Source of the DNA: a virus | Taxonomy: Duplodnaviria > Heunggongvirae > Uroviricota > Caudoviricetes | Direction: 5' to 3' (one strand) | Virus record (IMG/VR): IMGVR_UViG_2541047775_000007 | DNA: 43,098 nucleotides | In this document: piece by piece, positions 1-43,098 of the stretch | Layout of the letters: each line of letters opens with the position of its first letter | How positions within the stretch are numbered: position 1 is the stretch's first letter | The notes under the pieces: model-generated | Database searches by the model: none | What the model saw: only the letters and a program-made list of their open reading frames with translations | What the model was told of the DNA's origin: nothing | Program-made: the position numbers and the translations under genes

Positions 1-1127
<1,127 letters not shown>

Positions 1128-1607
1128 TTAGCGTCATTCACTCTGGCAGGATGCCAGTCAAATGCTGATGATCATGCCGCCGATGTTTATCAAACCGATC
1201 AACTGAATACCAAACAAGAAACTAAAACCGTTAATATTATTTCCATTCTTCCCGCAAAAGTTGCCGTAGACAACTCCCAAAATAAACGAAACGCACAAGC
1301 CTTCGGCGCGCTTATTGGTGCAGTCGCTGGCGGTGTTATTGGCCACAACGTCGGGTCTGGCAGCAATTCCGGAACGACGGCAGGTGCAGTTGGCGGCGGA
1401 GCTGTTGGCGCGGCAGCGGGTTCTATGGTGAATGATAAAACCTTAGTGGAAGGTGTTTCTTTAACGTATAAGGAAGGCACCAAAGTGTATACCTCCACCC
1501 AGGTGGGTAAAGAGTGCCAGTTTACGACAGGTTTAGCCGTTGTTATTACCACGACGTATAACGAAACGCGTATTCAGCCAAATACGAAATGTCCTGAAAA
1601 GAGCTAA
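1128..1607 (+). pseudogene. SlyB-like glycine-zipper outer-membrane lipoprotein, 5' end separated by the IS5 insertion
   Basis: Frame is open from inside the IS5 end with no in-frame start; lipobox LAGC at 1143-1154; glycine-zipper GAVAGGVIGHNVG...GAVGGGAVGAAAG resembles SlyB/Pcp lipoproteins; native start and signal peptide must lie upstream of IS5. Confidence 0.5.
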
Positions 1608-1622
1608 TGATCAGGAGGAGTC

Positions 1623-2162
1623 ATGAAGAAAGTTTTTCTTTGCGCCATCTTAGCCTCCTTAAGCTATCCGGCTATCGCCTCATCATTGCAGGATCAACTC
1701 TCTGCTGTCGCAGAAGCGGAACAGCAAGGTAAAAATGAAGAGCAAAGGCAGCATGACGAATGGATCGCGGAGCGCAACAGGGAAATCCAGCAAGAGAAGC
1801 AACGTCGCGCAAACGCCCAGGCCGCCGCTAACAAAAGAGCGGCAACGGCAGCGGCAAATAAGAAAGCTCGTCAGGATAAACTGGATGCCGAAGCCACTGC
1901 GGACAAAAAACGCGATCAAAGTTATGAAGATGAGCTACGCAGCTTAGAGATTCAGAAACAAAAACTGGCGCTGGCGAAAGAAGAAGCCCGCGTTAAGCGC
2001 GAAAACGAATTTATCGATCAGGAACTGAAGCACAAAGCTGCGCAAACCGATGTGGTGCAATCTGAAGCTGACGCAAACAGGAATATGACTGAGGGCGGTC
2101 GCGATCTGATGAAAAGCGTGGGCAAAGCAGAAGAGAACAAATCGGACAGCTGGTTTAACTAA
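1623..2162 (+). CDS. hypothetical secreted protein (signal peptide plus charged coiled-coil, 179 aa)
   Basis: Strong RBS caggaggagtc before ATG; N-terminal MKKVFLCAILASLSYPAIA signal peptide; K/E/A/Q-rich heptad-like body; terminator follows. Confidence 0.75.
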   Translation: MKKVFLCAILASLSYPAIASSLQDQLSAVAEAEQQGKNEEQRQHDEWIAERNREIQQEKQRRANAQAAANKRAATAAANKKARQDKLDAEATADKKRDQSYEDELRSLEIQKQKLALAKEEARVKRENEFIDQELKHKAAQTDVVQSEADANRNMTEGGRDLMKSVGKAEENKSDSWFN

Positions 2163-2209
2163 GCGATGTCAGTAACTTCAAGCCTATGATTCGTGAGTAT
2201 AATAAATAT

Positions 2210-2233
2210 CCTCCGGCATAGCCGGAGGTTTTT
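2210..2233 (+). terminator. rho-independent terminator (cctccggc-ata-gccggagg plus T5)
   Basis: Perfect 8-bp GC-rich stem followed by TTTTT directly after the 1623..2162 gene. Confidence 0.65.
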
Positions 2234-2239
2234 CAAATG

Positions 2240-2950
2240 CGCCTATAAGGCTCTCTTACCAGCCGCGCCCTAACAGGCGCACACGATCTGACATTTGCAT
2301 CCAACTTCGTTACTTACGGCCCGTAAACGGGCTGCCCGGATAGGGAATCGATAACTGCTCTCCCATTTTATCCTCTTCAAGCTGGTGCTTTATGTAATCC
2401 TGTATCTTCGCCGTGTTCTTACCCACTGTATCGACGTAGTACCCTCTGCACCAGAACTCCCTGTTCCTGTATTTGAATTTCAAATCACCAAACTGCTCGT
2501 AAAGCATCAGACTGCTTTTCCCTTTCAGATATCCCATAAACCCGGATACGCTCATTTTAGGCGGGATCTCCACAAGCATATGGATATGATCTGCACAGCA
2601 TTCAGCTTCCAGAATCCGTACGCTTTTCCACTCACACAGCTTTCTCAAAATACTGCCTATTGCTCTACGCTTCTCTCTGTAGAACACCTGTCTTCGGTAT
2701 TTTGGCGCAAAAACTATGTGATATTTACAGTTCCATCGGGTGTGCGCTAAGCTCTTTTCGTTCCCCATTGGGACCCCCTTTTGATTTCTTGTTTGACACT
2801 TGCAGTTGCCAGACCGCAAGGTGTTTTAACAAATCAAAAGGGGTTTTAATAACTGGCTCAAAGCTGAAAGCTTTCCGGAACCCCCAGCCTAGCTGGGGGT
2901 TTTCTGTGCACAAAAAACCCTCTGTAGTAACAGAGGGTTTTGTTCATTCA
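2240..2950 (-). mobile_element. IS200-like insertion sequence (boundaries approximate)
   Basis: Y1/HUH transposase ORF plus two strong hairpins upstream of it (acccccagc/gctgggggt near 2886-2908 and aaaccctctg/cagagggttt near 2908-2938), typical of the IS200 left-end structured region; ends not mapped precisely. Confidence 0.6.
2310..2768 (-). CDS. tnpA: IS200/IS605 family Y1 transposase TnpA (about 152 aa)
   Basis: Translation MGNEKSLAHTRWNCKYHIVFAPKYRR...HIHMLVEIPP...YIKHQLEEDK is recognisable as IS200 TnpA; ORF-track start at 2819 is probably an upstream extension. Confidence 0.88.
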   Translation of the reverse strand: MGNEKSLAHTRWNCKYHIVFAPKYRRQVFYREKRRAIGSILRKLCEWKSVRILEAECCADHIHMLVEIPPKMSVSGFMGYLKGKSSLMLYEQFGDLKFKYRNREFWCRGYYVDTVGKNTAKIQDYIKHQLEEDKMGEQLSIPYPGSPFTGRK

Positions 2951-3090
2951 TAGTGCAGGGTCAAATCATTCCCACTCAATTATTTACGATAACCATAACC
3001 AATTGAGTGATAACATTTTTCCAAATCTCAATTTTTATCGTACCGTTTTATATACCGTCACCGGAAATCAGTACCATGAAAAATGCCATG

Positions 3091-3573
3091 CTATCTGGTC
3101 AGGGTGTCGTACTGTTTTTCACAGACTCTTCCGGCTTCGGCTGCCCGGTCAGCATACTCTGCCAGTTGTCTGTTTCTCTCGAGAGATTTACTGAGCACGT
3201 CGGCAAGCAAAACTCCGGTGTCTGCGGCTGACGTCCCAGCGCCGACAATGGCGTTATACTGCCTGAGCTGCTCACGGATGGCAACGAGCTGTTGCTGCAA
3301 CCGGCCAGCGCGAGCGGCAGCATCAAGAGCATCATTGCGCGCCTGGTCGATCCTCTGCTGCGCTTCACGTTCATTGATCGCTTTCTCCTGTTCGTAGTGC
3401 TGACGAATTCTCTCATCTTCGGTTTTGCGGTCTTCTTTCGCCTGCGCATACCCGGCGTCGTACTGACGACTGCCGTGTACACTCCAGGCAACAACTCCTG
3501 ATATGACCAGAACAGCAAGCACCGCCATGATAATCAACTGTTTCCGGTATGCTTTTACGAATGCCCAGATCAT
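3091..3573 (-). CDS. Rz-like i-spanin (160 aa)
   Basis: N-terminal TM helix, then charged coiled-coil; directly downstream of and overlapping the endolysin gene (ATGA overlap). Confidence 0.7.
3099..3335 (-). CDS. Rz1-like o-spanin lipoprotein embedded in the +1 frame of Rz
   Basis: Inside the 3099..3518 [16 protein letters not shown] gives a signal peptide with lipobox followed by a Pro-rich short mature peptide; fully embedded in Rz in a different frame. Confidence 0.5.
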   Translation of the reverse strand: MMLLMLPLALAGCSNSSLPSVSSSGSITPLSALGRQPQTPEFCLPTCSVNLSRETDNWQSMLTGQPKPEESVKNSTTP

Positions 3574-4199
3574 ACCGCCAGCACCTTACTGGCATTGATG
3601 TATCGCGCGCGCCGGTCGTCGATGCCGTTCCGGCCACCATTGATAATCAGAGTTACACGTGCAATATCGCCGGTATACTTCATGCATCCTTTGCTGGCAA
3701 AGAACCACGCCGCGCTACGAGCCGCGTATTCGTCCTGCGCCAGCAGTTCAGGACTCTCCAGCAGGTCAACCTTAAGACCGTTTCCACAGTCACGATAGTT
3801 ATTCAAACCGGTAACCTGGATAAGCCCGCGCCCACGGTAGTTCCAGCCATCACCAGGGGCATTGTTCCCCATGCGTTTGCTGTACACCAGATTGGCAATC
3901 GCTCTCTGGCGCTCAAGTGGCAATGGTGGTTCGCCTGCACGTCGCCCCAATGCGTTGGCCTGTCCCTGAGTGAGACGCCCAGCCCGAACAAAGTTAGCCA
4001 GTCCGCTGACGCTGTAGTTGAAATTCTCCTGCAACCGGGTGAAGCCTCCAGACTCATGCCCGACCTGAGCAATAAACATAGCCTGATCTTCTGGTTTGCT
4101 GATACCAAACTCTTTCATCGCAGAAGTTATATGCGAGAACCAGCGTGCGGCCAGTGCCTCGCTGATACCAGCAGCTCGCTGGAATTGTTTAATCTCCAT
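3570..4199 (-). CDS. endolysin, glycoside hydrolase family 19 (chitinase-like) type
   Basis: Motifs [20 protein letters not shown] are characteristic of GH19 phage endolysins; no N-terminal hydrophobic SAR segment. Confidence 0.88.
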
Positions 4200-4497
4200 G
4201 TTTAGACCTCGATACTTTGAAAATTTGAACGACGTTACCGCGCGTTTTAATAACCGCAGCTAGCATGACAGCGTTGATAATGACCTCAGATAAATCCACA
4301 GCCATTGGCGTACGTAACCAGATTGCATAGGCGACACGAACAGGAATACTGGCCGCAGCAACAATCAGGAAATAAGCAAGCCATCCTCCCCACCTTCGGT
4401 GTTGAGAGCCGTTACGCCGGAATGTGACAACGCGAATTGCTATGCCAGTGCAAATAACTGCATTGGTGATAAGCAAAAAAAACTCATGCGTTACCAT
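4189..4497 (-). CDS. holin-like membrane protein (3 predicted TM helices, charged C-terminus)
   Basis: Hydrophobic segments and C-terminal [19 protein letters not shown] tail; overlaps endolysin start. Confidence 0.5.
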
Positions 4498-4897
4498 CGT
4501 CTTTTCTCCCCGGAATTAACTCGCGTGGATTATCGGAACGGTGATAGAGCCATATACCAATACGCACAGCGACAATTGCTGACACGAATGCGCCTGCAGA
4601 GAAAACAATCCCTTTTTCAAAAGAGTCCTGCGTGATGGTAGGGATCAGGCTGGCTATGCCGATAAGAATTGATGCTGCTGGTTTGTAAAAGAGAAGGCCG
4701 CAAAGAAAGCTGAGCATCGACAGGAGCACCCGGCGACGGATGGGGTACTCTACTGCAGAGGTAACAAAAATTACCGCTCCAGCCAAAGCACCCAAAGCAA
4801 CCTCAGGAGGAACTCCTGCTATCACCGCCGCCAGAGAACTCATGCTAAGCCACTGATTTAAAGTTTCACTGGTTAGTTGAGCTGACATGTTTTCCAC
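4484..4897 (-). CDS. holin/antiholin-like membrane protein (3-4 TM helices)
   Basis: RBS ggtgga before ATG; multiple hydrophobic helices and charged C-terminal tail; sits upstream of the holin-like gene and endolysin. Confidence 0.5.
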   Translation of the reverse strand: MENMSAQLTSETLNQWLSMSSLAAVIAGVPPEVALGALAGAVIFVTSAVEYPIRRRVLLSMLSFLCGLLFYKPAASILIGIASLIPTITQDSFEKGIVFSAGAFVSAIVAVRIGIWLYHRSDNPRELIPGRKDDGNA

Positions 4898-5090
4898 CGT
4901 TTATATGCATAACAACCTCCTGAACAGTAAAGCATTACGCATAATAAACCATTTATGGTTTTTTGTTACTTTAACATCGTCAATTCCCTGTTTTTCATGC
5001 CGAGAATAAAGCTCACCTTTTACATGACTCTGAAGAAACAAACAGTGAAGAGCAGGTTGAATACCGCACCATTTAATGGCGCGGTAGCAG

Positions 5091-5387
5091 TCAAATAGAG
5101 AAATAAACACAAAAACAAAAAACAACAGGAACAGCAAAATCCAACAGACTTCCCACATCCCACACGCGTGGATCAAAACCTCCCCACCACGGCATGTTGA
5201 TACGTTTCCCTTTCCCAAACTTTTCTATCCAGCGATATTCTGCCTGGGTGTGTTCACGCGCAATGAAGAACGTACAACCGGCTATCGCACCGTAAGCCCA
5301 GTTTCCGGTAAAAATACCAACCAGTACCTGAGCCACAAAAGCGCAAAGCGAGTGAAGAAATGGAGTGACATCAATGCTCTTAATCAT
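5091..5387 (-). CDS. small membrane protein (98 aa), translationally coupled to the tailspike gene
   Basis: Start codon overlaps tailspike stop (ATGA); 2-3 hydrophobic segments. Confidence 0.5.
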   Translation of the reverse strand: MIKSIDVTPFLHSLCAFVAQVLVGIFTGNWAYGAIAGCTFFIAREHTQAEYRWIEKFGKGKRINMPWWGGFDPRVWDVGSLLDFAVPVVFCFCVYFSI

Positions 5388-7573
5388 GAAACTTCCCCAT
5401 TGGTTGAAAATATGGCTCCTCCAACGCCAAGTGTATTTCGTGTTGTGCTCAACCTCAGAGGGCTGGAGTCAGAATTAGAATATCCTGTAGCAGAAATAAA
5501 AGATCCTCCACTAATAGTCAACTGCGGAACATCGGCTATATCTGAATAAGTTCTGTCAGCAACAGTATTATTTATAGCCACATATGATCCAAAAAAACTT
5601 CTTATTGTTTGGTTTTTAACTTTACTTCCTTCAATGGTTATCCTACTACCACAGTCGGCAATAAATCCTGAATCTGCATCCAGCGTTGCATTCATAAAAG
5701 AAGCTTCAGATCTCTCTACATCAATCCATCTAATATCTTTTGTGGGATTTGCACCAAATACATGACAAATATTAGAGTTAAACCTTACACCATCTTGGAG
5801 GTGCATTAATTTTTTTATATCTGTACCCCATAGCCTTGGAAAATTAACAGATGCTCCTGCATGGCAATCAAATCCCAGCTCAGCCCCTGAGATATCTACA
5901 GCCTTTCCTGAAATAACAGCACCAGTGTCTGCATTAACGGCTGTTCCACAATTGCGCATATCATTACCAGCAACATCAACGCAACCCGCACCATCAATAC
6001 GCACACCAAGTGCACATCCATAAAAACCTTTTTCAATATTTGGTTCAAGGACTTTACCACTTGTTTCTGCATCACTTTCTTCAACGTCATGTCGTCTTGC
6101 ATCAACATATGCTGTATGAATGCAGGTTAATCCACGATATGAGCAATGTATAGTTTTATGGTCGCGTATATTAACATTTGAACCATCTCTTACATTCCAT
6201 CCTATATAACAATAGCTTGCACTTGACCCCTGAAAATCTGCTTTAACATTATAAATACAATTAACTGACGCAACCGTACTCTCTGTGCACCGTTCAAACT
6301 TGCTTACAGGCATTGATGCCTTGACATTATTTACCAGTTGCAGGGAAGAGTATCTGCTATAAGAAAAATCACATACGTAATACCCTTCTGGCATATATGC
6401 AGCAACACTTTCCTCATCAGGAGCACATCCGGTATGATATGCACTAATTTTTGCACCAAAACTACCATGAATTCCAACGTAGAACTTTCGAGCACCTGAA
6501 TACGGATAGAAATTAAGTTCAGCTTTTTGAGTTACAATAAATGCACAAACATCGCTATCATCTCTATTTTCTTCGATCTGAATAGCAAATACAGGACTTT
6601 TTGCTGCATCGCAAATGTAAAATAAATACTTGTATTCGTAATACGTTCTAACGATTTTAGTAAACAAACGAGTGTCAGAGAAAACCACTGAGTCTTCTGA
6701 TGTTATTTTAATCCAAGACAAATCAACACCTGAACTGAATTCAATTTGATAGTTGATAATATGCCCGGTCTTAATTCTTATTTCGCAGAAAGCATTACCA
6801 CCATCCCACATAGGTCTCATTGACTGGGCTGCAATGATTGCATCTTTGAGTGTAGGGTAATCACCCCATTCGCCAACAGTAATAACAAAAGTATAATATG
6901 AGTTAAAAACAGCGGCATTTTTGCCTTTGGATATCAACTCCTTAATCATAAAAATATTATCTTCGTAATCACAAGGAGAAATTATATCCCTCATTTTGCT
7001 TTGAAATGTTCGTTGTCTTGCCCCGCTTCCTGACGGTATAAACCAACCAAAACCACCAACAACCCCGGCGATTGCAGCATCGACATAATTACGCATTGAG
7101 CGATTATTTACAGCATCCTGCTCAAGTGATGGATCTGCAAGGTTAGAAATTCTGTTTTGCTTTGCATCGTAATATTTTGCAAGCAGAGAGGGCTTCATCA
7201 ATGCACGTCTGAACCACCCAAAACATTGCTGGATCAGCATCGTCAGGTAGTCAAAGGCATCTTCATGCACTTCGGGGAAAAATTTTCCCTGATTGCGAAG
7301 GTCTGTCTCCTGCACTACATCAAGCACACGATCTATCGTAATTCGCCATCCAGTAGCAAGCGGAGACGGAAGAACCACAGAACCGCCACTATAAGTGCCC
7401 GCCCCAGTTACCGTATAACCGGTATCCAGGACCAATTCTGTTACGTTCCCGTTCAGGTCAGACACCTGAACAACCAGGTCTGATTTTCTGAAAATTCGAA
7501 AAGTATACGGAAACGATGTCGTAACGCCGTTACCGGTGTATTCGTTGTGGTCAACTTCGGTTGAGACCGTCAT
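5384..7573 (-). CDS. tailspike / tail fibre with conserved N-terminal virion-attachment domain and probable beta-helix receptor-binding/depolymerase body (729 aa)
   Basis: N-terminus MTVSTEVDHNEYTGNGVTTSFPYTFRIFRKSDLVV matches the conserved podovirus tail-fibre/tailspike N-domain motif; AT-rich body with many Cys and Asn/Gly repeats; RBS ggag before ATG. Confidence 0.8.
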   Translation of the reverse strand: MTVSTEVDHNEYTGNGVTTSFPYTFRIFRKSDLVVQVSDLNGNVTELVLDTGYTVTGAGTYSGGSVVLPSPLATGWRITIDRVLDVVQETDLRNQGKFFPEVHEDAFDYLTMLIQQCFGWFRRALMKPSLLAKYYDAKQNRISNLADPSLEQDAVNNRSMRNYVDAAIAGVVGGFGWFIPSGSGARQRTFQSKMRDIISPCDYEDNIFMIKELISKGKNAAVFNSYYTFVITVGEWGDYPTLKDAIIAAQSMRPMWDGGNAFCEIRIKTGHIINYQIEFSSGVDLSWIKITSEDSVVFSDTRLFTKIVRTYYEYKYLFYICDAAKSPVFAIQIEENRDDSDVCAFIVTQKAELNFYPYSGARKFYVGIHGSFGAKISAYHTGCAPDEESVAAYMPEGYYVCDFSYSRYSSLQLVNNVKASMPVSKFERCTESTVASVNCIYNVKADFQGSSASYCYIGWNVRDGSNVNIRDHKTIHCSYRGLTCIHTAYVDARRHDVEESDAETSGKVLEPNIEKGFYGCALGVRIDGAGCVDVAGNDMRNCGTAVNADTGAVISGKAVDISGAELGFDCHAGASVNFPRLWGTDIKKLMHLQDGVRFNSNICHVFGANPTKDIRWIDVERSEASFMNATLDADSGFIADCGSRITIEGSKVKNQTIRSFFGSYVAINNTVADRTYSDIADVPQLTISGGSFISATGYSNSDSSPLRLSTTRNTLGVGGAIFSTNGEVS

Positions 7574-7677
7574 GTTAAATCTCCAGATAGTCGCAGCACC
7601 CGTTGCGCCGCATATCTGGTTATTCTATTACCTGAAAAACCACATATGGATAAAAAGGCTGTAAATACGAATAGATA

Positions 7678-7692
7678 TTACCTTTCAGGTAA
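7678..7692. promoter_or_regulatory. operator-like palindrome TTACCTTTCAGGTAA (motif A)
   Basis: Perfect 5-bp inverted repeat with 5-bp spacer; one member of a family of at least 13 near-identical sites. Confidence 0.6.
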
Positions 7693-7729
7693 TTTGCAAA
7701 ACGTGCTGGATAGCAAACAAATTATTTGC

Positions 7730-7749
7730 TACTGTATAAATATACAGTT
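7730..7749. promoter_or_regulatory. LexA (SOS) box TACTGTATAAATATACAGTT
   Basis: CTGT-N8-ACAG core at 7732-7747 with AT-rich spacer, 18/20 match to the E. coli LexA consensus; 20 bp upstream of the start codon at 7769. Confidence 0.75.
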
Positions 7750-7768
7750 ATTGCATGGAGAAGATAAG

Positions 7769-8026
7769 ATGCAGCGGTATCACTATCCACTGGAAGACGG
7801 ATTTACCGAAAGGATTCACACGCCGGGAGGCGTCAGGTCACTGGTGGAGGGATCGCACTTGATGAAATTACTCCGGGATCTCGATAAGGATGGATTTAAT
7901 GTCGATGGCCCACTTGCCGAACTGACTGCACTGATTAACTACGTTACCAGCTCACAGATGTCTATGCGGGATCTGCAAACACATCTCGACTATTGTGCCG
8001 AACAATTACGAAAACAAACCCGGTAA
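7769..8026 (+). CDS. small antirepressor-like protein (85 aa), paralog of the C-terminal domain of the 9177..9833 antirepressor
   Basis: RBS ggag 8 nt before ATG; sequence aligns with the Ant C-terminus (shared GV..L.E.S.LM.LL..L..DG..V.G..AELT....Y......RD.QTH..Y); LexA box immediately upstream. Confidence 0.65.
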   Translation: MQRYHYPLEDGFTERIHTPGGVRSLVEGSHLMKLLRDLDKDGFNVDGPLAELTALINYVTSSQMSMRDLQTHLDYCAEQLRKQTR

Positions 8027-8030
8027 ATTT

Positions 8031-8052
8031 AAAGGCCGCAAGAGCGGCCTAT
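8031..8052. terminator. bidirectional intrinsic terminator (aggccgc-aaga-gcggcct) between convergent genes
   Basis: 7-bp GC stem flanked by T/A-rich runs on both sides; nearly identical hairpin recurs at 11282-11299. Confidence 0.55.
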
Positions 8053-8777
8053 CGTTTCGCTTTGTGCTCGTCCCAGCACGTTTTGCACCATGCCATTAAG
8101 CCATCCGCATTTTGATTATTAGGGTAAAAGCTTGTTCGTTTTCTGCGGACATTACAAATTGGGCACCACTTCATATGGCGTGTATTCTTTGGGCCATCGA
8201 GACACCTTGCACACCACTTAGTCAATCCATCTGGATTTTTTGACGATTTCCTGAATTTTTCATATGGTAGGTTTATTCTGCATCGCAAGCACTGCTTGCT
8301 ACCACTTGAAACTCTGTTAGCTGATTCTTCTTTTGGCGGCGATACAGAAGGTATTCTTGCTGGCTCTGATACTGCCTGAGGTGCTTTTTTAGATGACTGA
8401 GACGATATGTCATCACCAGGGAATCTTCCATGATATGCCGGACGCATTGACACTCCAGGTGGAAGCTCAGCTGTAAACGGCTTTGGCTGAATCAGTTGCC
8501 TCTCTTTTGCTAACTCCTGCTGTTTATAATATGTCTGGATTACCGCACTATCATAAGCAGGAGGTGCGGAAATATTAGGCGCATTACCTCCAGTTTTTTG
8601 AAACTGAGTAGAGGTGTGTTCTATCACCTGTGTACGATTAATCGTTATCTCCCCATCTTCGGTCTTTATCGTTTTGTTATGATTAACGACCGTACGATCA
8701 GAGATCTTAGTCTTGTTCTGGTTGATAACGTAAATAATCACCGCAACCACACCAACAACTATCCAGAAAACTTCCAT
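8049..8777 (-). CDS. membrane-anchored protein with C-terminal tandem CxxC zinc-ribbon-like motifs (242 aa)
   Basis: RBS gaggaaaag before ATG; N-terminal TM helix; long low-complexity linker; C-terminus CLRC...NPDGLTKWCARC...WCPIC...NADGLMAWCKTC (duplicated DGL..WC..C unit). Confidence 0.7.
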   Translation of the reverse strand: MEVFWIVVGVVAVIIYVINQNKTKISDRTVVNHNKTIKTEDGEITINRTQVIEHTSTQFQKTGGNAPNISAPPAYDSAVIQTYYKQQELAKERQLIQPKPFTAELPPGVSMRPAYHGRFPGDDISSQSSKKAPQAVSEPARIPSVSPPKEESANRVSSGSKQCLRCRINLPYEKFRKSSKNPDGLTKWCARCLDGPKNTRHMKWCPICNVRRKRTSFYPNNQNADGLMAWCKTCWDEHKAKR

Positions 8778-8797
8778 TGCTTTTCCTCACAATAACA

Positions 8798-8812
8798 TTA
8801 CCTTAAAGGTAA
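8798..8812. promoter_or_regulatory. operator-like palindrome TTACCTTAAAGGTAA (motif A)
   Basis: Perfect palindrome 21 bp upstream of the minus-strand start at 8777. Confidence 0.6.
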
Positions 8813-8861
8813 TATCTTGCTTTCAGGTGATCAAGCGTTAAACGCAATCAACCAAATACGG

Positions 8862-8905
8862 TTGATTTTAATATTTCTTCGCGTTTATCATTACCTTTGC
8901 GGTAA
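8862..8905 (+). promoter_or_regulatory. candidate promoter (TTGATT -35) with overlapping operator TTACCTTTGCGGTAA (8891-8905)
   Basis: -35-like hexamer followed by a motif A palindrome; lies about 270 bp upstream of the antirepressor gene. Confidence 0.45.
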
Positions 8906-8942
8906 ATTTACATTGCACTCCTCTTGTGCCATAGTAATCGGG

Positions 8943-9018
8943 CACTGGCAAAATCCAGTGCCGGGATTGGTCTCCCGGATTACTAAGTGGCGCATACCAC
9001 GCCAGACGTGGTTTTTTT
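8943..9018 (+). promoter_or_regulatory. structured leader: three consecutive hairpins ending in an intrinsic terminator (ccacg-ccaga-cgtgg plus T7)
   Basis: Hairpins cactgg/ccagtg (8943-8960), ccggga/tcccgg (8961-8978), and terminator 8996-9018; no credible ORF. Confidence 0.45.
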
Positions 9019-9176
9019 ATGCGTATAGCACAGTCATGCCAGAATTATGGTGGGCTGAATGGGGGTCCGAAAGGACGCCGGTACCACTTAGGCCGGTAAG
9101 ACCAACTCCGTTCAGTTCACCACCATCTGATTGGTCTCAGCGGTGGTGATGTAATTCGCTAAGTGGAGACGCCATC

Positions 9177-9833
9177 ATGAACGCTCAACTCATCCCCGTA
9201 TTCAACGGCACTATATCTAACGAAACAGCCCTACTTTGTAATGCCCGCGATCTGCACACTTTTTTAGGTGTTAAAAAGGTGTTTGCAGCATGGATTACAA
9301 ATCGCATATCAGAATACGAATTCATTGAAAATCAAGACTATATTTTGCTTTCCAATTTGGGAAAGCAAACATCTGGTAGAGGCGGCCACAACCGCAAAGA
9401 GTACCACCTCACCCTTGATACAGCCAAAGAGCTGGCGATGGTCGAGCGTAACGAAAAAGGTCGCCAGGTGCGACGCTACTTCATTGAATGCGAGAAACGT
9501 TTAAGACAACAAGAAACAAAAGTGGAGAAGGTCTTGTCAGGCTTCATGCCCGCCATTATGGAGGCGATCAAGCTGGAAGACAAAAAAGAATACAGCGCCC
9601 CACTGAAGCCCGGCTACCGCAGCCTGATTCATTCTCCGTCTGGTGTTCTCGGACTGACGGAGAACTCACTGCTGATGAATCTGCTGAACCAGTTACAGGA
9701 AGACGGGCACGACGTATCGGGCGCGGCGGCGGAGCTGACCACCATGTTCTGCTACATCGTCGGTGTGAGCAAATGCCTGCGTGATATCCAGACGCACGCG
9801 GAGTACATCAACGACAAGGCAGGGTTCTTCTGA
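9177..9833 (+). CDS. phage antirepressor, AntA/AntB-type N-terminal domain plus C-terminal domain shared with the 7769..8026 protein (218 aa)
   Basis: N-terminus MNAQLIPVFNG...KVFAAWITNRISEYEFIENQDYIL...RYFIECEKRL resembles AntA/AntB antirepressor family; intrinsic terminator at 9843-9865 follows. Confidence 0.7.
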   Translation: MNAQLIPVFNGTISNETALLCNARDLHTFLGVKKVFAAWITNRISEYEFIENQDYILLSNLGKQTSGRGGHNRKEYHLTLDTAKELAMVERNEKGRQVRRYFIECEKRLRQQETKVEKVLSGFMPAIMEAIKLEDKKEYSAPLKPGYRSLIHSPSGVLGLTENSLLMNLLNQLQEDGHDVSGAAAELTTMFCYIVGVSKCLRDIQTHAEYINDKAGFF

Positions 9834-9906
9834 CAGAACGGCGGCACAGGGATGTGCCTTTAAATAATTCTGTACAGATTGCAGACCGGGGGTGAATAGC
9901 GTACTA

Positions 9907-9921
9907 TTACCTTAAAGGTAA
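9907..9921. promoter_or_regulatory. operator-like palindrome TTACCTTAAAGGTAA (motif A)
   Basis: Identical to the 8798 site; 27 bp upstream of the start at 9948. Confidence 0.6.
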
Positions 9922-9947
9922 ACCATGTGTTTACATGAGGAGGAGAT

Positions 9948-10157
9948 ATGGGATTTTGGTTCGCTCGTACAAAAACGAGGGATAATGCACCCAGCCCTCA
10001 GGCAAAAAATGCAGAAGTTCCGGCGTCAGCGCAGGTTAACAAGCGTGGTGGTGTGTATATCTCATCACAGCAAATTTCTGAGCTTCCTGAGGTTAAGGAG
10101 ATGCGTCGTCTCGCTGCTGCAATCGTTAAACAGGATCTTGCCACTGTAAGGAAATAG
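9948..10157 (+). CDS. small hydrophilic protein (69 aa), first gene of a two-gene cassette
   Basis: Very strong RBS gaggaggagat before ATG; stop overlaps start of downstream gene. Confidence 0.6.
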   Translation: MGFWFARTKTRDNAPSPQAKNAEVPASAQVNKRGGVYISSQQISELPEVKEMRRLAAAIVKQDLATVRK

Positions 10158-11023
10158 TGTTGTTAGCTCTTCTAATTATCCCCATTCTGGTTAGTGGTTA
10201 TATTATGATAACCGCTAACCAGTATCATTATTTCCGTTTATACCGACATGAAGGCCAGCTTCTTTATATGAAAGTAGCTGCATTAGGTACATATTGCCTT
10301 GTTGCTTCGGTAATAATTGCCGCATTTATAAAATATAAATATCCTGATTTTCACCTAGTTCACGATATGGTGGAAACTTTTAATGTAACGTCAAAACCAG
10401 AAACAGATAGAATTTACATGTGGCTGCTTCTTCTCTCAGCCACATCCATTTGCTTCTCTTTGTGTTATGTGTCTGTTGTGTGGGTGAAAGATTTTCTTCT
10501 TGGTTGTTTTTATAAACGTGATATTTACGAGCAAAAAACAGAGGCAATGAAGGCCAGAGTACTGCGAAAAACTTACTCGCAAGGTTCTTTAGACTTACTA
10601 TTGCTTGATGCTATTGAATCGGATCCTAAACGACCAATGCTGATTACTTTATCATCAAACAAAGTGTATGTTGGAATAATAAATGGTTCTGGTGAACCAA
10701 CGGAAAATCAGGGTCCGCATCAGCACATATCTTTTGTTCCTTTAATGTCAGGATACAGGAACAAAGACAACTTATCTGTCACATTCACTAATGCTTATCC
10801 AGGAGAAATACAGGTCAAGCGGACTGCAGCAATAAGAGGAATTAGCAGAAAGAAAGTGCCAGGACTTGAGATCATGGTGTCTATTGACGAAATAAGTTAT
10901 ATATCATGGTTTGATTTTGAAGTATATAAAGCAACAAATAACAAAGTAGAATCCAGGGGGCACGTTATTCGTGTTACCAAAAATGGAAGAAATATATATC
11001 AAAGAAATAGCAAAAAAGAATAG
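10157..11023 (+). CDS. AT-rich membrane protein (288 aa; about 3 N-terminal TM helices plus about 170-aa C-terminal domain), candidate superinfection-exclusion/defence protein
   Basis: GTG start with RBS aaggaaa, overlapping upstream stop; markedly lower GC than flanking phage genes; strong terminator downstream. Confidence 0.6.
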   Translation: MLLALLIIPILVSGYIMITANQYHYFRLYRHEGQLLYMKVAALGTYCLVASVIIAAFIKYKYPDFHLVHDMVETFNVTSKPETDRIYMWLLLLSATSICFSLCYVSVVWVKDFLLGCFYKRDIYEQKTEAMKARVLRKTYSQGSLDLLLLDAIESDPKRPMLITLSSNKVYVGIINGSGEPTENQGPHQHISFVPLMSGYRNKDNLSVTFTNAYPGEIQVKRTAAIRGISRKKVPGLEIMVSIDEISYISWFDFEVYKATNNKVESRGHVIRVTKNGRNIYQRNSKKE

Positions 11024-11043
11024 CCCGCGCTGCGGGCTTTTTT
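11023..11043 (+). terminator. rho-independent terminator (gcccgc-gct-gcgggc plus T6)
   Basis: GC stem followed by TTTTTT immediately after the 10157..11023 stop. Confidence 0.7.
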
Positions 11044-11115
11044 GTGGACGAAACAAAAGCCAGTGCTACACTCATTGACGCCACATTGAGGTGGCTTATA
11101 GATGGAAATTTCACA

Positions 11116-11277
11116 ATGAAAAAAGCATTTGCTGCACTGTTCGTTTTGTTGTCTCTGGTAGCTTCAACTCAGGCCTTTGCCGGTCGTTGTCAGCACGACA
11201 GCGATACTGCCGCTGACGGCTCCCGCTGCGGTGGGCGTTCTGCGGATTCCCGCCCGGGTGGCGGTGGCATTCGTTAA
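11116..11277 (+). CDS. small secreted Gly/Cys-containing peptide (53 aa precursor, about 31 aa mature)
   Basis: MKKAFAALFVLLSLVASTQAFA signal peptide, then GRCQHDSDTAADGSRCGGRSADSRPGGGGIR; candidate promoter TTGACG-N17-ATAGAT upstream; weak RBS. Confidence 0.45.
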   Translation: MKKAFAALFVLLSLVASTQAFAGRCQHDSDTAADGSRCGGRSADSRPGGGGIR

Positions 11278-11299
11278 AAACAAGGCCGCGAAAGCGGCC
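11274..11299 (-). terminator. intrinsic terminator (aggccgc-gaaa-gcggcct) ending the minus-strand late operon
   Basis: 7-bp GC stem; T-run on the minus strand; separates convergent transcription units. Confidence 0.6.
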
Positions 11300-11300
11300 T

Positions 11301-11312
11301 GTGACATGTCAC
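11301..11312. other. perfect 12-bp palindrome GTGACATGTCAC (motif C copy 1)
   Basis: Overlaps the stop codon of 11309..11605 and abuts the terminator; same palindrome at 31123-31134 and near-identical at 28858-28869. Confidence 0.6.
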
Positions 11313-11605
11313 GTCCCTTTTCTGAATGATAGCCATTCGAAAAATGATGACATTCCACCGCAGACAATAGCAAAGATGATCCCACCAAAGAAGAGAAGGC
11401 CAGCCTGCCACCACTCCCACCGCCATACATCCACAGCGCCAACCATACCAACAATCGCTCCAACAAATGGAATATAGCTCACGATGAAAGCAATGGGGGC
11501 TGCAATTATCCAGTGCAATCCCCACCATGATTCAAGCCCAGCCATAATTGCTGCCAACTGAAAAAGACCAACGACGATATAAACAATGAATCCTATAGCT
11601 TGCAT
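11309..11605 (-). CDS. small integral membrane protein (98 aa, about 3 TM helices, Trp-rich)
   Basis: RBS aggtga before ATG; highly hydrophobic; last gene of the late operon. Confidence 0.6.
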   Translation of the reverse strand: MQAIGFIVYIVVGLFQLAAIMAGLESWWGLHWIIAAPIAFIVSYIPFVGAIVGMVGAVDVWRWEWWQAGLLFFGGIIFAIVCGGMSSFFEWLSFRKGT

Positions 11606-11617
11606 GTAGTCACCTAT

Positions 11618-11791
11618 TTACCCAGTAAAAATAAGAGGCCTCCCCTCAATAAGGCTTGCAACAAGAACTACTCCCTGCACAACAAAGATGAACCAGCAAA
11701 TAGCTTGAGTCTGAGGGTTAAGAAAATATTTGTAGCGGTCAATAAATAACAATACACCAGAAATTATCACACTCAAAATAATTAAAAACAC
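11618..11791 (-). CDS. candidate small membrane protein (about 57 aa), below the ORF-track size cut-off
   Basis: GTG start 4 nt after RBS aaggaag, directly after the stop of 11801..14275; two hydrophobic segments. Confidence 0.35.
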   Translation of the reverse strand: MFLIILSVIISGVLLFIDRYKYFLNPQTQAICWFIFVVQGVVLVASLIEGRPLIFTG

Positions 11792-11800
11792 AACACTTCC

Positions 11801-14275
11801 TTATTGCGGAGTGACATCCTGAGGTCGCCACCAGTATGTCTGGTTAAACTCTTTCTTCGAACGTTGCTCCATTTTACGCAAATAGCCTGGTGAAAAATAC
11901 TCCTGCATCTGGTTAAAGATCATGTGATCGAGAGCCGCCTTCAAGTACCAGAGATTCGCACCAGGCATCAAACCTTTCCCCAGCTTCACCAGATCACCAC
12001 CAGTCTGCTCACTCTTCCCTTCCACAGCATTTAACGGTATGCCCTGAGCAATCTTCACTACGTCATCAACTAGACCAGCTACCGGGCCAAGCATCGACGC
12101 CAGCGCGCCGCTTCCGTACCTAGTGTGATCTGACAATAAAAAGTCACCGTAAAGGCCAAGACCACCACCTTTCAGTAGAGCACCAAGCCAGAATTTTGCG
12201 GCATCTTCTCCTGTCATCTCTCGAGGATTACGACCAGACGCAAGGTCGTTAAGTTGTTGCGACAAAGCGCCAAGAATGGTCGTACTGGCAATAAACGTCG
12301 CAATATATGCCGCACGCCCACCAGCAGACGGCATACCCATAGCGCGTGACCAGTGACGCATAACAACCGAGATAGGGAACGATTTAAACAGGAAAACACT
12401 TCTCGTTAATTCACCTTTCCATGTTCCACGCTGAATACCAGAACCGGTTATCAGTTGCTCACGTGCTCCCGGTGTAATAACAGCCATATCAACTTCTTCA
12501 GTTACGGCACCGAGCAGTTTACGCATTGCCTCAAATTTCACGCGTTCAGGCTCACCAAGATGTTTAACTGCTGAATCAGGGATACGCATAATGCTTTCCG
12601 GTGTCAGCATCGTATTATTACCGTTCCCCCAGTCCTCCTGTTGCGCCAACTTCCATACGCTCCAGTCTGTGTCAGTAATCCCTTTGCTTTTCAGGATACG
12701 AAAATCAGAGTCATCGAGGCGACGAAGGTCTGGTGTCCGTGACACTACTTCTCCCAGGCTTCCCATCATGGTTACGCCATAGGCGCGCTTGTGCGCATCT
12801 GACCATGCTGTAAGCCCACTGGCACGCATTACCGCCGTTGCAGCCCAACGAGACACAGACGGCCCCATATTATCCATCGCCCAGCGGTTAACGCTGCCAA
12901 GTAGAGATTCCATCGCCAGACCAGCGCGGCGCGCCCGCGCAAGTTCTGTACGGTTCGTTGGGTCCATAGCTTCAAGCTGGTTGCGGAATAACTGGTTCAT
13001 TGGAAGGTTGGTAACCTTCGCAGACAGATACATGGTTCCAAGATCAGAGAACGATGACAGCAACGCGGATCCGAGTCTGCTGGCAACCAGCCAGTTGCGG
13101 ATATTGTCAGACCATCGCGCGATGTGCGGATTCGCTACAGGCTGTGTCTTTCCGGAAATAAAGTTGTACAGATTCTCTGTGTTGTTCGCCAGCCGCTCGA
13201 CTTTACCGGTTTTACTCGGGTTAGCTGTTGCCGTTTCTGCCTTCACCTGATCAAGAAGAGAGCGGAAAACATGATCGGGGTTTGGACCATATGTTTCCAC
13301 CAGTGCAATATCTTTACTGATACCTTCCAGGTGACCGACCATGATTTCCCATAGAGAGCGATCGCCATAAAGTTGCTGATATTGCAGATAGGAATCTGCA
13401 TCTTTGAAATGTATCTGTCGTGATGCATTACCACGGTTAGCACGTGCGCCGGAAATTCGCATTCCGGTATCAGTAAGCTTATTCAGCCCACCAGTAGCGA
13501 TCGTGTTATAAGCCTCTCCAAGAAATGCAGACAACTCGGCATCGTTCATCAGTTGTCCATCGGCTCGGGTATAATATTTGCGATCCAGCTTACCTATAAC
13601 ATCGCTAACCCATTTATCTTTTGATACCGCCCCAACCTTTTCCATAGAATGATGTTGAGGGATCCCCCAGTTTTCGAGATAGCCAATGTCCCCACCAGCA
13701 TCATTAAACCGGCGGCGCAGTAGCTCTGTCACTTCTCTCCACGCCTTAGCACCTTTTCTTGCTTTAGCATTGCCAGTATTTTGCCCCAGCATTTCATATA
13801 CCAGGTCACGTACGCCCGCTTCATCTTCAAACAGACCAAAAAAGCGAGGATCAACTGCTTCGAATGCCTCCTGCAATTGACTCAATGCATAATCACGGGT
13901 GGCTTTTGTTCTGGATTCAACAGAGAGGAAATTCGATTTACCGTCTGCATTAAAAGCAATAGTACGGTTAAGAGCGCCAAGTTTCCCATCAGCCCCTTGA
14001 TAGCTATTGATAAATTTATCCAATCTCTGACGTGCGGCTATAGTGAGGGCCACACGACGTTTCTTTAATGCCGCTTCTCGCTGTAATTCTTCAGATGCCA
14101 ATTGTGCTGCACGATACAGCCGCTCTGATTCGGAAAGTTGTCGCCACGACATCGGGTCATCACGAGCAATGGAGCGCATATTTCGATAAATGCGGTCTTC
14201 AATGTTCTGTATTTCTCGCGCCGTTAACGTGCGCTGCGCCGCCTGCTGGACCGCTTGTATACATTCCTGTCTCAT
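11801..14275 (-). CDS. large internal virion / ejection protein (824 aa)
   Basis: Position at the end of a T7-like structural gene order; size and composition fit internal core proteins. Confidence 0.55.
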   Translation of the reverse strand: MRQECIQAVQQAAQRTLTAREIQNIEDRIYRNMRSIARDDPMSWRQLSESERLYRAAQLASEELQREAALKKRRVALTIAARQRLDKFINSYQGADGKLGALNRTIAFNADGKSNFLSVESRTKATRDYALSQLQEAFEAVDPRFFGLFEDEAGVRDLVYEMLGQNTGNAKARKGAKAWREVTELLRRRFNDAGGDIGYLENWGIPQHHSMEKVGAVSKDKWVSDVIGKLDRKYYTRADGQLMNDAELSAFLGEAYNTIATGGLNKLTDTGMRISGARANRGNASRQIHFKDADSYLQYQQLYGDRSLWEIMVGHLEGISKDIALVETYGPNPDHVFRSLLDQVKAETATANPSKTGKVERLANNTENLYNFISGKTQPVANPHIARWSDNIRNWLVASRLGSALLSSFSDLGTMYLSAKVTNLPMNQLFRNQLEAMDPTNRTELARARRAGLAMESLLGSVNRWAMDNMGPSVSRWAATAVMRASGLTAWSDAHKRAYGVTMMGSLGEVVSRTPDLRRLDDSDFRILKSKGITDTDWSVWKLAQQEDWGNGNNTMLTPESIMRIPDSAVKHLGEPERVKFEAMRKLLGAVTEEVDMAVITPGAREQLITGSGIQRGTWKGELTRSVFLFKSFPISVVMRHWSRAMGMPSAGGRAAYIATFIASTTILGALSQQLNDLASGRNPREMTGEDAAKFWLGALLKGGGLGLYGDFLLSDHTRYGSGALASMLGPVAGLVDDVVKIAQGIPLNAVEGKSEQTGGDLVKLGKGLMPGANLWYLKAALDHMIFNQMQEYFSPGYLRKMEQRSKKEFNQTYWWRPQDVTPQ

Positions 14276-14280
14276 TTAAT

Positions 14281-16083
14281 TTAACCTCTCAAGAAACACG
14301 CCACAGCAACATCAAACAGGCTGGAATCCTGTATTGCCTGCTCACTTTCCCTGTTCGCTTCATCCAGTACTTCACGCGCACTGCGCGATTGTGGATTACC
14401 ATCATCATCCAGCACGGTGATTATCATGTCAGGTGATTCAAGCAGCGAGTCTTCAGCTATACGCAGATCAATATCTCCTGCCGGATCTGCCATCATTTTT
14501 TGTTCTGTCTGTTGCAATATCTTACCGGGCTCAAAAGGAGCTACTTCTTCTGGCGTCCTGACCTCTGCTGTTTTATAGAATGAAACAGCCTGAGCATTAA
14601 GTTCACTTTCTGCCTGCTGTCGTCGTGCCAGTTCTGCTCGAGCTTCAAAAAACTGACCTCCAGGCTCGTGCGGCGCCAACGCGTTACGAGAAAATTCCAG
14701 GCGTTCTTGTGCCTGCCGGATTCGTTGGTCAATATCGCGAAGTCTGGCCTGTTTATCTGATCGAGCACGAGATAAAGCCTTACCGCTACCGGTTGGCTCT
14801 TCTGCAAGAATTTGTGCGCGCTGTTCAGTGAGATTTTCAATAATTCGTTGGCTATTAGCGATTTCAGACTGGTAAACCTTTCTATCGCCACGCGACAAAA
14901 GCTGCGCGGCCTGTTCTTCAAGCAACCGATTTTCTATAGCGCGCGCCGTTACTCCATCATCTACAGATGACAGAGCCTCATTAACTGCCTGAGACAGCAG
15001 ACTCTTGCGACCAGGAATTTCACTGAAAGATGCAGACTCAACAATGCTGGCAACGTCTACAGGTCTCCCCTGGCTAACATCAGACATGGCTTTTCGCAGA
15101 GCCTGAATGTGCGAATTACGCGAAAGCACGTTGATCGGAACGCCGGGAGCAATATCAATTTCAGCATGATGAGCGGCATTCGCCGCCAGTGCAGCATCAA
15201 TATCAACTGGTGAAAAATTTGGTGCGCTTGTAGACTCGCCGCGAGAGTTAATAAATCTGCCGACACCACCAAACGCCACCCCAAGAACAGCATCAATAGC
15301 AATTGCCTGTCGATCCAACACATCATACTGGTTAGCCATTTCGCTATAGCCACCATCACGAAGCGTTTTTGCAGTAAGCCCACGCTGTGCCATACCGAAC
15401 GCAATATTTGTACCTGCGGCATAGGCAATATCTGGCGTTGCACGTACTGCTGTTGCTGCGGCGCGTCGCACTGAACTCTCACCCGTCCGCGCAAGCTGAG
15501 CCGCCACACCTTCCGCCAGCGCACCACCAGCACGTAACCCGAGGCTCATAGGGATCAGTGTTCCGGCACCAGCAGTAATACCCTGCACTAATCCCGCTTC
15601 CTGCGCCGTCCTGAAATCAACACCCTGTGCTGTCAGCCGTTCAAACTCAGAAAAACCCTGTAGCGAAGTTACCGCCGCAGCACCTCCGACCGGACCACCG
15701 AGCGTTGTACCGATAACAGCCTGCCCGCCCATATCGAACAACCCATAAAGAACCTGCCCGGCGGTTCCGGTTGTCGCGGCATCAGGCGTCAGCCGCTTAA
15801 CCTGCTGCTCTGCTAGTTTTCTCTGCTCGGCAATGTATGAAACTGAAGTGTCATTGAGCGAGGTGTTTTCGTTAACAAACTGAGCAATCGGGGATACGAT
15901 TTTATCCATCCCTGCCCAGAGCAACTGATCTGGCTTTGCCACCAGCCCGGAGTACAAACCAGACAATGCCGCTCCTACAGCATTGTCGAAAAAACCAACA
16001 TCGCTGTTAAAGCCAGCTGGATTTGATGCTGCTTCGTCAAGCTGCTGATTCTGGTTTACTGGATTAAGGCCAAAGTAACTCAT
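14281..16083 (-). CDS. internal virion / ejection protein (600 aa), Gly/Ala-rich
   Basis: Within the run of internal-core genes; start overlaps upstream stop. Confidence 0.5.
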   Translation of the reverse strand: MSYFGLNPVNQNQQLDEAASNPAGFNSDVGFFDNAVGAALSGLYSGLVAKPDQLLWAGMDKIVSPIAQFVNENTSLNDTSVSYIAEQRKLAEQQVKRLTPDAATTGTAGQVLYGLFDMGGQAVIGTTLGGPVGGAAAVTSLQGFSEFERLTAQGVDFRTAQEAGLVQGITAGAGTLIPMSLGLRAGGALAEGVAAQLARTGESSVRRAAATAVRATPDIAYAAGTNIAFGMAQRGLTAKTLRDGGYSEMANQYDVLDRQAIAIDAVLGVAFGGVGRFINSRGESTSAPNFSPVDIDAALAANAAHHAEIDIAPGVPINVLSRNSHIQALRKAMSDVSQGRPVDVASIVESASFSEIPGRKSLLSQAVNEALSSVDDGVTARAIENRLLEEQAAQLLSRGDRKVYQSEIANSQRIIENLTEQRAQILAEEPTGSGKALSRARSDKQARLRDIDQRIRQAQERLEFSRNALAPHEPGGQFFEARAELARRQQAESELNAQAVSFYKTAEVRTPEEVAPFEPGKILQQTEQKMMADPAGDIDLRIAEDSLLESPDMIITVLDDDGNPQSRSAREVLDEANRESEQAIQDSSLFDVAVACFLRG

Positions 16084-18593
16084 TGCGGAATATCTCCGGA
16101 GAATCTCTGACGCTTCTGTGTCAGATCAAGAACAACGGGAGAACCATCATCTTTTAGCAGATAACCAGTACCAAGTTTCACCAGGTACTGACTATCGCCG
16201 TAACTTTGCAAACCATACTGACCATGCGGTGTTTTTATCCCTGTGCCAACAACTTGTTCATTCCAAGCCTGATTAACCTGCTTATCGAATTGCTCTGCAG
16301 ACATTCCCCACGGCAAAAGAACATTCCCCATTCCGTTATAGTCATGCACGCCACCTGTAGCTACGTTAACAGCCTGTTTCCAGATATCATTGTCAATTTC
16401 GCCTGATACCACGCCTTTTTTCGCCATCACACCAGCGTAATAGTCCTTTGCGATCTCGTATGCCATTGATGCCCCCTGAGCATCACCAGCAAATGCATCC
16501 TTCACCATGTCAGAAAACTCAAGGCGGAGATCAGCATCTTTAGGCATCGGAATACCTTTCGCGTCATCAGTACCTTTACGAGCCGCCGCGCCAGCAAGAA
16601 TTGTCTGCGCAGCGGTTTCAGGAGACACGGAAACATCCGGATTAAACCAGTTTTTTTCTGCCAAAATACCACCTGGCTTATCCATCAGTATCCCGGCAAC
16701 GGCAGCAGATGGAGCGTTGGCACTGATCTGCTGTAGTGCTGACATATACACCTGCCCACCACCAGTGCTCTGCCTGATGGTATCGAGATATGCTGCCTGT
16801 TGGGAAACGGGCGCATCACGAAAGAAAACACCGATCTGATTGGCCTCGTCTTTGGAAAAGAACGTCAGTGGAGTGCCATATGACTTAGCAAGGTCACTGA
16901 CCTGAGCAGCACGCAAGGCAACGCTCTGTCCAAAGTTATCCTTATTGCTCATGTCGATAGGCTTTGCCTGTCCGGCGGCAAGAGAGAACTGTACAGGATC
17001 AGCCTGTCGCTGCTTTATCACCTGACTTGCAGCCGAAACAACGTTGTCATAAAGAGCGGCTCGTGCCGCATAACCCTCCCCTGTCTCACCAGTATCCGGG
17101 CGTAATTGCTCAACATATGCTGTAATGCTGCTTGTCGGCATGTTGCGGAAAGAGCCTATATACTGTCCGGCGATTTGCGTATTTCTGAACTCGGTATATC
17201 GCAGGTTTCCTTCTCTTACTCCATAAGCTGCAATAAAATCAGCCTCACCAGGTGGGTTAGGAAATTCAACGCCACGCATATACGCAGCTGTCGCATCGCG
17301 AACCTGGCTGTCAATCATCGTTTTATATTCAGCCTGCTGCTGCCGACGCAGTTGATCCGCCTGTCGCATAAAACTTGCCTGCGCCTCAGGAGATGCCGCA
17401 TCGAATGCTGCATTACCGGTATAGCGTTTGGTGTTGGTTGGAATTGTTGATAAACCAAGTGCTGCACTGACACCAGCAGTTAACTGCTGATCACTGTATG
17501 GCTGGCTACCGTTCTCATGATGGATAATGGCTGCACAAAGCGCCTTCAGGGTATCAGGATTAGATGCATCGAGAGGCTCATCAGCAGAAACGCCAAGTTG
17601 TTCGCACACTGCTTTGATATACGACATAGTGTCATTTTTATCAGTAGGCGGTGCCCAGCGATTAATTATCTCGCTGACGGTATCAATACCCTGCCTCTGA
17701 TACGACATCAGGTTCCGCCCTAATGCACGAATCCCGTGTTCAGGTGTTTCGAATTTAGCAAATCGACCATCATCACCGGTCTGGCCTACCCACGGATTAG
17801 TTTTGCTGTATTCGAGATTTCCTGGGTTATTGTTGCGTATGCCACGGGCACGCTCGGAAGAGTCACTATCTGCTACAGCACGGCGAGCTCCAGCAGCAGT
17901 ATCACTTAACTCGCCATTACTTTGGATGAATGCGGTCGCATTGTTTGCCGACCACTGGGACAATGCAGCATCAGCAACCTTCTCTTTAAACTCGATTTTC
18001 TTGGCCTGGATTTGCTCGTCACTCCAGCCATGTGCAATGCCGTAATCCTCAATTTGCTGGAAAGTTTGCTTATTAGCCAATACGTATGCGGCGTTGTCGC
18101 CATACAATGCTGCGGCATTTTTACCATTGTTCAGCAGCGTAGCCTGAAACTGGCCTTCTTCGTAGGCATTTATTTGCCCTATCTCGTGCCGCCCTGCCTG
18201 CGTAGTGAACTGAATGCGCTGCTGCTGCGCCTGCTGCATGAAAGCATTACGAGCCTGTTCATCCGGCAGCGACATAGCCAGTTGTTCGACCTGAGCATCA
18301 AACTGCTGCGTATACTCCTGACCTTTTCCAATAGCATTTTTCCCTTTCAGGTTAAGCAATCCTGTTTCAGGATTATTCAGCAGATCACTGCTTATCTGAC
18401 TGAGGTTAAGAGATGCCTCCTGAGCCAGAGCGATATTGGCACGCTGTTTTGCCTGACCAAAAACATCAATTGCCTCTGTCCCTGCCCGAACAAAAGCATC
18501 ACCAATACCTGGCTGAGAAAACGTCTGCAAGCCTGCTGACTGAACTCCACGGCTCTGAACCTGACGGCCGGATACTGTTGGTACGACTGGCAT
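16080..18593 (-). CDS. large internal virion protein (about 838 aa) with conserved RNNNPGN-containing central domain
   Basis: Preferred start ATG at 18593 (RBS ggagga, overlaps upstream stop); ORF-track extension to 18668 overlaps the preceding gene. Confidence 0.55.
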   Translation of the reverse strand: MPVVPTVSGRQVQSRGVQSAGLQTFSQPGIGDAFVRAGTEAIDVFGQAKQRANIALAQEASLNLSQISSDLLNNPETGLLNLKGKNAIGKGQEYTQQFDAQVEQLAMSLPDEQARNAFMQQAQQQRIQFTTQAGRHEIGQINAYEEGQFQATLLNNGKNAAALYGDNAAYVLANKQTFQQIEDYGIAHGWSDEQIQAKKIEFKEKVADAALSQWSANNATAFIQSNGELSDTAAGARRAVADSDSSERARGIRNNNPGNLEYSKTNPWVGQTGDDGRFAKFETPEHGIRALGRNLMSYQRQGIDTVSEIINRWAPPTDKNDTMSYIKAVCEQLGVSADEPLDASNPDTLKALCAAIIHHENGSQPYSDQQLTAGVSAALGLSTIPTNTKRYTGNAAFDAASPEAQASFMRQADQLRRQQQAEYKTMIDSQVRDATAAYMRGVEFPNPPGEADFIAAYGVREGNLRYTEFRNTQIAGQYIGSFRNMPTSSITAYVEQLRPDTGETGEGYAARAALYDNVVSAASQVIKQRQADPVQFSLAAGQAKPIDMSNKDNFGQSVALRAAQVSDLAKSYGTPLTFFSKDEANQIGVFFRDAPVSQQAAYLDTIRQSTGGGQVYMSALQQISANAPSAAVAGILMDKPGGILAEKNWFNPDVSVSPETAAQTILAGAAARKGTDDAKGIPMPKDADLRLEFSDMVKDAFAGDAQGASMAYEIAKDYYAGVMAKKGVVSGEIDNDIWKQAVNVATGGVHDYNGMGNVLLPWGMSAEQFDKQVNQAWNEQVVGTGIKTPHGQYGLQSYGDSQYLVKLGTGYLLKDDGSPVVLDLTQKRQRFSGDIPQ

Positions 18594-19138
18594 TATAATC
18601 CTCCGGGTAATCTGGTTCCTGCTGCTGCCCCGATTGGCGCAGGGGTGCTTTGAGTAAACGGACTCCACGTCCCACCAAACATCTGGTACGCACCGTATGC
18701 CTTCAGAGGCGCAGTGAGCAATGTTGTTGCTGCTCCCACATTCCCCTGTTTACGGGCTGAACTGGCTTCTGCTTTATAGTTGGCAGCCTGAACCTGATAA
18801 CCGTAAGCCTCGCGTTGCGCGTTATTCACCGTCGTCAGAGAATCAAGAGCGCCAAACTGGGCAGTGTCGCCAAATATATCCAGCGCGTTACCTGTAGATA
18901 AATCAGCGCCGGTAGCCCCCATTGTCGCCGCCTGTGTACCAAGCCGCTGTCGGGTCTCTCTGCGTCGTTGCTCAGCTTCAGCGTTACCTCTGTTTATTGC
19001 ATCATTTGCCTGAGCTGTGGCTATATCTGCGTTCGCTTCTGCAACCTTCGAGGCATACTTTCCCTGTTGGTACTGGGTGTATGCCTGAATGCCACTCATG
19101 GCGAGCATTGCGCCACCAGCAATAACCGGATCGCACAT
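18593..19138 (-). CDS. internal virion protein (181 aa), T7 gp14-like position
   Basis: Gene order; Ala/Gly/Gln-rich. Confidence 0.45.
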   Translation of the reverse strand: MCDPVIAGGAMLAMSGIQAYTQYQQGKYASKVAEANADIATAQANDAINRGNAEAEQRRRETRQRLGTQAATMGATGADLSTGNALDIFGDTAQFGALDSLTTVNNAQREAYGYQVQAANYKAEASSARKQGNVGAATTLLTAPLKAYGAYQMFGGTWSPFTQSTPAPIGAAAGTRLPGGL

Positions 19139-19602
19139 TATTTTCTCTCCATGTGAAATCTGTGGAAATTAAGACCAAGAGCACCATAAGGCGCGGCTTC
19201 TTCAAGCCTGAACCCAAGCCAGTGCAGCCATGCTTTGGCAACATGGTTTCGCTCGTCGACGTAGTTTTCCAGGCGCGGATAAACTGCCAGCATCTGCTGC
19301 AATACAGGGCGGCAGTGGCGCAGAAATGTCTTCTGATATTTTTCAATACGGCTGGTTCCTACCAGCCAGGGCGTACCATTGCCACCGATCATTGACGCCG
19401 GAGATACACCAAACATGGTTACCAGTTCTCCGTTCGCGAACCCTGACCAGGCCATAGTCGCAGTGCGAAGACCAACGCGCAGCGCATCTTCGGTAGTCAT
19501 CAGCGATACCGCATACAGTTCGTCAATATCAGCCTGACGAACATCCGGCAAAATCATCTGAAGATGCTCTTCGGTAGCGGGAATAATTTGAACATCGATC
19601 AT
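19138..19602 (-). CDS. virion protein (154 aa), T7 gp13-like position
   Basis: Gene order; overlapping start/stop with neighbours. Confidence 0.45.
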   Translation of the reverse strand: MIDVQIIPATEEHLQMILPDVRQADIDELYAVSLMTTEDALRVGLRTATMAWSGFANGELVTMFGVSPASMIGGNGTPWLVGTSRIEKYQKTFLRHCRPVLQQMLAVYPRLENYVDERNHVAKAWLHWLGFRLEEAAPYGALGLNFHRFHMERK

Positions 19603-22073
19603 CAGAATCCCCCAACAGTAAGGCGAGGAATAACGGCAAGAACAGACAGCGGCAACGGGTCAAGCTGACGGATTTTTACACGCCCGTTTTTGCCCCAGTT
19701 ACTGTCCAGTTTCACTTCTACTTTTCCGGTAGCATCATCAACAGGATCATCGTAGAACTCGAATTCACGCTGTGGATATTCGTACCATTTACCGCCGGGC
19801 GTAGTCGCCCAGATGCCGCGACTGGCATTCACAACCAGAGTAACGGACGGGATCACCTGTTTTTTGTCCAGCAGCGTTTCCTGTCCGTTAATGTTGATAT
19901 CCAGTGTTTCGAATTCAGCAGTTATTGGCAGGCCGATGTGCACAACAGCCCCCGGTGATTCCAGCGTGACGGCACCTCCGGAAACCACTTTTTGTGGTTC
20001 CACGTTCGCATCAGAGAGGATGTTTACGGTCTGGCCTTCAAGATGAGACAAGCCGCCAAATGTCCGGCGCGCCATCTGCCAGTTCGTGGTGGCCACATTC
20101 CTGAGGGATGGCGGGACGTTCCTGTTAGCACGAACCACTACTGCGGTATTGCTGGTTACAGAAATAATGTCGCAACGTAATTCTTTTGACACTTCATCGC
20201 CAGTATCAGGATCAGCTCCGGTATAAGGGAACTGTAGTTGCGCACCAACATCACTACTGGTGAAGTACGCACCACCAGAAACACTGATTGTATATTCCGC
20301 GTGGTAATCCCATTCACCAGAACCACCAGTGATGGTCATCGTTCTGTCAGACGTATTTCTTCCATCATAGCTAAGGCCAGAATCAACAAAGAAAGCATCT
20401 TCATCGCTGGTAAATAAACGGCTGGACAGTCGCTCTATGTATCTCACTGTTTGCCCGTTAACGGTTCGGTTAACGACGAAATACACCGCATCTTCATTGC
20501 CTTCGCTGATACTGCATGTGCTTTCATATTTTCCGGTACTGGATTGTGGTGCCCATGCAAAAACCTGCTGATCACGCAAATAGGTCATCACCAGTAATTT
20601 ACCGTCATCACGAATGCAGAAGGCGCTGGAGTAAGGGACAATAGAGAAGCACCAGTCAACAATGCTGTGCTTCTGAAAAAGATGATTGGCAAGGATGGTC
20701 AGGTCGTTCCCCTGATAGCCGTCAACATCGAATGAGTAGGCCAGATCACGGACAACACTGCCTTTCTCCTGGACGAACAGAGCAATATTCGCCACGGCAA
20801 TTGGTGGGACGTTGCTTGAGCCATTTGATCCCTGAGAGCTGAATGCAAATGATGATGGGGTTAACACTTTGTTCTGGTCGCCGGTGATGACGTACTCACC
20901 TCCGGAAGTCAGCGCCACCAGCGAACCAACATCAATCAGGTGGCGGATCTCATTAACCTGACGCCCGGCATAGGTGTAGATAATTCTGTCGTCATCCTGC
21001 GTAGGATTGCTTTTGCCAAAATCCTTATAATCCCCGGTACGGCTGGCCCAGATAGTCTGAGGGAACGCAGTCGATGCGGCGAAGTAAAGACGTTGTTGAT
21101 AATAAACAACAGTGCCAGGATAACCATTAACACTGTTCCAGGCATATTTAGCCCATTTATAGCTGGCATTATCCTCGCCAACGACCTGCGAAGGGATATA
21201 GGAAATCACCTCGGCAGTTGCAGTAGTGCCGTTTACAGCAGTGATACGGGCAATGCCAAACCCACTGTGCAGATACTCCCACTCAATGCCAGTATCATCA
21301 TCACCGGATCCGCCCCAGCCATCCCATGATGTGCCTTCTGTATGCGAAGGGCGCAAAGTGCCTGTTTTGCCTGCTGTAACGGCGCGATAGTAATTACTGT
21401 CTGCACGGCGAATATCGCCAATCGACGTACTCTTACTGGTTTCCCATACCGGCACTGAATCCACTGCAGGCTGTTCCAGATAGAACAATTTGCCTACCTG
21501 CTCCGCGCCAAAAATAGAGGCGCTTGCCGTTAACGTAATTGTCCCGGTGCTGGCGCTGGCATAAACCGTCACTGACTCGTCAATATTGATATCTTCAAAT
21601 GGCCCGTTCTTCGTTACCACATCAACCAGTTGCCAGTTGTCATGCGCGTAGCGGCGCAACTCTTTCGGCGGGTATGCCGGGTGAACCAGCGTAAGCACGT
21701 CGGCGCTTTGCGTGAATTTAATTCGGAACAGATCGGCTTCAGTATATGGCGTGGCAATTTCATAAATAACATTGCTGCTGTTCAGCACCAACGCACCATC
21801 TTTGATAACGCGCATGTACTGGTGCCCGAACTCCAGAGCATAGGTCTGAACCGTCGAGAACTGGAACGGGATCAGGCGGCATTTCCGATTTGGGTATTTG
21901 GCGGCACCGACAAAACGCGTACCAGGTCGATTCTCAACGCCGCCATACTGCCGCACGATAAAGTTATCGCACTTGCGCAATGCCACCTGGTACTTCGCCA
22001 TGTCGATACGTCCGTACAACGACGGTCCAATCTCACCACCGGCAAAGCTGGGCTGGATCCAACTGATAGCCAT
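19602..22073 (-). CDS. tail tube/nozzle protein (823 aa), T7 gp12-like position
   Basis: Size and position after a 201-aa gene fit the tubular protein A/B pair of podoviruses; no motif-level confirmation. Confidence 0.45.
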   Translation of the reverse strand: MAISWIQPSFAGGEIGPSLYGRIDMAKYQVALRKCDNFIVRQYGGVENRPGTRFVGAAKYPNRKCRLIPFQFSTVQTYALEFGHQYMRVIKDGALVLNSSNVIYEIATPYTEADLFRIKFTQSADVLTLVHPAYPPKELRRYAHDNWQLVDVVTKNGPFEDINIDESVTVYASASTGTITLTASASIFGAEQVGKLFYLEQPAVDSVPVWETSKSTSIGDIRRADSNYYRAVTAGKTGTLRPSHTEGTSWDGWGGSGDDDTGIEWEYLHSGFGIARITAVNGTTATAEVISYIPSQVVGEDNASYKWAKYAWNSVNGYPGTVVYYQQRLYFAASTAFPQTIWASRTGDYKDFGKSNPTQDDDRIIYTYAGRQVNEIRHLIDVGSLVALTSGGEYVITGDQNKVLTPSSFAFSSQGSNGSSNVPPIAVANIALFVQEKGSVVRDLAYSFDVDGYQGNDLTILANHLFQKHSIVDWCFSIVPYSSAFCIRDDGKLLVMTYLRDQQVFAWAPQSSTGKYESTCSISEGNEDAVYFVVNRTVNGQTVRYIERLSSRLFTSDEDAFFVDSGLSYDGRNTSDRTMTITGGSGEWDYHAEYTISVSGGAYFTSSDVGAQLQFPYTGADPDTGDEVSKELRCDIISVTSNTAVVVRANRNVPPSLRNVATTNWQMARRTFGGLSHLEGQTVNILSDANVEPQKVVSGGAVTLESPGAVVHIGLPITAEFETLDININGQETLLDKKQVIPSVTLVVNASRGIWATTPGGKWYEYPQREFEFYDDPVDDATGKVEVKLDSNWGKNGRVKIRQLDPLPLSVLAVIPRLTVGGF

Positions 22074-22678
22074 CAGGACAACCTCGCAATGGTAAACTCG
22101 TCAACCGGTGGCTGTGGTTCCTGTGATTCATTCTGGCTATGCGAGCCAGCACTAAGAATCACGCGATTGTACATATTGAGGGCAAACGTACCGAGGTCTG
22201 CATTCCCAGTCAGCGCCATGTTAATAGCTGCCGCAAGACGCCAGGCCAACGCCTCCATAAAAATGGCATCAAACATGTTCACATCTGAAACGCGAGAGAC
22301 ATACTTGAGCCATGCCTGCGGCTGGTCTGTGTAGATCAACTTTCCTGTTCCGTTGGTGTCTGCACCAACTTCGTACTGAATGCGCATTGCTGCTGTTGGA
22401 TTGCGTACACCAGGAAGCATAATTTCAGTAATGCGCAGACAATCGGACGGGTACTGATACGCATATTCCCAGTCAGGCGGTGGATTGCTCGTATTTGCAA
22501 GCGCCACGCGTTTGGTAGCAAAGTTCCAGTCAAAATCAGAAAGCACAGCATCACGGCAGGCCTCAAAGTGCAGCGAACATTCCCCCGCTTCCTTGCTGGC
22601 TTCCGTCAGGCTGTTAATGCTGCGGCTGTTGCCAATATTGGACAGCGCACGATTGCAGATCTCTACTACAGAGGCCAT
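22073..22678 (-). CDS. tail tubular protein A / adaptor-like (201 aa)
   Basis: Size and position; weak resemblance to T7 gp11. Confidence 0.4.
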   Translation of the reverse strand: MASVVEICNRALSNIGNSRSINSLTEASKEAGECSLHFEACRDAVLSDFDWNFATKRVALANTSNPPPDWEYAYQYPSDCLRITEIMLPGVRNPTAAMRIQYEVGADTNGTGKLIYTDQPQAWLKYVSRVSDVNMFDAIFMEALAWRLAAAINMALTGNADLGTFALNMYNRVILSAGSHSQNESQEPQPPVDEFTIARLS

Positions 22679-23007
22679 TACTCACCCCCATTGCCGTACA
22701 GGGTTTCAGCCGCTGATTTTTCTACATCACCGGAAACAGGAGCGATTGCCATATCAGTGATCTGCAGATCGGCGCTGCGATTAACACCATCGTCAGTTTC
22801 TCTGGCATACAGGCCTCGAATAACAGCCTTTGCAGTTATCATCACTTCTGTTCCGACGCCCTGAGGTTGCGCCTTCAGCTTATTCAATGTGTCGTTATTA
22901 AGAGTGATGCACAGCCCCCACGGGTATTCATCGCGAGTTCTGGTTTCTCCGCTCTCATCCTGGTAGCTGTCAGTGCCGGTTTTGAGGTTTACGAGTTCCA
23001 TATACAC
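22678..23007 (-). CDS. hypothetical virion protein (109 aa)
   Basis: ORF in late operon; hairpin terminator/attenuator upstream at about 23018-23040. Confidence 0.45.
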   Translation of the reverse strand: MYMELVNLKTGTDSYQDESGETRTRDEYPWGLCITLNNDTLNKLKAQPQGVGTEVMITAKAVIRGLYARETDDGVNRSADLQITDMAIAPVSGDVEKSAAETLYGNGGE

Positions 23008-23051
23008 TCCTGCAATAAAGGGGCCGAAGCCCCTTGTCTGATCCGCGAGGC

Positions 23052-23396
23052 TTACACGCCCAGTTCTTTACGCTTATCTGCGATCTTCTCGCGGAGCGTT
23101 TCAGCTTTGGCGTTATGGTGTGGCTTCTCGTTAAAGAGCAATTCGTACTCTTCACGGAGCTTATCCAGTTCACCATCATCTGACACATCGTTGATGATTT
23201 TGGTGCTGGTTGCTGCCATTGACACCTTTACTGCAACTTTTGCTTTTGCCTGTCTGGCTGCATCGTTAACAGGTTCCAGTGCGCTACCAGGCTCACCTTC
23301 GTATTCGATTTCTGCCCCCTCCGGCCACAGTGTGTTATGGATATGAGAGAGGCGCAGAACGCGGTATCTTGGTTTCTCACCTGACATCGATATCAC
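23052..23396 (-). CDS. hypothetical head protein (114 aa)
   Basis: ORF in late operon between capsid-associated genes. Confidence 0.45.
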   Translation of the reverse strand: MISMSGEKPRYRVLRLSHIHNTLWPEGAEIEYEGEPGSALEPVNDAARQAKAKVAVKVSMAATSTKIINDVSDDGELDKLREEYELLFNEKPHHNAKAETLREKIADKRKELGV

Positions 23397-23397
23397 C

Positions 23398-23835
23398 TTA
23401 ACCAGTTACTTTTGAGCGGATCGGGTACGGCGTATTGGCATCAACATCCAGACTGATACCCGCAGTGAATTTGCCGGCCGTTAGTGGGCCAGTTGCGACG
23501 GAGTAGTTAACACGCAGATATCGCTGAACACCGGCTGGCACCTTTGCAGAAACAACTCGCTTACCTGCTGTCAGGGTGGCCTTTGCCAACGCACCACTAT
23601 CATAAATAGTGGTCCAAGAGCTGTTATTCTCACTCGTCTGCAACTGGATGTTTACAGTTGCCTCACCACTTGCCGTGGCGGCTTCGTTAACCAGCCCCCA
23701 AAACTCAAGCGGGTAACCCACACCGATATCGCGACGGTTTCCATCAATTGGACCGAGATCGATTACGTCAGTAGAAGCCGCGGTATCAGTTACCGCCTGT
23801 GCTTCGGAGAACATCAACAGTTTGTCGGTGATCAT
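23398..23835 (-). CDS. putative capsid decoration/accessory protein (145 aa)
   Basis: Immediately downstream of the major capsid gene; RBS ggagaaag. Confidence 0.4.
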   Translation of the reverse strand: MITDKLLMFSEAQAVTDTAASTDVIDLGPIDGNRRDIGVGYPLEFWGLVNEAATASGEATVNIQLQTSENNSSWTTIYDSGALAKATLTAGKRVVSAKVPAGVQRYLRVNYSVATGPLTAGKFTAGISLDVDANTPYPIRSKVTG

Positions 23836-23886
23836 CTTCTTTCTCCATTAGTGGGTCTGTTACGACCCACAGGTTAATAACAGGCG

Positions 23887-24879
23887 TTACACCACGCGGG
23901 CTTCTGTTTCCAGAAGCGCATCAGTTTCACGGATTGGTACACCACGGAATGACGTCCACCACTCGCCTTCAGTCTCTTTTACGCTAATCGCCAGAGATGT
24001 TTTCTCCAGAGACTGCAGATCAAGAGCCTGGCCTACAGTGCGGTTCATGTAGAACACCGGGCGACCCATGCCACGGTTTGGAATGCGATGCAGTGCTTTA
24101 ACCATCAACTTCGCAATATTTGCGGCAGAGGAAGGTTCTGAAAGATTGCTGACATCGATGTTTGCAATGCGAACAACATAACGCCAGTCACGCAGAGCAA
24201 GTCCGTTATCCCATTTGTAATGGGTGCGATAGCCTTCGTACTTGCCGCCATTAGCATCTTCCAGTGTCACCTGGCCTTTATCTTCCATCTGGATGCCAGC
24301 CTTCTGCCCTTTCGGGAAGATGCCATGCACGGTGTTTTCGCCCCACACTACTAACCAGATTGAGGTGTTATCTGTACCCGTGCCACCAGCATCAATGATG
24401 TTCTGAGCATTACCCGCAGACAGGCTGGAATAGCGGGAGGACAGTCCCATAAACTGCTGAGGGTTAACGCTGGAATCACCATAAAACAGTGTCTGCGCCA
24501 TCTGCTGATTCATCGCTTCAATAAATGCGCGGTCTTCAGACAGGCGGAATTCGGCGGTATTACCGTTCAGATCAGCCAGTGACTTATCGACTTCAGCATA
24601 GGTTTCCAGCATTCCAACGGAATCGGTGACCTGCACTGTGGTTGATTTGCTTGGCTGTACGCCATAGTTCAGCAAACGCCAGGTGGCTGAAGGTAAACCA
24701 GAACGAATGGTGGTTCGGTGTCCGGTAGGAAGGTTCCCTTCGACAAAAGGCATATCCTGAAGGATCGGGTTAGTTTGACCGAGAAGCTCGATAATCTTAT
24801 CGACTTTCCCGTTTGGATCGACGCGCTTACCCCAGTCAGCCAGCGTTAGCGCAGTTAAGCCTTTAACAGCCATTGTCAT
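23887..24879 (-). CDS. major capsid protein (330 aa)
   Basis: Size and position after the scaffold gene; resembles about 330-aa podovirus (epsilon15-like) coat proteins. Confidence 0.7.
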   Translation of the reverse strand: MTMAVKGLTALTLADWGKRVDPNGKVDKIIELLGQTNPILQDMPFVEGNLPTGHRTTIRSGLPSATWRLLNYGVQPSKSTTVQVTDSVGMLETYAEVDKSLADLNGNTAEFRLSEDRAFIEAMNQQMAQTLFYGDSSVNPQQFMGLSSRYSSLSAGNAQNIIDAGGTGTDNTSIWLVVWGENTVHGIFPKGQKAGIQMEDKGQVTLEDANGGKYEGYRTHYKWDNGLALRDWRYVVRIANIDVSNLSEPSSAANIAKLMVKALHRIPNRGMGRPVFYMNRTVGQALDLQSLEKTSLAISVKETEGEWWTSFRGVPIRETDALLETEARVV

Positions 24880-24887
24880 TTCCTCTC

Positions 24888-25589
24888 TTATTTGCCATAG
24901 AGCACTTCGGCCGCACTACGCTGGCCTTCATTACCACCGGTGACCATGCCATCTTCAGACATCGCCTTTCCGATTTTCACGAACGTTTTGACCAGATCAG
25001 GGTGATTACCCAGTCCGGTGGTGTTCAGATATTCTTTGAGTTCAGGTGTCCCGAACTGGTCAAGCGCACGCTGTGCGGCGCTAAGGTTAGAAATCAACTT
25101 GTCGCCACCGATTTCTTTGTCAGCTTTTACATCCGCAGCCCACTGCTCGGTTGTTTTCTGCCAGGCTTCTGCCTGGCGCTGCTGAACACCTGCCAGAATC
25201 TTCGGATAAGCATCAACCAGCTTTTGCGCTTGCTCGTTGGTCAGGTTTAGTTCTCGCGCCACCGGCTCGAATTCCTTCAACGCTTCTGTATCCAGCTCTA
25301 CGCCTTCGGCAGCCTGAAACTCGTACTTCTCAGGCGCACCCTCTGGTTTATCGCCGCCCTTTTTTTCATCCTGCTTATCGTTTTCAGGCTTTTTGTCATC
25401 AGCAGGTTTATCGCCATCAGCAACAGGTTGTGGCTTATCACCTTCCGGTTGTGATGGATCACCAACTGGAGCAGGGTTATCACCTGCAGGCGCTGACGGT
25501 TCTGACGCAGCCGGAGCTGCTCCACCATCGACTGGTTGCTCATTGCAAAGACGGCGATACAGCAAACGCTCAAATAAATTCATGATCAC
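24888..25589 (-). CDS. scaffolding protein (acidic, low-complexity Pro/Asp/Lys-rich N-half)
   Basis: Position between portal and capsid; composition typical of scaffold proteins. Confidence 0.6.
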   Translation of the reverse strand: MIMNLFERLLYRRLCNEQPVDGGAAPAASEPSAPAGDNPAPVGDPSQPEGDKPQPVADGDKPADDKKPENDKQDEKKGGDKPEGAPEKYEFQAAEGVELDTEALKEFEPVARELNLTNEQAQKLVDAYPKILAGVQQRQAEAWQKTTEQWAADVKADKEIGGDKLISNLSAAQRALDQFGTPELKEYLNTTGLGNHPDLVKTFVKIGKAMSEDGMVTGGNEGQRSAAEVLYGK

Positions 25590-25882
25590 TCCTGTTCACT
25601 GGCCTCTTTGGCCATCTTCAAATACTGTTCAGGGCAATGCGCCATAACGCGCTGAAACAGTTCCAGCGCCAGATTGCGTTGCCCCTCATTAAATGCCATT
25701 GCCATAGAGTCCATCGGTGAGATAGCGGAAAACACACGGCCTTTCTCCAGCACCGACCAGACAACGCGACGCCCCTGTTCACTGCTCATGACAAAGCGAA
25801 TGTCATCAATTTCACGCTGTGCCATGTCACATTGCTTACGGGCGTTTTCTTCTTTCAGTTGATCATCTTCGTAATCTGTCAT
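25586..25882 (-). CDS. hypothetical head-assembly protein (98 aa)
   Basis: ORF overlapping portal stop and scaffold start. Confidence 0.45.
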   Translation of the reverse strand: MTDYEDDQLKEENARKQCDMAQREIDDIRFVMSSEQGRRVVWSVLEKGRVFSAISPMDSMAMAFNEGQRNLALELFQRVMAHCPEQYLKMAKEASEQE

Positions 25883-27558
25883 TGTGATTGCCCACCCTGA
25901 CCACTAACTGCATTCGCCATAGCTGACAAAACACTCGGATCCGAAGTTTTAGCTTCGCTTAGCGTCTTGGCACCCTGTGCCGCCGCCATCCCCATCGCCA
26001 TCATTTGTTGCTGCTGTTGTTGCTGTGCCCGTTGCTGGCGAGCCTGCTCAACCTGTTCCTGCGGAACAATGACGGTTGGAGACACTCCAGACATATCAGC
26101 GAATGCATCGATCGCCTGATCAACGTTGAGTTTGTCGAGAGCTTCTGGTTTCGCTTGCGCAAGTTGACCAATGAAGTTAACCGTGGATGCCAGACTGGAC
26201 AGGCCGATAGACTTCTGCGCCTGAGCCATGACGGAAATGTATTCGACCTTCAGGGGCATGCCTTCCATCGCGTCAGGCGGTGGCGGCAACATGTTTTTAC
26301 GCACCATCATCGAGAAAGCGCGGTCAATGAGAGGATTAAGACATTCGTCGTTCAGACGCTCCAGAACCGGCCCCAACATCAGAAGTTTTTCTTCTTTCAT
26401 TTCGATCACCGCTTCAACAGGCATCGAGCGGGTATTGATGTTCTGCAACATCATGAACAGATCGACAAAGTAGGCGCTGTTAATGATTTGACGAGTGTCC
26501 TGAATGTCTGCCACCAAATCTGCTGTACTGGGGTTAACCAGATAAGCAGGCCTGAAGCCATCCTGACCAGTAATCTGATCGATATACGTGATGTCGCCAG
26601 GAAGAAGGGAGGCGCGCTGATTCTTGAGGGAAGTCGGAGCAACCATCGGAGGATTGGTGGCTTTATCAATCAACTGCGACTTGCGCTTCTGGAGAAGCTG
26701 CAATGCCTTAACAGGTCCAAGCGCCAGCATACCCGGGCATGATGATCCATAAACATCTTCGCCGTTAACTTCCCAGCGCGGAGCCATAATTGGAAACTCA
26801 TCGAATCCGGACTCACGCAACAACTTGTCGTTATCGCCACCAACCTCGTAATAAACCGATTTGAATGGCTTGTTCTTGCTATCCAGCTTCGATGTATCGC
26901 GGTCAATGTTCGGGTAAACCGAATGCATCACTTCAATCCACTTCTCGTAGGTGCCGCTTTCCCACATGCTTTTTACGGATTCGCTGACGTTATTTAGTCC
27001 GAATTCCTGAACAAGCTGACGAACAGTCATAGAGAACTTGCGAAAACAGGTGTCCACACTGCCACGAGGTGAGTTAGCCAGGTAGTAACTTCCTATCGGG
27101 AATGGCATTGTACGAATGATGTCCTCGTCATCCTCCAGCACCGCCATTGCACCGGTGCTGTATGTGCCGAGGCTTCCGTATAACTGCGGCAGCGACTGAT
27201 AGAGATTCGACTTATTGAACATATCGTTCATGCGGTTCTGCACTGCCTCAAGCCACAACTTAACAGGGCCATAATCCATCATTTCAGGATCTGGCGTAGC
27301 CAGGCGAAACCACGGACGCGCGGGGCTTGTGATGCCCGACATCATGCCGCTGGCGAGAGTGCGCGCCGCCATAGTCCCAGTCGAATCAATAATGCGTGTA
27401 TTGCGTCGATCGTTACGGTTGACCTCAGAAGTCAGAAAGCGGGAACCACGCGGGTTGATGTAATCACTCAACTCGCGCCAGTGCGGCTCGAACGACTGAC
27501 GCTCGCTTTCAAGTTGTGCGAACTGTTTGTTCAATCGCTCTTTAGTTGTTTCCGCCAT
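25879..27558 (-). CDS. portal protein (559 aa)
   Basis: Size, position after the terminase genes, Gln/Ala-rich C-terminus typical of podovirus portals; RBS ggag. Confidence 0.8.
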   Translation of the reverse strand: MAETTKERLNKQFAQLESERQSFEPHWRELSDYINPRGSRFLTSEVNRNDRRNTRIIDSTGTMAARTLASGMMSGITSPARPWFRLATPDPEMMDYGPVKLWLEAVQNRMNDMFNKSNLYQSLPQLYGSLGTYSTGAMAVLEDDEDIIRTMPFPIGSYYLANSPRGSVDTCFRKFSMTVRQLVQEFGLNNVSESVKSMWESGTYEKWIEVMHSVYPNIDRDTSKLDSKNKPFKSVYYEVGGDNDKLLRESGFDEFPIMAPRWEVNGEDVYGSSCPGMLALGPVKALQLLQKRKSQLIDKATNPPMVAPTSLKNQRASLLPGDITYIDQITGQDGFRPAYLVNPSTADLVADIQDTRQIINSAYFVDLFMMLQNINTRSMPVEAVIEMKEEKLLMLGPVLERLNDECLNPLIDRAFSMMVRKNMLPPPPDAMEGMPLKVEYISVMAQAQKSIGLSSLASTVNFIGQLAQAKPEALDKLNVDQAIDAFADMSGVSPTVIVPQEQVEQARQQRAQQQQQQQMMAMGMAAAQGAKTLSEAKTSDPSVLSAMANAVSGQGGQSQ

Positions 27559-27572
27559 TTCAATGACTCCGG

Positions 27573-27779
27573 TTACTGACCAAGCAGCGTTTTACCGCTG
27601 GTATTAGCGGTTGATGTGTCGCCCTGAGAACCGGTAAGCAGCGTAGAACTACGACCAGCAGCAACGCGACGGCGACGAGTTTCTTCGTCGCGGGCATCAA
27701 CAACGGCGGCATCCTGCTCCTGTGGTGCTGCCTGAACTTCTGGTGTTGCAGGCACTGATGGTGAGCTACCCATGCACAT
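27573..27779 (-). CDS. small hydrophilic protein (68 aa) upstream of portal
   Basis: RBS context ggagtcattgatATG is nearly identical to the portal RBS context ggagtcattgaaATG. Confidence 0.45.
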   Translation of the reverse strand: MCMGSSPSVPATPEVQAAPQEQDAAVVDARDEETRRRRVAAGRSSTLLTGSQGDTSTANTSGKTLLGQ

Positions 27780-27847
27780 ATCAATGACTCCGTACGCAAT
27801 TAAATTATTACCAATTTAACCACATATGATTTATTTATCGTAGATAG

Positions 27848-27884
27848 TTGACATTTAACGCACAAATTATTACCTTTAAGGTAA
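27848..27884 (+). promoter_or_regulatory. promoter-like TTGACA (27848-27853) with operator TTACCTTTAAGGTAA (27870-27884)
   Basis: Consensus -35 hexamer followed by a motif A palindrome, pointing toward the tRNA island. Confidence 0.5.
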
Positions 27885-28206
27885 CCAAAGAGTTCATTCC
27901 GGTTACTAACCTGACTGGCTTGTCGTTAAATTGAACAGGTGGAGTGAGCTTTTATTTTGAGCAGTACGGCGTATGGCACATGCGCCGATAGCGGTCTGGA
28001 TACGTTTAAGGGGCACCCTCCCTTGCTCGGGCAAACGAACCAGGTAGCCGGAATGTGCAAGTCGAGCGGTTTTATTCCGCGCACGGGGATTCACCATCCC
28101 GGCGATTCGGTGTGACGCCTCGGAAGAGACGAGGGTACAACGATGAGAGCATTTATGGAGCCGCGACAAAGTGTGGCGCCTTAACAGGCTAAGTGCTCTC
28201 AGCGTT

Positions 28207-28283
28207 GTGGCATTAGCTCAGTTGGACAGAGCAACCGCCTTCTAAGCGGTTGGTCGCAGGTTCGAATCCTGCATGCCACGCCA
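28207..28283 (+). tRNA. tRNA-Arg (anticodon TCT), phage-encoded
   Basis: Manual cloverleaf: acceptor gtggcat/atgccac, D-arm gctc...gagc, anticodon stem accgc/gcggt with loop CTTCTAA, T-arm gcagg-ttcgaat-cctgc, discriminator G plus encoded CCA. Confidence 0.85.
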
Positions 28284-28326
28284 GAATCACGCCTAAGGAC
28301 CGTGATGCCAGAAGTTCCAGGGGCTT

Positions 28327-28369
28327 GGCGGTGATGGTTTCCCTTGAATGACTATCACCGCCCTTTTTA
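28327..28369 (+). terminator. intrinsic terminator after the tRNA (ggcggtgat...atcaccgcc plus T5)
   Basis: 9-bp stem with large loop followed by CTTTTT. Confidence 0.55.
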
Positions 28370-28446
28370 CAGCAGGACGCCATTGCGATGACTTCATGCT
28401 GTAAACCAGTACAGCCACGGAAGGCATAACTCATTGCTTCCAGTTC

Positions 28447-28470
28447 GCCCGGTTCGCCGGGCATTTTTTT
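28447..28470 (+). terminator. hairpin plus T7 immediately upstream of the 28482 RBS (attenuator-like)
   Basis: gcccgg-ttcg-ccgggc followed by TTTTTTT, 11 bp before aaggtgag RBS. Confidence 0.5.
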
Positions 28471-28481
28471 AAGGTGAGATT

Positions 28482-28853
28482 ATGAACGACCAGCAAATCG
28501 AAAAAGAAATCGTTGAGAAAGGCAAAACTGCTCCGCGCGTTACGCCAGACCATATCGAAAGCATTATTGCTCAGGAGGCATATTTCACAGCAGAGGATGG
28601 TGCCTTTGGCAAAGCCATAAAAGCGAAACATACTGGCGGAGAGGTAAACTACCAGCCGCACGAATCACTTTCTCTGCTGACGTTCTGCGTCCTGGTGCTG
28701 CGCAACGGCTTCACCGTCACCGGAGAGAGCGCCTGTGCAAGCCCGGAAAACTTTGATGCAGAAATTGGTCGGAAGATTGCCCGGCAGAATGCTGTAAACA
28801 AAATCTGGATGCTTGAAGGTTACTTGCTGAAGCAGAAGTTAAGCGAGCAATAA
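28482..28853 (+). CDS. conserved phage protein, possibly Gp49-like family (123 aa)
   Basis: RBS aaggtgag; motif LRNGFTVTGESACASPENFDAEIGRKIARQNA recalled as the N4 gp49 / Sf6 gp66-like family (from memory, not verified). Confidence 0.5.
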   Translation: MNDQQIEKEIVEKGKTAPRVTPDHIESIIAQEAYFTAEDGAFGKAIKAKHTGGEVNYQPHESLSLLTFCVLVLRNGFTVTGESACASPENFDAEIGRKIARQNAVNKIWMLEGYLLKQKLSEQ

Positions 28854-28857
28854 CACC

Positions 28858-28869
28858 GTGACATGTCAT
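28858..28869. other. palindrome GTGACATGTCAT (motif C copy 2)
   Basis: Sits between the stop of 28482..28853 and the terminator at 28874-28901. Confidence 0.55.
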
Positions 28870-28873
28870 AAAC

Positions 28874-28901
28874 AGCCAGCCTATGAGCTGGCTTTGTTTT
28901 A
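28874..28901 (+). terminator. rho-independent terminator (agccagc-ctatg-gctggct plus TTGTTTT)
   Basis: 7-bp stem and T-run; convergent with terL. Confidence 0.7.
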
Positions 28902-28943
28902 TCCTCACCAGAGGATATCAATGACATTATCCCCACCAGCGGA

Positions 28944-30419
28944 TTAAGCATAGGGATCGTAATCTGTAATGGCCTTGCCTTGCTGGTTCTGCTGCCCGGG
29001 AAGTCGCAGGCGCTTTGACACCGGGAAAGCAAACGTCAGCAGTAGCGCATCGCCTTTACCAGGAGAACGCCCAAGACGCTCTTTGATATCTTCCTTCGGT
29101 TCGATAACGATTTTACCGTCCACACGAACTTTGTACTCTGCCGCCGACAGGTCGTCTGCAGTTTCCTGGTCATCCAGCATGCCGCCCAGCCTCAGCCATG
29201 TCTTACATGAGTTGAACATCTCCCCACGCTTGTTAAGCATCTGCGGGTCAGTGGACGCACCGCCGAACGGAACAAGTTGCCATGTACGCCCCCAGCCATC
29301 ACCGATTGACTTCAAACCGGTTCCGTAACCGAAGTCGATGAACACCGCGTCAGCCTGATACTGGTCTTCAAAGTCAGCGATACGCTTCGCCATTATCAGA
29401 TCGTCAGTGGTCTTGTTGCCAGTCCACAGCACCTTACTGTGCAGCCCCTGCCGCAGGTATATCACAGCGTCATCAACTCCGGAGTATGCCGGGTCAACGC
29501 CGATTATCACCGGAGCATGTGCAACCTGCGCAGCGGTTACCACCCGTTTCATTGCCTCATCAGTAAGACCGGTAGGGATAAACTGCAATTCAGATGCATC
29601 AGGGAATATGCCGCGCACACGGATTTTAACGAAGTCGCTGTCTTCCCCGTAGTCATCAACCCATTTCTGCAACTGCTGTTTGTTAGTGCCTTCCACCGTC
29701 CGGCTGTCAATCTGCGCAGTTTTCCAGCGGTGTTTGTATTTGCGGAAACATTCGCGAAAACGCCCGGTGTTACGTGTAGGGTTTCCGAACGCCACCCAGA
29801 TAATCTCAGTGTCTTCGTCCGTTAGCGCACCCTCGGCAACTTCCCACACCAGATCCGCAATGTTCGACGCTTCATCGAATACCACGATGATGCGTTTGCG
29901 CTCGTTGTGTAGTCCGGCGAATGCCTCAGTGTTGTGCTCAGACCAGGGGATTGCGTCAGCTCGCCACCGTTTGTCGTGCCCAGGATCATTGCTGTACATC
30001 GCGGTAGCGGTACAGGTAAACCAGTCTTTCGTGATAGCAAGGTTCGACCACTTGATAATTTCCGGCCAGGTCTTCGTTCGTAGCTGGTTGTCGGTGTTGG
30101 CGGTCACCACGACCTTACAATCCTCGCAAGTGGACATGCCCCAGTTGATCAGCATTGAGATGAATGCGGATTTACCAATACCGTGACCAGAAGCGCGTGC
30201 CAGCATAAGCGGCTGATAGCGCGTCTCTGGATTCTGCAGGTGATCACGTATCTCTCTGAACGCATCGGCCTGCCACTGACGTGGACCGGTGGCATGTGCC
30301 AGTTCAGTACCCTCTTCCCCCCACGGGAACGCATAGAGGGCATAGCCAAGCGGATCGTGAGTGAACCCTGCAATATCCTCGATTAACTGCTCTTCAGGAG
30401 ATAACGCTGTATCTGTCAC
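28944..30419 (-). CDS. terminase large subunit (491 aa)
   Basis: Walker A-like GHGIGKS, acidic nuclease-domain residues, position after terS. Confidence 0.85.
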   Translation of the reverse strand: MTDTALSPEEQLIEDIAGFTHDPLGYALYAFPWGEEGTELAHATGPRQWQADAFREIRDHLQNPETRYQPLMLARASGHGIGKSAFISMLINWGMSTCEDCKVVVTANTDNQLRTKTWPEIIKWSNLAITKDWFTCTATAMYSNDPGHDKRWRADAIPWSEHNTEAFAGLHNERKRIIVVFDEASNIADLVWEVAEGALTDEDTEIIWVAFGNPTRNTGRFRECFRKYKHRWKTAQIDSRTVEGTNKQQLQKWVDDYGEDSDFVKIRVRGIFPDASELQFIPTGLTDEAMKRVVTAAQVAHAPVIIGVDPAYSGVDDAVIYLRQGLHSKVLWTGNKTTDDLIMAKRIADFEDQYQADAVFIDFGYGTGLKSIGDGWGRTWQLVPFGGASTDPQMLNKRGEMFNSCKTWLRLGGMLDDQETADDLSAAEYKVRVDGKIVIEPKEDIKERLGRSPGKGDALLLTFAFPVSKRLRLPGQQNQQGKAITDYDPYA

Positions 30420-31012
30420 TGATTGCCATCCTGACGTTCTTTCAGTCTCTTCCTGGCTGCCGCTATGCGATCAGCAATTGTCACATTCACATTAACATCC
30501 AGGCGTTCTTTGAACGCGTTGACGTCGACGTGCTTACCAATCAGTTCGAGGTTCTTCACCTTGTCAGGCCATTTAATTTTTTTGAGGATTGTCTCTATCG
30601 AATCCTCGTCCATGTTCATGATGGTAGATGACAGATCAAAGCCACTAAGCGTAGTGCGCCAGATTTTCGGCCACTCGCGGATTGGCTTAAGGCTTCCATC
30701 GTCGTTGAGGATATCAATCACGTCCATCTGGTCGATCTCCACCAGGCGCATGAGAACGTAATCAGCACTGACGCGCATTCGTTTGTTGCGCTCCTCCATC
30801 AACTCGGCAATCCGTTTTTGAATGCGTTCATCGCGCATCATGACACTGGCTTTAACTGCCGCTGTATTTGGGGAGAATCCTGCGTTAATCGCAGCCTGAC
30901 TCTGGTTTTCAGGCGTTTTGATGTATGACTGGCAATAAGCCTCCTGCATTGCTGTGAGCGGCTTAAATTGCGTTGATTTGCGTTTATAGGTTTTAGGTTC
31001 AGCAGGCATCAT
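30416..31012 (-). CDS. terminase small subunit (about 198 aa; ORF-track start at 31090 probably over-extended)
   Basis: Overlaps terL start; basic N-terminus MMPAEPKTYKRK; motifs recalled from small terminase families. Confidence 0.6.
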   Translation of the reverse strand: MMPAEPKTYKRKSTQFKPLTAMQEAYCQSYIKTPENQSQAAINAGFSPNTAAVKASVMMRDERIQKRIAELMEERNKRMRVSADYVLMRLVEIDQMDVIDILNDDGSLKPIREWPKIWRTTLSGFDLSSTIMNMDEDSIETILKKIKWPDKVKNLELIGKHVDVNAFKERLDVNVNVTIADRIAAARKRLKERQDGNQ

Positions 31013-31054
31013 AACCACCCTGGTAATTGTTACCGTCGTGGTAATAGTAACATG

Positions 31055-31081
31055 CAAAATAAAGCCGCCATAGTTGGCGGC
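31055..31081 (-). terminator. intrinsic terminator (gccgcc-atagtt-ggcggc, T-run on minus strand) upstream of the terminase/late operon
   Basis: 6-bp GC stem followed on the minus strand by ctttatttt; lies between the zinc-finger gene and terS. Confidence 0.5.
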
Positions 31082-31122
31082 AGTATTCAAAACCCATCAA
31101 ATTCATCATGCATAATCTACTC

Positions 31123-31134
31123 GTGACATGTCAC
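31123..31134. other. perfect palindrome GTGACATGTCAC (motif C copy 3)
   Basis: Overlaps the stop codon of 31131..31469, 38 bp upstream of the terminator. Confidence 0.6.
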
Positions 31135-31469
31135 ACTATTAATTTCGTTTCATGCCAGCCTTTAGTCACCCAGCATTGCGAGTCACCATTGCACGGGCAT
31201 GAATTAACTGGAACTCTCTCGCCGCACTTACCGCAACGTTTTCTGCTGATCGATTTTATACGCCCGCGCACGCGTGCATCATCCTGGCGGATCAGTAACG
31301 CTATATACTCACCAAATTCGTAAGGCGCACGCCCGGGGCGACGCGTGGCACAGTTACGCTCCAGCATTTCAATTTCCTGAGCATCAAGCACAATCTCCAG
31401 CTTACGTACACCGGATGCAGCTTGTCTGGCTCTCTGAGCGGCTTTGCGCTCTGCTGCTGATTTAGCCAT
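31131..31469 (-). CDS. zinc-finger protein (112 aa), candidate late-gene regulator/antiterminator
   Basis: C-terminal CGKCG...CPC...C cluster; basic N-terminus; last early gene before the terminator and terS. Confidence 0.45.
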   Translation of the reverse strand: MAKSAAERKAAQRARQAASGVRKLEIVLDAQEIEMLERNCATRRPGRAPYEFGEYIALLIRQDDARVRGRIKSISRKRCGKCGERVPVNSCPCNGDSQCWVTKGWHETKLIV

Positions 31470-31833
31470 TCTGATTTTCCTGCATCATGAGAAAGACAAT
31501 CATGGCGGCGCGGAGTGGGTTGTTGTCTATGGTAATAAATTTACAAAATCTATCCGCCTCCCACCAATATTCATTCTTCATTCCAGGATTATTTCTTTCG
31601 TATGCACATATGCTGATCTGATGTTTTGCGATTACAGGCCATGCAGCTCTCGGATCATTGCAGTAGTCAGGTAAAGGGTTTAATGGCTCAAAAGTTGTAT
31701 CAGTATTTCCGTAATACCATTTGTTGGTGTTATTCCCTGATGTTTCCGGTTTACACGCCCAAAGGCCTTTAAAAATTATGTCTCCTACCATTCTGTTAAT
31801 TTCAAAATCACTTAACTGTGAATAGTCCATCAT
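31462..31833 (-). CDS. NinX-like (DUF2591-type) phage protein
   Basis: Sequence pattern recalled from lambdoid nin-region proteins. Confidence 0.45.
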   Translation of the reverse strand: MMDYSQLSDFEINRMVGDIIFKGLWACKPETSGNNTNKWYYGNTDTTFEPLNPLPDYCNDPRAAWPVIAKHQISICAYERNNPGMKNEYWWEADRFCKFITIDNNPLRAAMIVFLMMQENQNG

Positions 31834-32462
31834 TTCACCTCCTGCGGCGGTTCTGGTAGAGGCATCCAGTGGGTTACGTCATCCAAGATATATCCTGATA
31901 AATACGTGAAAGCTCTATATTTTTTGTAATCAATTGGATTTACAACCCAGTTCCAATATGCGGCCACGATTTCACCTTGACTAAATGCCAGTAACATTTT
32001 GGTGTCTTCCGGCATTCGCTCACTACAGCTTATCCAACCATCCGGAGTTACCGGAGAGTTGCCCGATAGCTTGTTCAACTTGTAATTCTGGCTTACAGGT
32101 TGGCTACCATGAAGCATGGCAGCACGGCAGGCATTCCAGCCTCTCACCTCTGCAATAGCGGCAACAGCATCGACCGCGTACATTTTAAGAGGGTTGGGCA
32201 TTGGTTTTTCTTCAGGTACTACTGGCATTGGAGGGGCGGCGTATACTTCAATAATCCCATTATCAATAGGCCATTCTCCATCCTTGAGGTAGTCACTTGT
32301 GCCGTCAACTTGCTGTTCTGCAATGTGGAATGCACCTATTGGTTTTGCTTCCAGCGATGCCAGAGCAATTCGTGCCAGTTCCATTTGTTCACCACGGGTA
32401 AGCCCGTTTTCAAGCGGATTTTTAATGAACAATTCAATACGTTCTTTGGTAATAGTGGTCAT
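31830..32462 (-). CDS. DUF551-domain phage protein (210 aa)
   Basis: C-terminal WISCSERMPE...THWMPLPEPP pattern typical of DUF551. Confidence 0.5.
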   Translation of the reverse strand: MTTITKERIELFIKNPLENGLTRGEQMELARIALASLEAKPIGAFHIAEQQVDGTSDYLKDGEWPIDNGIIEVYAAPPMPVVPEEKPMPNPLKMYAVDAVAAIAEVRGWNACRAAMLHGSQPVSQNYKLNKLSGNSPVTPDGWISCSERMPEDTKMLLAFSQGEIVAAYWNWVVNPIDYKKYRAFTYLSGYILDDVTHWMPLPEPPQEVK

Positions 32463-32472
32463 GTGTTACTCC

Positions 32473-32736
32473 TTAACCCGCAGTGCTTTCAACTGATGAG
32501 GGGAATAAAATCTTTTCATCAAATCCGGCATTCATATCATGGACAGCAACACACCAATCCATCGACGAACGATTATCAAGAGCCTCCATGATTTCATCCA
32601 TGCGGCGCAGGTCATACAGGTAAATGCTTTTATCGCCAATGGTGTAAAAACCAATTTTTTTCGGTGATGGGCAGCGATCAAGAACGTCCTGTAATTCGTT
32701 CAACCATGCCCGTTCTTTTTTTGTTAAAGTTGCCAT
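32473..32736 (-). CDS. hypothetical protein (about 88 aa)
   Basis: Start chosen at ATG 32736 with strong RBS aaggagag and ATGA-type coupling to upstream stop. Confidence 0.45.
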   Translation of the reverse strand: MATLTKKERAWLNELQDVLDRCPSPKKIGFYTIGDKSIYLYDLRRMDEIMEALDNRSSMDWCVAVHDMNAGFDEKILFPSSVESTAG

Positions 32737-32737
32737 A

Positions 32738-33424
32738 TCACTCTCCTTTGATGCGAATGCCAGCGGCACGGGAATCATTCCATCGCTTTACTTCTTCACG
32801 AATTACGTCAATGCATTCTTTCGAATCCATTAGGTAATCTTCATCAAAAAGCCTTTCCTGTTCGTTTTCTATCGCAACAATGATTGCTTCAACTAACTTT
32901 TGTGCCTGAGAACCACTTTCTAACTCTGCAATGCGCTTCTCTGCGGCTTCCAGCTTCTCGCGCATATCGTCAACGTACTCGACCAGAGATCCGCCAGCAG
33001 GAATTTCGCACTCCTCGACCAGTTGGAAGTAGATATCAGCTGCGGCCCGTGTGTTGCTATGCCTAGCGTCGCCCATCTCACCTTCACGAAGAGCATCGCG
33101 TTCGGCGGTAAGATTGGCTATTTTGCTGTCTTTGCCTTCCAGCTCAACGCGAAGCCTCCCTACCGTTAGCGCAATATCCTCGTTCTCCTGGTCGCGGCGT
33201 TTTATGTATTGCTGGTTTCTTTCCCGTTCATCCAGCAGTGCCAGCACGGTTTCTGGTCCGGCCAGAAATTTGAAGGCGTTGAGCGCATCAATATCCACAC
33301 CGTAATCTTTAAGTTCCTGTTCGCTTATCAGATCATCATCAACTGGCAACATTAACAGGCGTTCCATTGCCGGAATTGCACGTTCTGCCGCCTCACGCAG
33401 TGCCTGATAGTTAATTTTGGTCAT
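32738..33424 (-). CDS. Ea22-like coiled-coil protein (228 aa)
   Basis: Charged coiled-coil composition and position in the nin-like region. Confidence 0.4.
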   Translation of the reverse strand: MTKINYQALREAAERAIPAMERLLMLPVDDDLISEQELKDYGVDIDALNAFKFLAGPETVLALLDERERNQQYIKRRDQENEDIALTVGRLRVELEGKDSKIANLTAERDALREGEMGDARHSNTRAAADIYFQLVEECEIPAGGSLVEYVDDMREKLEAAEKRIAELESGSQAQKLVEAIIVAIENEQERLFDEDYLMDSKECIDVIREEVKRWNDSRAAGIRIKGE

Positions 33425-33425
33425 A

Positions 33426-33725
33426 TCACATCACCCTGAAGCCGTTGCATTTACGTAAAAAATCGCAGATATAGCCCTTCATTTTTTCGTGCCAATCTCG
33501 ATCATTCCCATTGCACCAACCATCAGGTGGAGTCCAGTTTTCTATCAGAGCAGCCATTTTCTTTGCTTTCGCCGGAGTAGCTGTTGCGGTATCGCAGTAA
33601 TGACGAGTGTCAACCAACGTATCCATACCATCGATATCAAGTACGCAAAACCATGTGTGATTCGGCATTTCAACAGATGGTATTTGTTGCCCGCGTCGAC
33701 GTTTATCAATAAGACATACAGTCAC
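33426..33725 (-). CDS. hypothetical protein (99 aa)
   Basis: ORF with start/stop overlaps to neighbours. Confidence 0.4.
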   Translation of the reverse strand: MTVCLIDKRRRGQQIPSVEMPNHTWFCVLDIDGMDTLVDTRHYCDTATATPAKAKKMAALIENWTPPDGWCNGNDRDWHEKMKGYICDFLRKCNGFRVM

Positions 33726-34339
33726 TGGTTGCCTCCTTTGCGAAGCTGGGCAGCAAAGTCAACTAACCACTCAGTCATTTCAACCTTCCCTACCAGGTCT
33801 GAACCAGGGTGCATACAGCAATCACTCTGCGCCGCTTTGAAATCCTTATACTCATATTCTTGGGCCACCAGATTTTTTGCAGCTTCTATAGCAGCATCCA
33901 CCCCCTGCGCCCGCACTTCAGCCAGGCATTTGCGAAACTCGGAAACGTACTGTTCGACGCTCATTCCCCAGCTAAGTGGACATTCATTGAATGTTTCGCC
34001 TTCGTGCTCTTCATCAGGTAGCTCTTTGGTAAAGAACTCACGTTCAATGGCGTGGAGTGTGTCAGCAAAACGACGTAAGTTACTCAAACCTGTCGTAATG
34101 GAGAATTCAGGAGCATCACATCCGACGCCCATCTGCTGATAAACGGCGGTTTTGAAGGCCTTAAGCCCCGCATTCTCCGCCGCAAGCGCATTAGCACGCA
34201 CCAGTTGCACTTCCAGTTGCGTTGCCAAATCGCTGATCAGCTTTGCCACACTGCGCATATCAACGGCACCACATTCTGCTTTCAGTTCCGAAGCCATCTC
34301 ATGCCCGGCGGCAACTAACCCTTTGATATTACTTTCCAT
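33722..34339 (-). CDS. Ea22-like protein (205 aa)
   Basis: Coiled-coil N-terminus, acidic segment; overlaps downstream start. Confidence 0.4.
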   Translation of the reverse strand: MESNIKGLVAAGHEMASELKAECGAVDMRSVAKLISDLATQLEVQLVRANALAAENAGLKAFKTAVYQQMGVGCDAPEFSITTGLSNLRRFADTLHAIEREFFTKELPDEEHEGETFNECPLSWGMSVEQYVSEFRKCLAEVRAQGVDAAIEAAKNLVAQEYEYKDFKAAQSDCCMHPGSDLVGKVEMTEWLVDFAAQLRKGGNQ

Positions 34340-34400
34340 CTTTACCCTCGCTTATCCACATAACTTATTGATTACATTGATAACTAAAAAGATCGTCGAT

Positions 34401-34745
34401 TCAGAACTCTTCGATGTTCCAGCCACCACCTGCTTTCTTTGGTTTAACCGTTACCCCGATGATTCGGAACGGATACTGATCTGCGGCGACTTTGGTTTTC
34501 ACCCTGGCGTCGTCGGTCCAGAAACCTTTCACTTCGTGCAGTTCCATCTCGCCGGTGGCGAGCATCACAGCAAAATCGGGCGTATAGAACGTGTTGTCAG
34601 CTAACCGCAACTTGATACCCTCAAATCGATACCAGACGATTTCCCCTGCACGTTTACGCTGCTCAAGGTGCTGGCAATACGCAGATTCTGTTTTGTTCAT
34701 CTGGCCTGTTTTGAGTCGACCAAGAGCCTGTATCTGTTTTCTCAT
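34401..34745 (-). CDS. DUF1064-like phage protein (114 aa)
   Basis: Pattern recalled from lambdoid early-region proteins; operator palindrome overlaps its RBS. Confidence 0.45.
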   Translation of the reverse strand: MRKQIQALGRLKTGQMNKTESAYCQHLEQRKRAGEIVWYRFEGIKLRLADNTFYTPDFAVMLATGEMELHEVKGFWTDDARVKTKVAADQYPFRIIGVTVKPKKAGGGWNIEEF

Positions 34746-34748
34746 GAT

Positions 34749-34825
34749 TTACCTCTAAGGTAATTAAAAACCACATAAGACACGAAATCAATAGAGTTTA
34801 GAATATTTTGTTACCCAACAGGTAA
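34749..34825. promoter_or_regulatory. two operator palindromes TTACCTCTAAGGTAA (34749-34763) and TTACCCAACAGGTAA (34811-34825)
   Basis: Motif A sites in the intergenic region between the P-like gene and the DUF1064 gene; first site overlaps the RBS. Confidence 0.55.
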
Positions 34826-34862
34826 TTGTCGAGGCGTAAAAAAATGCGCTATCGCGCTGGTA

Positions 34863-35663
34863 TTACTTGATAAATCCTGCCGCCTTTCCCCGCCTGTATT
34901 CCTCCATCAGCCACTGCGCCGGTGTTATTCCCCCAAGGGTGGCGGCGTTAGGCATGCACCCGAAACTTCTCCCTGGTGGATGGTAAACGTCTCTCCCTGT
35001 GCCCGGAGGTGTACTCATGGGCTCTGGCTTTGCCTGTATGCTGATCACCGGATCGGGTATCTGCTGTCCGGAAGCCACCTTTTTCGCCCAATCATCGAGC
35101 AGCCTGCGCGCGTGTTTCTCAACCTCAATCTCGCTAAGCTGGCGCTGATACATTGCACGGCGGGTATCACATACGACCCAGTACATAACCGGATGTCGCC
35201 ACGGGAATCTTTCGGGACCACCAGGATATAAACTTTTTTCCTTGCTGTACCGGTGAAACTCCGCCATCACATCGTCAATGGTGACGCCAAGAACCATCTT
35301 GCTGTCTTTACACCACTTGATGAATTGCCCTGGCGACGGCCAGAACGGAGACTCACTGGCGCGGGCGTGGCGCATACCAGCAGAAACCTGTTCACGGGTT
35401 CGGATCCCCCCTTCGGCAAACGCAGCAATCCACTGCTGTTTTGCAGCAACTTCCTGCTCTGGCGTCTTCAGGTTGGTTACCACTGCCGCCGGAAACAGTT
35501 GTTTCAGCTGTTTGAAAAGGGCATCAACAAGCCTCTCTGCTGACATGTTCACCACATTGTCATTGTTGACGTACTGATGCTCATAACCTGACATGCGAGA
35601 AAGGGCTTCTCCGTCACGGTTTTGTATCGCGGTAAAAACGTTGTTCACAAGAAATCCTCCCAT
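34863..35663 (-). CDS. replication protein P-like (helicase loader), 266 aa
   Basis: Motif SPFWPSPGQFIKWC matches lambda P RPFLPSPGQFVAWC; position after the O-like gene. Confidence 0.75.
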   Translation of the reverse strand: MGGFLVNNVFTAIQNRDGEALSRMSGYEHQYVNNDNVVNMSAERLVDALFKQLKQLFPAAVVTNLKTPEQEVAAKQQWIAAFAEGGIRTREQVSAGMRHARASESPFWPSPGQFIKWCKDSKMVLGVTIDDVMAEFHRYSKEKSLYPGGPERFPWRHPVMYWVVCDTRRAMYQRQLSEIEVEKHARRLLDDWAKKVASGQQIPDPVISIQAKPEPMSTPPGTGRDVYHPPGRSFGCMPNAATLGGITPAQWLMEEYRRGKAAGFIK

Positions 35664-36460
35664 GCTTCAGGGCTGTTCCAGTGCGGAACGTTGTTATCAG
35701 GTAATGTTGATTGCTTCTGTCTGCTAATCTGCAGCCGCCTTGCCAGCTTCTGCTCCCACTGTGCCTGATGGTATGCCTTACCCTCAGCCATCCAGTAAAT
35801 TCTGAACTCTGCAAGTTCCTGTGCCGTTGGCAGACTGTCCAGGTAGATCCCCTGCAATGAGCTTTTCCGAAGAAAGTCATCTGATGGCTGCCATTGTTCA
35901 TGCATGACAAATTTGCCTAATTGCCCTGGCCCACCAGGAGGAACAAAGTTATTCATCACGGCGTTGTTTGCGTTGGGGTCATGATGCACAGAATCCCCGT
36001 TTTTTGTCCTGCTCTCCCTCTCTTGGTTAAATGACTGGTTATATGACTGGTTCTGGATCCCGTTTTTGGGATCATTCAACATCCCGTTTTTGGGATCATT
36101 CAACATCCCGTTTTTGGGTATATTCCCGCTTTCGGTAACATTACCGTTTTCGGGTTCATTACCCCCTTCCCGGTTGCCTTTAATGTTCCCTTTTTTGGTT
36201 ATATTAAGAGAGAAAACCCGTACTCTTTTCGTCGCCCCCTTTCTCTCTCCGGTATCTGAAATAAGCCCCATTTTCATGAGCGATATAAGCCCGGCCTGCA
36301 CGGTTTTTTTATTCAGGCAAGTGTCTTTAACGAGGCGTTCTATGCTGGGGTAGCAGAGGTTATATTCATCGGCTCTGTCAGCCATCGAGAGCAGTATGAG
36401 CTTTAATGATGAGCTACCTGGATCTGTCTCCCAGGCCCAATCTGTTGCATGTCTGCTCAT
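35645..36460 (-). CDS. replication initiator, lambda O-like (271 aa)
   Basis: N-terminal winged-helix region resembling the lambda O DNA-binding domain; repetitive central linker encoded by iterons; followed by the P-like gene. Confidence 0.65.
   Translation of the reverse strand: MSRHATDWAWETDPGSSSLKLILLSMADRADEYNLCYPSIERLVKDTCLNKKTVQAGLISLMKMGLISDTGERKGATKRVRVFSLNITKKGNIKGNREGGNEPENGNVTESGNIPKNGMLNDPKNGMLNDPKNGIQNQSYNQSFNQERESRTKNGDSVHHDPNANNAVMNNFVPPGGPGQLGKFVMHEQWQPSDDFLRKSSLQGIYLDSLPTAQELAEFRIYWMAEGKAYHQAQWEQKLARRLQISRQKQSTLPDNNVPHWNSPEAWEDFL
36057..36200. repeat. iteron array (candidate ori) inside the O-like gene: 24-bp unit atcccgtttttgggatcattcaac x2 exact, then degenerate copies
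   Basis: Exact tandem units at 36057-36080 and 36081-36104; further ccgttttcgg-like copies to about 36200. Confidence 0.65.
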
Positions 36461-36475
36461 GATTAATCTCCGCTA

Positions 36476-36676
36476 TCAGCCTGAGTGTTGTGGGGAGGAA
36501 TTAATCATGATCTGCTTAATCTCTGCCCTGATGCGACGGTTTGATTCCATGGTGCACTCAACACAGTGTCCGTTGTAAACCCAGCGTTCACTGTCATGTC
36601 CGTGCTTACATGTTTTTCCGGTGTAGTAGCGTTTAAGTCCGCGCTTTGCGGCATCAATACGTGTAATGATTTCCAT
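36476..36676 (-). CDS. small zinc-ribbon protein (66 aa)
   Basis: CKHGH...CVEC motif; ATG start preferred over the TTG-initiated 87-aa extension. Confidence 0.45.
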   Translation of the reverse strand: MEIITRIDAAKRGLKRYYTGKTCKHGHDSERWVYNGHCVECTMESNRRIRAEIKQIMINSSPQHSG

Positions 36677-36756
36677 GGTAAGCCCTGTTATTGGTATTGG
36701 GATTACGGTTATTTTGTGCTGACACAAAAAAAAGATCAACCATATTTGGTTTTTTA

Positions 36757-36771
36757 TTACCTTTGAGGTAC
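36757..36771. promoter_or_regulatory. operator-like site TTACCTTTGAGGTAC (motif A, one mismatch)
   Basis: Palindrome next to the motif B palindrome aaccatatttggtt (36738-36751). Confidence 0.5.
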
Positions 36772-36777
36772 GAATAG

Positions 36778-36805
36778 ATATGAAAAGACCGCCGGATGGC
36801 GGTCT
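36778..36805 (-). terminator. hairpin (agaccgcc-ggat-ggcggtct) downstream of the Cro-like gene, tR1-like position
   Basis: 8-bp GC stem; weak T-tract on the minus strand. Confidence 0.4.
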
Positions 36806-36826
36806 ACAGAGGGTTGTGGCTGGATA

Positions 36827-37057
36827 TCATGAGTAGAAGAAGTATGCCAGTTCTGCTTTTGAGCGCAGCCATTGTCTTGATTTACAGGCTTTAAAAAGCC
36901 CATTCATCAATACCTTACCTGGCATTTTGCGCTTACCTGTTAAGTGAGTCTGGATATAGTGACTCGTCGTTCCGGCTTCCTGTGCGAAGGCTTCACGCTC
37001 ATCCGGAGTAAGTGCAAGCCAGTGCTTTTTGAAATCGAAATGTCCGTTATCGCTCAT
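36827..37057 (-). CDS. Cro/YdaS-like small DNA-binding regulator (76 aa)
   Basis: Divergent from the repressor across an operator cluster; size and HTH-like segment. Confidence 0.55.
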   Translation of the reverse strand: MSDNGHFDFKKHWLALTPDEREAFAQEAGTTSHYIQTHLTGKRKMPGKVLMNGLFKACKSRQWLRSKAELAYFFYS

Positions 37058-37093
37058 AGCTATTGCCTGATATTTATTTCAGATAATAAATAT

Positions 37094-37156
37094 TCACCTA
37101 TAAGGTAACAAAAATCAAGGATAGTTACCCATGAGGTGCATTTACCTGTTGGGTAA
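37094..37156. promoter_or_regulatory. immunity-region operator cluster: TCACCTATAAGGTAA (37094-37108), TTACCCATGAGGTGC (37125-37139), TTACCTGTTGGGTAA (37142-37156)
   Basis: Three motif A sites between divergent Cro-like and repressor genes (OR1-3-like arrangement). Confidence 0.65.
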
Positions 37157-37211
37157 TATTGCTTTAAATTGAATCATCTTCTGATTCAGATATGAGGCGA
37201 TTTTCCAGAAA

Positions 37212-37796
37212 ATGAAAAGTATCCAGGACGTCCGCAGGCAAAATCTCAACGACTTGATCGACCGTGAATTCAATGGTGTTCAGACGCGGATGGCTGAAAA
37301 ACTTGGAACTCAGGCAAATCTGGTAAACCGCTGGGCTCTTGGCAAGAAGGTTATCGGCGACCAGGTTGCGCGAAAAATTGAAGCTGCCGCCAATAAACCC
37401 CGTAACTGGCTTGATATCGATCGCTCGCTTTCTCAGGAAGGTTTTCAGCCTGTCGGACCAAGCGACATTGGTCAACTGGCGGCTCACAACCTGAAACGCT
37501 GGATGAGCGAAAGCCGCGACCTTTCAACGCAGGGAAAACTTCACCGCGCATCCGGCGTCGCCCAGGTAACAATCAGTCGCCTGTTAAACAATGAGGTCAG
37601 CGTTTCCATTTCCACCCTGGAGAATGTTGCATCCGCATTCGGGCGTCACGGCTATGAATTACTGATTCACCCGCACGACCCTGCGACCATCAACTATGAC
37701 CGCTCGCGCTACGCATTGTTACCCGAAACCGAGAAAGCAAAGATCGAAAGTTACATTGAATTTGTCATCAACCAGAACGAAAAAAACAAACAATAA
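37212..37796 (+). CDS. phage repressor with two tandem HTH (XRE-type) domains and no recognisable LexA-like autocleavage domain (194 aa)
   Basis: Two segments matching the Q..LA...G.....VSR HTH pattern; no S24 peptidase motif seen by eye; divergent from Cro-like gene. Confidence 0.65.
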   Translation: MKSIQDVRRQNLNDLIDREFNGVQTRMAEKLGTQANLVNRWALGKKVIGDQVARKIEAAANKPRNWLDIDRSLSQEGFQPVGPSDIGQLAAHNLKRWMSESRDLSTQGKLHRASGVAQVTISRLLNNEVSVSISTLENVASAFGRHGYELLIHPHDPATINYDRSRYALLPETEKAKIESYIEFVINQNEKNKQ

Positions 37797-37816
37797 AATC
37801 ATACTCTTCAGTAAGT

Positions 37817-37841
37817 AAGCCGCCTTCTGGCGGCTTTTTTA
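37817..37841 (+). terminator. rho-independent terminator (aagccgcc-ttct-ggcggctt plus T6) after the repressor gene
   Basis: 8-bp GC stem and TTTTTT. Confidence 0.75.
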
Positions 37842-37853
37842 TTGCCTATTTGA

Positions 37854-37930
37854 TTACCTAACGGGTAATTTTTTTAACTCATATCTATTGACATCAAACC
37901 AGATACGCATAATTATTACCTCAACGGTAA
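37854..37930 (+). promoter_or_regulatory. PL-like promoter region: operator TTACCTAACGGGTAA (37854-37868), TTGACA (37888-37893), operator TTACCTCAACGGTAA (37916-37930)
   Basis: Consensus -35 flanked by two motif A palindromes upstream of the plus-strand early operon. Confidence 0.55.
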
Positions 37931-37949
37931 CAGACCGAGGTAACAAGTT

Positions 37950-38102
37950 ATGCAGTGGAAAATCATCAACGGTTGGTACTGCGTTACTGCATGCGGATTC
38001 ATGAGCTGGAAGTTCCGCACCTTACAGGAAGGCATTAAGTGGGCTTTCGTCAGCAAAGAAGCTCGCGATGTGGCCAACGATAACGAGATATGGGAGGGCT
38101 GA
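37950..38102 (+). CDS. small protein (50 aa), first gene of the plus-strand early operon
   Basis: RBS gaggt; below ORF-track size cut-off. Confidence 0.35.
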   Translation: MQWKIINGWYCVTACGFMSWKFRTLQEGIKWAFVSKEARDVANDNEIWEG

Positions 38103-38104
38103 TA

Positions 38105-38404
38105 ATGAACGTTAATCAGCAGAAAAATCTTCAAAAAATCATGCTGGCATTCGACAAGGACTACCGCCTGTCAGAACAGCTATATGACCGACAAGTTGAA
38201 CTGATTGAGAGTATCCGGCTTCATCAACTGGCATCAACTTTCGACGTTGTAACAGTTAAAGGCGTTCGCCAGGAAGTACTGGAGGCCGCTAAAGACAGTC
38301 CAGAGTTCGAAGAACTGATGGATTCCTACCGGCGCGAGGCAATGGCAATTATCGCCCGCTGGGATCTGGCTGATCAGCTTGATGGGCAGAGGGACGCGGC
38401 ATGA
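38105..38404 (+). CDS. hypothetical protein (99 aa)
   Basis: RBS ggaggg before ATG at 38105. Confidence 0.5.
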   Translation: MNVNQQKNLQKIMLAFDKDYRLSEQLYDRQVELIESIRLHQLASTFDVVTVKGVRQEVLEAAKDSPEFEELMDSYRREAMAIIARWDLADQLDGQRDAA

Positions 38405-38607
38405 AACCAACACTCCTCTCATTGCTGCGAGGTGGAAAACACAGCATCCGAGATATGGCAAAGATTCTTGGTATCTCAAGATCGAAGGTTTCTTGGTTCA
38501 TCGCTGAGCTTGAACGTCGCAAATGGGTAGAGGTAACCAGGAGCGCAATATATTTCCACGATGGAACCAGATCCAACAAGCAGAACGAATACAAGGTTAA
38601 GTTATGA
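38401..38607 (+). CDS. small winged-helix/HTH DNA-binding protein (68 aa)
   Basis: Segment SIRDMAKILGISRSKVSWFIAELERR resembles a winged HTH. Confidence 0.5.
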   Translation: MKPTLLSLLRGGKHSIRDMAKILGISRSKVSWFIAELERRKWVEVTRSAIYFHDGTRSNKQNEYKVKL

Positions 38608-39425
38608 ATACTGGCATCTATTTCGACATCAGCAATGAGGACTACCACGCCGGTGACGGCGTGAGTAAGTCGCAACTAGACATGGTTGCCAAGAATCCGG
38701 CGCTTCTTAAATGGGTTCAGGCAGCACCAGAAGACGAAGAGAAAAAGTCTGCACTGGATATGGGAACCGCATTGCACTGTCTGCTTCTGGAGCCTGGAGA
38801 GTTCGACAAACGCTTCATTGTTTCACCGAAATTCGATCGTCGGACAAAACAAGGTAAAGCTGACGAAGAAGCATTTCTTCGTGATGTGGCGGATATGGGT
38901 ATTACGGTACTTGATGTCGAGCAGTGGCGAAAACTGGAGCTGATGCGTGATAGCGCAATGGCTCACCCGGCTGCACGCTGGATGCTGGAAGCACCTGGTT
39001 ACTGCGAAGCATCAATGTACTGGAACGATGAAGAGACTGGTGAGTTGTGCCGCATTCGTCCAGACAAATGGCTGAACGAGCACAACGTGATCGTCGACGT
39101 GAAAAAGGTTGCAGATATGGATCGTTTTGCACGCCACATCGAGGAATTCCGCTACCACGTGCAGGACGCAATGTACCGCGAAGGAGCAATGAGGGTTACT
39201 GGTCAGTCGCATGGTTTTTTCTTTCTTGCCGTGAGCGAAAGCATTGATTGTGGTCGGTATCCGGTACGCGTGTTCGAGCTGGATGCGCCGGATGTCGATG
39301 CCGGGCACGCTCTGTTCCGCCGGGATCTGAATACCTATCACGAATGCCGCATCAACGATGAATGGGGCGGAGTGGAAATTATTAAACGCCCTGACTGGGC
39401 ACGTAAACAGGATATGTACGTATGA
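38604..39425 (+). CDS. PD-(D/E)xK exonuclease (RecE C-terminal-domain / exonuclease VIII-like), 273 aa
   Basis: Recognised family pattern; partnered with the downstream Bet-like annealing protein. Confidence 0.6.
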   Translation: MNTGIYFDISNEDYHAGDGVSKSQLDMVAKNPALLKWVQAAPEDEEKKSALDMGTALHCLLLEPGEFDKRFIVSPKFDRRTKQGKADEEAFLRDVADMGITVLDVEQWRKLELMRDSAMAHPAARWMLEAPGYCEASMYWNDEETGELCRIRPDKWLNEHNVIVDVKKVADMDRFARHIEEFRYHVQDAMYREGAMRVTGQSHGFFFLAVSESIDCGRYPVRVFELDAPDVDAGHALFRRDLNTYHECRINDEWGGVEIIKRPDWARKQDMYV

Positions 39426-40303
39426 GCAATGATATCGCAATCACATCACAACCAGGCGCAACTGTAGGCACTGCTGCGGCAATCTTCAGCCCCGAGGGCA
39501 TGAATCAACTGGTGCGTTTCGCGGAGTTGATGTCACAAAGCAAAGCGACTGTACCGAGACATCTTGAAGGCAAACCTGCCGATTGCCTGGCGGTGACCAT
39601 GCAGGCGGCACAGTGGGGAATGAACCCTTTCGCCGTGGCGCAGAAAACGCATGTGGTAAACGGAACGTTAGGCTACGAAGCACAGTTGGTAAACGCGGTC
39701 GTATCCTCTTCCAGCCTGCTGGCGACACGCCTGAATTATCGCTGGAGCGGTGACTGGTCGAATGTTAACGGCAAAACAGATAAATCACCGAATCTGACGG
39801 TAACTGTGTCAGCAGTTCTTAAAGGAGAAGCAGAACCCCGTGAGCTTACCATCAGTATGGCGCAAGCCGGAGTGCGTAACTCTCCATTGTGGGAACAGGA
39901 TCCGCGCCAGCAGCTTGCCTATCTTTGCACGAAACGATGGGCTCGCCTGCACGCTCCTGATGTACTTCTCGGTGTTTACACCCCTGACGAATTACAGGAA
40001 ACGGCACCGCGCGTTGAGCGAGACATTACTCCGCAAACGACTACTGCTGCGGGAATGAACAGTCTGATCAACGCTAAACCAGTGAAAAAGCCTGATGAGC
40101 AAACGCGTAAAGCGGATAGCCGTGATCCAGAAGAAATGCTGATGGCCTTTACCAGCGCAGCGATGAATTACAGCACTGTCTCCGAACTGGATAAGGCTTA
40201 CAAATACATTGCACAAAAACTTTCAGATGATGACGAACTGCTGGCAAAAGCCACCGACGTTTACAGCGTTCGTCGGGAAGAATTAAACGAAACATCTATG
40301 TAA
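39422..40303 (+). CDS. single-strand annealing recombinase, Bet/RecT-like (293 aa)
   Basis: Segment ...APRVERDITPQ... resembles lambda Bet ...ERQPERDITPV...; gene order exonuclease then annealase. Confidence 0.55.
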   Translation: MSNDIAITSQPGATVGTAAAIFSPEGMNQLVRFAELMSQSKATVPRHLEGKPADCLAVTMQAAQWGMNPFAVAQKTHVVNGTLGYEAQLVNAVVSSSSLLATRLNYRWSGDWSNVNGKTDKSPNLTVTVSAVLKGEAEPRELTISMAQAGVRNSPLWEQDPRQQLAYLCTKRWARLHAPDVLLGVYTPDELQETAPRVERDITPQTTTAAGMNSLINAKPVKKPDEQTRKADSRDPEEMLMAFTSAAMNYSTVSELDKAYKYIAQKLSDDDELLAKATDVYSVRREELNETSM

Positions 40304-40352
40304 CCACCACCGCGGCGCCACGCGCGCCGCACTGCAACCAAGAGAGGTATTT

Positions 40353-40601
40353 ATGAAAGGTGCATTAGGTAAGAAGGAACTCCTGGCGGTGGTGCCACTG
40401 TCATGGAGCACTATCGACCGTATGGAGCGCGCAGGGGAATTTCCTAAACGCTGGTATATCACTGACAAACGCTGCGCATGGAACCGTGACGAAGTTGAGC
40501 GTTGGCTTGATGAACGTCAGGCAGCAAGCCCGGCAGAGTTCCAGGGTAAAAAGCCTCCTGTTCAGCAACGTGTATATCGTCCTGTGAGCAACGCTGCATG
40601 A
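40353..40601 (+). CDS. AlpA-family excisionase/regulator-like protein (82 aa)
   Basis: Pattern LSWSTIDRMERAGEFPKRWYIT...WNRDEVERWL typical of AlpA-type HTH proteins. Confidence 0.6.
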   Translation: MKGALGKKELLAVVPLSWSTIDRMERAGEFPKRWYITDKRCAWNRDEVERWLDERQAASPAEFQGKKPPVQQRVYRPVSNAA

Positions 40602-40743
40602 GTGCGCTGCTAAGGCACTGGAGCAAATGGTCAGGATGGTACTTATTCCTGGCCTCTGTTTCAGCATGGCTTTATCTGCTGGCATTAATTTTCAGAGAGG
40701 GTTGGATTAAGTGAGAAAGTTAAGCCGACTTGAAAAATATCAC

Positions 40744-41010
40744 ATGAACAAGGTTTCAATGCGCCGTCCTTCAAAGGTTATCGCCGTTACTCCTGCGGCG
40801 ATAGAGTTCGAAAAACGCGCGATTGAAAGAGAGAAAAAAGGGCAGTTCCGCATTGCCGCCCACCTTTGGCTTCAGTGTATGGATGTTGCTTCTGGTGATG
40901 TTGAGCGTGCAAGGATCGCGGTTCGCAGGGACCAATGTATCACAAAAGGTAACGGCCTTCGCCGTGGCGACTATAGCGGCATAGGATGTTGCGGGGTGGT
41001 TTATGACTAA
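40744..41010 (+). CDS. hypothetical protein (about 88 aa; start uncertain, GTG at 40711 also possible)
   Basis: ORF overlapping methyltransferase start. Confidence 0.4.
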   Translation: MNKVSMRRPSKVIAVTPAAIEFEKRAIEREKKGQFRIAAHLWLQCMDVASGDVERARIAVRRDQCITKGNGLRRGDYSGIGCCGVVYD

Positions 41011-41653
41011 GAAATACACGCTAATCTATGCAGATCCACCATGGGTATACCGGGACAAAGCCGCAGATGGTAATCGCGGTGCCGGTTTTAAATATCCAGT
41101 TATGAGTGTGCTGGATATCTGCCGCCTTCCTGTGTGGGATTTGACCGCTGAAAACTGTCTGTTGGCCATGTGGTGGGTGCCAACACAACCACTCGAAGCA
41201 CTAAAAGTTGTTGAAGCCTGGGGATTTCGTCTGATGACCATGAAGGGCTTCACGTGGATAAAATGTGGTAGTCGACAACCAGATAAACTGGTTATGGGTA
41301 TGGGACACATGACTCGCGCCAATAGTGAAGATTGCCTGTTTGCAGTAAAGGGAAAACTACCTACGCGCATTAATGCAGGGATCGTTCAGTCATTTACCGC
41401 ACCGCGGCTTGAGCATTCAAGAAAACCAGATATTGTTCGTGAAAAACTTGTGCAATTGTTAGGCGATGTTTCTCGCATTGAACTATTCGCCCGCCAGACG
41501 TCTCATGGCTTCGATGTTTGGGGTAATCAGTGCGAAGACCCGGCAGTGCAACTACACCCTGGATACGCGTTGGATATTGCCGGATTAACAAATGCATTCA
41601 GCAATGCTCCGCTGTCACCAACAGACAACCAGGGGCGGGAGCGTGCAGCATGA
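41003..41653 (+). CDS. MT-A70 family DNA N6-adenine methyltransferase (216 aa), orphan
   Basis: Catalytic signature IYADPPW near N-terminus; no adjacent restriction endonuclease. Confidence 0.8.
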   Translation: MTKKYTLIYADPPWVYRDKAADGNRGAGFKYPVMSVLDICRLPVWDLTAENCLLAMWWVPTQPLEALKVVEAWGFRLMTMKGFTWIKCGSRQPDKLVMGMGHMTRANSEDCLFAVKGKLPTRINAGIVQSFTAPRLEHSRKPDIVREKLVQLLGDVSRIELFARQTSHGFDVWGNQCEDPAVQLHPGYALDIAGLTNAFSNAPLSPTDNQGRERAA

Positions 41654-41844
41654 ACAGGGCATCACCAGCAGATTTAAGGAAATGCCTTGAAACTGCAAAC
41701 ATGCTTGCACACAGCGGGATCAGGTTTGTTCCAATTCCCGCTGTCACTGATGCTGAATTTGCAACGCTGTCAGCAATATTCGCAGACAAAATTGAATCAC
41801 TGGCAGCAGAAGCCGAGATGGAAGAAAATCAGCAGAACTATTAA
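41650..41844 (+). CDS. small hypothetical protein (64 aa)
   Basis: ATG at 41650 overlapping methyltransferase stop. Confidence 0.4.
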   Translation: MNRASPADLRKCLETANMLAHSGIRFVPIPAVTDAEFATLSAIFADKIESLAAEAEMEENQQNY

Positions 41845-41850
41845 ACGTTA

Positions 41851-43098
41851 TTATCCCGCCATCCACTTCTCAAACTTCGACGGGGAGAACGGAATCAGAT
41901 CCGTATGCTCCCCGTCAATCCAGGAATCAATCATATCGGCCCACTGCTGCAACATGTAGGCGCGCTGTCTGGCGTATTCCGCTTTGTTATATACGGCGCG
42001 CACACCTTTCTGCTCATGTGCCAGAGCCTTTTCAATCCAGTCTGAAGGATAACCAGCCTCATGCAACAACGTACTTGCTGTACGGCGCATATCGTGTACG
42101 GTGAAGCCCTGAATATGCTCACCATCTTCATTTATTATTTTCACCGTTCTGTCGATCAGAGAGTTCAGCGCGGCATTAGATAATGGCTTCCGGAAATTGT
42201 AACGACCAGGAACCAGATATTCACTTCCACCAGCGCACATCTGCAACCCGACCAATATATCCTGAGCCTGTTTAGGCAGGTAAATAACGTGCGCCCGGCT
42301 TCCCTTCATGCGGTCTGAAGGAATTGTCCATGTCCATTTTTTAAAATCTATTTCATCCCACGTTGCGTTGGTGAATTCGCCTTTACGAACCATAGTGATA
42401 AGCACCAGCTTTAAAGCCATTTTCATAGTGCCCATAGCACCAATGGCATCCAGCGTGCGGAAGAACAGGCCAATTTCTTCTGGTGTCAGTGTTCGCTCTC
42501 GTGGTTTAAATATGGCGATAGACGAAGGTTTAATGTCAGCCGCAGGATTAAACAAACCATGACCACGGTCATTGGCGTGACGGTATACGCTGCTGATGAT
42601 CTCCCTGGCCTGTACTGCTGTTGCCCGACCACCGCGTTCGACAATCCGGTCACACAAATCACGAACCATCGATGTGGTAATTTCAGCCATCATTTTGTTG
42701 CCAAGAACCGGAAGTATGTCACGGTCGATCACCGCCTGCTTCATTGCGCGGGTACTGTCAGCCAGGATGACGTGTTTCATATAACTGTCGGTATGTACCG
42801 CAAACGTCTCAGCACCACGAATCTTTTTGATACCGTCACGTTTAGCCGCAGCCGGTGACTGGCCTGCTTTAAGCAGCTTCTTTGCAGCAATCAGTTCTTC
42901 CCGCGCTTCTGCCAGGCTGATACCGTCACGCCCATACTGCCCGATTACCAGTGTTTCGCGGCGACCGTTGATACGGTAGTCATAGCGAAACGAGACCGTG
43001 CCTGACGTAAGCACAGCTACATACAGCCCGTCACGATCGGAGACCTTGTACAGTTTGTCCTGCGGCTTGAGGTTTTTTAATTTTGTATCGGTAAGCAC
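41851..43098 (-). CDS. int: tyrosine integrase, P4-type (N-terminus at or 1-2 codons beyond window end)
   Basis: N-terminal LTDTKLKNLKP...LYVAV arm-binding pattern and C-terminal catalytic region with R...H..R...Y spacing typical of P4-like integrases. Confidence 0.85.
   Translation of the reverse strand: MLTDTKLKNLKPQDKLYKVSDRDGLYVAVLTSGTVSFRYDYRINGRRETLVIGQYGRDGISLAEAREELIAAKKLLKAGQSPAAAKRDGIKKIRGAETFAVHTDSYMKHVILADSTRAMKQAVIDRDILPVLGNKMMAEITTSMVRDLCDRIVERGGRATAVQAREIISSVYRHANDRGHGLFNPAADIKPSSIAIFKPRERTLTPEEIGLFFRTLDAIGAMGTMKMALKLVLITMVRKGEFTNATWDEIDFKKWTWTIPSDRMKGSRAHVIYLPKQAQDILVGLQMCAGGSEYLVPGRYNFRKPLSNAALNSLIDRTVKIINEDGEHIQGFTVHDMRRTASTLLHEAGYPSDWIEKALAHEQKGVRAVYNKAEYARQRAYMLQQWADMIDSWIDGEHTDLIPFSPSKFEKWMAG

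Follow-up and report, generated by a model that had tools for sequence, protein, structure and literature searches.

The lysis genes of the prophage studied here lie between a tailspike gene and the prophage boundary, in the company of several small membrane proteins, and this raises the question of which of these proteins take part in lysis and whether the lysis genes are expressed together with the tailspike. In the window, that is, the whole stretch of viral DNA that was analysed (43,098 nucleotides; IMG/VR record IMGVR_UViG_2541047775_000007), the initial annotation described positions 3091-5387 as a lysis cassette coupled to the tailspike and endowed with three holin or antiholin candidates. 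The gene inventory of that description was borne out: a tailspike, a 98-aa membrane protein (p98), a gap, two holin-family proteins (p134 and p102), a GH19 endolysin and an Rz/Rz1 pair are present, and the tailspike, p98 and all the lysis genes are on the minus strand. The grouping of the genes is read differently here. Positions 3091-4897 very probably constitute the canonical lysis cassette of an epsilon15/phiV10-type prophage, with p98 outside the cassette as the last gene of the tailspike unit.

Prophage identity and position of the lysis genes

The region 2900-7700 is 99.3% identical to phage HEMP4 over 99% of its length, and the lysis genes share 82-96% nucleotide identity with phiV10, epsilon15, SPN1S and others (megablast in both cases); at the protein level, identity is 81-97% to phiV10 and 82-93% to epsilon15. 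By these comparisons the prophage is a Uetakevirus (epsilon15/phiV10-type) and not a lambdoid phage. The features that frame the locus are the following:

2963-2979, attachment-site core AATCATTCCCACTCAAT, the reverse complement of attgagtgggaatgatt, marking the prophage end
7573..5384, minus strand, tailspike of 729 aa, matching phrog_5662 over its full length (context only, outside the cassette)
41851..43098, at the opposite end of the window, int ORF of 415 aa, named from its position and length

The core attgagtgggaatgatt is given as the attP of phiV10, epsilon15 and vB_EcoP_ZX5 (PMC9782041). It lies 111 bp past the Rz stop, such that the lysis genes are indeed beside the prophage boundary, as had been proposed. 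The int ORF of 415 aa compares with a 1251-nt int in phiV10, and the cassette appears to adjoin the attP/int end as in the Uetakevirus layout; it is found at the prophage edge because in these phages Rz is separated from int by attP. The order in epsilon15 and phiV10 is tailspike, a variable slot, gp23, gp24, endolysin, Rz/Rz1, attP and int. Gene order and strand of the five epsilon15 genes (gp23, gp24, endolysin, Rz and Rz1) and of phiV10 p27-p30a are identical to those of our cassette, the 14-, 11- and 4-nt overlaps between its genes are the same in both records, and a 276-nt Rz1 embedded in the +1 frame is common to the three. The organisation had been called atypical, which is correct with respect to lambda; however, it is the standard layout of Uetakevirus (epsilon15, phiV10), and the cassette itself is already known, the same five genes being annotated in both phages.

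The difference from these two phages resides in the slot between tailspike and cassette, occupied in epsilon15 and phiV10 by opposite-strand O-antigen conversion genes and here by the same-strand 98-aa gene, which is also found at this place in phiv142-3, EC.W1-9 and HEMP4. In the tailspike, the N-terminal anchor is of Uetakevirus type and the receptor-binding domain is exchangeable. The sole Rfam match within 2800-7800 was STnc490, adjoining an IS200 tnpA gene.

Genes of the lysis cassette

The cassette contains five genes:

4888..4484, minus strand, gp23-like membrane protein p134, 134 aa from the ATG at 4888, PF16931 Phage_holin_8, phrog_198
4497..4189, minus strand, gp24-like holin p102, 102 aa, PF05449 Phage_holin_3_7, phrog_217
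4199..3570, minus strand, GH19 endolysin, 209 aa, PF00182, phrog_181
3573..3091, minus strand, Rz-type i-spanin, 160 aa, DUF2514 (E=1.9e-41), phrog_312
3374..3099, minus strand, Rz1-type o-spanin, 91 aa, phrog_11621 (E=1.2e-39), wholly inside Rz in the +1 frame

Both holin-family assignments are well above the gathering cutoffs (p134 against PF16931, 46.6 bits for a cutoff of 26.4; p102 against PF05449, 94.2 bits for a cutoff of 25.4). In the topology check suggested in the initial annotation, hydropathy gives three segments each in p98, p134 and p102 and one in Rz. In p134, which would be extended to 137 aa if translated from an in-frame GTG at 4897, the three hydrophobic segments are followed by a charged C-terminal tail; the protein is 94% identical to phiV10p27 and 93% to epsilon15 gp23. 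The three transmembrane segments of p102 are accompanied by a strongly basic loop between TM1 and TM2 and a basic C-terminal tail, and its gene overlaps that of p134 by 14 nt and the endolysin gene by 11 nt. This protein has the attributes expected of a holin, namely small size, at least one transmembrane segment, a charged C-terminus and an adjacent endolysin gene. The p102 family occurs in 229 phage records (Ralstonia, Pseudomonas, Klebsiella and others), mostly without a gp23-like partner, whereas the p134 family occurs in only 37, every one of them with the cassette, and this distribution points to p102 as the core holin. Accordingly p134 is, from its sequence features, a candidate accessory holin or antiholin; the division of holin and antiholin roles between the two proteins is a candidate assignment drawn only from distribution and topology.

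The endolysin matches the GH19 family PF00182 with 35.2 bits (cutoff 25.5) and the SPN1S endolysin (PDB 4OK7) with E=1.7e-116 over residues 1-208. No hydrophobic window of at least 1.2 was found in its hydropathy scan, which indicates that it carries no signal or SAR segment, and it is therefore predicted to be soluble and suited to holin-dependent export. The SPN1S enzyme, a full-length orthologue from a sister phage, is likewise soluble and devoid of a membrane segment, and we found no difference of note between the two.

The start of Rz overlaps the endolysin stop as ATGA, and its N-terminal transmembrane segment spans residues 14-32 by hydropathy. As initially noticed, a +1-frame lipoprotein gene is embedded in it. 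Rz1 starts 199 nt past the Rz start and ends 8 nt ahead of the Rz stop, 7 nt downstream of the Shine-Dalgarno sequence AGGAGA there is its initiation codon, and its lipobox LAG|C (Cys26, with Ser at +2) would release a mature part of 66 aa that includes 8 Pro. The annotated Rz1 proteins of phiV10 (phiV10p30a) and epsilon15 share 96% and 88% identity with it, respectively. These features describe a two-component spanin of embedded architecture, with Rz1 as the predicted lipoprotein. Rz1 runs from 0.41 to 0.98 of the Rz length, a span within the range given for about 70% of embedded spanins (PMC6139136). The arrangement resembles that of lambda, where an i-spanin with an N-terminal transmembrane segment also fully contains an o-spanin lipoprotein in the +1 frame; however, the Rz described here (DUF2514/phrog_312) belongs to another sequence family than lambda Rz, and the mature Rz1 has 66 aa instead of the 40 aa of lambda.

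The region between p98 and the lysis genes

The gap separating p98 from the lysis genes had been estimated at about 190 bp and AT-rich; it measures 193 bp (5090..4898), or 202 bp if counted to the ATG at 4888, with a GC content of 38% against 49% for the prophage. The following elements were located in it or at the far end of the cassette:

5062..5086, minus strand, stem-loop TACCGCACCATTTAATGGCGCGGTA, 11-bp stem and 3-nt loop, 4 nt past the p98 stop, lacking a U-tract
4941..4969, minus strand, promoter-like region GTAACA-17-TATTAT, a consensus match only, with a palindrome in the spacer
4947-4960, perfect palindrome AACCATAAATGGTT of the AACCA-N4-TGGTT family, recurrent in the window
4866..4910, minus strand, 14-codon mini-ORF preceded by a strong Shine-Dalgarno (CAGGAGG-N5-ATG) and out of frame with the p134 start, which it overlaps
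2912..2944, minus strand, hairpin with UUUUUUG after it, beyond the att core on the host side

The stem-loop folds at -17.5 kcal/mol (z = -4.3) and is preserved in other Uetakeviruses that bear p98, where a G-U pair has become G-C; relatives of p98 in other phage types are followed by 3' hairpins too, but different ones. From its position and fold, it is a mark of the 3' end of the tailspike–p98 unit, and given that it lacks a U-tract, transcription may continue past it from the tailspike into the lysis genes.

A palindrome, 'motif B', had been reported in the gap. Two palindromes are present there, and AACCATAAATGGTT is probably the one meant; the stem-loop at 5062-5086 was ruled out as this motif, being unique in the window with an unenriched half-site. 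The AACCA-N4-TGGTT family gives 13 strand-hits in the window for 0.70 expected and is also found upstream of the tailspike and of the head genes. It is paired with TTACC-N5-GGTAA sites. In front of the cassette, the latter site matches perfectly in epsilon15 and with one mismatch in phiV10, and it is degenerate here. We considered AACCA-N4-TGGTT as a repressor operator and rejected it, as it is TTACC-N5-GGTAA that bears the label of repressor site in the epsilon15 record; the literature searched on SPC32H yielded no paper in which the operator of its repressor is defined.

The promoter-like block upstream of the lysis genes is conserved in phiV10 and epsilon15. In phiV10, TATAAT is located 7 nt downstream, whereas CGTAAT, a weak -10, holds that position here, and the scan that detected the block is one of consensus matches, with 6 sites found against 9.8 in shuffled sequence, i.e., fewer than in the shuffled one. 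The mini-ORF keeps its Shine-Dalgarno and ATG in phiV10 and epsilon15, with differing length and frame (6 and 12 codons). At the other end of the cassette, the hairpin at 2912-2944 (-18.3 kcal/mol, z = -5.1) is probably where the lysis transcript terminates in the prophage. The opposite-strand conversion genes of epsilon15 and phiV10 part the tailspike from the lysis genes, and epsilon15 has an annotated terminator after the tailspike.

The hairpin after p98 and the palindrome-bearing promoter-like block in the gap lead us to propose that the lysis cassette is probably a transcription unit of its own. The view of the lysis genes as the end of the late operon does not agree with this, because the conserved promoter-like block precedes them and lies after the hairpin. 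As for the coupling to the tailspike, it applies to p98 only; the lysis genes are set apart by a stable hairpin and the promoter-like block.

Sequence and structure of p98

The gene beside the tailspike is:

5387..5091, minus strand, p98, three-helix membrane protein of 98 aa, phrog_1443, last gene of the tailspike unit

The start codon of p98 and the TGA of the tailspike share bases (ATGA at 5387-5384), the coupling that had been noticed initially, and the overlap argues for co-translation. Hydropathy and an AlphaFold model (pLDDT 93) place helices at residues 8-27, 30-57 and 78-97, so that the C-terminus (...CFCVYFSI) lies inside helix 3 with no charged tail after it, and the charge distribution gives an N-in topology according to the positive-inside rule. 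A polar motif is conserved (H12, R44, E45, Q48, A49, E50 and W76), which across the family reads as a near-invariant H...RE..QAE...W.

Matches to p98 in PHROGs were limited to phrog_1443 and phrog_34165, both without assigned function. No match was obtained in Pfam or NCBIfam, and none of significance in PADLOC; the AlphaFold model gave no informative fold match, a profile search of the PDB sequences yielded 0 matches, 78 distant relatives scanned against Pfam with E allowed up to 1 returned scattered chance matches only, and the annotation in two large homologue searches was always 'hypothetical protein'.

Relatives of p98 and their gene neighbourhoods

At least 2,283 clusters at 90% identity and 432 representatives at 50% make up the family, and relatives of p98 are encoded at 434 IMG/VR loci. 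In 78 of the 80 best of these loci, the first ORF upstream on the same strand is a tailspike or tail-fibre gene, at a distance of -4 to +80 bp, and in 62 of the same 80 there is no homologue of the window's lysis genes within up to 5 kb on each side. Hosts in which this synteny is observed are Enterobacteria, Aeromonas and Comamonas. At six loci the tailspike is of P22 type but shares the receptor-binding domain (91%), and p98 (89%) overlaps it by 4 nt as in the window; in locus L016 and related loci that domain (91%) is joined to a Head_binding N-terminus of P22 type. The receptor-binding domain and p98 travel jointly between Uetakevirus and P22-like phages. Gally, a P22-like phage, has its p98 relative between tailspike and int, and holin, lysozyme and Rz are about 17 kb away. 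Relatives follow tail-fibre genes in one lambda-like Comamonas prophage, in one P2/HP1-like Aeromonas prophage and in P2-like Comamonas prophages, in the last of which they lie between the fibre genes and the sheath gene. A 107-aa gene in a Comamonas P2-like locus was considered as a p98 paralogue with a second fibre and rejected, as it gave no BLASTP match. In phage 611R6, p98 comes after a 114-nt tail-fibre remnant. The paper on phiv142-3 tested orf6 (tail fibre) and not orf5, the p98 relative. Members are found mainly in temperate phages and prophages, with weaker ones in Aeromonas phages of about 235 kb.

The p98 family is thus one of uncharacterised three-helix inner-membrane proteins encoded beside receptor-binding-protein genes in epsilon15-, P22-, lambda- and P2-like phages. 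In the Uetakevirus prophage, p98 holds the place after the receptor-binding-protein gene that belongs to gp21/gp22 in epsilon15 and to Oac in phiV10, proteins to which it is unrelated in sequence; unlike their genes, that of p98 shares the strand of the receptor-binding-protein gene and overlaps it. Past this gene, according to a review of tailspike modularity, Lederberg- and Uetakeviruses have little in common and may have genes for O-antigen modification (PMC10408124). The p98 gene resembles moron cargo in that it lies in a variable slot closing the tail module and is present or absent among close relatives. Comparable cargo slots are those of P22 gtrABC and P2 Z/fun. On these neighbourhoods, p98 is cargo linked to the tailspike or tail-fibre gene and not a lysis gene.

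Possible functions of p98

With p98 counted among three holin or antiholin candidates, the three proteins would time lysis and the cassette would be tied translationally to the tailspike. A small, membrane-embedded protein with three helices, encoded on the same strand 193 bp upstream of the lysis genes, invites such a reading, and a holin gene can adjoin tail-fibre genes, as in T4. Two of the three candidates do belong to holin families; p98 has neither a match to one in Pfam or PHROGs nor the charged C-terminal tail, ending as it does in helix 3, its strongly conserved polar motif is unlike holins, and of the 78 distant relatives just one gave a weak Phage_holin_8 match (E=0.0036, below significance). 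Its linkage is not to lysis genes either: homologues of those of the window are missing within up to 5 kb on each side in the 62 loci mentioned above, Gally, the only P22-like host whose genome was read throughout, encodes a full lysis cassette of its own at another place, and epsilon15, phiV10 and SPN1S carry the same cassette without p98. We regard a third holin or antiholin as very improbable on these grounds, even if holins are so diverse that, as far as homology alone is concerned, p98 may have a membrane-permeabilising role.

Judging from its neighbourhoods and predicted topology, p98 most likely has an accessory envelope or exclusion-type function rather than one in the control of lysis timing. 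One form of this would be a lysogenic-conversion or superinfection-exclusion protein made in the lysogen, which may, e.g., block genome entry or alter envelope biogenesis. Its slot is that of oac in phiV10 and of the genes for the O-antigen polymerase and a polymerase inhibitor in epsilon15, its relatives take the tailspike-int slot of P22-like phages and the fibre-sheath slot of P2-like prophages, a hairpin is found 3' of the gene in every context examined, and both the N-in topology and the prevalence in temperate phages and prophages are in line with it. However, an overlap with a late structural gene favours late rather than prophage expression, neither a promoter-like site nor an A/B palindrome is present upstream of p98, and the weaker relatives in the large Aeromonas phages and the PADLOC result also speak against this possibility, which we find plausible without being probable. 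Nor would p98 be a receptor-type-specific converter, since its sequence is 77-100% conserved beside receptor-binding proteins of unrelated specificity, which sets it apart from the conversion genes of the slot. Alternatively, p98 could be a late helper of the receptor-binding protein, shielding the progeny or the producing cell from the spike or fibre, or acting at the membrane in its deployment or release. This would explain the co-inheritance with receptor-binding modules, the tight same-strand adjacency in four lineages (often with the 4-nt overlap), the joint movement of domain and p98 between Uetakevirus and P22-like phages, and the fibre remnant ahead of p98 in 611R6. Yet we found no known precedent for such a helper, epsilon15, phiV10 and SPN1S are viable close relatives that lack p98, and the adjacency could merely reflect the usual insertion site of cargo at the end of a tail operon, for which reasons we consider it unlikely. 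Taking the family as a whole, we suggest only tentatively that it represents a new general phage accessory factor tied to receptor-binding proteins, for instance one acting in exclusion or on the envelope, and not in lysis.

Proposed course of lysis and significance

[quoted passage not shown] The lysis transcript is proposed to start at the AACCA-N4-TGGTT promoter-like block in the gap and to end at the host terminator past the att core. In this scheme p98 would be the last gene of the tailspike unit, ATGA-joined and followed by a hairpin, holding the slot of the conversion genes.

The lysis cassette in itself adds nothing new, as it is the annotated epsilon15/phiV10/SPN1S cassette and the structure of an orthologue of its endolysin is already solved. 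The value of the analysis is in the corrected reading: the prophage is not lambdoid, its lysis genes are attP-proximal and the cassette includes no more than two membrane proteins. Further work may be worthwhile on the p98 family alone, which is conserved and moves with tail-fibre and tailspike modules across four lineages. If p98 were indeed an exclusion or envelope factor, this would bear on the prediction of host range and phage resistance from prophage content.

Organization of the lysis cassette and its place in the prophage

The region downstream of the tailspike gene is inscribed in the minus strand and contains the following elements.

7573..5384, minus: tailspike, 729 aa, stop codon TGA
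5387..5091, minus: p98, a 98-aa membrane protein whose ATG shares ATGA with the tailspike TGA
5090..4898: gap between p98 and the lysis genes, 193 bp, 38% GC (49% for the prophage)
4910-4866, minus: mini-ORF, 14 codons; CAGGAGG-N5-ATG, the strongest Shine-Dalgarno sequence of the region
ATG at 4888, minus: gp23-like membrane protein, 134 aa, PF16931 Phage_holin_8
4497..4189, minus: holin-family membrane protein, 102 aa, PF05449 Phage_holin_3_7
4199..3570, minus: endolysin, 209 aa, GH19 enzyme
3573..3091, minus: Rz-type protein, 160 aa, DUF2514
3374..3099, minus: Rz1, 91 aa, in the +1 frame inside Rz, PHROG 11621 (Rz1-type)

All features listed in the initial annotation are present, namely the ATGA overlap of p98, the AT-rich gap, two holin-family proteins, the GH19 endolysin, and Rz with an embedded Rz1. 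The gp23-like, holin, endolysin, and Rz genes follow the gap as four mutually overlapping genes, the first with an in-frame GTG at 4897 as an alternative start (137 aa). The Rz1 ORF has an AGGAGA ribosome-binding site and a lipobox, LAG/C (Cys26), with Ser at +2.

Across 2900-7700, the sequence shares 99.3% identity with Escherichia phage HEMP4. For the lysis genes, identity is 82-96% with phiv142-3, vB_EcoP_ZX5, TL-2011b, phiV10, epsilon15, SPN1S, and others, all of the genus Uetakevirus. In RefSeq, both phiV10 and epsilon15 are annotated with this series of genes, from membrane protein and holin through endolysin to an Rz-like spanin with an embedded 276-nt Rz1; their junctions overlap as in the window, and the attP features and int come next.

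Identity of the lysis proteins to those of phiV10 and epsilon15, respectively
gp23-like protein: 94/93%
102-aa holin: 81/82%
Endolysin: 97/84%
Rz: 92/86%
Rz1: 96/88%

According to PMC9782041, the attachment core of phiV10, epsilon15, and ZX5 is attgagtgggaatgatt. Its reverse complement lies at 2963-2979, 111 bp past the Rz stop, and the host DNA beyond it carries a hairpin with an adjoining U-run and then IS200, yfgI, and yfgH. The lysis genes are thus at the prophage edge because of the attP position in Uetakevirus. Their organization had been called atypical; the layout does differ from that of lambda, but this phage is not lambdoid, and the same arrangement is normal for Uetakevirus and annotated alike in phiV10 and epsilon15. 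The cassette is therefore an already known, annotated cassette of a known genus in its usual place.

In the host-side flank, a 326-aa ORF (1..981) presumably resembles an IS5 transposase, and similarity to prophage-bearing E. coli genomes begins only at 1128; as yfgH should begin near 1089, IS5 appears to have truncated it at its start (flank 1-1127, ~1089-1607). An IS200C tnpA gene (2310..2819) and a strong Rfam match to the Hfq-binding sRNA STnc490 (2800-2901, minus; 109 bits) fall between yfgI and the attachment core (2310-2901), which places a copy of IS200 directly at the region where the phage attaches.

Proposed action of the lysis proteins

Lysis by holin, endolysin, and spanin is an established pathway, on which we modeled the steps proposed here. 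No hydrophobic segment was found by hydropathy in the 209 aa of the endolysin, which matches the solved SPN1S endolysin 4OK7 (E=1.7e-116); as a soluble GH19 enzyme, it would require holin holes to reach the wall, and Rz and the lipoprotein Rz1 would then breach the outer membrane. Rz1 spans 0.41-0.98 of the Rz length, a placement typical of embedded spanins (PMC6139136). Hydropathy gave three transmembrane segments for the 102-aa protein; the loop between TM1 and TM2 is very basic and the C-terminus is basic as well, which fits an N-out, C-in holin. The 102-aa family appears in 229 phage records from many hosts, mostly in the absence of the 134-aa partner, whereas the 134-aa family appears in only 37, always within a lysis cassette of this type. 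From these observations, the core holin is most likely the 102-aa protein, and its 134-aa partner would be a second holin or an antiholin specific to this lineage.

Putative regulatory elements in the gap

The initial annotation mentioned a single "motif B palindrome" in the gap. Two different palindromes lie there, and the recurrent one at 4947-4960 (AACCATAAATGGTT) was probably meant. The other (5062-5086) occurs once in the window, 4 nt past the p98 stop; its stem is 11 bp long, with a folding energy of -17.5 kcal/mol and z = -4.3. This hairpin accompanies p98 in other Uetakeviruses, with a G-U to G-C change, and unrelated hairpins stand behind p98 relatives in other phage types. As it has no U-tract, its strength as a terminator is uncertain.

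Two palindrome families recur in the window.

AACCA-N4-TGGTT, before the lysis genes: 4947-4960
AACCA-N4-TGGTT, further copies: 7638-7651, 8850-8863, 27818-27831, 36738-36751, 41424-41437
TTACC-N5-GGTAA, copies 1-6: 7678-7692, 8798-8812, 8891-8905, 9907-9921, 27870-27884, 31030-31044
TTACC-N5-GGTAA, copies 7-11: 34749-34763, 34811-34825, 37142-37156, 37854-37868, 37916-37930

AACCA-N4-TGGTT gives 13 strand-hits in the window against 0.70 expected. Both the tailspike (copy 7638, 65 bp) and the first lysis gene have it ~60-65 bp before their start codons; the copies at 7638, 8850, 27818, and 36738 are 19-52 bp from a TTACC-N5-GGTAA site, and a similar sequence is retained upstream of gp23 in epsilon15. 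TTACC-N5-GGTAA, annotated as a repressor-binding site in the epsilon15 GenBank record, has 11 perfect copies (0.04 expected by chance) that are spread ahead of several transcription units instead of being confined to the immunity region, and therefore the repressor may control many units directly. Upstream of the lysis cassette, epsilon15 has a perfect copy of this site (24704-24718) and phiV10 a copy with a single mismatch, whereas in the window (4990-5025) the site is degenerate (TCATGTAAAAGGTGA) and separated from the AACCA palindrome by a 19-bp insertion. Both traits are common to the p98-bearing phiv142-3 and CE0007a, and the lysis unit of this p98-bearing subgroup may respond differently to the repressor.

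A consensus scan revealed a promoter-like site, GTAACA-17-TATTAT, at 4969-4941, within a block (~4969 to 4888) kept in phiV10 and epsilon15; phiV10 has a perfect TATAAT 7 nt past the palindrome. In those two phages, opposite-strand genes separate the tailspike from the lysis genes and epsilon15 has an annotated terminator behind the tailspike, so that the cassette there must have its own promoter. The like architecture suggests two units in the window: one would comprise tailspike, p98, and hairpin, and the other would run from the promoter through the gp23-like gene, holin, endolysin, and Rz/Rz1 to att and the host terminator. The mini-ORF runs, in another frame, across the start of the first lysis gene; its SD and ATG are kept in phiV10 and epsilon15, but its length (6 and 12 codons) and frame differ. 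Possible roles for it are ribosome loading or coupling.

p98 is linked to receptor-binding-protein genes

The sole match of p98 was PHROG 1443, with no assigned function; Pfam and NCBIfam gave no match, PADLOC none of significance, and fold searches with its AlphaFold model nothing specific. The model, built from 101 homologues (pLDDT 93), has helices at 8-27, 30-57, and 78-97. H12, R44, E45, Q48, A49, E50, and W76 show little or no variation, even in relatives with 30-50% identity to p98, and every Lys and Arg is in the N-terminus or the 44-77 loop; the positive-inside rule then gives a predicted N-in, C-out orientation, in which the conserved motif would lie on the cytoplasmic side of the membrane.

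The initial annotation counted p98 as a third holin candidate. It is a small membrane protein next to a lysis cassette, but its C-terminus falls within helix 3, without a charged tail, and it lacks a Pfam or NCBIfam match. Synteny is the deciding evidence. Among the best 80 of 434 IMG/VR loci encoding p98 relatives, the nearest upstream same-strand ORF is a tailspike or tail-fibre gene in 78 (-4 to +80 bp), be it a Uetakevirus tailspike, a P22-type Head_binding tailspike, or an S74-chaperone fibre; in the flanks covered (up to 5 kb on each side), homologues of the window's lysis genes lie downstream in only 18 of these 80, all Uetakeviruses. In Gally and 611R6, two P22-like phages, the tailspike is directly followed by a relative, and in lambda-like phages (1H12 among them) relatives come after tail-fibre genes; in Gally, the relative lies between tailspike and int, with holin, lysozyme, and Rz ~17 kb off. 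Six loci combine a P22-type N-terminal domain with the receptor-binding domain of the window tailspike (91%), followed by p98 (89% identity) with an equal 4-nt overlap, so that this receptor-binding domain and p98 have moved jointly between genera. Of the more distant relatives, one stands behind a gpJ-type tail-tip gene (Comamonas prophage), one overlaps a P2/HP1-type tail-fibre gene (Aeromonas prophage), one lies between fibre genes and the sheath gene (P2-like Comamonas prophages), and one is separated by 0.9 kb from a tailspike gene in convergent orientation (Aeromonas podophage). In epsilon15 and phiV10, the slot that p98 fills in the window is taken by genes for O-antigen conversion, which are read from the other strand. 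On this genomic context, we therefore consider p98 to be cargo tied to the tail-fibre gene, outside the lysis gene set.

In 611R6 (locus L006, 3848-4291), the order is tailspike, OafA/YrhL O-acetylase, a 114-nt tail-fibre remnant, and the p98 relative; the remnant looks like a scar, as if p98 had brought along the 3' end of a different tail-fibre gene when it arrived. phrog_3108 (~160 aa, no assigned function) is two genes from the p98 relative both in Aeromonas phage 62AhydR11PP (L007, 2499-2996) and in an unrelated Comamonas prophage (L090, 6970-7521); in phages of non-enterobacterial hosts, p98 may have it as a partner.

For phiv142-3, a close relative of this prophage, PMC7724020 reports that chicken serum raises the expression of orf6 in the lysogen, this being the tail-fibre gene immediately before the p98 relative orf5, and that deletion of orf6 lowers growth in serum; it also states that transcription of nearby downstream genes was unaffected by deletion of orf6 or orf10 ("data not shown"). 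That p98 has a new accessory function is a tentative proposal, which we rate as less probable than not. The family itself, linked to receptor-binding-protein genes, is large, conserved, and unannotated.

Follow-up and report, generated by a model that had tools for sequence, protein, structure and literature searches.

Sequence evidence for a second operator-like palindrome in promoters controlled by Rep in epsilon15/phiV10-like prophages

The DNA analysed here (the window, 43,098 nt) derives from a Uetakevirus (epsilon15/phiV10-like) prophage of E. coli and encodes the repressor Rep, whose epsilon15/SPC32H-type operators, ATTACC-N5-GGTAAT (motif A), correspond to the 'repressor' protein_bind features of the epsilon15 record (GenBank AY150271.2). 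That record annotates motif A and not the second palindrome described here, motif B, which occurs at seven promoter regions of the window, namely those of the lysis cassette, the tailspike gene, gp3/portal, the DUF1064 gene, gp40/replication, P_L and the isrK/C4/antirepressor control region (Table 1). Motif B is a quasi-palindrome, (A/T)CCATAT(A/G)TGGTT, with AACCATATATGGTT as its ideal form, an invariant TGGTT arm and a centre of alternating pyrimidines and purines; most copies are imperfect palindromes. Its arms read AACCA and TGGTT instead of the TTACC and GGTAA half-sites of the canonical Rep operator (GGTT, never GGTAA, is invariant in all strong copies), its half-sites are spaced ACC-N6-GGT as against the five-bp gap (ACC-N5-GGT) of motif A, and its ATAT centre is conserved whereas that of motif A is free. 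In most copies the motif overlaps or abuts the -35 hexamer or the spacer of a predicted promoter, and six of the seven share one orientation relative to the downstream genes.

Table 1. Positions of Rep, motif A, motif B, associated promoters and candidate regulators in the window (distances are centre to centre where motif A and motif B are compared).
Feature	Position	Strand	Remarks
Motif B, lysis cassette upstream	4947..4960	-	AACCATTTATGGTT; toward the genes on the - strand, ACCATAAATGGTT
Predicted lysis promoter	4969..4941		GTAACA-17-TATTAT; motif B in its spacer
Rep-type half-site	4966..4970	-	AGTAA on - strand; 5 nt upstream of lysis motif B
Weak second motif B, inverted	7609..7621	+	CGCATATCTGGTT; 30 bp from main tailspike copy
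Rep half-site	7628..7632		TTACC on +, GGTAA on -; exactly 5 nt from tailspike motif B
Motif B, tailspike gene upstream	7638..7651	-	TCCATATGTGGTT on - strand
Motif A, tailspike	7678..7692		canonical Rep operator TTACCTTTCAGGTAA; 40.5 bp from motif B
Motif A	8798..8812		51.5 bp from motif B at 8850
Motif B, isrK/antirepressor region	8850..8863		AACCAAATACGGTT, within longer palindrome AATCAACC...GGTTGATT
Motif A	8891..8905		41.5 bp from motif B at 8850; abuts -35 of predicted promoter
Predicted promoter	8907-8935		TTTACA-17-CATAGT; adjoins motif A 8891..8905
Rep half-site	27808..27812		exactly 5 nt from gp3 motif B
Motif B, gp3/portal upstream	27818..27831	-	ATCATATGTGGTT on - strand
Motif A, gp3	27870..27884		52.5 bp from motif B
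Motif A pair, terS start	31012..31044		
Ribbon-helix-helix/zinc protein	31131-31469		candidate regulator
Motif A	34749..34763		overlaps DUF1064 gene ribosome-binding site; 19.5 bp from motif B
Motif B, DUF1064 gene	34769..34782	-	GTCTTATGTGGTT on - strand; between two motif A sites
Motif A	34811..34825		42.5 bp from DUF1064 motif B; 62 bp from motif A 34749..34763
gp40-like zinc-finger protein	36476-36676		candidate regulator
Motif B, gp40 upstream	36738..36751	-	ACCAAATATGGTT, then GATC
Motif A, one mismatch	36757..36771		19.5 bp from gp40 motif B
cro-position helix-turn-helix protein	36827..37057	-	epsilon15 gp39-like; candidate regulator
Three motif A sites, O_R-like cluster	37094..37156		between rep and cro-position gene
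Rep	37212..37796	+	full-length homologue of SPC32H repressor (PDB 5D50)
Motif A upstream of P_L	37854..37868		42.5 bp from motif B
P_L	37888-37916		TTGACA-17-AATTAT; weak motif B in spacer
Weak motif B, P_L	37897..37910		AACCAGATACGCAT; centre about -19.5
Motif A just downstream of P_L -10	37916..37930		19.5 bp from motif B
PerC-like activator	40711-41010		candidate regulator

A sequence-only reading of the window had proposed two exact 14-bp palindromes and three related elements near motif A operators. All five are real, its coordinates being off by 1-3 bases in places. The exact AACCA-N4-TGGTT palindromes lie at 4947-4960 (given as 4950-4963) and 36738-36751 (as given), two being observed against 0.05 expected, a number reached in none of 100 shuffles, and the related AACCACATA elements lie at 7638, 27818 and 34769 (given as 7638, 27819 and 34767; 3 observed, 0.36 expected). 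The looser pattern AACCANATA has 12 matches in the window compared with 1.09 expected. By a 13-bp weight matrix trained solely on sites from other phages, the five top loci of the window are 7638, 27818, 4947, 36738 and 8850; with a cut-off of 13 bits, the intergenic DNA (2,072 nt, 42% GC) holds five loci where 0.13 were expected, and none of 1000 simulations gave as many, so that motif B is more frequent than AT-rich intergenic DNA would predict. Two sites can be added to those already proposed, one at 8850-8863 and a weak one at 37897-37910.

Among the late promoters, the lysis copy has an orthologous site in eight distinct sequences, and no full motif A is present at the lysis locus in this lineage. 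The tailspike copy is followed by a conserved GGTAATAGAAT block, which combines a Rep half-site with a -10-like TAGAAT; the inverted copy beside it is confined to E. coli phages, and the epsilon15 record annotates a 'repressor' site at the place orthologous to the tailspike motif A. Upstream of gp3, motif B is followed by an invariant AAATTGGTAATAATTTAA block, and the full operator is 62 bp away from the pseudo-operator TGGTT-N5-GGTAA. From GGTT to the -10-like hexamer there are 7 nt at the lysis promoter (TATGAT/TATAAT) and 10 nt at the tailspike and gp3 promoters (TAGAAT or TAATTT). All three promoters have poor -35 hexamers with motif B at a near-fixed distance from a -10-like hexamer, an activator-box pattern, while motif B takes other registers at the predicted promoters of P_L, gp40, the DUF1064 gene and isrK; these different registers argue that motif B is not itself a core promoter element.

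In the control region, motif A sites flank the isrK copy on both sides; this copy precedes the isrK/C4-like RNAs and the Bro/KilAC antirepressor gene and lies some 85 bp ahead of the predicted start, away from the core promoter. The DUF1064 copy is weaker and less conserved, and the P_L copy is stronger in Tyrion and BUCT554 than in the window. At gp40 the final two T of motif B begin a conserved -35-like TTGATC, with CAAAAT 17 nt later, and the neighbouring motif A is just past the terminator of the cro-position gene. In the terS pair, the site at 31012-31026 (on the - strand TTACCAGGGTGGTTA) is a hybrid of A and B which combines a GGTTA arm with motif-A spacing. No motif B is found in the rep/cro intergenic region of the window, where motif A is clustered.

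The closeness of motif B to motif A had been put at 30-50 bp, and the arrangement proves more regular than that: for most copies the centre distances are restricted to 19.5, 40.5-43.5 or 51.5-52.5 bp, and none of them departs from a multiple of 10.5 by more than 1.5 bp (chance approximately 1e-3 over seven promoter classes). A full motif A occurs within 80 bp of 32 of the 40 strong motif B sites, GGTAA or TTACC half-sites stand at exactly N5 beside motif B at 13, 12 and 4 sites, and every strong intergenic copy in the window is either no more than 55 bp from motif A or beside a Rep half-site. Motif B thus shares the location of Rep operators, which lie in Rep-controlled promoter regions and are often paired. 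The helix-phased, fixed distance from a repressor operator in most lytic promoters indicates that motif B is a real regulatory site, and it does not occur on its own.

Conservation was examined in nine Uetakevirus phages with complete genomes and in eight prophages of other genera. Motif B is kept in these 17 related phages and prophages, spanning at least 10 enterobacterial genera (hosts include E. coli, Salmonella, Klebsiella, Enterobacter, Citrobacter, Erwinia, Kluyvera, Buttiauxella and Scandinavium), and the flanks diverge. At the tailspike promoter the 26 nt between motif A and motif B are just 35-54% identical and never change in length. Conservation is strongest at promoters with a weak -35 and weakest at P_L and the DUF1064 promoter, both of which have good hexamers and a core-overlapping motif A of their own. 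Several lineages carry a TTACC-N5-GGTTA hybrid at terS, the same hybrid replaces motif B at P_L of a Scandinavium prophage, and a Buttiauxella prophage has an A-A pair at a position where others carry motif B; the hybrid sites and the A-A pair suggest that the two motifs can substitute for each other. Taken together, enrichment, cross-genus conservation with fixed spacing and invariant features unlike those of motif A provide good support for a distinct second sequence element likely to act at the same promoters as motif A, and, alongside motif A, motif B is a genuine second type of operator-like palindrome in promoters that Rep controls in epsilon15/phiV10-like prophages. The second specificity suggested by the sequence-only reading is upheld to this extent, whereas its Cro-like candidate is weakened (see below).

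With modest confidence we rank first a reading in which Rep itself uses the second site, a possibility absent from the sequence-only reading, with a separate phage regulator nearly as likely. Rep binds palindromic sites as a tetramer, and binding by the dimer is weak (PMC9638917). An SPC32H-type Rep would bind DNA well only as a tetramer engaging two palindromes, with the canonical operator as the anchor of high affinity. Located at about -60 to -82 at the head, tailspike, lysis and gp40 promoters, this anchor would be too distant for RNA polymerase to be blocked, and motif B would provide the site for the second pair of DNA-binding domains, so that the repressor would cover the core promoter; with its deformable CATATATG centre, motif B could accommodate these domains although its spacing is one bp longer. 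At the lysis, tailspike, gp3 and gp40 promoters, whose motif A is distant, motif B is the sole conserved palindrome over the core promoter. We tentatively regard motif B as a partner operator through which tetrameric Rep may reach the core promoter, a view that we hold at somewhat less than even confidence. Several features of the sequence weigh against it. The invariant features of motif B do not make it a blurred motif A and are those expected of a different DNA-binding specificity, the poor -35 hexamers of the late promoters with a near-fixed distance from motif B to the -10 have the look of a classic activator box, and six of seven copies are co-oriented. The isrK/antirepressor copy, so far upstream of its predicted start, would also fit poorly, as would the presence of motif B at P_L and the DUF1064 gene despite two full motif A sites at each.

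Alternatively, motif B may be the site of a separate phage-encoded dimeric regulator of the early-to-late switch, which we consider quite possible. Such a protein would activate the weak late promoters of gp3, tailspike and lysis as well as the gp40 promoter, where motif B is centred near -40.5, and would dampen P_L and the DUF1064 promoter, where motif B fills the spacer. The specificity is distinct and invariant, the copies are co-oriented with transcription, the distance to the -10 is near-fixed at three late operons in all genomes, conservation is strongest precisely at the weak--35 promoters, the immediate-early rep/cro region is free of motif B, and several small putative regulators are encoded, with no late-gene regulator annotated in the Uetakevirus records examined. 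None of the candidates (Table 1), however, co-varies with motif B or could be tied to it. A 67% identical homologue of the ribbon-helix-helix/zinc protein is found in phage ZF40, which is without motif B, and the cro-position protein, whose recognition helix is invariant across relatives, has a homologue in the CI/Cro switch of Psychrobacter phage pOW20-A, where the visible operators have motif-A geometry only; the rep/cro region without motif B, listed above in favour of a separate regulator, also weakens this particular candidate. Motif B centres at about -19.5 and -26.5 would moreover be unusual for an activator, and the model does not require helical phasing with Rep operators or flanking half-sites. 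The phiV10 lysis promoter, which has a perfect TATAAT and a -35 hexamer matching at 4/6, would need a repressor covering its core in the lysogen. A more specific form, in which motif B is the box of a Uetakevirus switch regulator sharing its TGGTT arm with the Rep pseudo-operator, seems to us rather doubtful. Since motif B overlaps the pseudo-operator TGGTT-N5-GGTAA at gp3 and tailspike, Rep and a switch regulator would compete there, so that repressor and switch protein would contend through two interlocked motifs at the head and tailspike promoters, and a CI/Cro-style decision would be made from two site families kept in strict helical phase at all lytic promoters. In a close variant, the structurally unusual Rep tetramer would itself read differently spaced palindromes, one as anchor and one as occluder.

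Explanations without a dedicated phage protein fare less well. A host DNA-binding or bending protein found throughout the Enterobacterales, aiding Rep bridging or modulating the promoters, would be consistent with the same motif in phages of nine named enterobacterial hosts, with the AT-rich, deformable centre and with the predicted IHF sites that the epsilon15 record places beside repressor sites. Those annotations do not overlap motif B, however, inspection of the aligned sites shows no match to the IHF consensus WATCAANNNNTTR, and the DnaA box TTATCCACA is not shared across copies, the gp3 copy alone (TTAACCACA) matching at 8/9 and copies with CCATATATGG lacking its CACA. By inspection, motif B resembles no enterobacterial regulator site known to us, and we consider a host factor improbable. 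That P_L and the gp40 and DUF1064 promoters resemble copies of one module, and that parts of motif B double as -35-like hexamers (TTCATA at tailspike, TTGATC at gp40), could make it a functionless by-product, either of duplicated promoter modules sharing their ancestry or of overlapping hexamers; this is very improbable given enrichment far above chance and retention across genera where the surrounding module diverges. Least credible of all are small intrinsic terminators or RNA hairpins. The T-runs emphasized by the sequence-only reading do follow both exact palindromes, and a terminator-like scan flagged the 8850 copy, but relatives do not retain the runs, perfect palindromes are in the minority among the copies, and the hairpins are weak (-3.8 to -5.8 kcal/mol compared with -15 for the bona fide terminator at 36786-36805); that emphasis is not supported. 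Copies lie upstream of operon starts and not at operon ends, and no Rfam covariance model matches at motif B at the gathering threshold, the four Rfam matches of the window being elsewhere.

Among known systems, motif B resembles Q-type and AlpA-type sites in being an element inside the promoter spacer, unlike the AlpA-type loading site of P. aeruginosa in form, which is a 6-bp asymmetric GGGACG at -25 to -20 within the spacer that acts in combination with a sigma-dependent pause and a terminator downstream (PMC9371919). A Pfam/PHROGs scan of ten window ORFs gave no match to a Q-like antiterminator, and none is annotated in the Uetakevirus records examined. The Lpa-dependent promoters of P1 have a -10 hexamer and a palindrome centred near -22 with no -35, and the MotA box of T4 lies near -30. 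Like these boxes, motif B replaces or overlaps a poor -35 at a near-fixed distance from a -10-like hexamer ahead of each late operon and is co-oriented, but it is present in early promoters as well, where its registers differ, in one case lies some 85 bp upstream of a promoter, and is phased with repressor operators. With Rep operators it shares promoters, an ACC...GGT core, palindromy, overlap with promoter hexamers, phasing and the existence of TTACC-N5-GGTTA hybrids, and it departs from them in its outer bases (GGTT and not GGTAA), half-sites one bp further apart and a conserved centre. Coliphage 186 CI reportedly recognises two distinct types of site, A-type and B-type, with a single helix-turn-helix motif, and so offers a precedent for a single repressor that serves different promoters through two recognition sequences, with multimer bridging; the Rep family is unrelated to 186 CI, and use of a second site type by Rep is our proposal. 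As with lambda CI (O_R1-3/O_L1-3) and other multimeric repressors, several sites per promoter lie on the same face of the DNA, and a strong site may help to fill a weaker one that occludes the promoter. Lambda CI uses one family of sites, whereas here there are two, differing in sequence and internal spacing and set short distances (2, 4 or 5 turns) apart.

The window carries a second palindromic element, motif B, which is a real site and is distinct from motif A, the canonical operator (TTACC-N5-GGTAA) of the repressor Rep. Both AACCA-N4-TGGTT palindromes described in the sequence-only reading are present against 0.05 expected, the first starting at 4947 rather than 4950, and the related element AACCACATA is found at all three loci proposed for it, two with corrected coordinates (27818 for 27819 and 34769 for 34767). 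The string AACCANATA has 12 matches in the window compared to 1.09 expected. A 13-bp weight matrix, trained only on sites of other phages, placed its five top-scoring loci in the window at 7638, 27818, 4947, 36738 and 8850, and in the intergenic DNA (2,072 nt, 42% GC) five loci reached at least 13 bits compared to 0.13 expected, a number equalled in none of 1000 simulations. Because the palindrome, string and intergenic counts far exceed expectation, the motif is more frequent than AT-rich intergenic DNA would produce, which removes the objection that had been attached to the original proposal. Two further sites, in the isrK region and in the P_L spacer (the latter a weak copy), had escaped that reading.

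Coordinates of motif B copies and of other features of the window, with centre-to-centre distances between motifs A and B
Feature	Position (strand)	Location or description	A-B distance (bp)
Motif B	4947-4960	5' of lysis cassette (here beside a Rep-type half-site, with no full motif A in this lineage; distance is that of the promoter class)	43.5
Motif B (AACCACATA)	7638	5' of tailspike gene	40.5
Motif B	8850-8863	Control region with isrK-like and C4-like RNAs and Bro/KilAC antirepressor module	41.5 / 51.5
Motif B (AACCACATA)	27818	5' of gp3/portal	52.5
Motif B (AACCACATA)	34769	5' of DUF1064 gene	42.5 one side, 19.5 other side
Motif B	36738-36751	5' of gp40/replication operon	19.5
Motif B (weak)	37897-37910	P_L spacer	42.5 one side, 19.5 other side
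STnc490 sRNA	2778-2901 (-)	Near prophage left end; strong Rfam match, 146 bits	
9-mer AACCAGATA	7613, 26536, 37897, 41277, 41424, 42211		
LexA-box-like palindrome CTGTATAAATATACAG	7732-7747	Upstream of small antirepressor gene (about 7769-8026, epsilon15 gp19-like)	
isrK Hfq-binding RNA	8942-9018 (+)	Rfam, 67.7 bits	
C4 antisense RNA	9043-9127 (+)	Rfam, 61.2 bits	
Bro/KilAC-type antirepressor ORF	9177-9833 (+)	Directly 3' of isrK and C4 matches	
tRNA gene	28207-28280 (+)	Reverse-oriented moron region between terminase and head genes	
Two Rep operators, 18 bp apart	31012-31044	Over RBS and start of small terminase gene	
Ribbon-helix-helix/zinc protein	31131-31469		
Second promoter-like site	34805-34832 (-)	TCGACA-16-CAAAAT, upstream Rep operator in spacer	
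Tandem hairpin units	36067-36086, 36091-36110 (+)	Inside DnaT-like replication gene	
Terminator	36786-36805		
Rep gene	37212-37796		

On the minus strand the copies read (A/T)CCATAT(A/G)TGGTT, with an invariant TGGTT arm, a conserved alternating pyrimidine-purine run at the centre and a left arm that is weaker where it also serves as a -35-like hexamer; in phiV10 and Tyrion the copy at the lysis promoter is a perfect palindrome, AACCATATATGGTT. Three differences from motif A are fixed, namely GGTT versus GGTAA, ACC-N6-GGT versus N5 spacing, and a conserved versus a free centre.

As prophages, phages of the epsilon15/phiV10/SPC32H type bring about serotype conversion in E. coli O157, Salmonella and Klebsiella, and their Rep, for which structures have been solved alone and with the antirepressor, has been proposed to bind DNA in an unusual "trans" mode. 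The window, a prophage from E. coli, belongs to the genus Uetakevirus (long stretches are 96-98% identical to phages HEMP4, phiv142-3 and phiV10), has its early-right, late and lysis genes all on the minus strand, and encodes a full-length homologue of SPC32H Rep, the structure of which is solved (PDB 5D50). It contains 11 exact and three one-mismatch copies of motif A, which matches the "repressor" binding-site features of the epsilon15 GenBank record; three motif A sites and no motif B lie in the rep/cro intergenic region. The motif B sites recur at corresponding positions in epsilon15, SPN1S, 66FD, Tyrion, BUCT554, BUCT711 and Kp4865-1, and likewise in prophages from the genera Citrobacter, Erwinia, Kluyvera, Buttiauxella, Pseudocitrobacter, Scandinavium and Klebsiella. 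The annotations of the epsilon15 record do not include motif B, their IHF and RNase III features lying elsewhere or overlapping it by accident, and a full-text literature search with the motif strings brought up nothing but unrelated primer sequences. Motif B appears to be undescribed in the records and literature searched, the epsilon15 genome and SPC32H Rep papers lying outside that search.

The centre-to-centre distance between motifs A and B is constant for each promoter across all genomes compared, and none departs by more than 1.5 bp from a multiple of 10.5, an agreement that for seven promoter classes has a chance of about 1e-3. The 26 nt that separate the two motifs at the tailspike promoter share only 35-54% identity among four lineages and keep a constant length. 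A full motif A lies within 80 bp of 32 of the 40 strong motif B sites in 11 genomes, at the tabulated offsets only, and GGTAA or TTACC 5-mers stand beside motif B at exactly N5, on either side, at 13, 12 and 4 sites. At gp3 a pseudo-operator, TGGTT-N5-GGTAA, is 62 bp from the full operator, the same distance that separates the paired full operators at P_L and at the DUF1064 promoter.

Relative to promoters predicted from their hexamers, motif B usually sits where RNA polymerase must bind. At P_L (TTGACA-17-AATTAT in a promoter scan) it occupies the spacer, centred at about -19.5, and it takes the same register at the lysis promoter of the window (GTAACA-17-TATTAT); in other phages the lysis promoter has TATGAT or TATAAT 7 nt after GGTT. 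At tailspike and gp3, TAGAAT or TAATTT follows GGTT by 10 nt and the left arm (TTCATA or ATCATA) is at the expected -35 place. At gp40 a conserved TTGATC starts with the final two T of motif B, with CAAAAT 17 nt downstream, and in the isrK region motif B precedes the predicted start by about 85 bp and motif A abuts the -35. Since its register to the hexamers varies, motif B is itself no core promoter element. The second promoter-like site near the DUF1064 gene suggests that this gene may have two tandem promoters, and relative to the distal promoter motif B might be situated near +23 instead of in a promoter spacer.

As to the protein involved, our tentative first choice is that Rep itself uses motif B as a partner operator. 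According to a secondary source, Rep binds DNA as a tetramer on palindromic sites and dimer binding is weak (PMC9638917); a tetramer engaging palindromes would need a partner site for each operator, and motif B would be that partner for a tetramer anchored at motif A. At four promoters motif B is the sole conserved partner of a single motif A, and there motif A is predicted at about -60 to -82, so that only motif B covers the core. A hybrid, TTACC-N5-GGTTA, occurs at terS and, in one prophage, at the position of motif B in P_L, and in one prophage an A-A pair replaces motif B. The phiV10 lysis promoter has a perfect -10 and four of six -35 positions, so a repressor over the core would be needed in the lysogen, which we count in favour of Rep. 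A separate switch regulator that binds motif B ranks next and is a possible, only slightly less likely, explanation. It would account for a specificity that is distinct and invariant, for the co-orientation of motif B with transcription, for the classic activator-box layout of the late operons, for conservation that is strongest where -35 hexamers are weak, and for the lack of motif B in the immediate-early region. Candidate regulators are encoded at 36827-37057 (the cro-position protein), 36476-36676, 31131-31469, 40711-41010 and 40353-40601. A search for heteroimmune relatives that separate the two motifs gave none: about 35 Uetakevirus records and eight prophages of other genera (Sodalis phiSG1 was left out as too degenerate) all carry both. 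Binding by a host factor is improbable, as by inspection no IHF, DnaA-box or other host-factor consensus fits consistently. That motif B has no function is more improbable still, and a role as terminator is the least probable: its hairpins have little stability (-3.8 to -5.8 kcal/mol versus -15 for the terminator in the table), and the T-runs after the two exact palindromes are not conserved in relatives. No Rfam family is matched by motif B, which is neither a terminator nor a known RNA.

The proposal that a second DNA-binding specificity acts at the same promoters has partial support: the distinct site stands, and the Cro-like and zinc-finger candidates for its binder are weakened. Phage ZF40, which is without motif A or B, encodes a homologue of the ribbon-helix-helix/zinc protein at 67% identity; the protein of the window has no match in Pfam, NCBIfam or PDB, and its AlphaFold model is of low confidence (pLDDT 57). 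The helix-turn-helix protein at the cro position has a recognition helix that is invariant among its relatives, and the region of its homologue in phage pOW20-A shows only A-type operators, suggesting that this family probably reads A-type sites. For the C-terminal HTH_3 domain of Rep, the putative recognition helix differs between phages whose motif B is identical, which argues weakly against its reading the site. In pOW20-A, an unrelated marine Psychrobacter phage (L021, 5014-5053 and 5896-5960), the operators are ATACC-N5-GGTAT, with the geometry of motif A and changed outer bases, and the gp39-like Cro stands opposite a CI in which a Rep-like N-terminal domain is joined to an S24 peptidase; the DNA-binding module is therefore common to RecA-cleavable and antirepressor-controlled repressors.

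A second conserved site lying whole helical turns from operators and over core promoters provides a concrete map, which predicts Rep-bridged DNA fragments and the important bases and marks promoters that may require an additional factor. Such a map is of use in annotating prophages, in engineering reporter phages derived from phiV10 and in working out how prophages are induced. Motif B would count as an operator or a promoter box of a phage, and no new kind of biology is indicated.

Several other elements were observed in the window. One of the two operators over the small terminase start is an A/B hybrid (TTACCAGGGTGGTTA, minus strand), the hybrid arm of which also occurs in Tyrion and a Klebsiella prophage. 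The 9-mer AACCAGATA has six copies where, by a rough estimate, about 0.3 would be expected; three are located towards the right end, inside the genes for methylase and integrase, and they may be weak relatives of motif B, integrase arm-type sites or coincidence. The tandem hairpin units are identical 20-nt copies of TGGGATCATTCAACATCCCG, each followed by TTTTTGGG, and could be origin iterons. The LexA-box-like palindrome is kept in all relatives examined; LexA reportedly controls Ant in SPC32H, and the palindrome would fit such control here. Motif B itself resembles AlpA/Q-type loading sites in position only. The isrK/C4/antirepressor module resembles the immI-like, antisense-controlled antirepressor of P1/P7, and in the window it lies under Rep operators (8798, 8891) together with motif B (8850).

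Follow-up and report, generated by a model that had tools for sequence, protein, structure and literature searches.

The window, i.e. the whole stretch of 43,098 nucleotides that was analyzed, is a phiV10/epsilon15-like (Uetakevirus) prophage of Escherichia coli. From position 2964 onwards it is 96.8-97.9% identical to HEMP4, phiv142-3 and phiV10. A lysis cassette lies downstream of the tailspike gene and an integrase at 41851-43098, and in E. coli PD23 the prophage adjoins yfgI. The tailspike locus comprises the following features, given with the evidence for each:

7581..7584, minus strand: Shine-Dalgarno-like GGAG, 7 nt 5' of the ATG at 7573 (sequence reading)
5384..7573, minus strand: complete tailspike (receptor-binding protein) gene (open reading frame list; full-length match to PHROG 5662 'tail fiber protein')
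7040..7573, minus strand: N-terminal tail-attachment anchor, aa 1-178, a conserved Uetakevirus/epsilon15-type module (DNA identity ends at nt 536)
6757..7039, minus strand: neck and first turns of the body, aa 179 to ~272 (28-48% identity to the JEP4-type body)
5387..6756, minus strand: main right-handed beta-helix receptor-binding body, aa ~273-729 (98% DNA and 99-100% amino acid identity to JEP4/HZ41)
5091..5387, minus strand: gene for a 98-aa membrane protein with two TM segments, PHROG 1443, function unknown (open reading frame; PHROG match)

The tailspike reading frame encodes 729 aa, and its coordinates and strand match the original prediction exactly. The whole gene is 99.0% DNA-identical to Escherichia phage HEMP4 and is therefore already present in GenBank, as well as in PHROGs. 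A scan for promoters and terminators around it returned hits at chance level only. Its product would be the single tailspike of a temperate podovirus integrated beside yfgI in the E. coli chromosome.

A genus-wide anchor and a laterally exchanged body

The first 536 nucleotides of the gene (aa 1-178) are 98.5-99.8% DNA-identical to the tail-fibre genes of phiv142-3, EC.W1-9, ZX5 and Phi05, all Uetakevirus genes that carry unrelated bodies. At the protein level, the receptor-binding protein (RBP) of phiv142-3 shows 95% identity over aa 1-203 and no match beyond, and aa 1-202 match the N-terminus of the solved Dpo31/Dpo36 tailspike (E=3.8e-32). PHROG matches to the N-terminus span from 1-166 to 1-206, and the N-terminal 180-205 residues are homologous to the anchor of the phiV10 RBP. 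The Pfam model PF03906 (Phage_T7_tail) reached 13.8 bits against a cut-off of 25.2 (E=0.047), over aa 135-161 only. The conserved N-terminal adaptor proposed in the original prediction is thus real and genus-wide, although at 178 residues it is longer than the roughly 110 suggested. This near-invariant segment would dock the spike, presumably a trimer, to the tail.

GC and GC3 are 0.47 and 0.44 in aa 1-178 but 0.38 and 0.24 in aa 179-729, compared with a GC of 0.488 for the whole window and a GC3 of about 0.45-0.6 for other phage ORFs. The body contains 17 cysteines, i.e. 3.1% of its residues versus 0.77% across 26 of the window's other ORFs. C263, C401, C477, C520 and C542 show little or no variation among homologues, and several Cys pairs are exactly 22 residues apart, a spacing compatible with a stacking ladder in the core of a beta-helix. 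The AT-rich and Cys-rich character originally ascribed to the body therefore holds, while its supposed wealth of Asn/Gly turns does not, Asn plus Gly amounting to 13.7% and falling inside the range of other ORFs.

The anticipated beta-helix, right-handed and parallel, was found in a predicted monomer model (pLDDT 93.7), for which Foldseek gave 8egr (Andhra gp15) as the closest structure (E=1e-12). In the model the neck region forms helices followed by the first strands, and at the DNA level its GC falls to 0.38. Pfam Beta_helix matches 2 of 24 homologues. The family is small: a phmmer search of 1.84 billion sequences gave 138 representatives at E<=1e-3, of which 16 remained at E<=1e-30, and added no annotated relatives. 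The clusters P0001 and P0002, which encode this body, comprise about 190 member sequences each. Pfam and NCBIfam returned nothing above threshold for the whole protein. When the PDB was searched by sequence, the body alone gave no match at E<=10, the hits of a mixed alignment (A1) were confined to homologues' adaptors, and a profile built on the body (A2) found nothing below E=0.69.

Lateral exchange of the body, also part of the original prediction, can be seen directly. In the P22-like phage JEP4, the tailspike region is 97.9% DNA-identical to positions 5128-6756 of the window, yet the spike begins with PF09008, a P22 head-binding domain, in place of the Uetakevirus anchor. Diverged homologues at 37-89% identity are carried on P22 head-binding, TSP1/gp66, tail-collar and T7-type adaptors. 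The anchor occurs with other bodies and the body with other anchors, as in an exchangeable particle-binding module. Megablast of the neck region (6757..7039) against JEP4 found no match; by identity per 25 residues to the prophage protein P0002, aa 179 to ~272 fall into one family with the JEP4-type body.

The gene at 5091..5387, which overlaps the tailspike stop and whose product has hydrophobic segments at residues 5-28 and 75-98, contains the point where the exchanged block ends on its right side. Positions 5300-5383 are 98.8% identical to JEP4 and 79.8% to phiv142-3, positions 5200-5299 are 99-100% identical to both, and similarity to JEP4 stops at 5128. The module was gained by recombination, with a left junction inside the body near aa 273 and a right junction in the conserved stretch of this small membrane-protein gene. 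It circulates on P22-like phages, and diverged forms occur on three or more further adaptor types.

Capsule loci and O-antigen clusters of the lysogens

The group 2 capsule loci of 118UI and PD23 both encode a galactosyltransferase, a TagF-like phosphotransferase and an acyltransferase, the last of which implies an acylated polymer. Pairwise identities between the two loci are 63.110% for the galactosyltransferase, 47.1% for the TagF-like protein and 71.3% for the acyltransferase. The kTYPr supplement gives 63.11, 48.4 and 68.5 for K52 and K116. Because our values match these, we refer to the 118UI locus as K52-type and to the PD23 locus as K116-type, names that come from gene content, gene order and the supplementary table and not from a typing tool. 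The same supplement notes a rearranged kpsT/kpsM for K52, and 118UI shows this rearrangement. K52 is cited as a phosphodiester-bridged, fructose-containing polysaccharide.

We surveyed 5,426 complete E. coli genomes and found 16 lysogens carrying the body. Region 2 of the 118UI-type kps locus is complete in 40 of these genomes, ten of them lysogens, while PD23-type region 2 occurs in nine, of which five are lysogens. Fifteen of the 16 lysogens thus fall within the 49 K52-/K116-type genomes, where 0.14 would be expected (hypergeometric P=3e-31); this figure counts genomes and not independent events, as a single CC69 clone probably accounts for many of the K52 lysogens and certain records are present twice (CB7286 = OZ392470). 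A tree-free estimate puts the number of independent acquisitions at 7-8 or more. The capsule link is read from lysogens among the complete genomes, a set that does not include the window's own host and whose best match to the window covers only 81%, and the tracking of capsule type by RBD subtype among the lysogens is correlative. Judged from these sequences, the specificity is most likely capsular (K52/K116).

Another possibility is phylogenetic hitch-hiking in a few lineages, e.g. CC69 and ST38 relatives, with some other surface structure as the true receptor. CC69 is the main K52 lineage, and many K52 lysogens match the window in the same pattern (98.2%) and may be one clone. The sole exception among the 16 lysogens, EC332, carries two copies of the body but lacks a K52/K116 locus, and a search of 76 kb of its pheV-side island yielded no kps. 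We nevertheless consider hitch-hiking quite unlikely, because two unrelated prophage types, one with the Uetakevirus and one with the P22-type adaptor, each carry the body in both K52 and K116 hosts. The carriers also make up more than half of the K116 genomes and come from human, pig, chicken, chicken meat and seawater, with differing O types and K52 alleles. Furthermore, sister Uetakevirus prophages with other spikes sit in genomes outside the 49.

The original prediction named either O-antigen or capsule as the determinant of specificity. Its capsule half agrees with the distribution described above; its O-antigen half is unsupported because bodies at least 99.9% identical occur in lysogens with O83, O11 and O15 gene clusters, so that the RBD subtype does not track one O serogroup. 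An O-antigen receptor is therefore unlikely. This alternative would make the protein an O-antigen-specific endoglycosidase like the phiV10, epsilon15, P22, Sf6 and HK620 spikes, and the capsule link a by-product of lineage. Uetakevirus and Lederbergvirus RBPs have such specificity by default (Pas et al. 2023), and the beta-helix fold is common to O-antigen endoglycosidases (HK620, Sf6, CBA120 TSPs). Yet 35 of the 36 O83 genomes are without the body, and another O83 strain, B1, has at the same site a sister prophage with a GH28-type spike. Pas et al. (2023) themselves take RBPs that span multiple O groups to be directed, in all likelihood, at a different structure, e.g. the K antigen. Taken with the varied O backgrounds, these observations make an O-antigen endoglycosidase improbable.

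RBP1 of PGN829.1 has been reported in prophages of O11/O83/O86/O102 strains; we rejected it as a candidate for the same body, PGN829.1 being present in the collection searched but giving no tblastn match. The host range of JEP4 (48% of 67 poultry isolates) was set aside as receptor evidence, because the paper reports a large myovirus while the genome is a 39-kb P22-like one, and phenotype and sequence may not belong together. JEP4, HZ41 and HEMP4 are absent from Pas et al. (2023) and its supplements, and the literature on HEMP4 and VEc3 yielded nothing useful.

Proposed function and relation to known tailspikes

Overall, it seems probable that the gene encodes a tailspike with a conserved anchor and an exchanged beta-helix which targets, and probably cuts, the phosphodiester-linked K52/K116 capsule and not the O-antigen. 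The K52 and K116 kps loci would supply the receptor, a group 2 capsular polysaccharide with phosphodiester linkages and O-acyl groups, and aa 179-729, a neck followed by a long right-handed beta-helix, would form the host-recognition module. Basic residues invariant across homologues are R337, R362, K363, R462, R470, H486, R493, R540 and R580. D294 and D463 are likewise invariant and, together with R462, R470, H486 and R493, may line a groove along which the spike would bind the polymer. The backbone would then probably be cut at a glycosyl-phosphate or phosphodiester bond, which would open a path for the virion through the capsule as far as the outer membrane. An anionic, acylated substrate fits the protein in view of its invariant Arg, Lys and His residues and of the SGNH esterase carried by two of its homologues.

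The fold, the habit of the family and the conserved charged residues suggest a depolymerase; by sequence, the body matches no characterized enzyme, enzyme family or solved structure. A beta-helix adhesin that binds the K52/K116 capsule without enzymatic activity, merely tethering the virion, is an alternative to which we assign a small chance. A body acting as a capsule-modifying esterase, which would remove O-acetyl or O-propionyl groups instead of cutting the backbone, would be in keeping with the acyltransferases of both capsule loci and hence an acylated polymer. Deacetylating tailspikes are known, e.g. G7C gp63.1 and those of Vi phages. Those known use SGNH domains, not beta-helices, and in our family an SGNH domain is a separate C-terminal addition in only 2 of the 24 homologues, suggesting that the body itself does something else. 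We regard the esterase as very improbable.

The architecture of the protein is ordinary, since modular tailspikes are well known and the gene is already in public databases. Its usefulness lies in the predicted target, a clinically important capsule. K52 is the main K type of the multidrug-resistant CC69 lineage and is reported to have the highest estimated invasive potential among K types in UK bloodstream infections, with an OR of 11.6 (PMC13171598). Our literature search found no paper on a phage enzyme for E. coli K52. If specific for K52/K116, the protein could serve as a typing reagent, a candidate anti-virulence enzyme or a module to retarget phages or tailocins. The comparison of surface-polysaccharide loci among lysogens may also prove useful as a method, as it can assign the receptor of a temperate phage where O-serogroup logic fails.

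A more far-reaching proposal, which we put forward tentatively and think rather doubtful as a whole, is that this is the first phage enzyme to be identified whose target is the K52/K116 capsules, with their teichoic-acid-like phosphodiester linkages, of extraintestinal pathogenic E. coli. It would cut a glycosyl-phosphate or phosphodiester and not a glycosidic bond, and would share ancestry with the beta-helix appendages that Gram-positive picoviruses (Andhra, phi29 relatives) direct at teichoic acid. If true, both the substrate class and the cross-phylum link would be new for coliphage depolymerases.

Among known systems, the Uetakevirus RBPs (phiV10, epsilon15, phiv142-3, ZX5, PAS61) belong to the same genus, occupy the same gene position and have a near-identical anchor over aa 1-178, following the modular logic described by Pas et al. 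(2023). The body is unrelated to theirs beyond aa ~203, and it is predicted to target a group 2 capsule instead of O157 or other O-antigens. Whereas phiV10 has an O-antigen acetyltransferase gene beside its RBP, none adjoins the tailspike here. In the P22-like JEP4 and HZ41 and in P0002, the body from aa ~300 to the C-terminus is 99-100% identical (98% for DNA), and JEP4 and HZ41 likewise share the start of the downstream small gene. All three differ in having PF09008 at the N-terminus and in the neck and first turns, which are only 28-48% identical.

Andhra gp15 of Staphylococcus epidermidis (PDB 8egr) is the closest structure, at 16% identity, and the likeness is structural only; homology could not be shown by sequence because the PDB gave no sequence or profile match. 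Andhra is a Gram-positive picovirus with a different N-terminal attachment, and the activity of its gp15 is itself not established. The likeness to phi29 gp12 (PDB 3gq7) is no better than that to many other beta-helices, with no sequence relation. phi29 gp12 has an autocleaving C-terminal chaperone, which is not seen in our tailspike. The K5 lyase (PDB 2x3h) and the K1 endosialidases are capsule-specific coliphage spikes without sequence relation to the body, and they act on glycosidically linked acidic polysaccharides, whereas the substrate predicted here is phosphodiester-linked.

Prophage setting and modular build of the tailspike gene

The tailspike gene belongs to a temperate podovirus of the genus Uetakevirus (phiV10/epsilon15 type), which spans about 2964-43098 and is integrated beside yfgI, as in strain PD23. 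From 2964 onwards the window shares 96.8-97.9% identity with Escherichia phages HEMP4, phiv142-3 and phiV10; its left end holds an IS5 transposase and yfgI, a host gene, and its right end an integrase. PHROG 5662 ("tail fiber protein") matches the tailspike ORF end to end, and the gene is already public, with 99.0% DNA identity to its HEMP4 counterpart. Downstream of it come the genes for a small membrane protein, two holins and an endolysin, and a spanin-like gene.

Features of the tailspike region and left end
5384-7573, minus strand: tailspike, a single ORF of 729 aa
7573, minus strand: ATG start codon, with GGAG 7 nt upstream
5091-5387, minus strand: small membrane protein with two TM segments, 98 aa, overlapping the tailspike stop (PHROG 1443, 4.1% Cys)
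1-981 and 1623-2162: IS5-family transposase and, next to it, the host gene yfgI

The prophage also carries a tRNA-Arg (anticodon TCT; 28207-28283, plus strand). A 288-aa ORF (10157-11023, plus strand; PHROG 3630) sits in a 36% GC island, has no match in Pfam, NCBIfam or PADLOC and may be a moron. A 242-aa ORF (8049-8777, minus strand) has a hydrophobic N-terminal segment, a Cys-rich C-terminus (3.3% Cys) and weak matches to endonuclease VII/Lar-like zinc-ribbon families.

The original prediction of an AT-rich, Cys-rich body was borne out. The body (aa 179-729) has 38% GC and a GC3 of 0.24, against 48.8% GC for the window, while the anchor (aa 1-178) has 47% GC and a GC3 of 0.44, and GC3 of the other phage genes is about 0.45-0.6. 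Seventeen of the 18 tailspike cysteines fall in the body, a content of 3.1% against 0.77% for 26 other ORFs. Across homologues, five of them show no or almost no variation, and several are spaced by exactly 22 residues, which we read as a probable stacking ladder within a beta-helix. The noted Asn/Gly turns do not stand out, the share of Asn plus Gly being an ordinary 13.7%.

Conservation of the N-terminus is real but extends beyond the roughly 110 residues first proposed. Nucleotides 1-536 of the gene share 98.5-99.8% DNA identity with phages carrying unrelated bodies, and the phiv142-3 RBP is 95% identical in protein over aa 1-203, with no identity past aa 203. The solved N-terminus of the Dpo31/Dpo36 tailspikes matches residues 1-202 (E=3.8e-32). 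A podovirus attachment domain was correct in function and family (epsilon15/phiV10 type), and the tailspike falls in the Uetakevirus RBP anchor family, though not in PF03906, since the anchor scores below the Pfam T7 tail-fibre N-terminal threshold.

Lateral exchange of the body, also proposed, is directly visible. The DNA at 5128-6756 shares 97.9% identity with JEP4, a P22-like phage whose tailspike N-terminus is a P22 head-binding domain, and distant body homologues carry TSP1/gp66-type (PF18668), tail-collar (PF12571) and T7-type (PF03906) N-termini. Protein identity to the JEP4 spike rises from 28-48% over aa 178-277 to 99-100% from about aa 300 to the end, so the left junction falls within the body, where two diverged alleles of one family meet. 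On the other side, JEP4-like DNA runs beyond the tailspike stop codon into the 98-aa gene: 5300-5383 shares 98.8% identity with JEP4 but 79.8% with phiv142-3, a sister Uetakevirus; 5200-5299 matches both phages at 99-100%; and the JEP4 similarity ends at 5128. The conserved stretch of this gene is the likely right-hand crossover. Both Uetakevirus and P22-like phages conserve the gene 3' of their tailspikes, where it seems to act as a 3' homology arm in spike exchange. Sequenced phages with the body are HEMP4, JEP4, HZ41, 92CQ, VEc3 (48% identity) and Aeromonas phage ZPAH34 (partial). The JEP4 (MT740315) paper describes a contractile-tailed myovirus whose head measures 106 nm, yet the deposited 39-kb genome is that of a P22-like podovirus with integrase and repressor; this record may therefore be an induced prophage and not the phage characterised.

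Fold and family of the spike body

A homologue search with aa 178-729 yielded 24 protein clusters at 37-100% identity. An AlphaFold2 model from their alignment (mean pLDDT 93.7, pTM 0.89) opens with a short helical neck and continues as a long run of short strands to the C-terminus, and Foldseek searches against PDB and against BFVD both agree with the beta-helix fold that was originally suggested. As modelled, the tailspike belongs to the beta-helix tailspike class. At the sequence level no relative was found among solved structures, body-only profile included, and Pfam Beta_helix matched two of the 24 homologues weakly. The best structural match is Andhra gp15, whose likeness to the body is in structure only and not in sequence. 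The family is small and unannotated: an exhaustive phmmer search of 1.84 billion representatives returned 138 relatives at E<=1e-3, of which 16 reach E<=1e-30. Residues R337, R362, K363, D402, R462, D463, R470, H486, R493, D538, R540 and R580 are invariant in the 24 homologues; with relatives of 20-26% identity added, D294, R462, D463, R470, H486 and R493 are still invariant.

Host O types and capsule loci

Lysogens served as evidence for what the spike recognises. Among 5,426 complete E. coli genomes, a collection without the window's own host, 16 carry the body, 11 with a Uetakevirus anchor and five with a P22 head-binding domain. MS 198-1 (NZ_CP146687.1), EC332 (NZ_AP039429.1) and GPEC1186 (NZ_CM142789.1) hold two copies each. 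The O-antigen locus was read in three Uetakevirus-type carriers with bodies at least 99.9% identical, and typed as O83 in PD23, O11 in MS 198-1 and O15 in 118UI. Only one of 36 O83 genomes, PD23, has the body, and in O83 strain B1 the same site is occupied by a sister prophage whose spike is of the GH28 type. An O-serogroup-specific spike is thus unlikely.

118UI has a group 2 capsule (kps) locus with kpsT apart from kpsM. Its serotype-specific region was read gene by gene.

Serotype-specific kps region of 118UI
TagF-like "CDP-glycerol glycerophosphotransferase family" protein, 1,248 aa
Galactosyltransferase-related protein
Acyltransferase, 829 aa
GT2 glycosyltransferase
Two further proteins, 123 aa and 525 aa

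This region is complete in 40 of the 5,426 genomes, ten of them carriers. The simpler PD23 region (galactosyltransferase, TagF-like protein, 262-aa acyltransferase) occurs in nine and accounts for five further carriers. Hence 15 of the 16 carriers fall within 49 genomes (expected 0.14; hypergeometric P 3e-31, with genomes that are not independent). Of the two targets first suggested, O-antigen or capsule, this supports the capsule and not the O-antigen. The association could be a lineage artefact, since several carriers of the 118UI type look clonal and one genome is entered twice, as CB7286 and OZ392470. We consider this quite unlikely: both anchor types are present in each capsule group, carriers come from humans, pigs, chickens, chicken meat and seawater, and genomes not among the 49 contain sister prophages bearing other spikes. 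EC332 is the sole carrier with neither region; at NZ_AP039429.1 4090000-4166000 it has integrases and a type I restriction-modification system where other strains have kps.

Protein identities between the 118UI and PD23 loci are 63.110% (GalT), 47.1% (TagF-like) and 71.3% (acyltransferase N-domain). The kTYPr paper supplement gives 63.11 for K52_13/K116_9, 48.4 for K52_12/K116_8 and 68.5 for K52_10/K116_7, and the paper lists K52 among loci with rearranged kpsM/kpsT. By these pair identities the 118UI locus is probably K52-type and the PD23 locus K116-type, and gene order also fits. The naming gains further support from CC69, in which K52 predominates among K types (PMC13171598): the 40 genomes include an "O15:H18 strain ST69". 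Both types of region have 28-30% GC and the flanking kpsFEDUCS 50%; given their low GC, capsule genes and the 38% GC spike body both look imported from lower-GC sources.

The K52 backbone consists of galactose-1-phosphate; it bears a branch of fructofuranose as well as O-acetyl/O-propionyl groups. K116, with just the three shared genes, would make an unbranched acylated backbone, and the spike presumably sees the backbone common to both. As cited, Hofmann, Jann and Jann (1985) describe K52 as a phosphodiester-bridged, fructose-containing capsular polysaccharide.

Proposed action on the capsule and comparison with known spikes

The tailspike combines an anchor with a beta-helix body and is associated with a phosphate-containing, acylated capsule. 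We propose that it would act as a trimer, bind the polyanionic chain along a groove lined by the conserved basic and acidic residues, and depolymerise the capsule polymer. If the backbone is linked through phosphate alone, depolymerisation would have to break a glycosyl-phosphate or phosphodiester bond. Homologues P0015 and P0018 carry an extra C-terminal SGNH/GDSL esterase domain behind the beta-helix, which suggests a spike combining deacylation with binding or cleavage and fits an acylated substrate; that the body itself is a capsule esterase seems very improbable. A purely adhesive spike, binding the capsule with no enzyme activity, is unlikely. For the proposed depolymerase, the nearest precedents come from Gram-positive picoviruses, whose beta-helix appendages include Andhra gp15 and phi29 gp12. 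Phi29 gp12 degrades poly(glycerol phosphate), and wall teichoic acid is the host receptor of Andhra gp15.

The K52/K116 capsule group matters clinically, and our literature search found no published phage enzyme for it. Pas et al. 2023 reported finding PGN829.1 RBP1, of subtype X3, repeatedly in the prophages of strains typed O11, O83, O86 and O102. PGN829.1 (MH733496) has no match to the body, despite the O11/O83 overlap with two carriers, and X3 could represent another, unrelated family of spikes directed at the same capsule.

The original observation is confirmed and its reading narrowed, with support, to the capsule. The spike neither belongs to PF03906 nor tracks the O-antigen. In architecture and evolution it is a textbook case of the modular tailspikes of Pas et al. 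2023, who suspected K antigens as targets of RBPs spanning several O groups; the new element is that this RBD family, small and unannotated, is assigned to the capsule group K52/K116.

Follow-up and report, generated by a model that had tools for sequence, protein, structure and literature searches.

A probable secondary-immunity (antirepressor) locus with mobile cargo in an epsilon15/phiV10-like prophage

The ant gene of phage SPC32H is reportedly under LexA control (Kim & Ryu 2013, J Virol 87:11775). The immI operon of P1 and P7 comprises a C1-controlled promoter, the c4 antisense RNA, icd, and ant. At the protein level, SPC32H Ant binds the repressor Rep, whereupon the Rep tetramer dissociates; Ant is also a tetramer (PMC9638917). 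In the isrK-orf45-anrP arrangement of Gifsy-1, an AUGA overlap couples anrP to an ORF of 45 codons (Hershko-Shalev 2016, PMC4825925). The present study concerns an accessory block of about 3.7 kb (about 7574-11308) between virion genes and the tailspike gene of a phage whose closest matches are all Uetakevirus; the window, that is, the whole stretch of DNA analysed, is 43,098 nt long (Table 1). With a probability of roughly 0.8, we consider that the block serves an epsilon15/phiV10-like (Uetakevirus) prophage as its secondary-immunity (antirepressor) locus, with mobile cargo added. Its antirepressor region is assembled from known parts, the uncharacterised exception in the block being a cassette that encodes a 69-aa and a 288-aa protein. 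The original prediction had listed a LexA-controlled small antirepressor, a membrane-anchored CxxC protein, an AntA-type antirepressor, a cassette of a small protein and an AT-rich membrane protein, and a secreted peptide, and all of these were found.

Table 1. Features of the island and its surroundings (positions in the window)
Feature	Position	Strand	Remarks
Tail-fibre/tailspike gene	5384-7573	-	Borders island
Rep-type operator palindrome TTACCTTTCAGGTAA	7678-7692		Between divergent tail-fibre and small ant genes
LexA box CTGTATAAATATACAG	7732-7747	+	Perfect; 22 nt 5′ of ant ATG
Small antirepressor Ant, 85 aa	7769-8026	+	Orthologue of SPC32H Ant
Bidirectional terminator hairpin	8033-8050		Between convergent ant and 242-aa genes
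242-aa protein	8049-8777	-	One N-terminal membrane helix, low-complexity linker, two CxxC...CxxC zinc ribbons
Rep-type operator	8798-8812		Upstream of 242-aa gene
Tandem promoter-like sites, TTGATT-18-TATCAT then TTTACA-17-CATAGT	8862-8935	+	Rep-type operator 8891-8905 between
isrK-family RNA	8942-9018	+	Rfam RF01394, 67.7 bits (gathering score 50); ends in terminator (8996-9012)
C4 antisense RNA	9043-9127	+	Rfam RF01695, 61.2 bits (gathering score 45)
C4 targets b2 (9131-9137) and a2 (9159-9166)	9131-9166	+	a2 overlaps Shine-Dalgarno of large ant
Large antirepressor, 218 aa	9177-9833	+	AntA N-terminal domain; C-terminal SPC32H-Ant-like domain (residues 137-213)
Cargo-slot promoter TTGCAG-17-TACTAT	9879-9921	+	Rep-type operator 9907-9921 overlaps -10 hexamer and +1
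69-aa partner protein	9948-10157	+	phrog_5739
288-aa protein	10157-11023	+	Predicted: three membrane helices and cytoplasmic Sm/LSm/Hfq-like domain
Bidirectional terminator	11022-11038		3′ of 69-aa + 288-aa cassette
53-aa signal-peptide protein	11116-11277	+	phrog_14503
Terminator hairpin	11283-11300		Ends both 53-aa gene (+) and virion operon (-)
Two small membrane-protein genes, 98 aa and 57 aa	11309-11605, 11618-11791	-	End of virion operon
gp17-like virion gene	11801-14275	-	
gp16-like virion gene	14281-16083	-	
Prophage repressor Rep, 194 aa	37212-37796	+	Outside island; operators on both sides

A comparison of presence and absence among relatives had been proposed with the original prediction, and by this comparison the block is accessory, because the gap of SPC32H carries only the small ant and a gene for a 46-aa membrane protein, and because at least 80% of the block occurs in only 3 of 5426 complete E. 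coli genomes (parts of it in 898). In every relative, antirepressor modules make up the conserved core of the gap. The 242-aa gene is present in some relatives and absent from others, the 53-aa gene is kept in most, and the adjoining 98-aa and 57-aa genes (11309-11791) differ between them. The gap is supported as a functional and positional counterpart of the immI (secondary immunity/antirepressor) region and as a hypervariable cargo site.

The locus had been described as organised like P22 immI. The position and the antirepressor role stood, while the P22-like phage and the mnt-arc-sar regulators did not. A reading of the block as P22-type immI, with mnt-arc-ant and sar RNA in a P22-like phage, is very improbable: the place of the block between internal virion and tailspike genes is analogous, and the relative TL-2011b has a genuine P22-type module of Arc, Ant, and sar RNA in the equivalent gap, but the best matches are Uetakevirus throughout and the regulation found is of the LexA/Ant and C4 kinds. 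An Rfam search of the window gave no sar RNA that reached the gathering score, and none of the island ORFs searched against Pfam was Arc/Mnt-like. The combination of a P22-like phage with P22 immI regulators is contradicted by the Uetakevirus matches, the SPC32H-type Ant, and the C4 RNA.

The small antirepressor lies, as predicted, behind a LexA box. This box follows the consensus CTGT-N8-ACAG and is kept in all the E. coli relatives and in SPC32H. The 85-aa protein matches PDB 5D50_E ('Anti-repressor protein') over residues 2-84 (E 3.5e-46) as well as phrog_450, and its counterpart is annotated as ant in SPC32H/N. The start at 7646 assigned earlier, which gives a longer ORF of 126 aa, is probably not genuine; the 85-aa gene begins 22 nt past the LexA box. 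The repressor Rep showed two HTH domains, and no Peptidase_S24 (autocleavage) domain, in the Pfam search. It matches PDB 5D50_A ('Repressor') with an E value of 3.9e-42; the match to SPC32H Rep spans the full length, yet the two are clearly diverged. Both Ant proteins, of 85 and 218 aa, are predicted to target Rep.

A search for the palindrome TTACC-N5-GGTAA, allowing up to one mismatch, found 14 sites in the window against 0.69 expected, and none of 100 shuffles reached 14. Four sites lie beside rep (37094, 37142, 37854, and 37916) and four in the island (7678, 8798, 8891, and 9907). From this position alone, we infer that the palindrome is a putative Rep operator. Because copies lie on both sides of the repressor gene and over island promoters, the island is probably under repressor control. 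Furthermore, most island promoters bear this putative prophage-repressor operator, which argues that the island genes are off in the lysogen. The site at 7678 has an equivalent at equal distance in SPC32H and the E. coli relatives; lying about 50 bp 5′ of the LexA-box promoter, it may serve the divergent tail-fibre promoter instead. The putative operator at 8891-8905 lies between two tandem promoter-like sites, where it touches the -10 hexamer of the first and the -35 of the second, and the second would place +1 at the start of the Rfam isrK match (8942). Terminator-like hairpins were likewise over-represented (17 against 4.0 ± 2.5 expected), and those at 8033-8050, 8996-9012, 11022-11038, and 11283-11300 divide the island into units. 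The operator named in the original prediction is a real repeated element. The promoter-like site upstream of the 53-aa gene (TTGACG at 11076) has no Rep operator.

The apparent 'spacer' of about 400 bp at 8778-9176 contains two RNA genes, isrK and C4. The C4 segments a′ (CCACTTAG, 9084-9091) and b′ (AGACCAA, 9099-9105) are complementary to two sets of targets, namely, b1 (8967-8973) and a1 (8983-8990) within isrK, and a2/b2, which cover the ribosome-binding site of the large ant. Among relatives of four specificity types, this complementarity co-varies at three places. In nine relatives, isrK and C4 matches above the Rfam gathering scores lie 5′ of the large antirepressor gene, irrespective of the N-terminal domain that the gene encodes. 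Here, the 218-aa protein is the AntA antirepressor foreseen (PF08346, E 6e-26); it also matches 5D50_E (E 4.7e-14), and the two Ant copies are 43% identical. The only leader ORF, 9037-9149 (37 codons), falls in the stretch annotated as C4 and stops 27 nt before the ant ATG; none of the leader ORFs is coupled to ant. Because the locus has neither icd, unlike P1, nor an ant-coupled ORF, unlike Gifsy-1, any interplay of isrK read-through with C4 is extrapolated.

We propose that DNA damage would remove LexA and allow production of the small Ant, which would take Rep apart. Loss of Rep would then open the promoters bearing TTACC-N5-GGTAA, both the early ones beside rep and the island ones that serve the 242-aa gene, isrK-C4-ant, and the cargo slot. 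The large Ant could strengthen or widen this derepression. Otherwise, C4 would hold the large ant untranslated and, as between P1 and P7, make it type-specific.

Downstream of the large ant, the cargo-slot promoter and its operator are conserved among relatives, and the cargo directly downstream varies: relatives carry YafO, TacA, DUF4760, or DUF2335 where this phage has the 69-aa + 288-aa pair. The slot is thus exchangeable by recombination. The predicted cassette was confirmed and lies in a stretch of 36-39% G+C. The stop codon of the 69-aa gene and the start codon of the 288-aa gene overlap by one base (TAGTG), and the pair is translationally coupled. An AF2 model of the 69-aa protein (pLDDT 68) has a disordered N-terminus, a beta-hairpin, and a long helix, and the core motif is RV..RGGV.I.S.EI..LPEV.EM. 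The predicted domain of the 288-aa protein has the N-terminal helix and five-stranded bent beta-sheet of an Sm/LSm fold; its nearest described counterparts are small beta-barrel domains of the Sm/LSm/Hfq and WYL kinds. No Pfam, PADLOC, or NCBIfam model exists for the family of the 288-aa protein, which comprises about 2,300 unannotated representative clusters at 50% identity. One family member (P0119) has an H-NS-type DNA-binding tail, which we note as a hint only.

The two genes are kept together from Enterobacterales to Acidobacteria, and the 69-aa gene lies directly 5′ of the membrane-protein gene in about 55 loci. In phages, the pair occurs at three sites that typically house cargo or defence genes: the Uetakevirus ant gap, beside integrases, and the P2 gpA-gpQ hotspot. 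It is found too as a two-gene islet amid ordinary chromosomal genes. The P2 gpA-gpQ locus is a validated anti-phage hotspot (PMC9122126). Most likely, the pair is an inner-membrane module of the phage-exclusion/abortive-infection type or a toxin-like one, switched on with derepression. A more specific proposal, which we regard as doubtful, would make it the founding member of a two-gene system of phage exclusion or abortive infection that is widespread but has no name as yet. In such a system, an Sm-like ring anchored in the inner membrane, with three membrane helices in each subunit, would sense nucleic acid there and gate or perturb the membrane, and the small hairpin-helix protein would regulate it.

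These occurrences also bear on the possibility that the island is chiefly a defence or superinfection-exclusion locus expressed in the lysogen, like sieA, in which the 69-aa + 288-aa pair, the zinc-ribbon protein, and the 53-aa peptide would be protective and the antirepressors incidental. The pair's occurrence at the P2 locus and, next to integrases, at prophage ends is consistent with this, as are the YafO and TacA toxin-antitoxin genes in the equivalent slot of relatives, the operator-free promoter-like site and own terminator of the 53-aa gene, and the low G+C of the cassette, which suggests horizontal acquisition. However, promoters with a repressor-type operator on or beside them, as for the cassette and the 242-aa gene, would be expected to be silent in the lysogen, and the core that all relatives have kept in this gap consists of antirepressor modules. 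Moreover, a search of all eight island proteins against PADLOC-DB 2.0 returned no family at E values up to 0.1, no PHROG of the island ORFs is annotated as exclusion, and the cassette resembles none of the known defence, exclusion, or toxin families. We therefore hold an exclusion island to be possible rather than probable. Tight repression of the cargo promoter in lysogens, if it occurs, would make it less likely that the cassette is a classical defence that protects the lysogen. The earlier view of the block as the likeliest place for exclusion or defence functions and for an undescribed system persists as a lead: an uncharacterised pair sits at defence-hotspot positions, but PADLOC gave no hit.

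The pair could also be a toxin-antitoxin-like or host-shut-off module for lytic growth, with a small upstream neutraliser or regulator, a membrane-active effector, and no anti-phage role. The order of the genes, small one first, with the one-base overlap, fits such a module. So do the strict pairing across phyla, the occurrence as a chromosomal two-gene islet, the promoter with its putative repressor operator just 3′ of ant, and the bona fide toxin-antitoxin cargo in the slot of relatives. Nevertheless, neither of the two proteins is similar to known toxins or antitoxins, and the small gene also precedes genes unrelated to the membrane-protein gene, encoding DUF2335 in E. coli 4/4 and DUF8224 in Kashira, a virulent Serratia phage. 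A role as a general adaptor or regulator accounts for this better than one as a dedicated antitoxin. This alternative is unlikely in our estimate, and the broader module described above, exclusion/abortive-infection-type or toxin-like, is preferred.

Two further genes belong to the island. The membrane-anchored CxxC protein, placed among mostly plus-strand genes by the original prediction, exists as a 242-aa protein encoded on the minus strand. It belongs to phrog_6762, and its ribbons resemble those of endonuclease VII/HNH/Lar-like PHROGs; it had no match in PDB, PADLOC, or NCBIfam, and its sole Pfam hit (Stc1) was under the cutoff. The predicted secreted peptide corresponds to the 53-aa signal-peptide protein.

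Set against described systems, the secondary-immunity locus proposed here shares with P22 immI (sieA-mnt-arc-ant, sar) the analogous map position, from ejection/internal protein genes to tailspike, and an antirepressor under extra layers of control with exclusion-type cargo close by. In contrast to P22, the window has no mnt, arc, or sar, the Ant domain is another one, and the phage lineage differs; the shared location is an analogy, not membership, the genome being Uetakevirus. As in Gifsy-1, the antirepressor gene comes immediately after an isrK-family RNA that has a terminator of its own, and read-through would therefore be required to reach ant. Unlike in Gifsy-1, there is no AUGA overlap, and a gap of 27 nt separates ORF 9037-9149 from the ant ATG.

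The resemblance to P1/P7 immI includes a C4-family RNA 5′ of ant, a′/b′ segments with two target sets, one of them on the ribosome-binding site, co-varying specificity types comparable with P1 versus P7 heteroimmunity, a putative primary-repressor operator at the promoter, and operators scattered across the genome. Here, however, icd is absent, a2 sits directly on the ant Shine-Dalgarno, the upstream targets are within a terminated RNA of the isrK type, and the Rep-binding antirepressor domain is of the SPC32H type. The Rep-Ant system of SPC32H (Kim & Ryu 2013; PDB 5D50) agrees with the present locus in genus, in gap position (gp17-like/tailspike), in Ant homology, in the LexA box 22 nt before the ATG, in the TTACC-N5-GGTAA site upstream, and in a homologous, non-cleavable Rep. 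It differs from the island described here, which is about 3.3 kb larger and adds the zinc-ribbon membrane protein, isrK-C4 with a second, larger Ant, the cargo cassette, and the secreted peptide.

The window is assigned to the epsilon15/phiV10 group, genus Uetakevirus, by megablast against phage records and by the annotated relatives phiv142-3, TL-2011b and phiV10. A P22-like identity was ruled out, as the best megablast and tblastn matches were all to Uetakevirus. The original prediction of an accessory island between the virion genes and the tail-fibre gene is confirmed as an observation: ORF listing and composition delimit a block that differs from its neighbours in strand and composition. 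Had these genes been core virion genes, relatives would share them; the block is instead real, accessory and mosaic, because in SPC32H, a relative studied by experiment, nothing but a 261-nt ant and the gene of a 46-aa membrane protein lies in the homologous gap, and E. coli genomes mostly carry parts only. Some part of the block occurs in 898 of 5426 complete E. coli genomes, and at least 80% of it in only 3 of the 5426. Separately, G+C is low in the distal two thirds of the tail-fibre gene (33-41%; 5600-7000) and in the cassette formed by the 69-aa and 288-aa genes (36-39%; 10100-11000), the neighbouring virion genes lying well above both at ~47-55%. This is consistent with recent horizontal exchange of the two segments.

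Main features of the island and its surroundings (window positions)
Feature	Position	Strand	Basis
Tail-fibre/tailspike gene	5384-7573	-	ORF listing
Small Ant, 85 aa	7769-8026	+	PDB 5D50 chain E, SPC32H 'Anti-repressor protein', E 3.5e-46
isrK RNA	8942-9018		Rfam, above gathering score
C4 antisense RNA	9043-9127		Rfam, above gathering score
Large Ant, 218 aa	9177-9833	+	PF08346 and 5D50_E
69-aa gene of the pair	9948-10157	+	
288-aa membrane/Sm-like gene of the pair	10157-11023	+	
Internal virion genes	11801-14275 and 14281-16083	-	ORF listing
98-aa and 57-aa membrane proteins	end of virion operon	-	
Rep, prophage repressor, 194 aa	37212-37796		PDB 5D50 chain A 'Repressor', E 3.9e-42

The proposed likeness to the P22 immI region holds in part. 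The region corresponds to immI and serves as a hotspot for cargo; it is of SPC32H plus P1 type and lies in a Uetakevirus, and the P22 regulators are absent from the window, unlike TL-2011b. The gap of TL-2011b (L002 5505-5690, 7609-8793) holds a P1-type module of isrK, C4 and a Bro-N antirepressor, a P22-type module of an Arc-like protein, Ant and sar RNA (RF00262), and a YafO toxin module. The positional intuition was therefore sound.

The small Ant and Rep correspond to two partners of one solved complex (Table). Two HTH domains were found in Rep, and an S24 peptidase domain is absent from it. A perfect LexA box, CTGTATAAATATACAG, sits 22 nt 5′ of the small ant ATG and is kept in all E. coli relatives examined and in SPC32H. 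In SPC32H, ant is reportedly repressed by LexA, and Rep is said to be inactivated by Ant, not by RecA-mediated cleavage. The small Ant/Rep/LexA switch is already known biology from that phage. Structurally, a Rep tetramer binds palindromic DNA, and tetrameric Ant splits Rep into dimers (work summarised in PMC9638917). A 126-aa ORF from 7646 was set aside, since the start at 7769 agrees with the annotation in relatives and with the 5D50_E alignment.

The large Ant begins with an AntA domain (PF08346, E 6e-26), and the SPC32H Ant domain recurs in its residues 137-213 (5D50_E, E 4.7e-14), with 43% identity to the small Ant. The ~400 bp 5′ of its gene are two RNA genes, isrK and C4, rather than a spacer. 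An ORF at 8817-9149 (110 aa) was dismissed as coding, because the two RNAs cover that stretch. In nine relatives, too, isrK and C4 precede the gene of the large antirepressor, irrespective of the N-terminal domain that this protein carries (AntA, Bro-N or ORF6N). The exposed C4 segments, a′ (CCACTTAG) and b′ (AGACCAA), are each perfectly complementary to two targets. One set lies within isrK (a1, 8983-8990; b1, 8967-8973), and the other just 5′ of large ant (a2, 9159-9166; b2, 9131-9137), where a2 overlaps the Shine-Dalgarno sequence.

These segments and both target sets co-vary among relatives in four types. The window shares its type with phiv142-3; TL-2011b, phiV10, AST20 and FDAARGOS_1257 carry a′ CCTTTTAG with b′ ACGCCAA; STEC346 carries a′ CCTTTGTAG with b′ ACGCCAA; and strain 4/4 combines a′ CCACTTAG with b′ ACGCCAA. 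Since a′/b′ and both target sets change together, we take this triple co-variation as direct comparative evidence that the pairing is functional. E. coli Uetakevirus prophages thus have at least four C4 specificity types (window 9084-9105; C4 regions of loci L002, L003, L006, L007, L019 and L020), and the C4 of strain 4/4 looks like a recombinant of two of them.

The palindrome TTACC-N5-GGTAA (at most one mismatch) occurs at 14 sites in the window against 0.69 expected, and we infer that it is the Rep operator. Sites at 37094, 37142, 37854 and 37916, plus a two-mismatch site at 37125, flank rep, and one of them shares bases with the -10 hexamer of a strong promoter-like site directed rightward. 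Within the island, operator 7678 lies between the divergent tail-fibre and small ant genes, and operator 8798 precedes the minus-strand gene of a 242-aa protein. Operator 8891 abuts the -10 (TATCAT) of one promoter-like site and the -35 of the next, which would start isrK at 8942. Operator 9907, 5′ of the cassette, overlaps the -10 and +1 of TTGCAG-17-TACTAT. Such sites are retained at homologous places in relatives, SPC32H included. If the palindrome is indeed the Rep operator, most of the island would be silent in a lysogen and would open on derepression.

Further sites lie elsewhere in the window. A perfect Rep-type operator (27870-27884) overlaps a strong promoter-like site (TTGACA; 27848-27884, +) that points at a tRNA-Arg(UCU) gene (28207-28283, +), on the strand opposite to the surrounding head and packaging genes. 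Others lie 5′ of the small-terminase gene (31012-31044), between a lambda-P-like replication gene and a DUF1064 gene (34749-34825), and beyond the cro-like gene (36757-36771). P1 has many dispersed C1 operators, which these sites resemble; their distribution suggests a dispersed repressor regulon of that kind. The pairs 34749/34811 and 37854/37916 have an equal spacing of 62 bp, perhaps reflecting DNA looping by tetrameric Rep. The tail-fibre and lysis genes are isolated from the virion operon by the island with its terminators. They may have their own promoter under repressor control, one element of which could be a minus-strand TTGCAA hexamer that adjoins operator 7678 (region 7574-7700). 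SPC32H shows the same geometry. Near the lysis genes lies a full-length STnc490 Hfq-binding sRNA (2778-2901, -; RF01405, 146 bits against a gathering score of 56).

The cassette occupies an exchangeable slot. In a six-locus alignment homology runs through the end of large ant, the promoter and the operator and breaks off directly after them. Among sampled E. coli genomes the slot holds YafO-family toxin modules, a TacA antitoxin gene, DUF4760, DUF2335, two small ORFs or nothing; the 69-aa and 288-aa pair fills it in 30 of 5426. No relevant literature was found on DUF4760/DUF2335 or on Sm-like membrane defence proteins.

The stop codon of the first gene of the pair and the start codon of the second share one base (TAGTG). 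When 1.84 billion representative proteins were searched with a profile, 2339 relatives of the 288-aa protein scored E <= 0.001, and 903 reached E <= 1e-10; almost all are full-length. The domain at residues 130-288 of the 288-aa protein includes the invariant K169, Y171, S198, G199, R201 and Y214. One family member, P0119 (322 aa), carries at its end an H-NS-type DNA-binding motif (TWSGKGRRPKW; Pfam Histone_HNS, E 1.2e-09), which places the C-terminus in the cytoplasm, near DNA. The predicted structure of the 69-aa protein comprises a disordered N-terminus, a beta-hairpin and a long helix. Its homologue lies directly 5′ of the membrane gene in every assessable locus: by HMM in 24 of 28 loci, visibly also in two that the HMM missed (Bowmanella and an Acidobacteria MAG), and in all 31 assessable IMG/VR loci. 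The Uetakevirus gap contains the pair in 24 IMG/VR loci and also in Providencia, there upstream of isrK. Elsewhere the pair is found at a prophage end adjoining the integrase gene, as two-gene islets amid ordinary chromosomal genes, and in P2-like prophages between gpA and the portal gene, an interval known as an anti-phage hotspot (PMC9122126). Homologues of the 69-aa protein also occur without the membrane/Sm-like protein, preceding a DUF2335 membrane protein in E. coli 4/4 (L019 3524-4471) and a 667-aa DUF8224 protein in the virulent Serratia phage Kashira (~150 kb) and a relative (L024/L025 4001-6263). We read the pair as a mobile unit of two genes whose effector is anchored in the membrane.

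The 69-aa, 288-aa, 242-aa and 53-aa proteins gave nothing above threshold in Pfam, NCBIfam or PADLOC, and only function-unknown families in PHROGs. Profiles of both cassette proteins gave only chance-level matches in a PDB sequence search, and Foldseek against viral structures (BFVD) gave none at E <= 0.001, with TM-scores <= 0.28. An MscS-like channel is unsupported, as only the ~70-residue Sm domain aligns and MscS falls outside the top 60 matches. The 288-aa protein, as the effector, probably binds nucleic acid or a ligand and may form a ring. We prefer exclusion, abortive infection or a toxin-like membrane action as the reading of the pair; a true anti-phage role is less likely than not. 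The Rep-type operator on its promoter argues that the pair in this phage acts after derepression and not in the quiet lysogen.

Two other proteins of the island deserve mention. In the 242-aa protein a single membrane helix is combined with a Q/P/S-rich linker and a pair of zinc ribbons, which are of the type at the N-termini of phage endonuclease VII and HNH proteins; its only Pfam match, to Stc1, was below cutoff. Some relatives carry its gene; the TL-2011b copy is a pseudogene, and phiV10 lacks the gene. The 53-aa signal-peptide gene is conserved in most relatives. It is the only island unit whose promoter-like site lacks the operator, and it makes the strongest candidate for a gene expressed in the lysogen.

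The island consists mostly of known kinds of element, newly combined, and the membrane/Sm-like pair is its one unknown element. The original prediction is partly supported in its interpretation, and a defence role for the island is hypothetical. The new combination is two antirepressors with a common Rep-binding domain. LexA would gate one of them, and the other would answer to a type-specific antisense RNA, a terminator and a putative repressor operator. In this region one temperate phage lineage stacks three known layers, LexA, protein antirepressor and c4-type antisense RNA, on its lysis-lysogeny switch. The co-varying c4 types among E. coli prophages predict a second, RNA-based layer of heteroimmunity, which could govern cross-induction between co-resident Uetakevirus prophages, including those of STEC and ETEC strains. 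Furthermore, with a repressor operator on the promoter of exchangeable cargo, toxin-antitoxin genes, DUF4760, DUF2335 or the membrane/Sm-like pair would switch on with prophage derepression and not in the quiet lysogen, a timing unusual for such accessory genes. The pair itself is a concrete candidate for a new membrane-acting defence or toxin family.

The isrK-C4-ant layout mirrors the immI architecture that P1 and P7 are said to have. P1 has an icd gene, whereas the window has none. In the isrK-orf45-anrP arrangement of Gifsy-1 an ORF is coupled to the antirepressor gene (PMC4825925), whereas no ORF is coupled to large ant in the window. A 37-codon ORF (9037-9149, +) overlaps C4 and stops 27 nt before large ant, uncoupled from it; its position recalls that of orf45 in Gifsy-1 or icd in P1.

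What the first reader, a model, noticed from the sequence alone, without database searches (positions are those of the whole stretch)
7678..37930. Distributed 15-bp operator family TTACC-N5-GGTAA at many promoters across the prophage
At least 13 copies of this palindrome occur, all intergenic and promoter-proximal: 7678, 8798, 8891, 9907, 27870, 34749, 34811, 36757, three between the Cro-like and repressor genes (37094-37156), and two flanking a TTGACA at 37854-37930. Several overlap the RBS of the downstream gene. One repressor apparently silences not only the immunity-region promoters but each accessory gene, the tRNA island and nin-region promoters individually, reminiscent of P1 C1 operators or mycobacteriophage stoperators.
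Basis: seen in the sequence. Interest (0 to 1): 0.7.

Follow-up and report, generated by a model that had tools for sequence, protein, structure and literature searches.

The report
Prophage repressor operators scattered genome-wide
The repeated 15-bp palindrome is real and is very probably the binding site of this phiV10/epsilon15-type prophage's main repressor at nearly every transcription-unit start, but the same scattered sites are already annotated in phage epsilon15, so this is a further example of a known design.

Summary
TTACC-N5-GGTAA occurs 11 times exactly (0.04 expected), plus three one-mismatch copies and one two-mismatch copy at conserved positions. All 15 lie in the 9% of the window that is intergenic. 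None occurs in 150 kb of E. coli core DNA, and no other spacer length gives more than one exact match.

The window is a phiV10/epsilon15-like (Uetakevirus) prophage. Its 194-aa repressor is a full-length homologue of Salmonella phage SPC32H Rep (PDB 5D50). An 87%-identical small antirepressor with a LexA box is also present.

The same motif sits at the same positions in phiV10, epsilon15, SPC32H, Tyrion, a Klebsiella phage and six other enterobacterial prophages. This holds although the repressors are only 42-77% identical; their N-terminal helix-turn-helix (HTH) domain is strongly conserved. The epsilon15 RefSeq record already labels seven of these sites as repressor-binding.

At two promoters one site abuts the -10 and a partner lies a conserved 61-63 bp upstream, which suggests bridging by a Rep tetramer. 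Binding itself was not tested here.

The parts
37212..37796 (+). Rep, the 194-aa prophage repressor. It has an N-terminal HTH DNA-binding domain and a C-terminal HTH_3-like domain, and no S24 peptidase domain.
   Evidence: 99.5% identical to phiV10 p40. Full-length hit to SPC32H Rep, PDB 5D50, E 4e-42. Pfam HTH_3 at residues 106-147 and a weak Cro/YdaS-like match at 21-61. N-terminal NLVNRW segment invariant across 42-77% identical homologues.
36827..37057 (-). Cro-like 76-aa protein, divergent from rep. It probably shares the operators.
   Evidence: PHROG 35 'transcriptional repressor', E 9e-13. No Pfam hit. Same position as epsilon15 gp39.
37094..37108 (.). OR site, TCACCTATAAGGTAA (one mismatch). 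It lies between the -35 and -10 of the promoter reading into the cro-like gene.
   Evidence: Promoter-like TTGTTA-N17-TATTAT at 37111-37083 on the minus strand.
37125..37139 (.). Middle OR site, TTACCCATGAGGTGC (two mismatches).
   Evidence: Credited by position only: it lies 31 bp and 17 bp from its neighbours. epsilon15 and SPC32H have three sites here with 17 + 30 bp spacing.
37142..37156 (.). OR site nearest rep (exact). It overlaps a weak -35-like TTTACC for the rep promoter.
   Evidence: Sequence read directly; the promoter assignment is inference.
37854..37868 (.). Distal PL operator, 19 bp upstream of the -35.
   Evidence: Invariant half-sites in the six-phage alignment.
37888..37916 (+). 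PL-like early-left promoter, TTGACA-N17-AATTAT.
   Evidence: 10 of 12 consensus match. The -35 CTATTGAC is invariant in six phages.
37916..37930 (.). Proximal PL operator. It starts at the last base of the -10 and covers the expected transcription start. It is 62 bp from the distal site.
   Evidence: The spacing is 61-63 bp in 10 other genomes.
34811..34825 (.). Distal operator of the nin-like promoter, 19 bp upstream of the -35 on the minus strand.
34763..34791 (-). Nin-like promoter, TTGATT-N17-TTTAAT, read by hand. It drives DUF1064 (34401-34745) and the genes downstream.
   Evidence: Invariant CTATTGA and T-AATTACC columns in the six-phage alignment. Coordinates. Not called by the consensus scanner, which instead called a non-conserved TCGACA-N16-CAAAAT.
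34749..34763 (.). Proximal operator of the nin-like promoter. It overlaps the last base of the -10 and contains the GAGG ribosome-binding site 3 nt before the DUF1064 ATG. It is 62 bp from the distal site.
   Evidence: The spacing is 62 bp in all 10 other genomes in which both sites were seen.
36757..36771 (.). Single operator (one mismatch). It lies just downstream of the cro terminator (36786-36805) and 17 bp upstream of a -35-like TTGATC for the p42/replication unit.
   Evidence: Homologous site in phiV10 at 33112 and in Tyrion at 35365.
31012..31044 (.). Pair of operators 18 bp apart, 31030-31044 (exact) and 31012-31026 (one mismatch). They lie between the terminator at 31064-31081 and the terS ATG at 31009. 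The proximal one contains the terS ribosome-binding site.
   Evidence: The same pair is present in phiV10, epsilon15 and Tyrion. The 12-27 site is annotated as repressor-binding in epsilon15.
27870..27884 (.). Single operator in the divergent gap between p06/portal (late genes, minus strand) and the tRNA-Arg/p03 unit (plus strand). A perfect TTGACA lies 16 nt upstream on the plus strand.
   Evidence: The homologous epsilon15 site at 2931-2947 is annotated as repressor-binding.
7678..7692 (.). Single operator in the divergent gap between the tailspike and the small antirepressor gene.
   Evidence: The homologous epsilon15 site at 19895-19911 is annotated as repressor-binding.
7730..7748 (+). 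LexA box, TACTGTATAAATATACAGT, 20 nt upstream of ant.
   Evidence: CTGT-N8-ACAG match and sequence. LexA control of SPC32H ant is recalled from the Kim & Ryu 2013 abstract; the paper is not held.
7769..8026 (+). Small antirepressor Ant (85 aa).
   Evidence: 87% identical to SPC32H Ant, in the same genome position.
8798..8812 (.). Operator 21 bp upstream of the start of the 242-aa accessory gene (8049-8777, minus strand).
   Evidence: This cassette is absent from phiV10.
8891..8905 (.). Operator at the promoter of the isrK-C4-AntA cassette. One promoter-like -10 ends at its first base, and a second -35 starts 2 bp after it.
   Evidence: An identical 15-mer is present in phiV10 at 20497.
8942..9833 (+). 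isrK sRNA (8942-9018), C4 antisense RNA (9043-9127) and the AntA-family antirepressor gene (9177-9833).
   Evidence: Rfam 67.7 and 61.2 bits, both above gathering score. Pfam AntA, E 6e-26.
9907..9921 (.). Operator 27 bp upstream of the two-gene accessory unit 9948-11023.

Best explanation
The palindromes are the operators of the prophage's own repressor, Rep (37212-37796).

Rep is an SPC32H/epsilon15-type protein. Its conserved N-terminal HTH domain, paired with a second copy, reads the two ATTACC half-sites, which are centred 10 bp apart.

In the lysogen Rep would occupy:
- a tripartite OR between rep and the cro-like gene;
- two promoters built the same way, PL and the nin-like promoter. 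In each, a proximal operator abuts the -10 and covers the start site and sometimes the ribosome-binding site. A distal operator lies 61-63 bp (about six helical turns) upstream;
- a pair just before terS, downstream of a terminator;
- single sites at the remaining unit starts: p42/replication, p06/tRNA-Arg, ant/tailspike, and three accessory cassettes.

Proximal sites would block RNA polymerase directly.

Because SPC32H Rep is reported to bind DNA as a tetramer with two DNA-binding pairs, paired sites are probably bridged by one tetramer. That would close a small loop around the promoter.

Induction would run as follows. LexA cleavage lets the small Ant be made. Ant dismantles Rep, which releases all units at once. 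The released units include both antirepressor genes, so induction would reinforce itself.

What is shown: the motif statistics, the positions, the conservation, and the protein homologies. What is inferred: Rep binding to these sites in this phage, the looping, and the feed-forward step.
For: Motif statistics and placement.
- Enrichment and spacer specificity.
- Absence from 150 kb of host DNA.
- Exclusively intergenic placement.

Link to the repressor.
- Three sites lie in the rep/cro gap, one of them inside a promoter-like spacer.
- Rep is a full-length homologue of SPC32H Rep, PDB 5D50.
- SPC32H Rep binds palindromic sites as a tetramer whose DNA-binding pairs come from different dimers (secondary source). 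Its tetramerisation domain is of a type linked to DNA looping.
- A repressor of identical sequence to phiV10's (99.5% to this one) blocks lytic transcription in phage ZX5.

Conservation.
- Same motif at the same positions in five sequenced relatives and six prophages of other genera, although Rep is only 42-77% identical.
- The N-terminal domain is strongly conserved and its NLVNRW segment is invariant.
- The operator half-sites, the -35 and the -10 are the invariant columns of otherwise diverged intergenic alignments.
- Seven homologous sites in epsilon15 are annotated 'protein_bind, repressor'.
- Pseudomonas phage PseuP_224 has an unrelated virion module and a cI that shares only the N-terminal domain. 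It carries TTACC-N4-GGTAA only on both sides of cI.

Induction circuit.
- The small Ant is 87% identical to SPC32H Ant and has a LexA box.
Against: - There are no binding data for this protein or for phiV10. The primary SPC32H and epsilon15 papers could not be read, so the operator sequences they tested are not confirmed here.
- The cro-like protein could share or dominate some sites.
- Clear sigma-70 hexamers could not be placed for four site regions: 7678, 8798, 9907 and 27870.
- A 62-bp loop is tight. The constant spacing could instead reflect promoter geometry.
- Rep operators on the antirepressor genes do not fit a simple LexA-only induction model. Rep would keep ant off unless the 7678 site serves the tailspike promoter instead.
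Confidence: 0.85

Rival explanations
1. The dispersed sites are used mainly by the 76-aa cro-like protein, a lytic repressor that turns down early and accessory transcription during lytic growth. Rep would act only at OR and PL.
For: The cro-like gene is divergent from rep, across three of the sites. It falls in a PHROG family annotated as transcriptional repressor. In lambdoid phages Cro and CI share operators (established knowledge).
Against: The half-site tracks the Rep N-terminal domain into a Pseudomonas phage. The epsilon15 annotation assigns the sites to the repressor. Sharing of sites by both proteins is compatible with the main explanation; only exclusive use by the cro-like protein is a true rival.
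Confidence: 0.07
2. The palindromes act at the RNA level, as small hairpins that terminate transcription or mask ribosome-binding sites, rather than as protein-binding DNA.
For: Several sites would fall in the 5' leader and contain the ribosome-binding site. The 25-nt segments fold at -3.5 to -5.3 kcal/mol, somewhat better than shuffles.
Against: The stems are only 5-7 bp and weak, with no T-tract. Real terminators nearby are separate G+C-rich hairpins. Both arms keep a fixed sequence; the variants break pairing instead of compensating. Several sites lie upstream of the -35, so they would not be transcribed from that promoter.
Confidence: 0.03
3. The sites are primarily recombination or module-boundary sequences. 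Short shared homologies would let cassettes be swapped between phages, and any regulatory role would be secondary.
For: Homology to phiV10 breaks and resumes close to operator 8891. Each extra cassette (hyp242, hyp69-288, and further Bro-N/antirepressor cassettes in strain CE0007a) comes with its own site.
Against: Only two or three junctions were examined. The sites have a fixed register to the -10 and -35 hexamers, and a fixed 62-bp pairing that a recombination role does not need. This could be a by-product of cassettes having to carry an operator.
Confidence: 0.04
4. A host transcription factor, not a phage protein, binds the motif.
For: None found. The possibility was considered because a LexA box and annotated IHF sites accompany some sites.
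Against: There is no exact copy in 150 kb of E. coli core DNA. The motif is conserved across phages of Escherichia, Salmonella, Enterobacter and Klebsiella, and with N4 spacing in Pseudomonas, always next to the repressor gene.
Confidence: 0.01

Closest known systems
Rep-Ant immunity system of epsilon15-like podophages (Uetakevirus: epsilon15, SPC32H/SPN1S, phiV10)
   Same: - Same genome architecture.
- Rep is homologous over its full length to SPC32H Rep, PDB 5D50.
- The small Ant is 87% identical and has a LexA box.
- Same ATTACC-N5-GGTAAT motif at OR, PL, the nin-like promoter, terS, p06/gp3 and the ant/tailspike gap.
- Seven of these sites are annotated as repressor-binding in epsilon15.
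   Different: - Rep is only 42% identical to the epsilon15/SPC32H proteins; the divergence lies mostly after residue 70.
- OR spacing is 31 + 17 bp here, against 17 + 30 bp.
- PL has two operators, not three.
- The site upstream of the lysis cassette is missing here.
- Three extra operator-headed accessory cassettes lie between ant and the virion genes.
Phage P1 C1 repressor and its operators dispersed over the genome, including Op51 at the c4-icd-ant (immI) operon
   Same: One repressor has many operators outside the immunity region and controls separate operons. Here one operator heads a cassette with a C4 antisense RNA and an AntA antirepressor, like P1 immI.
   Different: P1 operators are asymmetric 17-mers bound by C1 (own knowledge). 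The recalled consensus has no match in the window. Rep is an HTH_3/Cro-type protein, not a C1 relative. The sites here are palindromic.
Stoperators of cluster A mycobacteriophages (L5, Bxb1)
   Same: There are many extra copies of the repressor site in short intergenic gaps across the genome. Three sites here (31012, 31030, 36757) follow terminators and could act as roadblocks to read-through.
   Different: Stoperators are asymmetric 13-14-mers, oriented with transcription, and act on elongation away from promoters (own knowledge). The sites here are symmetric. Where promoters can be recognised, the sites overlap or flank the -35/-10 in a fixed register.
Lambdoid OL/OR operators (lambda, 434, P22)
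   Same: There is a tripartite operator between the divergent repressor and cro-like genes. Further operators sit at the leftward early promoter, downstream of the repressor gene and its terminator.
   Different: - Lambdoid repressors have no operators at late, nin or accessory units.
- Rep has no RecA-sensitive peptidase domain and is inactivated by an antirepressor.
- PseuP_224 has the same DNA-binding domain and keeps the classical restricted layout.

Membership tests
Uetakevirus (epsilon15/SPC32H-type) Rep-Ant immunity system | Repressor of about 195 aa, homologous over its full length to SPC32H Rep, with no S24/LexA-type peptidase domain. | tested here: met
   PDB 5D50, E 3.9e-42 over residues 1-190. 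Pfam finds only HTH-type domains.
Uetakevirus (epsilon15/SPC32H-type) Rep-Ant immunity system | Small antirepressor of about 86 aa, encoded between the virion genes and the tailspike, with a LexA box at its promoter. | tested here: met
   87% identity to SPC32H Ant. Same position. TACTGTATAAATATACAGT at 7730-7748.
Uetakevirus (epsilon15/SPC32H-type) Rep-Ant immunity system | ATTACC-N5-GGTAAT palindromes at OR, PL, nin-like, terS, gp3 and ant/tailspike positions, as annotated in the epsilon15 record. | tested here: met
Uetakevirus (epsilon15/SPC32H-type) Rep-Ant immunity system | Overall synteny and nucleotide similarity with members of the genus. | tested here: met
   97-98% identity to phiV10-group phages over the immunity region. 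Gene order matches phiV10 and epsilon15.
Uetakevirus (epsilon15/SPC32H-type) Rep-Ant immunity system | Rep physically binds the palindromes as a tetramer and is released by Ant. | not testable with these tools
   Only secondary reports for SPC32H are available. The primary papers are not held.
P1 C1-type dispersed operator network | Repressor homologous to P1 C1. | tested here: not met
   Rep matches HTH_3/Cro-type families and SPC32H Rep only.
P1 C1-type dispersed operator network | Asymmetric 17-bp operator (consensus recalled as ATTGCTCTAATAAATTT). | tested here: not met
   No match with up to 3 mismatches. The motif here is a palindrome.
P1 C1-type dispersed operator network | Many operators outside the immunity region, controlling separate operons including a c4-ant module. 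| tested here: met
   Nine separate intergenic regions carry sites. C4 RNA and AntA lie behind operator 8891. This is a functional resemblance only.
Cluster A mycobacteriophage stoperators | Asymmetric 13-14-bp site with one orientation relative to transcription. | tested here: not met
   The site is a symmetric 15-17-bp palindrome, so it has no orientation.
Cluster A mycobacteriophage stoperators | Sites lie within transcription units, away from promoters, and block elongation. | tested here: inconclusive
   Most sites overlap or flank promoter-like hexamers. The terS pair and 36757 directly follow terminators. Elongation block was not testable.

The most novel reading that the evidence does not exclude
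Rep works as a genome-wide lock rather than a local switch.
- One tetramer would bridge each strictly spaced (61-63 bp) operator pair into a micro-loop around the PL and nin-like promoters.
- Operators placed just after terminators, before terS and before p42, would act as roadblocks to read-through.
- Rep would also sit on the promoters of its own two antirepressors: the LexA-controlled small Ant and the C4-RNA-controlled AntA. A first pulse of Ant would then trigger a self-reinforcing, all-or-none release of every unit.
- Repressors only 42% identical read the same operator. This predicts cross-immunity across phages of Escherichia, Salmonella, Enterobacter and Klebsiella, and would explain why incoming accessory cassettes each carry an operator.
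Probability: 0.3. Interest if true: 0.45.

Novelty: new member of a known kind. Interest (0 to 1): 0.25.

Why it matters
phiV10-type prophages with this immunity region occur in about one in nine complete E. coli genomes (587 of 5426). Knowing the full operator set gives several things.
- It predicts which prophage genes are silent in the lysogen and released together on induction. These include two antirepressors that could cross-induce other prophages.
- It gives a compact, portable repressor-operator pair with defined promoter architecture.
- It raises a testable point: repressors 42% identical keep one operator, so immunity groups in this genus may be much broader than sequence identity suggests.

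It does not reveal a new kind of regulation. The scattered sites are already annotated in epsilon15, and the repressor-antirepressor mechanism has been solved structurally for SPC32H.

Tried and rejected
- Primary papers not held. These were the epsilon15 genome paper (PMC2698709) and the two SPC32H papers (PMC4983836, PMC3807360). Statements about them rest on secondary papers, the GenBank records or memory, and are marked as such.
- Full-text search for the motif written four ways found nothing. A search for Uetakevirus plus operator/repressor terms found only the ZX5 paper, which names no operator.
- Chance was rejected.
- Two-mismatch matches in coding DNA looked enriched against shuffles (26 against about 11). 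Real E. coli DNA has 22-39 per 43 kb and other spacers give 11-41, so this class is background.
- A site upstream of the lysis cassette is present in phiV10, epsilon15, SPC32H and Tyrion. It was looked for at 4889-5090 and is absent here.
- Distant N-terminal-domain homologues in Paraburkholderia, Hydrogenovibrio and Thiomicrospira have no TTACC motif and no obvious palindrome near the gene. Their putative recognition segment also differs, so they neither help nor hurt.
- PADLOC and NCBIfam gave nothing for the operator-headed accessory genes.
- Pfam and PDB gave nothing for the candidate late regulator p55.
- RNA-hairpin and P1-operator readings were tested and set aside.
- Sigma-70 hexamers could not be placed convincingly at 7678, 8798, 9907 or 27870.

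Full report
OBSERVATION

TTACC-N5-GGTAA occurs 11 times exactly in the 43,098-bp window, against 0.04 expected from dinucleotide-preserving shuffles. With up to one mismatch it occurs 14 times against 0.69 expected.

- Ten are exact.
- 36757 and 37094 have one mismatch.
- The middle site of the cro/rep trio, 37125, has two mismatches.

Three controls sharpen the observation.
- Spacer length: of spacers 0-11, only N5 gives more than one exact match, 11 against 0-1.
- Host DNA: 150 kb of E. coli core chromosome has no exact match.
- Location: with a curated gene map, all 15 sites fall in the 9.1% of the window that is non-coding. For the 11 exact sites alone P is about 4e-12. Eight of the 11 prophage gaps of at least 100 bp contain a site.

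Degenerate matches need care.
- Real E. coli DNA has about 2.6 one-mismatch and 22-39 two-mismatch matches per 43 kb. The shuffles underestimate that background.
- The four degenerate sites are accepted because of where they lie and because relatives have sites at the same places.

The symmetrised consensus of 29 exact sites from three genomes is wATTACCTTwAAGGTAATw.

WHAT THE WINDOW IS

The immunity region is 97-98% identical to phiV10-group phages (genus Uetakevirus). It is found in 587 of 5426 complete E. coli genomes.

Gene order is that of phiV10 and epsilon15, in reverse orientation. The prophage lies next to yfgI, with an IS200 copy at that end. The first about 1.1 kb of the window is a multi-copy IS.

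THE REPRESSOR AND ITS PARTNERS

- The 194-aa protein at 37212-37796 is 99.5% identical to phiV10 p40.
- It aligns over its whole length with the Rep of Salmonella phage SPC32H, PDB 5D50 (E 4e-42).
- It has HTH-type domains only and no LexA-like peptidase.
- A repressor with the phiV10 sequence was shown in phage ZX5 to abolish free phage and to reduce endolysin and holin transcripts by more than 99.9% when overexpressed. No operator was defined there.
- The 85-aa protein at 7769-8026 is 87% identical to the SPC32H antirepressor Ant and sits at the same genome position.
- Twenty nucleotides upstream of it lies a canonical LexA box, TACTGTATAAATATACAGT.
- Secondary sources state that SPC32H Rep binds palindromic DNA as a tetramer whose DNA-binding pairs come from different dimers, and that tetrameric Ant breaks it up. 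Its tetramerisation domain is of a type associated with DNA looping.
- The cro-like 76-aa protein at 36827-37057 belongs to a PHROG family annotated as transcriptional repressor.

LINKING MOTIF AND REPRESSOR

First, three sites lie between rep and the cro-like gene. One of them is inside the spacer of a promoter-like TTGTTA-N17-TATTAT that reads into the cro-like gene.

Second, the motif is equally enriched in five sequenced relatives, with 13-18 matches at up to one mismatch per genome against about 0.5 expected: phiV10, epsilon15, SPC32H, Enterobacter phage Tyrion and Klebsiella phage BUCT711.
- It is also present in prophages of Superficieibacter, Erwinia, Klebsiella, Citrobacter and Scandinavium recovered with the Rep alignment.
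- It always lies at homologous positions.
- These repressors are only 42-77% identical. Their first about 70 residues are strongly conserved and the NLVNRW segment is invariant.

Third, Pseudomonas siphophage PseuP_224 has a lambda-like virion module and a 245-aa cI that shares only this N-terminal domain (43% identity).
- It carries TTACC-N4-GGTAA palindromes on both sides of cI and nowhere else in its genome.
- The half-site therefore follows the DNA-binding domain. The genome-wide scattering is a property of the Uetakevirus genomes.

Fourth, the epsilon15 RefSeq record already carries seven 'protein_bind, bound moiety repressor' features. They lie at terS, gp3, the gp19(ant)/tail-fibre gap, three sites at PL and one at the nin-like promoter, and they coincide with this motif.

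ANATOMY

Two promoters share one design. The six-phage alignments run from the preceding terminator to the first ATG. Their invariant columns are the terminator, both operator half-site pairs, CTATTGA(C/T) (the -35) and the -10.

| Promoter | -35 / -10 | Proximal operator | Distal operator |
|---|---|---|---|
| PL | TTGACA 37888, AATTAT ending at 37916 | 37916-37930 | 37854-37868 |
| Nin-like | TTGATT 34791-34786, TTTAAT 34768-34763 | 34749-34763 | 34811-34825 |

In both promoters:
- the proximal operator begins at the last base of the -10;
- the distal operator ends 19 bp before the -35;
- the two operators lie 62 bp apart.

That spacing is 61-63 bp in every other genome in which both sites were seen. 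At the nin-like promoter the proximal operator also contains the GAGG ribosome-binding site, 3 nt before the ATG, whichever gene follows.

The terS pair is different. A promoter-like element at the stop codon of p55, beside a perfect 12-bp palindrome GTGACATGTCAC, is followed at once by a strong terminator (31064-31081). Only then come the two operators and the terS ATG, with the terS ribosome-binding site inside the proximal operator. This resembles the lambda PR'-tR' late unit, with Rep sites added as an extra block.

36757 follows the cro terminator and lies 17 bp upstream of a -35-like TTGATC.

8891 sits between two promoter-like elements of a leader that encodes isrK and a C4 antisense RNA ahead of an AntA-family antirepressor gene. 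8798 and 9907 lie 21 and 27 bp before the starts of accessory genes of unknown function.

For 7678, 8798, 9907 and 27870 I could not place convincing sigma-70 hexamers. 7678 and 27870 sit in divergent gaps, so which gene each one controls is open.

MECHANISM

The best-supported account is that Rep occupies all these sites in the lysogen.
- Proximal sites would exclude RNA polymerase from the -10 and the start site.
- Paired sites are probably bridged by one tetramer. Six helical turns is a spacing at which cooperative looping by lambda repressor is known (own knowledge).
- The post-terminator sites may stop read-through.
- SOS cleavage of LexA would allow Ant synthesis. Ant would disassemble Rep and release every unit together.

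Shown: motif statistics, placement, conservation, protein homology. Inferred: binding by this Rep, looping, roadblock, and the self-reinforcing release of the two antirepressor genes.

Rivals all have specific evidence against them:
- exclusive use by the cro-like protein;
- RNA hairpins (weak, at -3.5 to -5.3 kcal/mol, with no T-tract and no compensatory changes);
- module-boundary recombination signals;
- a host factor.

COMPARISON WITH KNOWN SYSTEMS

- This is a member of the epsilon15/SPC32H Rep-Ant system. Every testable defining feature is met.
- It works like the P1 C1 network in having one repressor with many dispersed operators, down to a C4-RNA/antirepressor cassette behind one of them. 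It is not a member: the protein is unrelated and the operators are symmetric.
- It is not a stoperator system. The sites are palindromic and mostly promoter-linked.

NOVELTY AND SCORE

The scattered repressor sites are already in the public epsilon15 annotation, and the repressor mechanism is solved for SPC32H. The phiV10 record itself annotates none.

The modest additions made here are:
- the complete 15-site map for a phiV10-type prophage;
- the missed terS pair;
- the shared promoter-operator architecture with conserved 61-63-bp pairing;
- the operator-headed accessory cassettes;
- the observation that repressors only 42% identical keep one operator.

Verdict: a new member of a known kind; interest 0.25.

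Noticed in passing
window 8907-9833: An isrK sRNA (8942-9018) and a C4 antisense RNA (9043-9127) lie in the leader of an AntA-family antirepressor gene (9177-9833). This is a P1 immI-like cassette, and a terminator-like hairpin sits at 8996-9012. phiV10 keeps the same operator and leader in front of a different (Bro-N) antirepressor. The prophage therefore carries two antirepressor systems: LexA-controlled Ant and RNA-controlled AntA.
   Followed up: partly
window 31064-31135 (minus strand): A perfect 12-bp palindrome, GTGACATGTCAC (31123-31134), overlaps the stop codon of p55. It is followed by promoter-like hexamers and then at once by a strong terminator, before the terS operators. The arrangement is conserved in epsilon15, Tyrion and phiV10. 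It looks like a lambda PR'-tR'-type late antitermination unit, with p55 (112 aa, no Pfam or PDB hit) as candidate regulator.
   Followed up: partly
L022 (Pseudomonas phage PseuP_224) 10906-11820: This lambda-like siphophage has a cI that shares only the N-terminal domain with Rep. Its operators have the same half-sites but a 4-bp spacer (TTACC-N4-GGTAA), and they are confined to both sides of cI.
   Followed up: yes
L001 (phiV10 NC_007804.2) 41-715; window 30416-31090: The phiV10 RefSeq record starts terS at an upstream TTG, so the annotated CDS runs through the terminator and both operators. The ATG used in epsilon15 and Tyrion (window 31009) fits better.
   Followed up: yes
window 1-3090: The host side of the junction holds a multi-copy IS fragment (1-1128) and yfgI (1623-2162). 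It also holds an IS200 copy (tnpA 2310-2768) with its STnc490 RNA (2778-2901), lying between yfgI and the prophage lysis genes.
   Followed up: no
window 8049-8777, 9948-11023: The operator-headed accessory genes have no known function. The 242-aa protein has zinc-ribbon, endonuclease VII or Lar-like matches in its C-terminal part (PHROGs). The 69-aa and 288-aa pair has no annotation. None of the three has a PADLOC or NCBIfam hit.
   Followed up: partly
window 7629-7636 and 37939-37944: Isolated extra half-sites (ATTACCT at about 7630; GGTAA in the ribosome-binding site of the first PL gene) lie near full operators. Their significance is unknown.
   Followed up: no
L004 (SPC32H) 12623, 21411, 22229, 31325, 38521: SPC32H has five one-mismatch matches inside coding regions. 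That is more than the shuffles predict, but within the range seen in real E. coli DNA. They are probably background.
   Followed up: partly

Follow-up and report, generated by a model that had tools for sequence, protein, structure and literature searches.

[quoted passage not shown] Judged by its matches and gene content, the window is an epsilon15/phiV10-like (Uetakevirus) prophage of Escherichia coli. It contains the whole prophage: genes for terminase, portal and tailspike, an immunity region at about 36.8–37.8 kb and, at its right end, an integrase gene. The best matches of segment 7400–8100 are the Uetakevirus podoviruses phiV10, TL-2011b, vB_EcoP_ZX5 and phiv142-3, with epsilon15 and SPC32H as more distant matches; E. 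coli chromosomes carry the same segment with an identity of up to 99.9%, and the longer segment 7400–9900 was found, at a coverage of at least 80%, in 99 of 5,426 complete E. coli genomes. A contig scan of genomes with one protein returned six close relatives. Among the O-antigens modified by members of the phiV10-like group is that of O157. As in SPC32H and epsilon15, ant adjoins the tailspike gene, which is divergent from it, and the immunity region lies some 29 kb away.

A near-consensus LexA box with its core, CTGT-N8-ACAG, at 7732–7747 had been proposed in a sequence-only reading of this DNA, and is confirmed here. The box, TACTGTATAAATATACAGTT, departs from the 20-nt LexA consensus of E. 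coli, TACTGTATATATATACAGTA, at two positions and matches it at the other 18; it is the sole match in the 43-kb window at three or fewer mismatches, against 0.00 expected from 100 dinucleotide-preserving shuffles, and it has the A+T-rich spacer and the TA...TA flanks of an E. coli-type LexA box. The distance to the gene, previously given as 20 bp, is 19 nt from the end of the box to the ATG of ant. Cores with a single mismatch are at chance level in the window (17 found, 15.2 expected). Two other exact cores, at 23857 and 28399, were rejected as chance occurrences; both have a G+C-rich spacer, the former being part of a GC hairpin and the latter lying inside an 83-aa open reading frame (ORF).

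The box was then compared across 16 phage and prophage sequences from Escherichia, Salmonella, Enterobacter, Klebsiella, Citrobacter, Erwinia, Superficieibacter, Pseudocitrobacter and Scandinavium. Box and ATG are 18–19 nt apart in 15 sequences, the exception being the Superficieibacter locus with 23 nt, and box and gene are conserved in at least eight genera. The half-sites are kept while the bases of the N8 spacer vary (ATAAATAT, ATATTTAT, ATGTTTAT, ATAAGCAT, ACATATAT, ATAAACAT and others), which points to selection on the half-sites; in the Klebsiella and Superficieibacter boxes ATGT replaces CTGT. Over an aligned stretch of 230 bp, SPC32N differs from SPC32H by a C>A change in the ACAG half-site, at the equivalent of C7745 in the window, and by one base in the coding end of the tailspike gene. 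Kim and Ryu reportedly found these two phages to be two nucleotides apart, with one of the differences in the LexA box, and the change in the SPC32N box alone is said to result in constitutive Ant and a lytic phenotype; at the nucleotide level, the SPC32N and SPC32H sequences agree with the LexA-box difference so reported. We infer that LexA would bind at 7730–7749 and that ant would be derepressed during the SOS response.

The 85-aa product of ant matched a single solved structure, chain E of PDB 5D50 ('Anti-repressor protein', 86 aa), from residue 2 to residue 84 (E = 3.5e-46). It is 87.1% identical to the product of the SPC32H coding sequence named ant in GenBank, and falls into phrog_450 (E = 1.2e-47); like SPC32H Ant it is a stand-alone protein of about 86 residues, homologous over its full length. 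In GenBank, the SPC32H and SPC32N records alike use 'ant' for the gene and 'rep' for the repressor. Most phage records, and RefSeq, however, carry the ORF as a hypothetical protein, because no Pfam or NCBIfam model matches the 85-aa protein and phrog_450 is labelled 'unknown function'. The sequence GCATGGAGA upstream of the ant ATG is kept in nearly all of the relatives compared. A 126-aa reading from the ATG at 7646, returned by some gene callers, was rejected: it has no ribosome-binding site and spans both the LexA box and the upstream palindrome, and the homologs start at the 7769 ATG. The hairpin between ant and the convergent gene for a 242-aa protein is a probable bidirectional terminator, and the epsilon15 record has a rho-independent terminator annotated at the equivalent place. 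The Ant domain family is small. A word-indexed protein search with Ant returned almost exclusively orthologs of 85–86 aa, and an exhaustive profile search of 1.84 billion proteins yielded 56 cluster representatives; these either stand alone, at about 85 aa, or carry the Ant domain C-terminally behind an AntA, Bro-N or Phage_pRha domain. The small ant with its LexA box was found in every genus member examined.

Rep, the presumed target of Ant, is a 194-aa protein with a full-length match to chain A of 5D50 ('Repressor'; E = 3.9e-42) and a match to chain A of 5D4Z, and is 42–43% identical to the Rep proteins of SPC32H and epsilon15. A cognate repressor of the SPC32H type is thus encoded in the same genome as Ant, and each of the 35 phage records with an Ant gene has a Rep of this family too. 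The sequence-only reading had credited the repressor with two HTH domains and no visible autocleavage domain. The absence of the latter was borne out, since no Peptidase_S24 domain was found with Pfam, in which only HTH-type models matched at E ≤ 0.01. Of the two HTH domains, one is a significant HTH_3 match at residues 106–147 and the other a weak HTH-like match at residues 21–61. [quoted passage not shown] In the same parts of the literature on the SPC32H system Rep is described as binding DNA as a tetramer. The 84 positions that are invariant in the Rep comparison are spread over all three regions.

The ant promoter is predicted to lie such that its −10 hexamer, TACTGT, coincides with the left end of the LexA box. 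In a heuristic scan of 11 relatives with a simple −35/−10 weight matrix, TGGATA-17-TACTGT was the top plus-strand candidate at an identical position in nine of the 11 and a close second in a tenth, and TCCATA-17-TAGAAT, a candidate promoter for the tailspike gene, was the top minus-strand candidate in 10 of the 11. A consensus sigma-70 scan, at its threshold, gave no promoter in 7574–7768. The −10 of the tailspike promoter candidate is overlapped by a conserved half-site, TATTACC (7626–7632), and a perfect ATTACC-N5-GGTAAT palindrome lies between the −35 hexamers of the two divergent candidates, its centre some 57 bp before the start predicted for ant (Table 1).

Table 1. Coordinates of the features of the ant locus, the immunity region and the large antirepressor module in the window
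Feature	Position	Strand	Details
Tailspike gene	5384..7573	−	Divergent neighbour of ant
Predicted divergent tailspike promoter	7622..7650	−	−35 TCCATA 7645–7650, 17-bp spacer, −10 TAGAAT 7622–7627
Operator-like palindrome ATTACCTTTCAGGTAAT ('motif A')	7677..7693		Perfect ATTACC-N5-GGTAAT
Predicted ant promoter	7707..7735	+	−35 TGGATA 7707–7712, 17-bp spacer, −10 TACTGT 7730–7735
LexA (SOS) box TACTGTATAAATATACAGTT	7730..7749	+	Core CTGT-N8-ACAG at 7732–7747
ant ribosome-binding site GGAGAAG	7757..7763	+	GGAG at 7757–7760
ant, 85-aa small antirepressor, probable SPC32H Ant ortholog	7769..8026	+	ATG 7769, stop 8024–8026
GC-rich hairpin AGGCCGCTCTTGCGGCCT	8033..8050		Between the convergent ant and 242-aa genes
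IsrK-like sRNA	8942–9018	+	RF01394, 67.7 bits, above gathering score
C4-like antisense RNA	9043–9127	+	RF01695, 61.2 bits, above gathering score
Large antirepressor paralog, 218 aa	9177..9833	+	AntA N-terminal and Ant-like C-terminal domain
Best operator-like site of the cro-rep intergenic region	37141..37157		Degenerate copies 37093–37109, 37124–37140
rep, 194-aa repressor, presumed Ant target	37212..37796	+	Full-length SPC32H Rep homolog
Operator-like sites flanking the leftward-early promoter	37853–37869, 37915–37931		

The palindrome is one of many. At two or fewer mismatches the window holds 15 copies of ATTACC-N5-GGTAAT, with 1.06 expected; they are found in the cro-rep intergenic region and on the flanks of the early-left promoter downstream of rep, and further copies stand before the terminase, portal, replication and accessory gene blocks. 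The copy at 7677–7693 is at −92 from the ant ATG in the compared sequences, or at −90 or −96 in three of them. In the epsilon15 GenBank record the same palindromes are annotated as 'protein_bind repressor', among them the one that separates the tailspike gene from gp19, the homolog of ant. Being a real, phage-wide motif with this annotation in epsilon15, the sequence at 7677–7693 is very probably a Rep operator.

With these elements in place, a switch can be proposed. In the lysogen, ant would be kept silent by host LexA sitting on the box, which would cover the −10 and the start region of the promoter. After DNA damage, RecA-stimulated cleavage of LexA would free the promoter and the 85-aa Ant would be made. 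By homology with the 5D50 co-crystal, Ant would then bind, as an oligomer, to the C-terminal tetramerisation/Ant-binding domain of Rep and break the DNA-binding Rep tetramer into dimers, which would be released from the ATTACC-N5-GGTAAT operators. Since such operators precede each phage transcription unit, the lytic genes would be switched on without Rep being cleaved. Every feature of the SPC32H Ant-Rep-LexA switch for which the sequence could be checked is present at the window locus, with the overlap of promoter and box as a prediction. The Ant-Rep contact in the window phage is extrapolated from SPC32H, because Rep is only 42–43% identical to its SPC32H counterpart whereas Ant is 87% identical. 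Induction through a LexA-derepressed antirepressor, as the sequence-only reading had suggested, gains support from the orthology of both proteins to those of SPC32H and from the box being at the same position. In a passage that cites Kim & Ryu (2013), PMC7380047 describes LexA self-cleavage as leading to an antirepressor that inhibits the repressor by protein-protein contact.

A second gene with an Ant-like domain lies close by. The 85-aa ORF aligns, as had been noticed earlier, with the C-terminal domain of a 218-aa antirepressor (residues 137–210; 43% identity over 74 aa, gapless, E = 1e-16), which has an AntA domain (PF08346) at residues 22–92 (E = 6e-26). The C4-like RNA upstream of it has a stable fold (z = −5.5) and exposes CCACUUAG (9084–9091), complementary to CTAAGTGG (9159–9166), which abuts the ribosome-binding site; in addition, AGACCAA (9099–9105) is complementary to TTGGTCT (9131–9137) in the leader of the large gene. 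The combination of an AntA domain with a C4-type RNA in the leader is that of the P1/P7 immI type. Operator-like palindromes are present upstream of the module (8797–8813 and 8890–8906), and a core scan that included one-mismatch cores found no LexA box before the 218-aa gene. The C-terminal 80 or so residues of the 218-aa protein are identical to those of ORF4 of ZX5, in which the N-terminal domain is Bro-N; the Rep of ZX5 is 99.5% identical to that of the window. When ORF4 was overexpressed, the prophage titre fell from 10^9 to 10^6 (PMC9782041); in that study of the near-identical E. coli phage ZX5 only the large antirepressor was tested, antirepression was ascribed to it alone, and neither LexA nor the small gene was mentioned. 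SPC32H and epsilon15 carry the small gene only, and judged by this distribution the small gene is the core switch and the large paralog is a separate, accessory module.

Could the box and the gene be something else altogether? A chance or relic LexA-like palindrome in front of an unrelated small hypothetical gene would fit the hypothetical-protein entries in RefSeq and most phage records and the lack of a Pfam or NCBIfam match, but is scarcely credible given that no match to the box was expected by chance, that box and gene are kept across at least eight genera, and that the protein has 87% identity with an antirepressor of solved crystal structure. It is also quite improbable, if less so, that the prophage is induced mainly by other means than its small Ant, with either the large, IsrK/C4-gated antirepressor taking this part or the small Ant acting mainly in trans on other prophages or in mixed oligomers with the large paralog. 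The large protein does have the homologous C-terminal domain, and its ZX5 counterpart, with an identical C-terminal domain and facing a near-identical Rep, lowered lysogeny about 1000-fold when overexpressed; moreover, conservation of 87% for Ant against 42% for Rep is what would be expected of a broadly cross-reacting antirepressor, and the Gifsy and Fels-1 antirepressors do act across phages. However, it is the small ant that comes with a LexA box in all genus members examined, and it is the small Ant that was co-crystallised with the Rep of SPC32H. The large paralog is missing from SPC32H and epsilon15, each record giving a single match, and its N-terminal domain is swapped among relatives (AntA, Bro-N, pRha). 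We therefore keep to the small Ant as the SOS-responsive inducer.

The role of the palindrome at 7677–7693 was weighed separately. The sequence-only reading was correct in seeing a motif A operator upstream of ant; the dual control that it drew from this is not established. Rep bound at the palindrome might repress ant along with LexA, or tune its basal expression, and full expression might follow only after both LexA and Rep are gone; either form of this idea appears unlikely to us. The palindrome is a perfect copy of a phage-wide operator-like motif, its distance to the ant ATG is almost invariant in all relatives, only 14 nt lie between its end and the predicted −35, and a Rep tetramer could bridge sites. 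On the other hand, with its centre at about −57, it overlaps neither the −35, nor the −10, nor the start of the predicted ant promoter. An equivalent unit, formed by the half-site, AACCACATATG and the palindrome, is found before the portal operon (27806–27885), which has no ant gene, and in the epsilon15 annotation the palindrome and an IHF site are both placed upstream of the tailspike gene. Moreover, if Rep held ant tightly shut, SOS induction would fail, because Rep would still be bound once LexA had been cleaved. Finally, the palindrome is intact in SPC32N, in which mutation of the box alone reportedly makes Ant constitutive. Most likely, the palindrome belongs to the divergent tailspike promoter, and it probably does not serve as a further lock on ant. 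The tailspike gene of epsilon15 needs a promoter of its own, since gp18 is followed by a terminator; the insertion of ant and the terminator most likely separate the tailspike gene from the remaining late operon.

Returning to the LexA-controlled small Ant as the core of the switch, the presence of the larger protein raises the question of whether the two act together. Tentatively, and with more doubt than confidence, we consider a two-input, two-tier antirepression based on a single Rep-binding domain, with the small Ant as the SOS input through LexA and the large fusion as a second antirepressor behind sites resembling Rep operators and an RNA gate of IsrK and C4. This fusion could provide positive feedback or commitment as Rep falls, could serve as an SOS-independent input for induction or anti-immunity, or could form mixed oligomers with the small Ant, and it may be built with swappable N-terminal domains of a DNA-binding type, AntA here, Bro-N in ZX5 and pRha elsewhere. 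The conservation of Ant at 87% across phages whose Reps are 42% identical also suggests that the small Ant might cross-induce heteroimmune Uetakevirus prophages. LexA-controlled antirepression in the genus Uetakevirus is already known, the genetics reportedly from Kim and Ryu in 2013 (J Virol 87:11775) and the structure from Kim and colleagues in 2016 (PNAS 113:E2480), and the window locus adds little to it scientifically. Its practical value is in correcting the 'hypothetical protein' annotations of the small Ant; once ant is recognised, SOS induction of phiV10-like prophages is predicted to run through LexA and to need no cleavage of the repressor. A modest extension is that the prophage has a further antirepressor, RNA-gated and sharing the C-terminal domain, with a possible two-input design.

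Among known systems, the immI region of P1/P7 (C4, then Ant) and the isrK-orf45-anrP locus of Gifsy-1 (PMC4825925) resemble the module of the 218-aa paralog only. The likeness extends to the AntA-family N-terminus, the IsrK and C4 matches directly upstream, C4 loops complementary to the leader and ribosome-binding site, and operator-like sites upstream of the promoter of the module; the C-terminal domain of the 218-aa protein, however, is of the SPC32H Ant type and not of the P1 Ant type, and the module is found in a podovirus, between structural genes. FsoA of Fels-1, which is controlled by the phage repressor instead of LexA, is a precedent for a second antirepressor outside SOS control, as the large paralog appears to be, although FsoA is an unrelated protein and has no role in inducing its own phage.

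The sequence-only reading had likened the locus to 186 Tum and to the Gifsy-type phages, and as functional analogues these hold. Phage 186 follows the same logic, in that its small antirepressor (of CI) has a promoter to itself, the −10 of which is covered by a LexA box; the annotated −10 of p95/tum is TACTGT, inside the LexA box TACTGTATGTTTATACAGTA, which is identical to the epsilon15 box. Homology of the window Ant to Tum or to DinI-fusion antirepressors was rejected: the best pairwise alignment with Tum, 30% identity over 47 aa with gaps, is not significant (E = 0.04), and Ant belongs to no Pfam family, whereas Tum is a 146-aa protein with a DinI-like C-terminal half from a P2-like myovirus with another repressor. 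GfoA, GftA and GfhA of Gifsy-1/-2/-3, and AntC of N15, compared here by function, are likewise small, LexA-controlled and encoded outside the immunity region. These antirepressors bind and inactivate non-cleavable repressors and cross-react between heteroimmune phages (for Gifsy, Lemire et al., 2011; PMC3121763); they differ in belonging, presumably, to other protein families, in being encoded beside dinI homologues in lambdoid siphoviruses, and in forming A2B2 complexes that are not tetramer-based.

The closest system is the Ant-Rep-LexA switch of SPC32H (PDB 5D50, 5D4Z), from the same genus, Uetakevirus. There, ant likewise stands beside the tailspike gene, on the opposite strand from it; neither the spacing of LexA box and ATG nor the place of the upstream palindrome differs, and Rep is of the same family, without an autocleavage domain. 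The differences are those of a related phage in another host, E. coli for the window prophage and Salmonella for SPC32H: Ant is 85 aa long in the window and 86 aa in SPC32H, the box has two mismatches to the consensus instead of three, Rep is far more divergent than Ant, and the window has about 3 kb of accessory genes beyond ant, including the IsrK/C4 elements and the larger antirepressor, that SPC32H and epsilon15 do not carry.

The 17-bp palindrome ATTACC-N5-GGTAAT, an operator-like motif and putative target of the 194-aa repressor Rep, lies upstream of virtually all transcription units of this prophage, the structural operons included, which suggests that all units are repressed by Rep directly, with no regulatory cascade in between. 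In several cases, two sites lie 62 bp apart. The palindrome is also part of a recurrent composite unit, in which a TATTACC half-site or a full palindrome is followed by an A-rich stretch, by AACCACATATG and, about 30 nt on, by a full palindrome. This unit looks like a reused, putative promoter/operator cassette.

Operator-like sites, leader elements and accessory ORFs of the prophage
Feature	Coordinates	Strand	Remark
Palindrome ATTACC-N5-GGTAAT (starts)	7677, 8797, 8890, 9906, 27869, 31011, 31029, 34748, 34810, 36756, 37141, 37853, 37915		
Composite palindrome/AACCACATATG unit	7626-7693, 27806-27885		related copies near 34748-34790 and 36740-36772
242-aa ORF	8049-8777	-	convergent with ant; phrog_6762
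IsrK-like sRNA	8942-9018	+	in leader of 218-aa antirepressor gene (9177-9833)
Short ORF	about 9036-9149		overlaps C4 region upstream of 218-aa antirepressor gene
C4-like antisense RNA	9043-9127	+	in leader of 218-aa antirepressor gene (9177-9833)
288-aa ORF	10157-11023	+	membrane segments predicted; phrog_3630

Between ant, the gene for the 85-aa antirepressor, and the divergent tailspike gene, a 21-bp near-palindrome, TAGCAAACAA-A-TTATTTGCTA, is found at 7711-7731, within the spacer of the predicted ant promoter. The E. coli group carries this element, and SPC32H and epsilon15 lack it; it may be due to chance or represent an additional binding site. At 7578-7624, in the predicted 5′ leader of the tailspike mRNA, lies an inverted repeat of 21 nt with imperfect pairing (71% complementary), and the tailspike ribosome-binding region falls within it. 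Some gene callers take ATG 7646 as the start of ant, giving a 126-aa product (7646-8026; cluster P0003, 833 members); this longer frame spans both the palindrome and the LexA box and almost certainly begins too far upstream.

Relative to SPC32H, a Salmonella phage in which both proteins have been characterised, Ant (7769-8026) is 87% identical but Rep (37212-37796) only 42%; the two phages share one and the same operator motif. This asymmetry in identity hints that Ant may cross-react between heteroimmune phages of the genus. Convergent with ant, the 242-aa ORF codes for a hydrophobic segment at the N terminus and for two Cys-rich repeats at the C terminus, which are reminiscent of endonuclease VII or Lar-like zinc-binding motifs; in TL-2011b the equivalent stretch has no gene annotation and bears only a miscellaneous-feature label. 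The 288-aa ORF, preceded by its own operator-like palindrome (9906-9922), may be a moron or a superinfection-exclusion candidate.

The last ~80 residues of the large, 218-aa antirepressor (9579-9833) are identical to those of ORF4, the large antirepressor of phage ZX5 (L020, 1081-1773). The two proteins carry different N-terminal domains, AntA in the prophage and Bro-N in ZX5, and other relatives have pRha there. N-terminal domains appear to have been swapped around one conserved Ant-like effector domain. In the leader of the large antirepressor gene, which carries IsrK-like and C4-like RNAs, the stretches at 9131-9137 and 9159-9166 are complementary to loop sequences of the C4-like RNA, and the ribosome-binding site of the gene adjoins the second of these. 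The short ORF overlaps the C4 region in the manner of orf45 of the Gifsy-1 isrK locus.
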